Below the pieces are notes generated by a model. It saw only the letters and a list, made by a program, of their open reading frames with translations. It was not told where the DNA came from and ran no database searches. The translations under genes were made by a program, and so were the position numbers. Shown piece after piece: positions 1 through 25,055 of a DNA stretch of 25,055 nt (positions are counted from its first letter, which is position 1; the number at the start of each line of letters is the position of its first letter). The stretch is from Macrostomum lignano (Eukaryota): assembly GCA_002269645.1 (NCBI GenBank), contig NIVC01000517.1:1-25055 (forward strand). Reading direction: 5' to 3'.

Positions 1-30
1 TTTCTTAATTAAAGACTTGAGTCTGCATAC

Positions 31-1534
31 CTTGCATACGGTGCTCTCCCGTGACCCGATGATGAAGGGAGCTTCAGTTTCAATTGTGACGTAGCTGACT
101 GTGTAGTTGTTGAAGTCGTATGTCGTCAGCTTTGTGCCATTGTCAGTGGGCAAAATCATCTGTTCTACAAGCATAATTATTTCAAAAATATCTTAGTTGT
201 GTCAGTAAATTTCAGATCAAATTAGATTAATTCAACCGTTTTTTTAATTCTGTTATTTTTCAAACTCGATAAGTCCTACCAATGCAAGTGTATCCGTCGC
301 CATAGTAACCAGGGCGACAGGCGCAGAAAATGAGCCGGAGTGTTGCTGCAGATGGCGTTGACGTGACAAGCGAACTGCTGCACTGCGTCAATGTCTAGAA
401 ATAAAAAGTGTTAACTAGGCGATTAGGCACTGGGAAATAAAATAAAAAGATTCGATCAATTGATTCGCACAGCAAAACTCGTTTGTTACTAGTCAAAAAA
501 TACCCACCAGTGTTGCAGTTTGTCCCAGACCAGCCGGCAGGGCAGACGCACTGATACGGTTCACCCCGATCGATGCAGCTGCCTCTAACGCAGGGGTTTG
601 TAGCGCAGTCGTCAATGTCTGCAATATTTAGTAGTATATTTACGTCAGCACTTAGTTACCCTTAACAGTTCGTATTCATTCCCCACTGATATTCATTCCT
701 ACATTCGTCTGTACATTTCTGCTGCCGACCAGTCAATATGAAAGTTACGTGTATTAATTTACGTGCCTATCTCGCAGAGAAATCCATTGTAACCAGGCAC
801 ACACGTGCACTCAAAGTGGTGCTTGTAGTGCGACAGGTGGCTCCATTTTTGCACGGCGCACTGTCGCACAGCTTCGATGGGTCAACGATAATACCATCGC
901 CGTCGTTATTTGTAGCCGTTGTTACCACTTCTGGCGCGCAGGAGTCTGAGCTGTTGTATATACGTCTGAGCCTGTCGGAGCCGTGCATCCGATGGCGCCG
1001 ACCCGCAGTCCAATCAATAGTTGCGCCGTCTGTCGGAGCCGGTGCATCCGATGGCGCCGGACCCGCAGTCCAATCAATAGTTGCGCCGTCTGTCGAGCCG
1101 GTGCATCCGATGGCGCCGGACCCGCAGTCCAATCAATAGTTTGCGCCGTCTGTCGGAGCCGGTGCATCCGATGGCGCCGGACCGCAGTCCAATCAATAGT
1201 TGCGCCGTCTGTCGGAGGCCGGTGCATCCGATGGCGCCGGACCCGCAGTCCAATCAATAGTTGGCCGTCTGTCGGAGCCGGTTCATCCGATGGCGCCGGA
1301 CCGCAGTCCAATCAATAGTTGCGCCGTCTGTCGGAGCCGGTGCATCCGATGGCGCCGGACCCGCAGTCCAATCAATAGTTGCGCGTCTGTCGGAGCCGGT
1401 TCATCCGATGGCGCCGGACCCGCAGTCCAATCAATAGTTGCGCCGTCTGTCTCAAACGGTGAATCAGTTGATGCCGAATCTGTGGATTCTGTCGCTCAGC
1501 TGATATATCGGTAGTATAACTTGAGCTTGTGGCG
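31..1534 (-). CDS. Gene A (partial): MUC4/SUSD2-like membrane mucin paralogue; exons 1534-767 (mucin repeat + EGF), 618-508 (EGF), 394-280 (Ca-binding EGF), 164-31 (start of NIDO region); continues off the left edge
   Basis: Minus-strand translation gives KLCDSAPCKNGATCRTT..., DIDDCATNPCVRGSC...[42 protein letters not shown] and [35 protein letters not shown] (one GC) splice sites fall at the same positions and phases as in gene B. Several 1-bp indels interrupt the frames. Confidence 0.85.
972..1450 (-). repeat. 60-bp coding tandem repeat, ~8 copies, encoding TDGATIDWTAGPAPSD(A/E)PAP (mucin-like region of gene A)
   Basis: Unit ctgtcggagccggtgcatccgatggcgccggacccgcagtccaatcaatagttgcgccgt repeated; lies inside the exon that ends in EGF1. 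Confidence 0.95.
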
Positions 1535-3478
1535 CTGTTCAATTAAAAAAATCGTTGGTAGCTTTTTTATTAACGGATAAGCGAGAAATGACGTAGCGTG
1601 ATAACGTGGTTCAGCTAGATAATGCTAGGAACAGCTGCTTATAGTTGGACTGGCGGTCAATTTGCTTAGCTGAATCCAACAACAACAACAACAATACAAA
1701 TTGTCAGACAGTCAAGCGTAGGAAAATGTTACAGGGCGCATTTCAGGGCCTGAGCGCGAACATAGGCCGGACGGCCGGCAGTGTTCGGGGCGCCGGCATA
1801 ATCCAGCAGCAGTCGATGAAACGCCGTTTCCCTGTATCCCTACGACTGTATCCTAATTGCTGTAGCTGCATCCCTACGGCCCATTAGATGTCTTCTGACT
1901 TGTTTTATTTGTAAGTCAATCTGCTTTCAATAAAGTCAAATTGAGTTGAGAATCTCCATTCACTGCCAGCAGTAGTCTCTGCCATGGATGAATGAGACCG
2001 ACGAAGTGGAAGAATCAAAGCTGCATTCTCCAATAGACAGCAACCCAACCAAGCTTTTTAAAGCTATATTTTTAACGGTTAAAAATCAAGTACAGATATA
2101 GAGAACTTCGAGCCAAGATTATTTTAGCCTCGGAAAGGTCAAGTAATCTTTTAAGGTCTAGTGGCTACTCAGAAAGCGACAATCTCAAAGTTCATGTCTA
2201 CAAGTTTTAGCCTTAAGGCTATGAAATCGAGACCATTCCCGTACAGCAATCCGACCATGGCGACGTCACTGACAAATCTGTACTTTTCATTACATCGACG
2301 GATAACTACGTCATAGGTCGGCTGAATGTCTGTTAGTAACGTCGAATTGATGTACGGGATTGGAGCAGTCTAATAGCATGGAGCAAGGGTTTACATGATA
2401 CGTATTTTTATCAACGGTAGAGTTTGTTCTAAGCTATGACTGGCTGTGAGAGTATTTTCAACTTGTTTTTCAAATAGCATGACAGCCAAAATCAAAAGAA
2501 TAGACTACATGTAGTTGAGCAAGATGCAAAATCAACATCGAGTTGCTACTTACGAAGACATACGCAGAGAGCAAGCGCGACGCCAGTCAGAAAGCAAAAC
2601 GCACGCCTGCGCAGCATTCTAATCGGGTACTAATATAAAAATCGTTCAGTGTGTCGGTATAAAGTTTCTATTTGTAATTGCTTTAGTTTCGGAAACAGGC
2701 TTGTCTATTGTGCTCTGGGCTTGGTAGAAGAAGTCTGCTTTATCTCTATTAAATAGCTAACTGTTAGAGCTCAAAACGTCAGAATTTTTTCTAGTGTTCC
2801 GTTGCCAGAAACAGCTTAGAGTGAAGGCTTATGGCTTCGCCTCTGTCAGGATACAATGGGCTAGCTATGCTTAATACAGTGAGACGTCGGGGAAGAGCTA
2901 GCTGAGAATGCCTCTATAAGCTCTTTTCTTTTCATAAAATTTTGTTACCGCCATGCCACGACTTAGCTATGAAAAGCCATCGTCTGTTACTGCACTGAAT
3001 GAGTGGCTAAAAGTATTCTATTTCTTTTCGAATGTCTTAGATCTTTTTATTTCTAATACTGACAAATCCAACTGGTTGCAGCTGTTTCAATGCTTTTTTC
3101 TTCGCTTATTGTCTATTGTTCCACGGATGGAGCTGTCTGCATTCTGCCAACGACTGGTAGAAACGAAACGGCTTTACCGAAGATTCGTGAAGTTTGTAGG
3201 GCTTCTTCGCCTAGTTTTTATATTCTAATTTCATTTTAGTATAGCATGCAGCAGACAATGCAGAAGGTTTCGAGGTAAACAATATTCTTGAGCAAATTAT
3301 ATTTCACAAAGCACGTGCTCCCAATGTAGTACCAATGCACTGGACCGTAGACTGTAGCTTGACAGGTCTAGACAAAGCTAAATGTGCAACATAAGTCTAT
3401 AGAGGTATTGCAACAAATAGCTGTGACACTATATTACTTCTAAGTGTCATTTAAATTCGATAATTGCAAGTTTGATAT

Positions 3479-4653
3479 TGTAGTGAGCCGCTAGTTTGGT
3501 GTTGGGCGTCGCACTATTGTCAGCAGTTTCCCTCGCCCTCACCCTGGGTTGCTGTCTGCCGCTGGGCAGCCTCCCTTCCCTTTTTCTGCCTGTTCTCTGT
3601 CGCCCCCCTCTTCTCTGCGCTCTTGCTTGCAGCCACGAGCTTCTCTGCTGTGGCCTGCTCTACATTTCGTTCCTGTCCTGAGGTCACGCTGGTGGCCTGT
3701 TTCCCTTGTCATGTGAGCAAGTCCCCTGACAAGTCTTGTTTTCTTGAAGTCCTACAGTGCAGTCTACTGCACTTGCTGGTCCGTGTTTACTAAGGAATCA
3801 CGTGCCCAAGGCCCTTCTCTTCTCTAAGGAAAGGAGTGACTCATGTTTCTAAAAATAGACACTGAGTCACAGCTTGGCGCACTCTGCCCGAGGACCCAAA
3901 GTGACGTCAGTTCTAAAAATAGAACAAAGTCCCGAAGTCTTGTGCGCATTGGGGCAGTGGAGAATCCCAGGCTATAAATACGGACCCCATCATCTTTGGT
4001 TCAGTCAAGGAGGTTCTTAGTTTCAGTGTTTTCCAGTCTAACTCTTAGTCTAGTTCCAGTTCTTTTCTCAGTTTCCGAAGTTTTCTGACAGTTTTATTGT
4101 CCAATCAACTCTCCCTTTATTGGCCTGACTAAACTTAGATGCCCAAGCCTAAAGAAGGCTAATACAGCCTCCCCAACCACCCACTGAGCCCTGCGGGATC
4201 TGCTAACCAGATGCCTTGTTCGTTAATCTTGAAATCTGCACGCTGTGCTGAGTTCTTTGACTTGTTTATTTCGTTCTGACGGGAAGCTCACCTCACCGAA
4301 GGCCGAGACCGGAAGGAACTGGTGGCAGGACTACCTACGCTACGAAGAGGCTCGAGACTTAAGACCTACCAGGCCACCTCGAGACAACCCTGAGACAACC
4401 CTCAGTATTTCAATACATTTTATTTGGTATATTATCGTTTGTATATAGTTAATGAAAGTGATGGGTTCGGCCTTTTTAAGCCTATAGCTTCGGGCCTCAG
4501 AATTCAGAAATGAATCACTTAGAACTCTGGCCTCTCACTCCTGTCAGATGGTCAGCCCCATGGTAGCTGGATTGTGCGCGAGCAGCAAGGTCCTATAGCT
4601 AGGAGAAGACAGCGAGAGACAAGCAGGGAGATAAATAAAGGTAAATATCAACA
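3479..4653 (+). mobile_element. LTR-like, promoter-bearing repeat segment (family not identified)
   Basis: Starts TGTAGTG, has TATAAATA at 3973 followed by a CAGT-rich pyrimidine stretch, AATAAA at ~4634 and ends TCAACA. No TSD or partner LTR found, so boundaries are tentative. Confidence 0.35.
3799..3980 (+). promoter_or_regulatory. Pol II promoter-like module: E-box, AP-1/MEF2/AP-1, CRE/MEF2, TATA
   Basis: CACGTG 3799-3804; TGACTCA 3837-3843; CTAAAAATAG 3849-3858; TGAGTCA 3863-3869; TGACGTCA 3902-3909; CTAAAAATAG 3913-3922; TATAAATA 3973-3980. Confidence 0.5.
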
Positions 4654-4658
4654 TGAAG

Positions 4659-4676
4659 TTATTTATTTATTTATTT
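4659..4676 (-). repeat. (TAAA)n microsatellite at the 3' end of the Penelope-like element
   Basis: ttatttatttatttattt on the + strand, ~115 nt after the ORF stop codon. Confidence 0.7.
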
Positions 4677-4791
4677 GACATCTTCAGGGCGAAGTTTATT
4701 TGAACAAAATTATTGAACGCAAACAGTATATATATAGTGAGTGAAGTACATGTAATTTTGTTGGTTTAAAAACTTGTACATATTAATTAAA

Positions 4792-6299
4792 CTAGAATAT
4801 GCAGAGTTGACGGCTAGCCCCACCCATCGCGAGTTGATTATTTACCATGGGCTGTCTCGTTTTAATGTACAAGGCTTCTAATAGGCAGAGCATGTGATCT
4901 CTATTGCAAAAATCGATAGCCTTAATCATCTTGTGTGGGTCAGCGTCACAACAACTGTTGCAAGTTAGCAGGTGTTCGTTAATGGCAGAGGTTTAGCCAG
5001 TGCTCCCTGACCCTCGTGTACAAGTGTTGTTTAGTCTTTCCAATATAGGAGATGCTCTGTTCCTCAGAGCAAATAAATTTGTACAGGACACCTGCCGCGA
5101 GAGGACAAGGAACACTGAATTTCAGCCTACAGACAAACTTAACAACCTTTTCAGTGCGAAACACAACACGGATTTGAGTGTTTAAGTCTTTACGGAACAG
5201 CTTTTCAATCTTCTTTTTGAACTCGATAGAACATACCCCAAAGAAAGGTAAAGTGATCACGGAACAATCAGAGGTGGATTCACGAACTTTCATCTGAGTA
5301 GGTTCAGTCAGGTTGTCATTGAGAAAAGAGTTAACAATTTTCAACACAATGTTCCTAGGGTAGCCATTGTAGCTGAGCAAGTTGGTGAGGATTTCAACTT
5401 CATTGTGAAAGAGCCTCCAGGAACTGCAAATGGAAAAGGCCCGGTGAAGAAAGCAGCGAACCAATCCAACTTTCCATTGTCTAGGGCACAGGGCATCGAA
5501 CCTGAGCATAAGCCCGGTAAAGCTAGGTTTCCTAAACACACTGGTGGAAATAGTTTCATTGGTGGCATCAATGTCAATGTCTAAGAAAGGAAGTCTCCTG
5601 CCTCCCCTTCCACCGTAAATTTGATATTCTCATGAGTAGAATTGATAATGTTAAAAAACTCATTCTTCTTAGTTTCATCCTCAAAGATCGCAAACGTGTC
5701 ATCCACGTAGCGTTTGTAAAAGTGAGGCGCATACGTGAGGGACATCCAGTCCTTTTCCCAATGAGCCATGCACAAATTAGCGAGGGTTGGGGCGAGAGGG
5801 CTGCCCATGGCACAACCGTCAATCTGTCTGTAATATTTGTCCCGAAAAAGAAAGATGCCGGAATTGTAGCGAATTTGAGCATCTTCTTAAAAGTGGCTTT
5901 CGAGAACGGAGATGGATTGGCTTTTTCATACACAAGATCAGCAGCAAGCTCAATGGTGAATTCAAGAGGGATGTTGGTGAACAGAGAAACAACATCAAAG
6001 CTATAAAGCCTGTCAGTTTGATTAGTCGTGGTGTTGCTGAGGCACTCAATAAACTGTTTATTGGATCCCACACAGTGCTCAGTAGGAATGACAGGTTTAA
6101 TTAAATTGTCAAGGAATTTGGCTAGCTCATACTCCGAAGTGTTGATCATCGAAACAATTGGTCTTAAAGGATGACCATCCTTATGGACTTTGCACAGACC
6201 ATAGAGTTGTCCAGGTTGGCTACCACTTGGGACAATCACCTTAAAGATCTCAGGGCTCACATGCGGCTTGACATAAGTTCTCAAAAAATTCTGAAGAAC
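4792..6299 (-). pseudogene. PLE ORF: reverse transcriptase + C-terminal domain + GIY-YIG endonuclease, split by ~3 frameshifts (~5830, ~5580, ~4995)
   Basis: Motifs: LYGLCKVHKDGHPLRPIVS, SFDVVSLFTNIP, YRQIDGCAMGSPLAPTLANLCM, YKRYVDDTF, FLDIDI, VFRKPSFTG, KVGLVRCFLHRAFSICS, NGYPRN, LYKFIC..SYIGKT..RVREH, SAINEHLLTCNSC, EALYIKTRQPMVNNQ; stop TAG at 4794-4792. Confidence 0.9.
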
Positions 6300-6812
6300 T
6301 TATGCCAATAGCATTGTAGTAGGGCATTATTTTAGGAACGGGAATTATTGTGGGTTCAAATATGCCTTTTGCCTACTATCAGTAGTATCAACCCGGGAAA
6401 TAATTAGAGCGGGGGTAAATCGCTAGTTTTCGGGATCCTTTAGAAGTACAGAGCAGTTGGGCTCTTGGGAAAGCATCCCGTGGCAACCTGTCTTAGAAAC
6501 TCAGCTAAGAATCGGTAAGAAGGGAAAATATTAGGGGGAATAAGGGGAATACTTAAGTTGCACAAGAGGAGTCTTGCCTCTAACTGGGAGTCTTGCCCTA
6601 CGCACAAACGGGGAAACTTAAGATAGGAACTAATGTAAAGACCAATCTTTTGTACGTTAACGTTTTTCTTTTATTAAAACCTTATTAACTGTTGAAATCT
6701 CATTTGGTGTCCTGACTCAATTCTTTAAATCTGAATACCAGAATTAGGGAAAGCAGGAACCTGGTGGCAGCAAATCTACCAAAATCTAAAACCATTAAAT
6801 CCACTAGTATAA

Positions 6813-7178
6813 TCCTTAGCAATAGAAACCAGTAGCTTAACCCGCGAGGTACCACGCGTGTCCACCATCACCAACCTGTCTCGTCACCAACTCACGGTCA
6901 CCGAGCTCAACTGTTTGCAACATGACCTGCGTAACCCGACGCTACTAAAACTCATCAACAAGCTTAAAATCGCTGCTGAAATTGAATCTGGCCTGAGTAA
7001 GTGCCTAAAAACTGACAATTTGCGGGTTGACGGCGCTGTTCCACCCGATAAGCTTAAACACCGTATCATTGCTGAATTTGAAAAGTTTATCTGTAGAGCT
7101 CAAGGATACGTTAACAAGAAAAGCAATAGGCTTATGCACAGCGAGCCACTTTACAAGCAGGGAGAATTTGAAAGGTAG
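6813..7178 (+). pseudogene. Fragment resembling the pre-RT N-terminal region of a PLE ORF, in opposite orientation to the RT/EN part
   Basis: ITNLSRHQLTVTELNCLQHDL...KIAAEIESGL...KLKHRII resembles the NLS...LT..E..(L)..GL motif preceding PLE RTs; no RT follows on this strand. Confidence 0.55.
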
Positions 7179-8320
7179 AGATTAGCTAATCCGCAGATTA
7201 ACTAACCCGCTGCCACCAGTCCGTGCGCCCCGGCTCACCAAACCGGAGCTATCGAAATCGGACTTCCGACTAGAGGGGCACTGCACTTACCTGCCATCTA
7301 GTGTCTTTTAAGCTGTCTATCTCGAAGTCATAGCCGAATAGAAGGGACGCTGCTGGGACTAAGATCGCATTGGCCATGCAGAGACAGAGAGGACTTTTGC
7401 AGGGGGTTCTTGCGCTGGCGAGCCTTCATACACTACTAAATGTACTATTTCATTACCAAATTCCCAGAAGTACATGTAAAAGTACACGTAACTGCACGCT
7501 TTTGGCACTAAATGTGTTAACACGTCGACAGATAGCGATGATGTAGGTGCATTGTCACTTTCGGAGATCGTTAGACTAATATTTAACTTACTTTAGCTGC
7601 TTAACTGCCTGTGACCGCGCCAAAGCGCCAGTCTGGCACTTAATTTGCATGCTTAACATAATGATTTCTTAGATCGACTGATTGACTGGGAACTGTGCCG
7701 CTTCCGGTCCACTGTGACCTTTGCCCCTAGATCTAGCCACTCATCTCAGCTGGCATTGCGAAAAAGAAAGAAAACACTAAGTCTTTAACTTCCAGATTTA
7801 ACTTTCTCACTTAATCCGCAATCCTAAACACTTTAGATTGAGTTAGAGCAAATGGCTACTTTTAATATTAACTGACACTTCTGCCTCGGGATTGGCACAC
7901 AAAAGCAAGTAAGCAAAAGCGCAAATCCTATCAGACTACCTAGGGAGAGGTCAGTCAAAGGGTGCACCCAGTTAAGCAGGCCAAGAAAGCCTCTCACCAA
8001 ACCAATCAGAGGACCTATCTGCCGGTAGCCAAGGAATCCACAGAGACCGAAGCGCTCAGACGGGATGCTGCTGCTGATCTTGACTGACGATTGCCGCCGC
8101 TACTCTTCACTTGCCGAAGGTCGTTGCTGCTTTCGGTTCGCGGCCGGGAAAGACTGGTGACGTCTCCCGAGGGAAAACTTAGCTGCTGAAGCCGAAGCTG
8201 CCGGGGGAAGGGGGCTCAGATGCCGAAGGGGCAGCCGGAACAAGATACCAGCAAGCCCGGAAACACCCGAAGGGTCGGGGAAGCAGCCGGGGTTACTCGA
8301 GCGAGGGTCGAGTTGCCGCC

Positions 8321-8452
8321 TTTTATAGCTCTCACGCGGCCGATTTGTTATAACGCACGCTGAATTTTCCGATTGGCTGAGAGCTTTTGTTAAAATAGGC
8401 GCCGAATTTTCTGATTGGTCGAGCCGGGGGCAGTCAGGTCGACTCCGATTGG
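8321..8452 (-). promoter_or_regulatory. Triple CCAAT box + TATA promoter
   Basis: ATTGG on + at 8372, 8414 and 8448 (AGCCAATCGG / GACCAATCAG / AGCCAATCGG on -); CTATAAAAGG on - at ~8328-8319. Confidence 0.55.
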
Positions 8453-8503
8453 CTGAGCTCAAGACCCCAAAACCCACCCCACCAGGTCAGACACCAGGGA
8501 AGT

Positions 8504-8697
8504 TGACAGGTGCGGTCATAAATCATAAGCAAAACATAATAAGAGTCACTTGTCTAGACATCCTGGCGCCAAAAGTGACAGCAAAACGCCCATAAATCAA
8601 AGGAGAAAGCAACAGAGCGAGTGGGGAGAAAGCTGGAAAGACCTCTTTGACCCCGACAGGCTGGAGCCAAAAGTGACAGCTAGACGGCCATAAATCA
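8504..8697 (-). promoter_or_regulatory. Three composite PBX-HOX + MEIS/PREP-type sites
   Basis: Minus strand TGATTTATGG-N8-CTGTCA (8697-8674), TGATTTATGG-N8-CTGTCA (8599-8576) and TGATTTATGA-N6-CTGTCA (8525-8504). Confidence 0.55.
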
Positions 8698-9108
8698 CCG
8701 AAAACAGTAAAAAAGCCACAAATTTGGGGGTCAGAACGTGGTTGAAAACGTTCCTCCCAGACTTAGTGTCGCCTGTCTAGACTGTTGGAGGTCAATCCGC
8801 CTCAGACCCAGACAGTCTGACCTTCAAAGGTGCGTAAACAATCCAAAATTAGAATCCTAAGAGAAGTACATTGAGTTTCTAACATAACTAATAGTAATGG
8901 CATAAAATAGTATAGAACTTAGCCTAGATGAGAGAATGGAGAGAAATTCCTAAGCTAGCCTACTTACAGTAGGGGAAAAGCGCATCGAAGCAAAATGTGC
9001 GGTTCTAAGATTGAAAAAAGTGCGTCCTCATCAAAAGCTTTAAACTACTGTTATTAAAAAAGAATTTACAGACTTATTAACAAAAACTAAACAAGACTAT
9101 ACGCGTAT

Positions 9109-9604
9109 CAGGGGCGGATTTAAGGGGGGTTGGGCGATGGGGGGGCGGCCCCCCTTGTGGCTGGCAATGATGGCGCCCCTTTTCCCCTTTTCTTTTGGGC
9201 TAAACAAAGTTCCTCATCGCTGTCAGTTTGCTCAGTATGGCGCCCCTCTCGTCTATGGTGCCCCTCTCGTCTATGGCGCGCCCTCTCGTCTATGGCGCGC
9301 CCTCTCGTCTATGGCGCCCCTCTCGTCTATGGTGCCCTCTCGTCTATGTCTATGGCGCGCCCTCTCGTCTATGGCGCGCCCTCTCGTCTATGGCGCCCCT
9401 CTTGTCTATGGCGCCCCTCTTGTCTATGGCGCCCCTCTTTGTCTATGGTGCCCCTCTCGTCTATGGTGCCCCTCTCGTCTATGGCGCGCCCTCTCGTCTA
9501 TGGCGCCCCTCTTGTCTATGGCGCCCCTCTCGCGTATATTATGGCGCCCCCGCTCTTATGTTTAAAATCGGCCCCCTCATTTTATATTTAAAAATCCGCC
9601 ACTG
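9109..9604. mobile_element. Non-autonomous hAT-type DNA transposon (MITE) carrying a minisatellite
   Basis: TIRs CAGGGGCGGATTT (9109-9121) and AAATCCGCCACTG (9592-9604) match 12/13; perfect 8-bp TSD ACGCGTAT (9101-9108, 9605-9612). Confidence 0.92.
9236..9551. repeat. 18-19-bp minisatellite, ~17 copies (ctatggcgcccctctcgt)
   Basis: Direct inspection; no unique spacers between units. Confidence 0.95.
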
Positions 9605-10319
9605 ACGCGTATACTTCAAACCGATGGAGTTCTAACCTTTTTTTCATTTAAAAAAAAACACACTGACAGTTTAAACCGAAAGAAAGCTGGGGCTATTATT
9701 AGCCATCGTGCCATGACCTTTGTGCCTGCTGGGCACTTATTCTTGCCATTTAATGCCACAGACTACATTTAAGCCCGCTTGCAGGACTTTAATGCTTTAA
9801 ACTTACTTTAATGCAATTAGCGGGCAGTTAATGACATTTTACGCCCGATTATTCTGTCCCACTTTGTCATGGACACAAATGTCTATGGCTCAATAATAGT
9901 AATACCCATGCTAACGGCGCCCTCTGATTTTCTTATTAACGCCCTTAAAGCATGGGTATTAATGTACAGTTGGGTCCGTGGAAAGGGTCTAAGTTTCCGC
10001 GGAATGGTCGCGGAATTCCGTGGAAAACTGTGTGAAATGCGCTCCTATTGGCTAGGCCAATGGGATTTCCCGAATACTTAGAGGTGAAATTTCCCGAATC
10101 GATGGGATGGCCCAGGAATCTATATTGTTCCTTGACTATGCTACTTTTTCCTTTATATAGCAGCACCTTATGAACGAGATTTAAAGCCATGCTTGCTAGT
10201 TGTCATATATATAGCCTTGTGTGCTTCGATTAATCTGGATTAATATTTATTGATGTCTGGCCATTACGTCACCGAAAATCAAAGGGCTGAAATGTTGAAG
10301 CGCTTTTTTATACAAAACA

Positions 10320-11822
10320 AGGAGAGAGAGATAGAGAGAAGGAGACAGGCGGCATGGAGAAGGAGAGAGGAGAGAAGCGGCAGGAAGGAGAGAGGAGAGA
10401 GAAGAATAGAAGGACTGAGGTGGCAGGGATGAGAGGCGGCAGAGAGAAGGAGATGGAAGGAGAGAGAAGGAGAGAGGAGAGGGAAGGGGAGGAAGGGAGA
10501 GGGAAGGAGAGGAAGGGAGGGGAAGGAGAAAGGAGAGGGAAGGAGAGAGGAGAGGGAAGGAGAGGAAGGGAGAGGGAAGGAGAGGAAGGGAGAGGGAAGG
10601 AGAGGAAGGGAGAGGGAAGGAGAGGAAGGGAGGGGAAGGAGAAAGGAGAGGGAAGGAGAGAGGAGAGGGAAGGAGAGGAAGGGAGAGGGAAGGAGAGGAA
10701 GGGAGAGGGAAGGAGAGGAAGGGAGGGGAAGGAGAAAGGAGAGGGAAGGAGAGAGGAGAGGGAAGGAGAGGAAGGGAGGGGAAGGAGAAAGGAGAGGAAG
10801 GAGAGAGGAGAGGGAAGGAGAGGAAGGGAGAGGGAAGGAGAGGAAGGGAGAGGGAAGGAGAGGAAGGGAGAGGGAAGGAGAGGAAGGGAGAGGGAAGGAG
10901 AGGAAGGGAGAGGGAAGGCGAGAGAAGGAGAGGAAAGGAGAGAGAAGGGAGAGGGAAGGAGAGAGGAGAGGGAAGGAGAGAGGAGAGGGAAGGAGAGAGG
11001 AGAGGGAAGGAGAGGAAGGGAGAGGGAGAGAGAGGAGAGGGAAGGAGAGAGGAGAGGGAGGGAGAGAGGAGAGGGAAGGAGAGGAAGGGAGAGGGAGGAG
11101 AGAGGAGAGGGAAGGAGAGAGGAGAGGGAAGGAGAGAGGAGAGGGAAGGAGAGAGGAAAGGGAAGGAGAGAGGAGAGGGAAGGAGAGGAAGGGAGAGGGA
11201 AGGAGAGAGGAGAGGGAAGGAGAGAGGAGAGGGAAGGAGAGAGGAGAGGGAAGGAGAGGAAGGGAGAGGGAAGGAGAGAGGAGAGGGAAGGAGAGAGGAG
11301 AGGGAGGGAGAGAGGAGAGGGAAGGAGAGGAAGGGAGAGGGGAGGAGAGAGGAGAGGGAAGGAGAGGAAGGGAGAGGGAAGGAGAGAGGAGAGGGAAGGA
11401 GAGAGGAGAGGGAAGGAGAGAGGAGAGGGAAGGAGAGAGGAAAGGGAAGGAGAGAGGAGAGGGAAGGAGAGGAAGGGAGAGGGAAGGAGAGAGGAGAGGG
11501 AAGGAGAGAGGAGAGGGAAGGAGAGAGGAGAGGGAAGGAGAGGAAGGGAGAGGGAAGGAGAGAGGAGAGGGAAGGAGAGAGGAGAGGGAGGGAGAGAGGA
11601 GAGGGAAGGAGAGGAAGGGAGAGGGGAGGAGAGAGGAGAGGGAAGGAGAGGAAGGGAGAGGGAAGGAGAGAGGAGAGGGAAGGAGAGAGGAGAGGGAAGG
11701 AGAGAGGAGGGAAGGAGAGGAAGGGAGAGGGAAGGAGAGGAAGGGAGAGGGGAGGAGAGGAAAGGAGAGAGAGAAGGAGAGAGGCGGCAGGGAGAAGGAG
11801 AAAGAAGGAGAGAGGAGAGATA
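10320..11822. repeat. ~1.5 kb almost pure polypurine (GA-rich) complex microsatellite
   Basis: Variants of ggagagggaa / ggagaggaag / ggagaga; essentially no pyrimidines between ~10460 and ~11780. Confidence 0.97.
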
Positions 11823-11903
11823 ATTGCGGAACGGCAACGGACTGCCCAAACTCTCCTCTCTCCTTTTCTTCTTCTCTCTCCTGTCCCCTCTCTCCTTCTC
11901 CCA

Positions 11904-13090
11904 TAGAAATTGATAGAGATTGCAGAGAAATTGATATTTTTGCAAAGGTTTCAAAGTTTTGAGCATCTCTTCCCCGCCTTTTAAAGCCGTCATCAGCAAG
12001 AATGAGATCATGCTATGATCACGCAAGTTCCACGTGACAAAAATTTGAGTCACTTATCAACGCATCCTGACAGCATGTCTACATAGCTTGTAGAAACAAT
12101 TGGGACTATTTTTGTGTGCATTGAACAGAGGCAGGAGGAACTAAAAATTCCTTCCACATAATGACGAACAATAGAAAAGAGAGAAGAGAAATCGAATGGG
12201 GGTAGACAGCGCCTCACTGAATGACTAAACAGCGAGATTAGCAAGGCTGGTTTGGGAAGAGATTGAATAGGCGGTCTTCAGTCACCCTCCGAACATCTCA
12301 CACAGATCGATCGATATTCGAGATGGGTTGAGGGGCACTGGGGAGTCATTATGCGGATTGCCCTTTGCCCTGGGGTCCCCGCTTTTGCCCAACAGCGAAC
12401 TCGAGAATCATAAACCTTGCAGACCTCATAGGCGATATGGAAGTGACACTCTCAAAAAACAAGACCGTTGTGACCAACTCAGACGGATTCGTTCTAATCT
12501 GGACTAACCAGTAGGACTAAAAGCAGTTTAGTCCCATTTTAGAATAGATAGCAACTGAATGCAAGGCGCATAACAATTGCGATTACCGTCACCTTACCGC
12601 GCACACAACTGTATTTTCTATTTTACTGGAATTATTACTGATATCCCTAGATTTCTGAGATGCAGCAAATATAAATGTTCGTCACATTCAGTTCGCCATT
12701 GACTCCCAGAAAATCATTGCGTTAGCAATAGGTGGAAACGATGTCTCAGTTAATGGCTGCAGCCAAGAGAAGCTAAAAGAAAGGTTTGAGGGCGCATTGC
12801 GTCATCCCGTAGACAGTCGGTTGGGGACCACAAGAGTATAGATTTGGGGTTGAAAGCATTCTTGTTAATGCTTCCAAAGATTTTGCACCTTTGCCCCCCT
12901 CAGTTAAACGGAACAGAATAAGGGACTGAATTGTCCCCTGCTATGTATGCTATGTGCAAATCATTTCTATTCTGCTCGGACAAAATCTTGGAGGAAACCA
13001 TTTCTCACAGGTTCCATGCCTCCCTATCTCCCGACAATGGGGTAAATGCTTTCTCAGAGTTGTGCAAGAAAATTCAGATACACAACACCC
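11904..13090 (+). pseudogene. Highly degenerate Tc1/IS630-like DDE transposase remnant
   Basis: With frameshifts: SARTKSW..EETISHRF.PPYSPD....NAFSELCKKI at ~12970-13075 resembles W-L...PPYSPDLNPIEN.W/F; weak IITD..RF at ~12635; possible N-terminus MSGHYVTENQRAEML at 10253. Confidence 0.45.
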
Positions 13091-13261
13091 CTCTCTCTCA
13101 TAGGTGACTGAAGATCTCTCTCTTTCTCTCTCGCTCACCTTCTCATTATTGTTGATGGCGGCTTCAGGAAGATATACTCGAAATTGTAGTTGAATCCTTT
13201 GCAAAAATATAAATTTGTATGCATTTTATTATTGTGGGAGGGGCAACGGACTGCCCAAACG

Positions 13262-13500
13262 GCCTCTCTCCTCTCTCTACCACTTCTTTCCTTCTCTCTG
13301 CCGCCTCTCTCCTTCTCTTCTCGTCTCTCCTTCCATCTCCCTCTCTTCTCGTCTCTCCTTCCATCTCCTTCTCTCTGCCGCCTCTCATCCCTGCCACCTC
13401 TGTCCTTCTCTTCTTCTCTCTGCTCTCTCCTTCCTGCCACTTCTCTCCTCTCTCCTTCTCCATGCCGCCTGTCTCCTTCTCTCTATCTCTCTCTCTCCTT
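13262..13500. repeat. CT-rich polypyrimidine tract (unexpanded counterpart of the GA tract in the right inverted arm)
   Basis: Its reverse complement matches both ends of the 10320-11822 tract. Confidence 0.9.
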
Positions 13501-13870
13501 GTTTTGTATAAAAAAGCGCTTCAACATTTCAGCCCTTTGATTTTCGGTGACGTAATGGCCAGACATCAATAAATATTAATCCAGATTAATCGAAGCACTC
13601 AAGGCTATATATATGACAAATAGCAAGCATGGCTTTAAATCTCGTTCATAAGTTGCTGCTATATAAAGGAAAAAGTAGCATAGTCAGGGAGGAATATGGA
13701 TTCCTGGCCATCCCATCCCCATTCGCCTAGCCAATAGGAGCGCATTTCACACAGTTTTCCACGGAATTTCGCGACCGCTCCGCGGAAATTTAGACCCTTT
13801 CCACGGACCCAACTGTACTATTAGAACGCGAGCTGAGAATGTCGTTAAATGAGCGTCTGCGAAGTGAGAT

Positions 13871-14607
13871 GCGCCCCTCTCGTCTATTGCGTCCCTCTCG
13901 TGTATATTATGGCGCCCCTCTCGTGTATATTATGGCGCCCCTCTCGTGTATATTATGGCGCCCCTCTCGTGTATATTATGGCGCCCCTCTCGTGTATATT
14001 ATGGCGCCCCTCTCGTGTATATTATGGCGCCCCTCTCGTGTATATTATGGCGCCCCTCTCGTGTATATTATGGCGCCCCTCTCGTGTATATTATGGCGTC
14101 CCCTCGTGTATATTATGGCGTCCCCTCGTGTATATTATGGCGTCCCCTCGTGTATATTATGGCGTCCCCTCGTGTATATTATGGCGTCCCCTCGTGTATA
14201 TTATGGCGTCTCTCTCGTGTATATTATGGCGTCCCTCTCGTGTATATTATGTCGCCCCTCTCGTGTATATTATGGCGCCCCTCTCGTGTATATTATGGCG
14301 CCCCTCTCGTGTATATTATGTCGCCCCTCTCGTGTATATTATGGCGCCCCCTCTCGTGTATATTATATTATGGCGCCCCTCTCGTGTATATTATGTCGTC
14401 CCTCTCGTGTATATTATGGCGTCCCCCTCTCGTGTATATTATGGCGCCCCCTCGTGTATATTATGGCGCCCCTCTCGTGTATATTATGGCGTCCCCTCGT
14501 GTATATTATGGCGTCCCCTCGTGTATATTATGGCGTCCCTCGTGTATATTATGGCGTCCCCTCTCGTGTATATTATGGCGCCCCTCTCGTGTATATTATG
14601 GCGCCCC
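13871..14607. repeat. 22-23-bp minisatellite, ~32 copies (tatattatggcgcccctctcgtg)
   Basis: Direct inspection; related to the 9236-9551 unit. Confidence 0.95.
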
Positions 14608-14759
14608 CGCTCTTATGTTTAAAATCGGCCCCCTCGTTTTATATTTCGAAATCCGCCACTGACGCGTTTACTTCAAACCGATGGAGTTCTAACCTTTTTT
14701 TCATTTAAAAAAGCACACTGACAGTTTAAACCGAAAGAAAGCTTGGGCTATTATTAGCC
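13871..14759. mobile_element. Partial second copy of the hAT MITE (right half, right TIR ending 14661) plus ~100 bp of its original flank
   Basis: 14600-14759 matches 9545-9706, including the TIR, the TSD-like ACGCGTTT and flanking DNA; the left TIR is absent. Confidence 0.9.
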
Positions 14760-15735
14760 ATTAGCACGCGAGCTGCGAATGCCGCTATGTGAGTGTCTGC
14801 GGAGTGAGATGCGGATGGGGGGTCATTATTATTTCAAGCAACCTCCCAGCCTCCGAGGTTGTTAAGATTATAAATTGCACTAGAGGGGCGTTACTGTCTC
14901 GAGAACTTCTATTGAAGTGGTATAGGACCGGAAAATAACGAGTGGAAAAAAACAATGAGAGCTTGTCTGAGGGCTCGGACATTGAGTAGTTTAAAACAGC
15001 CGAGTGGGCAGGAGGACGGCAATTAAATTCTCTTGTATTCGCTCGCGCGTGTTCTCTTAACGGTGCAGGGACGTCTAAATTTATATAGACGTCTGGATAG
15101 ATAATTGACTGGCTCCGTCTGCAACAGGGCAACCATGTAGATACTGTCACCCCCCCCCCACCCAAAAATATCCCCCAGCTAAAGGTAGATGTGTAGGCCA
15201 TTAATCCATCTAAGGCAGCTGATGGCAATGTAAACTGGCTAGTTAAAATTTTGTCGAGGTTTGATGCTTGTAAAAAACTCTTTTACCAGTCCAGATACTG
15301 TTTTCAGGACTCCCCTGTCGCTATTTTTTATGCAGTTATGAACTTTCTTTCCTCAACAGGTATATGGCGCCATTTTCTTACGGAAGGTGATATAGAATTA
15401 GCACACACGGAGTTGGTAGCCAAGGTGCGGGTGAGGCTGCTACCCCCCCCCCAACCCCAAAGAGCAATTACAGCTTCTTAACGATGCGTTGCCATTAGAA
15501 ACAACGGCTTCATTATGCTTTGCTCAAACCCCTCTATAGACGATACTTACGAATTTTATTGTTTTTTTCTGTCACCCGTTCGGGTTAAGCTATACAGAGA
15601 AACAAGCATGCAATGACAAGCTATTTTTAATGAAGAGTGTCATTTCATTAGTTACGAAAACCTTAGGTGCTACCTTAGCTAATGACGAATCGACTCAATA
15701 GAGCTGGACAACCTGTGGATTATAACATTAATTAC

Positions 15736-16158
15736 CAATCAAAAATTGTTTGTACAGCGGCTTCCACTCTTGTTTGTTTATTTCAAATATGACAGCGGCT
15801 GAACAGTGGCACTGGTTCAGGTTGATTCGGAATGAACTATGAGAAGGAACTATGAGAAAGTCAGGTAAATGCGCCAACGTGTCAGTTGAATGTGAAGCTC
15901 TGTCAGTCGGGTGAGGCCCTTTGTAAGTTAAGTTGAGTTGAATGTGGTCAGTATCATTGGCGCGTGGTGCGTCAGTTGGTGTGTCAGTTGGTGTGTCAGT
16001 TGGTGTGTCAGTTGGTGTTTCAGTTGGTGTGTCAGTTGGTGTGTCAGTTGGTGTTTCAGTTGGTGTGTCAGTTAGCCCGAAGTCCTGTGTCAGCCAGGCG
16101 AGTCTCTGGGTCAGCAATTTGCATCTGATTGGTTGCGTTTTAACCAATTCAAAGTTGA
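15736..16158 (-). CDS. Candidate exon with Thr/Pro/Asp repeat (TPTD/TPTE), possibly a 5' exon of gene A
   Basis: 423 nt, open, phase 1-1; acceptor tttttttctaatcAG and donor G|GTAATT; same strand as the mucin genes. No homology recognised. Confidence 0.4.
15971..16073. repeat. 12-bp tandem repeat, ~8.5 copies (gtcagttggtgt)
   Basis: Direct inspection; encodes TPTD/TPTE on the minus strand. Confidence 0.95.
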
Positions 16159-16192
16159 CTGATTAGAAAAAAATCAGTTTAATAAAACTTAC

Positions 16193-16270
16193 TTGCGATT
16201 GTCGTAGCAAGGGCTATGAAAAGTATGAGGTGAATATTATATAGCACTGCGCTCAAGAGTAAATTTCAGT
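16193..16270 (-). CDS. Candidate signal-peptide exon (LLLSAVLYNIHLILFIALATTIA)
   Basis: Hydrophobic frame ending in phase 1 at a GTAAGT donor (16192-16187), in frame with the 16158 exon. No intact ATG as sequenced (actgaaattta) and the implied intron is only 34 nt. Confidence 0.3.
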
Positions 16271-16646
16271 TGCTGTACGTCCAAATGGAAAGTGAGTTCA
16301 GATATCACATTGAAAAAGAACAGCAATTTACAAGCCTCAACGGTTTTTTTTTCAACAAAAAGATTTCAATGTGCTTTTATATTTAGCTGTGAATACAGGA
16401 GGATGGTAACTTTATGCCAAAACGGTTAGAAAATATTAGAATTCACACACTGAAAGAACTTAAAACAAAGGAAAAAACAAGAGGTCATTGGACGGTCATT
16501 AATTCATAAATATTGATAATATTGAAAATATTGATAAATAAAAGGCATACAAATAGCTATTAGTTAATTTGGTTAAATAATATGTGATCAAGTTTTCAAT
16601 GATTGCTACCAAGTTAAAAAGGCAAACTTAAACCCATGTAACAATT

Positions 16647-16652
16647 TTTATT
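16647..16652 (-). terminator. Candidate polyadenylation signal of gene B
   Basis: AATAAA on the minus strand ~290 nt after the stop codon. Confidence 0.45.
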
Positions 16653-16938
16653 AGTGTGCACATTTTTCTTCTGAAAACAAATAGCAGTTACTCCTAATAA
16701 AAAAATGATTGTTGCCATGGTAATTGAAATATTGGCAGTATCCGTGTAGTTTGCGTAAAATAGACAGATAAATTAAAAAAGCCCAATTATTGAATCATCG
16801 ATCAAATTAAATTCATTCACATAGTACTTATAATTAGATAGATAATATGATAGATAGCTAGCTCTTTTGCTAGTCAAAATCAAAGTCAAAGTTTCAAATT
16901 CAACGCACACTCCCGAACAAGATCAATAATTTAATCTG

Positions 16939-17078
16939 TTAACTTGTTCCGGACGTCGGGTTCACCAGCACTTCAACGGGAACCCTCGCTCTGAGACCAA
17001 ACACGATCGAAAGTACGACGACCGTAACGAGGACCACACCGCCAACCACGGACAGCGAGATGATCAAAGCCTGGTTTT
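16939..17078 (-). CDS. Gene B last exon: transmembrane helix and short cytoplasmic tail
   Basis: [46 protein letters not shown]. Confidence 0.9.
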
Positions 17079-20000
17079 CTGAAATACAGAAATATAGCAT
17101 AAAAATGAAAAAAGTCAGTAAAAAGACAATAAAGCAATCGTTGGACTACCCTCTTATTCCTACTACATGGCCTATTTGGCCTACTTGGTCTTAGTCTCTC
17201 GCCTGACTAAACCCACCTCGGCCGACCCTCGCTAACCCGAACCCACTTCCAGCCAAACCTCGCCTGTTAAAATCAGCTTCCGACTATTAGACTGTAAAAT
17301 ATACAATTCTATACATAGTTGTCCATTCCAGAGAAAGGACTATACAAAGAAGCAGTGCACTCACGATTGTTGGTTTCGCCTCCTGTCGCCGTGGTGGCAC
17401 TGTCGACAACATCTACATTGATCTGCACCGAGACGCAGGCGCCGTTGACTTTGATCTTGTTGTGCGCACAGTCACAAGAATAGTTGCCGATGTTATTAAT
17501 GCAGATGTAGTCACCGCCGCAAGGATTCGTAGAGTTCACTCGACACTCGTTGATGTCCTGAATTCAAAATCGTTTCGATGCTTTCCATGACTTTTTCACT
17601 AACGCTAAACTTTACAAGAATTTTGTGATTGTGAAAGCAACTACTTTTCCGTTACAATATAGCACAGCTTCTTACCATAGCAGAAAATAATGTGACCGAA
17701 TTCACACCTACGGAAATCACCCTTACCTCGCATTCGTAGAGCGCGTTCAGCTTGAAGCCGCCATCGGACACGTGCACGTGTAGGACCCGTTCGTGTTCAC
17801 GCACGTCTGGTTCTGATCGGCTCTGCACCGATTGTCCCCGGTGGCGCATTCGTCGATGTCTTCGCACAAACTGGAGTTGCTAGGCGACACCCGAAGCGGG
17901 AGTGGTGCAGTTGCACCGGTAGCCTGGGACCAAGTTGGTGCACTGCTCCTGACAGATGCCGGGAGTCTCCAGGCATTCGTCGTATCTGCAGTTATATGTT
18001 AAAACGATCAGAAAGCATCATCGGCAGACTCACGAAGAATATTAATTCCCACAATAACTTGATAATATAGATCGATAAATAAAGGTCCTGGATCTTACCT
18101 TCGCACACCTGTCATCACCCACCATCCCATCGGGGCAGCTGTCACAGTAGTAACTACCGTTGCTGTACATGTGGCACATGCTGGCATTGTAGCAAGGATT
18201 CGGCTGTGCCGAGCAGGGCGTCACGTCGCACCTGTCACCTTGGTAGCCACTGGGACAGCTGCACTGTGCACGGTAGAAGTTCTCTGCAGTGCGTTACAAA
18301 TGAATTTTATACATTTGGTTTCACAGATTTATACGCATTCGACCCTACAAAGTAAGTTGAAGAAGTAAATTTATAGTAAATGAAAGCAGTACCTCCAACC
18401 ACTGTTTCCCCAGTCGTGTAGTTGAAGCTGTGTGTGGCTCCGTTCTCGCAGTCGATGTACAAGACGACTGGCGTCCAAGAAGTCGGTGCTCCCATCGAGT
18501 CAGTGGCCACGATCGTCAAGTTGAAGGCGCTGATGTTTTATGCCGACTGCCACACCAGCATGTTGCCGTCGAGCCACATCGAAGTGTCGTTGCTGGGCTC
18601 CTGGATGCTCAACACGATAGGATTTCCGTCTTTGTCGGTGACGTTGATGGTCAAGTTGAAAGTTGTCGACGAGTAGATCGTGATGTTTGTTAGGCATGTT
18701 AAACTCTGGAGCAAAGTTTGAGGCCACCGCCTTTGCCGACACCTCCTGGCTGACCGCCAACGAAGCTTCTTCTGCAGCGTCGAGTGACTGCAGTTGTGCT
18801 GCGTCGTACATGCAGCTCAAGTAGATGGACTGCTCTGCGTTCCAGCAAGTCTGCAACATCAAAGCATTTAGTATTGAATGCAATGTGATATTGAGCAGCC
18901 AATAGTGTGATTGTCTACAAAGTGCCGACTTACCTTGTTTGCCGACGTCATAAGCTCCGAGTTGTTGTGGAACAGGTCCAACAAGTTATCCTTGTAGTCC
19001 TCGACAAACACCGGAACGAAGGACATGTTACAGAAGTCCGCTCGAGTCTTTCCGCTGGATACGGAAGTGACTCACGTCGCTCGACTGCAGCGCCCAGCTC
19101 TGACCGAAGTGGAACAGGTCTCGCTCCGAGCTGTTTCAGGAAAGAGGGTGCCGTTTCGTAGCTTGAAGTCGTCAGTTTTGTTTCCGTTGAAGTTGCCCAT
19201 GAGTCCTTCCACTTCGCTGGCGTGTCTCAGCTGGTCGAGCTGCACCGATGCCTGCAGCAGACTAAGAACTCTGTCGACGGTCACGGAGAAGCCAGTGTCC
19301 GACTCGCTGATGCTGATGCTCTTGTTGTCGTTTGACTTCAGTGTGTACTTTTCGATGGTTGTGGAGTTCTCCTGTTCGGAGAAGTACGTGAGCACACTGC
19401 CCAGCAACTCGTTGTCTTTGTACACGTCCAGGTCGTTTGAGCTCGTGTTAAGCCAGAACAGAAATGGAACAGTTGTTGGAGCCGGCCTTGAGCGCAAATC
19501 CGATGAAAACGGTAGCCGATGCGGTGACATTCGGATTGAGTGACTTTGCCAGACCCGTTCGGCTTGCAACTCGAGCATAGGAGCACTCTGCGAGCTGTTC
19601 CTGATCATGTAGTACTCGCACAAGCCATTGAAGGAGTACGTGATTCCGTCGATAGTGCTAATGTGAGGATCACCTCGATTGAAACCTGTTTCGTAAATTG
19701 AAAGAATCAGTTAAGACTTAGTAGTAAACTATTGCTAAGCTAAAATGACAAGTTCAGCCTGTTTGCTCACCCCAAGCCGGTTCGGTGTAGTCTCGACTGT
19801 TGCACTTTGGCCGGAACTTCTTGTACTTTCCAATCACCTTTGCCCGCTCGGCAAACGTCATAGCCATACGTCTCGTTTCTGAGCTGCTCGTCGTACTTGA
19901 TCCACCACCAGTAGTTCTGGTTCGTTCTCTCCAGAATCATGCTGTGTCCCGCTCCTTGCACAGTACTCTTGATTAAGAGAGCCACTCTGGCGTCTGTCGA

Positions 20001-23000
20001 ACATGATGTTGCGCAACGCCAGCGCATGCTCCACACCGAGTAGCCGGCGTCGCAGTAATCCACGAGTATGGCCGTCCTTCTTCCAGTGTACCTTGAGCTT
20101 GTAGCAACATCTTGGCGCAGCGTAGAACTGACACCGCATGAACCGGTTGCAGTACCAGTTCCACCACGGATAAGGACATACTGGCGGATTTGTAAAGTTC
20201 CTGCACGCACTCAAATCTGCCTCGGAAGCACATGGTGAGCTTATAGTTTCCTTTCTCATTCTGGTTTTTCTTGTCGCAAGATACTCATATGGCCAGTAGC
20301 GCCAGTCCAACACCGCTTGCGCATGTCTCGAGGGCAAGTGCGGCAGCTCAACTTCGTCGTAAGAGGTCGTTTGCGCTCGTTGTCCATCCATTTTTGCACT
20401 TGAGCTTGTCGCTAGGAGGGATGGAGTCCGCCATTATCCTTACGTGTCTTCCGACTTTTCCGACATTGCCCATGACCTTATTGTCGGTGACATAATTGCT
20501 GCCACCAGTAGTAGCTAAAGGGCAACCTGTCGAATTTCTGGTAACCGTCAGTGAAGCCTGCCGCGACGTAGAAGTACCGCCAGCGCCACTCGCTCATCTC
20601 GAACTGTCCGTAGTTAAAGATGACGAAGGAGTGGCTCTCGTTTCTGGTGACGATTGCTTGGAAGCTGATGTGCTGCGGGAGTTTGCAGGAGTTTGATTCT
20701 GCTTAATAAAATTTAAAATTTCTATTGCAAGGCACCCAACATAATACGGTACATTTACTTTTCTACCTACGCAGTAGAACCTACACTGTTGCCTACCCAT
20801 ATTAAAACGATGGCGAGGCATATATTATGCAAGACTGAAGGGCCTGTCTTACCTCCTGCTTGGGGTCGCAGTACTTGCAGTAGTATTGAGCCCAGCTGTA
20901 CCCCAGCTGTTTATAGTAGTAGTTGCAGTAGCGATTACAGTAGTAAACGTAGTAGCTGTACGGCTGCATCTTATTCCAGGTGACGATGAGTGCATTCAGC
21001 GGATTGTAGGTATCGCCTCCGCTGAAGCTGGTAATAATTTCCACAACCTTTTTCCAGTTCTGCGTGTTACTGTGCTGTGAGCTGTCCAGCAACTCGTAGT
21101 AGACGGCGGAGTCTGGGTAGGCGAACGAATACCGGTAGGACCAATAGGGAAACACCATCGGCTTCACCAGGTAGGTGTACCAGGTAGGCCAGGTCAGCTG
21201 GTACGGTGGATCCGAAAAGGACAGGTAGCCGTCTTTAGAAATCTGTATTAATTTCGTGTGGATTGCATAAATTAGCTAGCAAAATGGTTCGATTTGAATA
21301 GTCGAACAAGTTAATGGCTTGAGTCTGCATACCTTGCATACGGTGCTCTCTTGTGATCCGATGATGAACGGAGCTTCAGTTTCAATTGTAACGTAGCTGA
21401 CTGTGTAGTTGTTGAAGTCGTATGTCGTCAGCTTTGTGCCATTGTCAGTGGAAAGAGTCATCAGTTCTGTAAGTCGGAAAATTTGACAAATTTACGGTTT
21501 TTTCGGGTACAGAACTTACAGTGTTATTCGGATTTTTTAATTGCGTATTTTTGTCTTACCAATGCAAGTGTATCCGTCGCCATAGTAACCAGGGCGACAG
21601 GCGCAAGAAAATGAGCCCGGATTGTTGCTGCAGATGGCGTTGACGTGACAAGGCGAACTGCTGCACTCGTCAATGTCTGCAATAGGGATTGTAGTTTGCT
21701 TTCAATTTCTAGGAAGTCTGATAGATTGACAATTTTAATATTTGCTTTTGTTAATATGGTATTTATATTGCATACAGAAAACCCAGACCGAGAAAGAAAA
21801 TGCATACAAAAATATTACCTGTGTTGCAGTCGATGCCTGACCAGCCAGAGGGGCAAACGCACTGAAATGCATTCACTCGGTCAATGCAACTGCCTCTAAA
21901 GCAAGGCATTTGTGCGCAGTCATCGGTATCTATAAATATTGAATCAAGTAAGGTTGGCAAATATGGTTCCATATGTTGCTTGAATAGGCGTGACTTATTT
22001 GAAAATAACATAAATCAATTAAACTTACTGATTTCGCAAAGAGATCCTTGGTACCCAGGCAAGCAACTACATGTAAAGTACGTTTCTGTAGTGTGACAAG
22101 TGGCCCATTTTTACATGGCGCACTGTTGCACAGCTTCGACGCGTCAACGATAACACTGCCGCTACTAGTAGTGCCAACAACAACTGGTGGCAGCGTAGTG
22201 ACACCTGCTACAGTAGACTGGGGAGCCGCACTCGATGGCTGATTAGCAGTGGACTGAGGAGCAGCGGTGGACTGAGGATCAGAACTGGACTGAGGAGCAG
22301 CGGTAGACTGGGGATCAGAACTGGACTGAGGAGCAGCGGTAGACTGGGGATCAGAACTGGACTGAGGAGCAGCAGTGGACTGAGGAGCAGCGGTGGACTG
22401 GGGATCAGAACTGGATTGAGGAGCAGCAGTGGATTGAGGAGCAGCAGTGGATTGAACATCAGAAGTTGATGATGGATAAGACTGCGGTTCGGCAGTGCTC
22501 GGCTGAGGTCCAGTCGAAGGCGGATCAGACTGCGGTTCGGCAGTGCTCGGCTGAGGTCCCGTCGAAGTCGGATCAGACTGCGGTTCGGCAGTGCTCGGCT
22601 GAGGTCCCGTCGAAGTCGGATCAGACTGCTGTTCAGCAGTGCTCGGCTGAGGTCCCGTCGAAGGCGGATCAGACTGCGGTTCGGCAGTGCTCGGCTGAGG
22701 TCCAGTCGGAGTCGGATCAGACTGCGGTTCGGCAGTGCTCGGCTGAGGTCCAGTCGGAGTCGGATCAGACTGCGGTTCGGCAGTGCTCGGCTGAGGCCCC
22801 GTCGAAGGCGGATCAGACTGCGGTTCGGCAGTGCTCGGCTGAGGCCCCGTCGAAGGCGGATCAGACTGCGGTTCGGCAGTGCTCGGCTGAGGTCCCGTCG
22901 AAGTCGGATCAGACTGCGGTTCGGCAGTGCTCGGCTGAGGTCCCGTCGAAGGCAGATCAGACTGCGGTTCGGCAGTGCTCGGCTGAGGTCCCGTCGAAGT

Positions 23001-24882
23001 CGGATCAGACTGCGGTTCGGCAGTGCTCGGCTGAGGTCCCGTCGAAGGCGGATCAGACTGCAGTTCGGCAGTGCTCGGCTGAGGTCCCGTCGAAGGCGGA
23101 TCAGACTGCGGTTCGGCAGTGCTCGGCTGAGGTCCCGTCGAAGTCGGATCAGACTGCGGTTCGGCAGTGCTCGGCTGAGGTCCAGTCGAAGGCGGATCAG
23201 ACTGCGGTTCGGCAGTGCTCGGCTGAGGTCCCGTCGAAGGCGGATCAGACTGCAGTTCAGCAGTGCTCGGCTGAGGTCCCGTCGAAGGCGGATCAGACTG
23301 CGGTTCGGCAGTGCTCGGCTGAGGTCCCGTCGAAGTCGGATACGACTGCGGTTCGGCAGTGCTCGGCTGAGGTCCCGTCGAAGGCGGATCAGACTGCTGT
23401 TCAGCAGTGCTCGGCTGAGGTCCCGTCGAAGTCGGATCAGACTGCGGTTCGGCAGTGCTCGGCTGAGGTCCCGTCGAAGTCGGATCAGACTGCGGTTCGG
23501 CAGTGCTCGGCTGAGGTCCAGTCGGGGTCGGATCAGACTGCGGTTCGGCAGTGCTCGGCTGGGGTCCAGTCGGGGTCGGATCAGACTGCGGTTCGGCAGT
23601 GCTCGGCTGAGGTCCAGTCGGAGTCGTATCAGACTGCGGTTCGGCAGTGCTCGGCTGAGGTCCCGTCGAAGGCAGATCAGACTGCGGTTCGGCAGTGCTC
23701 GGCTGAGGTCCCGTCGAAGTCGGATCAGACTGCGGTTCGGCAGTGCTCGGCTGAGGTCCCGTCGAAGGCGGATCAGACTGCAGTTCAGCAGTGCTCGGCT
23801 GAGGTCCCGTCGAAGGCGGATCAGACTGCTGTTCAGCAGTGCTCGGCTGAGGTCCCGTCGAAGTCGGATCAGACTGCGGTTCGGCAGTGCTCGGCTGAGG
23901 TCCCGTCGAAGTCGGATCAGACTGCGGTTCGGCAGTGCTCGGCTGAGGTCCCGTCGAAGTCGGATACGACTGCGGTTCGGCAGTGCTCGGCTGAGGTCCC
24001 GTCGAAGTCGGATCAGACTGCGGTTCGGCAGTGCTCGGCTGAGGTCCCGTCGAAGTCGGATCAGACTGCGGTTCGGCAGTGCTCGGCTGAGGTCCCGTCG
24101 AAGGCGGATCAGACTGCGGTTCGGCAGTGCTCGGCTGAGGTCCGTCGAAGGCGGATCAGACTGCGGTTCGGCAGTGCTCGGCTGAGGTCCCGTCGAAGGC
24201 AGATCAGACTGCGTTCGGCAGTGCTCGGCTGAGGTCCCGTCGAAGGCGGATCAGACTGCGGTTCGGCAGTGCTCGGCTGAGGTCCCGTCGAAGGCGGATC
24301 AGACTGCTGTTCGGCAGTGCTCGGCTGAGGTCCCGTCGAAGTCGGATACGACTGCGGTTCGGCAGTGCTCGGCTGAGGTCCCGTCGAAGGCGGATCAGAC
24401 TGCTGTTCAGCAGTGCTCGGCTGAGGTCCCGTCGAAGTCGGATACGACTGCGGTTCGGCAGTGCTCGGCTGAGGTCCCGTCGAAGGCGGATCAGACTGCG
24501 GTTCGGCAGTGCTCGGCTGAGGTCCCGTCGAAGGCGGATCAGACTGCGGTTCGGCAGTGCTCGGCTGAGGTCCCGTCGAAGGCGGATCAGTCTGCGGTTC
24601 GGCAGTGCTCGGCTGAGGTCCCGTCGAAGTCGGATCAGACTGCGGTTCGGCAGTGCTCGGCTGAGGTCCCGTCGAAGGCGGATCAGACTGCGGTTCGCAG
24701 TGCTCGCTGAGGTCCCGTCGAAGGCGGATCAGACTGCGGTTCGGCAGTGCTCGGCTGAGGTCCCGTCGACGGATAAGCAGTGTTTCTGTATGTCAATTGT
24801 TGACTCTACGACGCCATTCGATTCTGTTGTTGCAGGTGCAACAATTGCTGTTTGGGATACATTGGGGATACAGTTAGGATAC
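16939..24882 (-). CDS. Gene B: MUC4/SUSD2/Mesh-like type I membrane mucin (PTS repeat - 3xEGF - NIDO - AMOP - VWD - Ig/cadherin-like - ~5xEGF - TM). Exons 24882-22029, 21929-21819, 21676-21560, 21466-21333, 21242-20853, 20672-19771, 19685-18934, 18850-18393, 18283-18099, 17985-17727, 17557-17365, 17078-16939
   Basis: Domain motifs read directly; GT-AG introns with consistent phases at most junctions. More than 15 single-base indels and one in-frame TAA (18540-18538). The 5' boundary (24882) is tentative and the N-terminus lies off the window. Orthology to MUC4/SUSD2 is not established. Confidence 0.9.
17365..18283 (-). CDS. Gene B membrane-proximal EGF / Ca-binding EGF exons (three exons)
   Basis: [97 protein letters not shown]. 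Confidence 0.9.
18393..19685 (-). CDS. Gene B VWD domain (GDPH), Cys-containing linker and Ig/cadherin-like segment (two exons)
   Basis: [84 protein letters not shown]. Confidence 0.9.
19771..21466 (-). CDS. Gene B NIDO and AMOP domains (three exons)
   Basis: [28 protein letters not shown]...[17 protein letters not shown] (NIDO); [32 protein letters not shown] (AMOP, across frameshifts). Confidence 0.88.
21560..22150 (-). CDS. Gene B three N-terminal EGF repeats
   Basis: [30 protein letters not shown] (one indel), [73 protein letters not shown]. Confidence 0.92.
22240..22460 (-). repeat. 18-bp coding repeat (QSTAAP / QSSSDP), second tier of the gene B mucin region
   Basis: ggactgaggagcagcggt / ggactggggatcagaact units, in frame with the 48-bp array and EGF1. 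Confidence 0.9.
22480..24770 (-). repeat. 48-bp coding tandem repeat, ~48 copies, encoding [15 protein letters not shown](P/T) (mucin PTS domain of gene B)
   Basis: The minus frame cct tcg acg gga cct cag ccg agc act gcc gaa ccg cag tct gat ccg is continuous with the EGF exon; 1-bp deletions at ~24142, 24212, 24697 and 24706. Confidence 0.95.
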
Positions 24883-25055
24883 CTTGTAAGAATTTAACAG
24901 GATGCAGGCATTCAAAATATTTACAACTTAACAACATTAAAAATTGTTTTACGTTTTTTAAGCATAAGCCCGTGTCTATTTGCTTTATAATTTAAAAGGT
25001 AGTTGGAACCACTCTTAGCTTTTTTTCATGGAGTTGGTCCGTAAAATTCGATTTC

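Follow-up and report, generated by a model that had tools for sequence, protein, structure and literature searches.

We analysed a window of 25,055 nucleotides, the 25-kb contig block at positions 1-25055 of NIVC01000517.1 (Mlig_3_7) from the flatworm Macrostomum lignano, and conclude that it probably contains, in tandem on one strand, two paralogous genes for a MUC4-type type-I membrane glycoprotein, here called A and B, whose core has been homogenised and whose frameshifts are assembly errors. As read from the sequence, the predicted architecture comprises a signal peptide (seen in A), an acidic Pro/Thr/Ser-rich repeat stalk, three EGF domains, a NIDO domain, an AMOP-like region, a VWD domain with a GDPH motif, further EGF domains, one transmembrane helix and a short tail.

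Results

The locus and its assembly setting

Some 14 kb separate the two MUC4-like genes, both of which are encoded on the minus strand; the initial annotation was right to see two same-strand paralogues with a common scaffold. The block is bounded by the scaffold start on one side and by an N gap on the other (a run of 1987 N from record position 25056). Over positions 10478-25055, window and record agree at 100% with 0 gaps. Gene A corresponds to the annotated BOX15_Mlig013855g1/Mlig018549g2. BLAST showed that the scaffold also carries redundant inverted copies, B' and A' (A vs A' and B vs B', 96-99% identity), with the order B-then-A on one strand in both sequence blocks and with different intergenic DNA between the genes. 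A Penelope-like insertion was present in the window block and absent from the other. The head-to-head arrangement of the two blocks may be a scaffolding artefact. The "diversifying cluster" that had been proposed is not supported: only two genes lie here, the further scaffold copies being redundant assembly of the same locus.

The M. lignano assembly comes from PacBio reads assembled by Canu, with Pilon used for polishing and SSPACE for scaffolding (PMC5730564); 63.95% of its bases are error-free and duplicated blocks amount to 180 Mb, and DV1 is a hidden polyploid with a redundant assembly (PMC5730564). The first 25 kb of NIVC01000517.1 is a redundant block that is badly polished. When the window was compared by BLAST to a second M. 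lignano locus (L002), an AG-rich satellite was the sole common sequence, and no mention of the gene identifiers or of run accession SRR30276804 was found in the searchable literature.

Table 1. Features of genes A and B in the window (positions of the whole stretch).
Feature	Position	Strand	Basis and remarks
A exon 1, signal peptide MLRRRAFCFLTGVALALCVCL	2554..2617	-	Hydrophobic-start scan and sequence reading; followed by donor C/GTAAGT, phase 1
A exon 2: leader (PPQAQGYTTDISAEATESTDSASTDSPFE), 60-bp array, linker, EGF1	767..1534	-	Ends with GC donor, phase 1
Array A, 8 units x 60 bp, TDGATIDWTAGPAPSD(A/E)PAP	972..1451	-	TRF score 879
A exon 3, EGF2	508..618	-	111 nt, phase 1 at both ends; Pfam EGF
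A exon 4, EGF3, calcium-binding type	280..394	-	115 nt in window, 117 nt in intact copies
A exon 5, first NIDO exon	31..164	-	134 nt; remainder of gene past scaffold start
B exon 2: leader, 48-bp array, 18-bp array, linker, EGF1	22029..24847	-	First EGF1 Cys at 22130; putative acceptor at 24847, from sequence only
Array B1, 48-bp units, 47.9 copies	22474..24769	-	TRF score 4095
Array B2, 18-bp units, 11.7 copies	22245..22455	-	TRF score 254; STAAPQ alternating with SSSDPQ (translation)
B exon 3, EGF2	21929-21819	-	111 nt; Pfam
B exon 4, EGF3	21676-21560	-	117 nt; Pfam
B exon 5, NIDO exon 1	21466-21333	-	134 nt; Pfam
B exons 6-7, remaining NIDO and cysteine-rich AMOP-like region	19771..21242 (21242-20853; 20672-...)	-	Pfam NIDO; hhalign
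B exon 8, VWD	18934..19685	-	Pfam PF00094, E 5e-13, 50 bits vs cut-off 22.9
B exons 9-12, post-VWD region and four EGF-like domains	17365..18850	-	18850-18393, 18283-18099, 17985-17727, 17557-17365
B exon 13, transmembrane segment, ~19-residue tail, stop	16939..17078	-	Sequence reading
Near-identical tract, exons 7-11 of B	17727..20672	-	vs A: exons 98-99.5%, four introns 95.5-100% (BLAST to L003 and L005; per-exon and per-intron table)

Exon layout and content of the two genes

As had been described, exon boundaries and phases around EGF1-3 and NIDO are equal in A and B: the EGF2 exon and the first NIDO exon are of the same length in both, the EGF3 exon measures 115 nt in A vs 117 nt in B, every EGF junction is in phase 1, and the end of the first NIDO exon is in phase 0. 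Exon 4 of A carries four 1-bp indels (net -2) when compared to B and to P0207, an intact copy of A. All three arrays reported earlier (60 bp in A; 48 bp and 18 bp in B) are real, being recovered by Tandem Repeats Finder with the same minus-strand translations. They had been assigned to an exon upstream of EGF1; since the frame continues from array to EGF1 without a splice site, the arrays of both genes in fact sit within exon 2, EGF1's own exon (A 1534-767, B 24847-22029).

The exon 1 peptide of A is identical to the N-terminus of the annotated P0204 and P0207, and the donor after EGF1 is GC instead of GT. Array A was found with a period of 59/60 and 8.1 copies, its unit translating on the minus strand to TDGATIDWTAGPAPSDAPAP; the differences between units amount to 2 substitutions and 9 one-base indels, and the E/A pattern of the units matches that of P0207. 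Unit number varies, with 6 units in the second genomic copy, P0204, vs 8 in the window. The window array comprises 8 x 20 residues, of which 40% are Pro+Thr+Ser, 20% Ser+Thr and 15% Asp, with Trp present. Because the unit has only 20% Ser+Thr, together with Trp and Asp, heavy O-glycosylation of A is doubtful, and its stalk appears to be a weak, borderline mucin domain. The continuation of gene A past the window is present in L005 and L003. The intact copies elsewhere, P0207 and P0204, have 12 introns and no frameshifts at their own loci, and encode a signal peptide, stalk, three EGF domains, NIDO, an AMOP-like region, VWD with GDPH, EGF domains and a transmembrane segment; full-length P0207 has NIDO at 402-608 (PF06119, 38.4 bits, cut-off 25) and VWD at 837-1012. 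The earlier concern that A might lack AMOP/VWD downstream is refuted as to VWD, and A continues into NIDO as well.

The signal-peptide exon of B would lie beyond the window, within the N gap. Array B1 has a 16-residue unit in 14 peptide variants, with 62% Pro+Thr+Ser over ~840 residues, and carries four 1-bp deletions (24707, 24698, 24214 and 24144). Exons 3-5 (21333..21929) are covered by the annotated piece P0208. Exons 6-7 contain about 10 frameshifts, and the frame-corrected NIDO scores 42.4 bits against PF06119 (cut-off 25). The GDPH motif of the VWD domain is encoded at 19674-19663, within a 10-residue stretch at 19685-19656. Pfam found three EGF_CA domains in exons 9-12, the intact equivalent of which is P0209, a protein with a C-terminus identical to that of B. 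The transmembrane segment (~17070-16993) is a 23-residue hydrophobic stretch, judged by inspection. No intact full-length B was found among the sequences searched; judged only by analogy and by the ratio of indels to substitutions (see below), the first two thirds of B are probably intact as well.

The stalks are unrelated

The repeat cassettes of A and B had been called unrelated, and local alignment against shuffles upheld this, with no detectable homology: array units, leaders and linkers showed no similarity above shuffled controls, 255/500 and 374/500 shuffles reaching the observed score in the DNA tests and the protein tests giving p = 0.35 and 0.66. A candidate hidden homology between the B leader (…ESTIDIQK…) and the A unit (…GATIDW…) was dropped, its local alignments being no better than shuffles. 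The arrays show that each paralogue enlarged a different short exon-2 sequence: gene A has 6-8 copies of a 60-bp unit, whereas gene B has 48 copies of a 48-bp unit together with 12 of an 18-bp unit. Furthermore, the transcript L001, an expressed relative, has a third, unrelated S/T-rich stalk (49% Ser+Thr), and the M. lignano relative BOX15_Mlig002447 (P0005) is stalkless, and together these strengthen the idea of the stalk as an add-on.

The core is homogenised

Divergence between A and B is uneven along their length, with dS ~1.2 in EGF1+2 and 0.10 in EGF3 plus NIDO exon 1. The introns at the 5' and 3' ends, those around EGF1-3 among them, could not be aligned between the genes, which also differ in their transmembrane segment and tail. 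Between these ends lies the near-identical tract of Table 1, flanked by the diverged stalk, EGF1 and EGF2 on one side and by the diverged last EGF, transmembrane segment and tail on the other. Because the core of A and B is 98-99% identical with its introns included, the data indicate that ~3 kb, introns and all, were homogenised by gene conversion. In a four-way alignment, 16 sites were common to A and B of one copy vs A' and B' of the other. By its dN/dS of 0.07 against the expressed relative L001, the core is also under strong constraint. The initial annotation spoke of a core that is kept and missed the conversion, which maintains this core in addition to selection.

Domain identity

Of the NIDO-AMOP-VWD core named at the outset, NIDO and VWD were confirmed by Pfam, but AMOP went undetected: the Pfam model (PF03782) gave no match in B, P0002 or P0207, even at E 10. 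It also fails on the frog "mucin-4" P0019 at E 0.001, and scores no better than E 0.04-0.25 when run on linkers from invertebrate mucin-like proteins. Because the model misses frog mucin-4 too, its silence is weak evidence either way, and we dropped it as an uninformative membership test. Profile-profile comparison of the flatworm middle region to the NIDO-VWD linkers of mucin-like proteins (hhalign) gave a probability of 97.3% and E 2e-11 over the full linker, with two insertions, and it is this comparison that suggests an AMOP-like identity for the cysteine-rich region.

Searches of B and P0207 yielded no match to the SUSD2 somatomedin-B and Sushi domains (PF01033, PF00084), to the SEA domain (PF01390) of the SEA-type membrane mucins (MUC1, MUC3, MUC12, MUC13, MUC17), or to the C8, TIL and CK domains of gel-forming mucins, and each has a single VWD. 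A PDB sequence search matched EGF domains only, with none over the NIDO-to-VWD part; a protein search with the B core returned only distant M. lignano proteins, and one with the A N-terminus only generic EGF proteins. Exact look-ups of ORFs from the window, of P0002 and of P0205 gave no match, and the route to the locus led via P0006 to P0204. Using phmmer, relatives named mucin-4 or mucin-like were found in frog, oyster, Lingula, nemerteans and Trichoplax, with VWD and the downstream part covered.

By analogy to the family, the protein would be inserted in the plasma membrane, its stalk would be O-glycosylated and would hold the molecule out from the cell surface, and the VWD domain may undergo an autocatalytic cut at GD/PH, so that a membrane subunit would retain the subunit with the stalk. 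The chemistry of the GDPH motif is described in PMC10880436.

Alternative explanations

As printed, neither gene has an open frame: the window contains 17 1-bp frameshifts in A (404 codons) and about 26 in B, with no stop codons, and B is annotated in pieces only, such as P0208, which ends at a frameshift near 20500. These observations would fit a decaying pair of pseudogenes, with genuine frameshifts and no protein from either window copy, a reading that we consider highly improbable. In A, 13 single-base frameshifts fall in exon 2 when compared to P0207, yet when window positions 1-12639 were aligned to contig NIVC01000340.1, the same A allele differed by 68 gaps and 2 mismatches, that is, by indels far more than by substitutions, and had no frameshifts there. 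This allele differs by indels and reads through; the window's frameshifts are errors left in an unpolished consensus of long reads, not pseudogenisation. From EGF2 to the stop, B carries 21 frameshifts, yet no stop codon appears in >1200 frame-corrected codons; B' carries 14, at other locus coordinates, the positions of the two sets not being cross-mapped; and P0209 represents an intact C-terminal third of B. In the four-way alignment, B had 27:12 private indels to private substitutions, B' had 25:25 and the intact A' had 3:15, and an excess of indels over substitutions is the reverse of neutral decay. An in-frame TAA at ~18540, considered as proof of a B pseudogene, lies between two compensating 1-bp shifts and is gone in a frame-aware alignment. 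The mis-annotation of B in pieces in the public assembly is due to residual 1-bp errors.

The hidden polyploidy of DV1, its redundant assembly and the inverted copies B' and A' that do occur on the scaffold could also suggest that a single gene is present as two haplotypes or polyploid copies, A and B, set side by side by the assembler, as the initial annotation had feared in naming mis-joined alleles. This is the least probable of the readings weighed here and is refuted by several observations: the redundancy is that of A with A' and B with B', whereas the stalks of A and B are unrelated; they are set apart by their EGF1+2 dS, by introns that cannot be aligned at either the 5' or the 3' end, and by their transmembrane segments and tails; and the B-then-A order recurs on one strand in both blocks, with differing intergenic DNA and with the Penelope-like insertion confined to the window. 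A question of function arises for two genuine genes, since the proteins could instead act as receptors in adhesion or at junctions, as Mesh and SUSD2 do, and the repeats could serve as a lightly glycosylated acidic spacer that sets their reach. Mlig002447, their nearest relative in M. lignano, combines the same core with no stalk, unit A is poor in Ser+Thr and contains Trp and Asp, and the low dN/dS of the core is as expected were the core the working part. Nevertheless, the Pro+Thr+Ser content of unit B over its whole length is typical of mucin domains, the L001 stalk has 49% Ser+Thr, and SUSD2's Sushi and somatomedin-B domains are absent, and so we regard the receptor reading as unlikely and retain that of two MUC4-type paralogues.

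Discussion

Like vertebrate MUC4, the flatworm genes use one large exon for Pro/Thr/Ser tandem repeats (the B unit being 16 residues, 48 bp), followed by NIDO, a cysteine-rich linker, VWD with GDPH, EGF domains, one transmembrane helix and a short tail, and the frog protein named mucin-4 matches an M. lignano relative used as query over VWD and downstream (E 1.7e-33). Unlike vertebrate MUC4, they have three EGF domains between stalk and NIDO, four EGF domains downstream of the VWD region where MUC4 has two or three, and an AMOP-like region of ~220 residues with two insertions, in which one Cys of the CC pair is missing. The likeness to MUC4 is one of phmmer matches and shared architecture and does not imply orthology. 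The genes share NIDO, linker, VWD, a C8-3-like region and EGF arrays with the mucin-like and mucin4-like proteins of corals, sea anemones, Lingula, nemerteans, amphioxus and Trichoplax, which differ in mostly having many more EGF_CA domains and often SEA. Low-complexity regions of the sea anemone mucin4-like proteins are reported to be highly variable and unconserved (PMC9080433); in the literature consulted, no description was found of long exact tandem arrays near the N-terminus of invertebrate mucin-like proteins. Within M. lignano, Mlig002447 resembles A and B in its signal peptide, EGF domains, NIDO, long cysteine-rich middle and VWD with GDPH (36-43% identity), and differs in passing directly from signal peptide to EGF, in its single post-VWD EGF and in a hydrophobic C-terminus without a tail.

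Each of the human membrane mucins on chromosome 7 has a repeat domain of its own. MUC3A, MUC3B, MUC12 and MUC17 are neighbouring paralogues there with a common C-terminal scaffold (PMC9578598). Unlike that of the flatworm pair, this scaffold is one of SEA and EGF, without NIDO or VWD. A second parallel is the "mucinization" of non-mucin proteins by exonic repeat gain, described for mammalian secreted proteins (Pajic et al. 2022, PMC9417175): here too a stalkless scaffold (Mlig002447) has relatives with gained Pro/Thr/Ser exonic repeats, varying as 6 vs 8 units, although the flatworm case concerns a membrane protein and paralogues with a converted common core.

Taken jointly, these observations leave room for a tentative reading, possible rather than probable, in which a MUC4-type scaffold was mucinized at least twice independently in M. 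lignano, by expansion of unrelated short sequences in the same exon, while ongoing gene conversion holds a 3-kb core identical and halts sharply before the stalk-EGF1-EGF2 module and before the transmembrane/tail module. If so, the outer (stalk) and inner (tail) ends would be interchangeable parts on a single working core, the two genes would perhaps serve different surfaces, and stalk length would vary among genome copies.

The pair is a real but fairly ordinary example of mucin gene evolution, the picture of which is unchanged: unconserved repeats on conserved scaffolds are the rule. It documents gene conversion with sharp module edges and repeat-number variation among genome copies, and it means that two MUC4-like genes for surface glycoproteins are now at hand in a flatworm that is tractable in the laboratory. 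RNA interference is in use in M. lignano. Transgenesis is possible in this animal as well (PMC5730564). With stalk identity and length separable from a near-identical core, the two genes are useful for asking what a mucin stalk adds.

Exon layout and repeat arrays of genes A and B

Tandem Repeats Finder detected three coding arrays in the window, and the consensus units of all three translated on the minus strand into peptide repeats. Both genes lie on that strand, have GT-AG introns (with the exception of a GC donor after EGF1 in gene A), and carry a matching series of exons 3' of their arrays, with EGF junctions in phase 1 throughout. The initial annotation's claim that exon boundaries and phases agree around EGF1-3 and NIDO was thus borne out. 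It had placed the arrays in the exon upstream of EGF1; they are actually in the same exon as EGF1, since the reading frame continues unbroken from array into EGF1. Gene A leaves the window at its left end, just past the first NIDO exon. Gene B continues with the rest of NIDO, a cysteine-rich region, VWD and four further EGF-like domains, after which a hydrophobic segment leads into a tail of ~19 residues. As printed in the window, neither gene can be read end to end.

Coding and intergenic features of the window
Feature	Position	Strand	Details
Array A	972-1451	-	period 59/60, 8.1 copies, score 879
Array B1	22474-24769	-	period 48, 47.9 copies, score 4095
Array B2	22245-22455	-	period 18, 11.7 copies, score 254
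Signal-peptide exon, A	2617-2554	-	
End of EGF1 exon, A	767	-	donor GC (G/GCACGT)
End of EGF1 exon, B	22029	-	donor GT (A/GTAAGT) at equivalent codon position
EGF2 exon, A	618-508	-	111 nt
EGF2 exon, B	21929-21819	-	111 nt
EGF3 exon, A	394-280	-	115 nt
EGF3 exon, B	21676-21560	-	117 nt
First NIDO exon, A	164-31	-	134 nt
First NIDO exon, B	21466-21333	-	134 nt
GDPH motif in VWD, B	19674-19663	-	
Stop, B	16939	-	
Penelope-like remnant	4643-7153	-	ORFs 4795-6300
Composite repeat between A and B	9236-14718		
Inverted arms of composite repeat	9964-10477 and 13340-13818		91-96% complementary
Direct repeats of composite repeat	9517-9661 and 14574-14718		95% identical
18-bp minisatellite	9236-9532		
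23-bp minisatellite	13885-14607		
AG-rich satellite	10334-11819		10/17 bp, 1.5 kb
12-bp microsatellite	15965-16073		(TGGTGTGTCAGT) x 9

Assignment to the MUC4-like family

Pfam matched EGF, NIDO, VWD and EGF_CA domains. The Pfam AMOP model gave no match in the flatworm region; it also misses a frog protein named mucin-4 and reached only E 0.04-0.25 on invertebrate linkers. In a profile-profile comparison the flatworm region and these linkers matched with a probability of 97.3% and two insertions, and we therefore describe the 220-residue cysteine-rich region between NIDO and VWD only as AMOP-like. Relatives named 'mucin-4' or 'mucin-like protein' occur in frog, oyster, Lingula, nemerteans, crinoid, amphioxus and Trichoplax. 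Since SEA, Sushi, somatomedin-B, C8, TIL and cystine-knot domains were absent in Pfam searches, SEA mucins, SUSD2 and gel-forming mucins were ruled out as the family. In cnidarian MUC4-like proteins the Pro/Thr/Ser regions are highly variable and unconserved (PMC9080433), mucin function has been gained via exonic repeats (PMC9417175), and human membrane mucins are described as lying in tandem clusters (PMC9578598).

Genes A and B are paralogues, represented more than once in the assembly

Window 10478-25055 matches scaffold NIVC01000517.1 of the Macrostomum lignano assembly Mlig_3_7 (GCA_002269645.1) in every base and at equal coordinates. The window, which is thus the first contig block of NIVC01000517.1, is followed by a run of 1987 Ns from record position 25056 (25056-27042, corresponding to 4868-6854 of sequence L004). 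Past this gap lies an inverted second copy of the locus (L003), 96-98% identical, in which B', on the plus strand, spans the EGF2/EGF3 intron to the stop, and A', separated from it by 11 kb of intergenic DNA, encodes P0204 (BOX15_Mlig018549g2) with 6 repeat units. The locus is represented a third time at the end of contig NIVC01000340.1 (L005), which contains a complete gene A encoding P0207 (BOX15_Mlig013855g1, 1492 residues), whose array of 8 units has a Glu/Ala pattern matching the window's array A; the number of units in array A thus differs between the two genomic copies, 8 vs 6. The scaffold reads A(-) B(-), then B'(+) A'(+), and this arrangement probably arose when two copies of a single locus were joined during scaffolding, and would not be a true palindrome.

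The initial annotation had itself raised two objections, that gene A might lack the downstream domains and that A and B might be mis-joined haplotypes. NIDO and VWD are both present in gene A, and the haplotype explanation is ruled out by the divergence of A from B and by the same-strand order, B then A, found in both blocks. No alignment could be obtained between the stalks of A and B, between their introns near EGF1-3 or between their two final introns; EGF1+2 gave a dS of ~1.2 (dN/dS 0.16), and identity was 80% in the last EGF exon and 72% in the transmembrane and tail exon. A and B are therefore paralogues, and the redundant pairs are A/A' and B/B'. A third M. lignano paralogue (P0205 and P0210; UniRef A0A1I8H9S7 and A0A1I8H9D2) has the core in common with A and B, with a transmembrane segment and tail like those of B and different EGF and NIDO residues, so the family may exceed two members; we looked for its genomic location and did not find it.

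The intergenic DNA is unlike between the two blocks, with a 2.5-kb Penelope-like insertion only in the window. As the second locus copy lacks this remnant, it is an insertion polymorphism between genome copies. It is broken over three frames and matches RVT_1 (reverse transcriptase, E 3e-07) and, weakly, GIY-YIG. The composite repeat includes related minisatellites on either side of the AG-rich satellite, and contig NIVC01000340.1 appears to end within the 23-bp array. The intergenic 12-bp microsatellite translates on the minus strand into TDTPTE repeats, without gene context.

Frameshifts in the window as assembly errors

Differences among the 8 units of array A amount to 2 substitutions and 9 single-base indels, and alignment of window 1-12639 with L005 contains 68 gaps and only 2 mismatches. 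Using a custom-made frameshift-aware protein-to-DNA alignment, we found 12 introns and no frameshifts when P0207 was aligned to L005 and P0204 to L003; the part of gene A in the window needed 17 frameshifts over 404 codons. Gene B needed 21 from EGF2 to the stop, 1 in EGF1 and 4 in the array, with no stop codon in >1200 corrected codons; a TAA near 18540 is an in-frame stop in appearance only, being flanked by two compensating shifts. B' has 14 frameshifts, listed under other locus coordinates, and by rough mapping 2 of these fall near shifts in B. In the four-way core alignment, B has 27 private indels to 12 private substitutions, B' 25 to 25 and the intact A' 3 to 15. For the assembly, PacBio reads were assembled with Canu, Pilon was used for polishing and SSPACE for scaffolding; error-free bases are given as 63.95%, and duplicated blocks, due to extra chromosomes of the sequenced line, as 180 Mb (PMC5730564). 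The indel pattern fits weak short-read polishing of duplicated blocks, and these comparisons indicate that the frameshifts in A and B are assembly errors. For the part of gene B from exon 2 to exon 8, of which no intact copy was found, pseudogenisation is unlikely; beyond these exons, the C-terminal 434 residues of B are intact in P0209, a protein of the older ML2 annotation. In EGF2 of gene A (window 560-580), two compensating 1-bp indels turn the ...IDRVNAYQC... of intact copies into ...IDRGEPYQC..., and the frameshift count therefore understates the number of errors.

A core kept partly by conversion and a probable add-on stalk

From exon 7 to exon 11 (window 20672-17727), B and A' share 98-99.5% of exon positions, and the four introns in between are 95.5-100% identical. 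Upstream of exon 7, identity is 89-97% in the EGF3 and NIDO exons, whose introns could not be aligned. The four-way alignment contained 16 sites that group A and B of one copy vs A' and B' of the other and 19 sites that distinguish A from B, as would be expected with paralogue sequence exchange inside each chromosome copy. The core gave a dN/dS of 0.07 against L001, an RNA-like Logan contig (SRR30276804). Because of this ratio, the near-identity of exons 7-11 with their four introns and the site pattern, the core is taken to be maintained partly by purifying selection and also by conversion of a 3-kb tract reaching neither end. Between A and B, dS is ~0.10 for the EGF3 and first NIDO exons, with an unalignable intervening intron, and ~22 nt of the intron 3' of the first NIDO exon are also kept, which suggests either short conversion tracts or a constraint limited to the exons.

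L001, an expressed relative, carries a 1134-residue intronless ORF, P0006, which matched a distant M. lignano relative (HMMER) and P0204 (word search). It shares 70% protein identity with B, with saturated synonymous sites, and has the EGF1-3 to NIDO architecture of B after a third stalk, non-repetitive and 49% Ser+Thr. The ORF reaches the 5' end of the contig still open and is similarly 70% identical to A; L001 is probably either a distant paralogue or from a different species of Macrostomum. The M. lignano relative Mlig002447 (P0005) has a core as in A and B, but its EGF directly follows the signal peptide. With a different stalk in L001, none in Mlig002447 and 6 vs 8 units in array A, the stalk is best regarded as an add-on to the core.

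Discussion

The feature is real, and its initial annotation as tandem membrane-mucin paralogues with a shared core and unrelated repeat stalks was largely right. This kind of gene is already known and one of the two had been annotated as a hypothetical protein. The novelty is modest: it consists of the recognition that assembly errors mask a full MUC4-like gene in B, of a conversion tract bounded sharply at module borders, and of the copy difference in array A. By analogy with the family, O-glycosylation, cleavage at GDPH and a surface location would be predicted for A and B.
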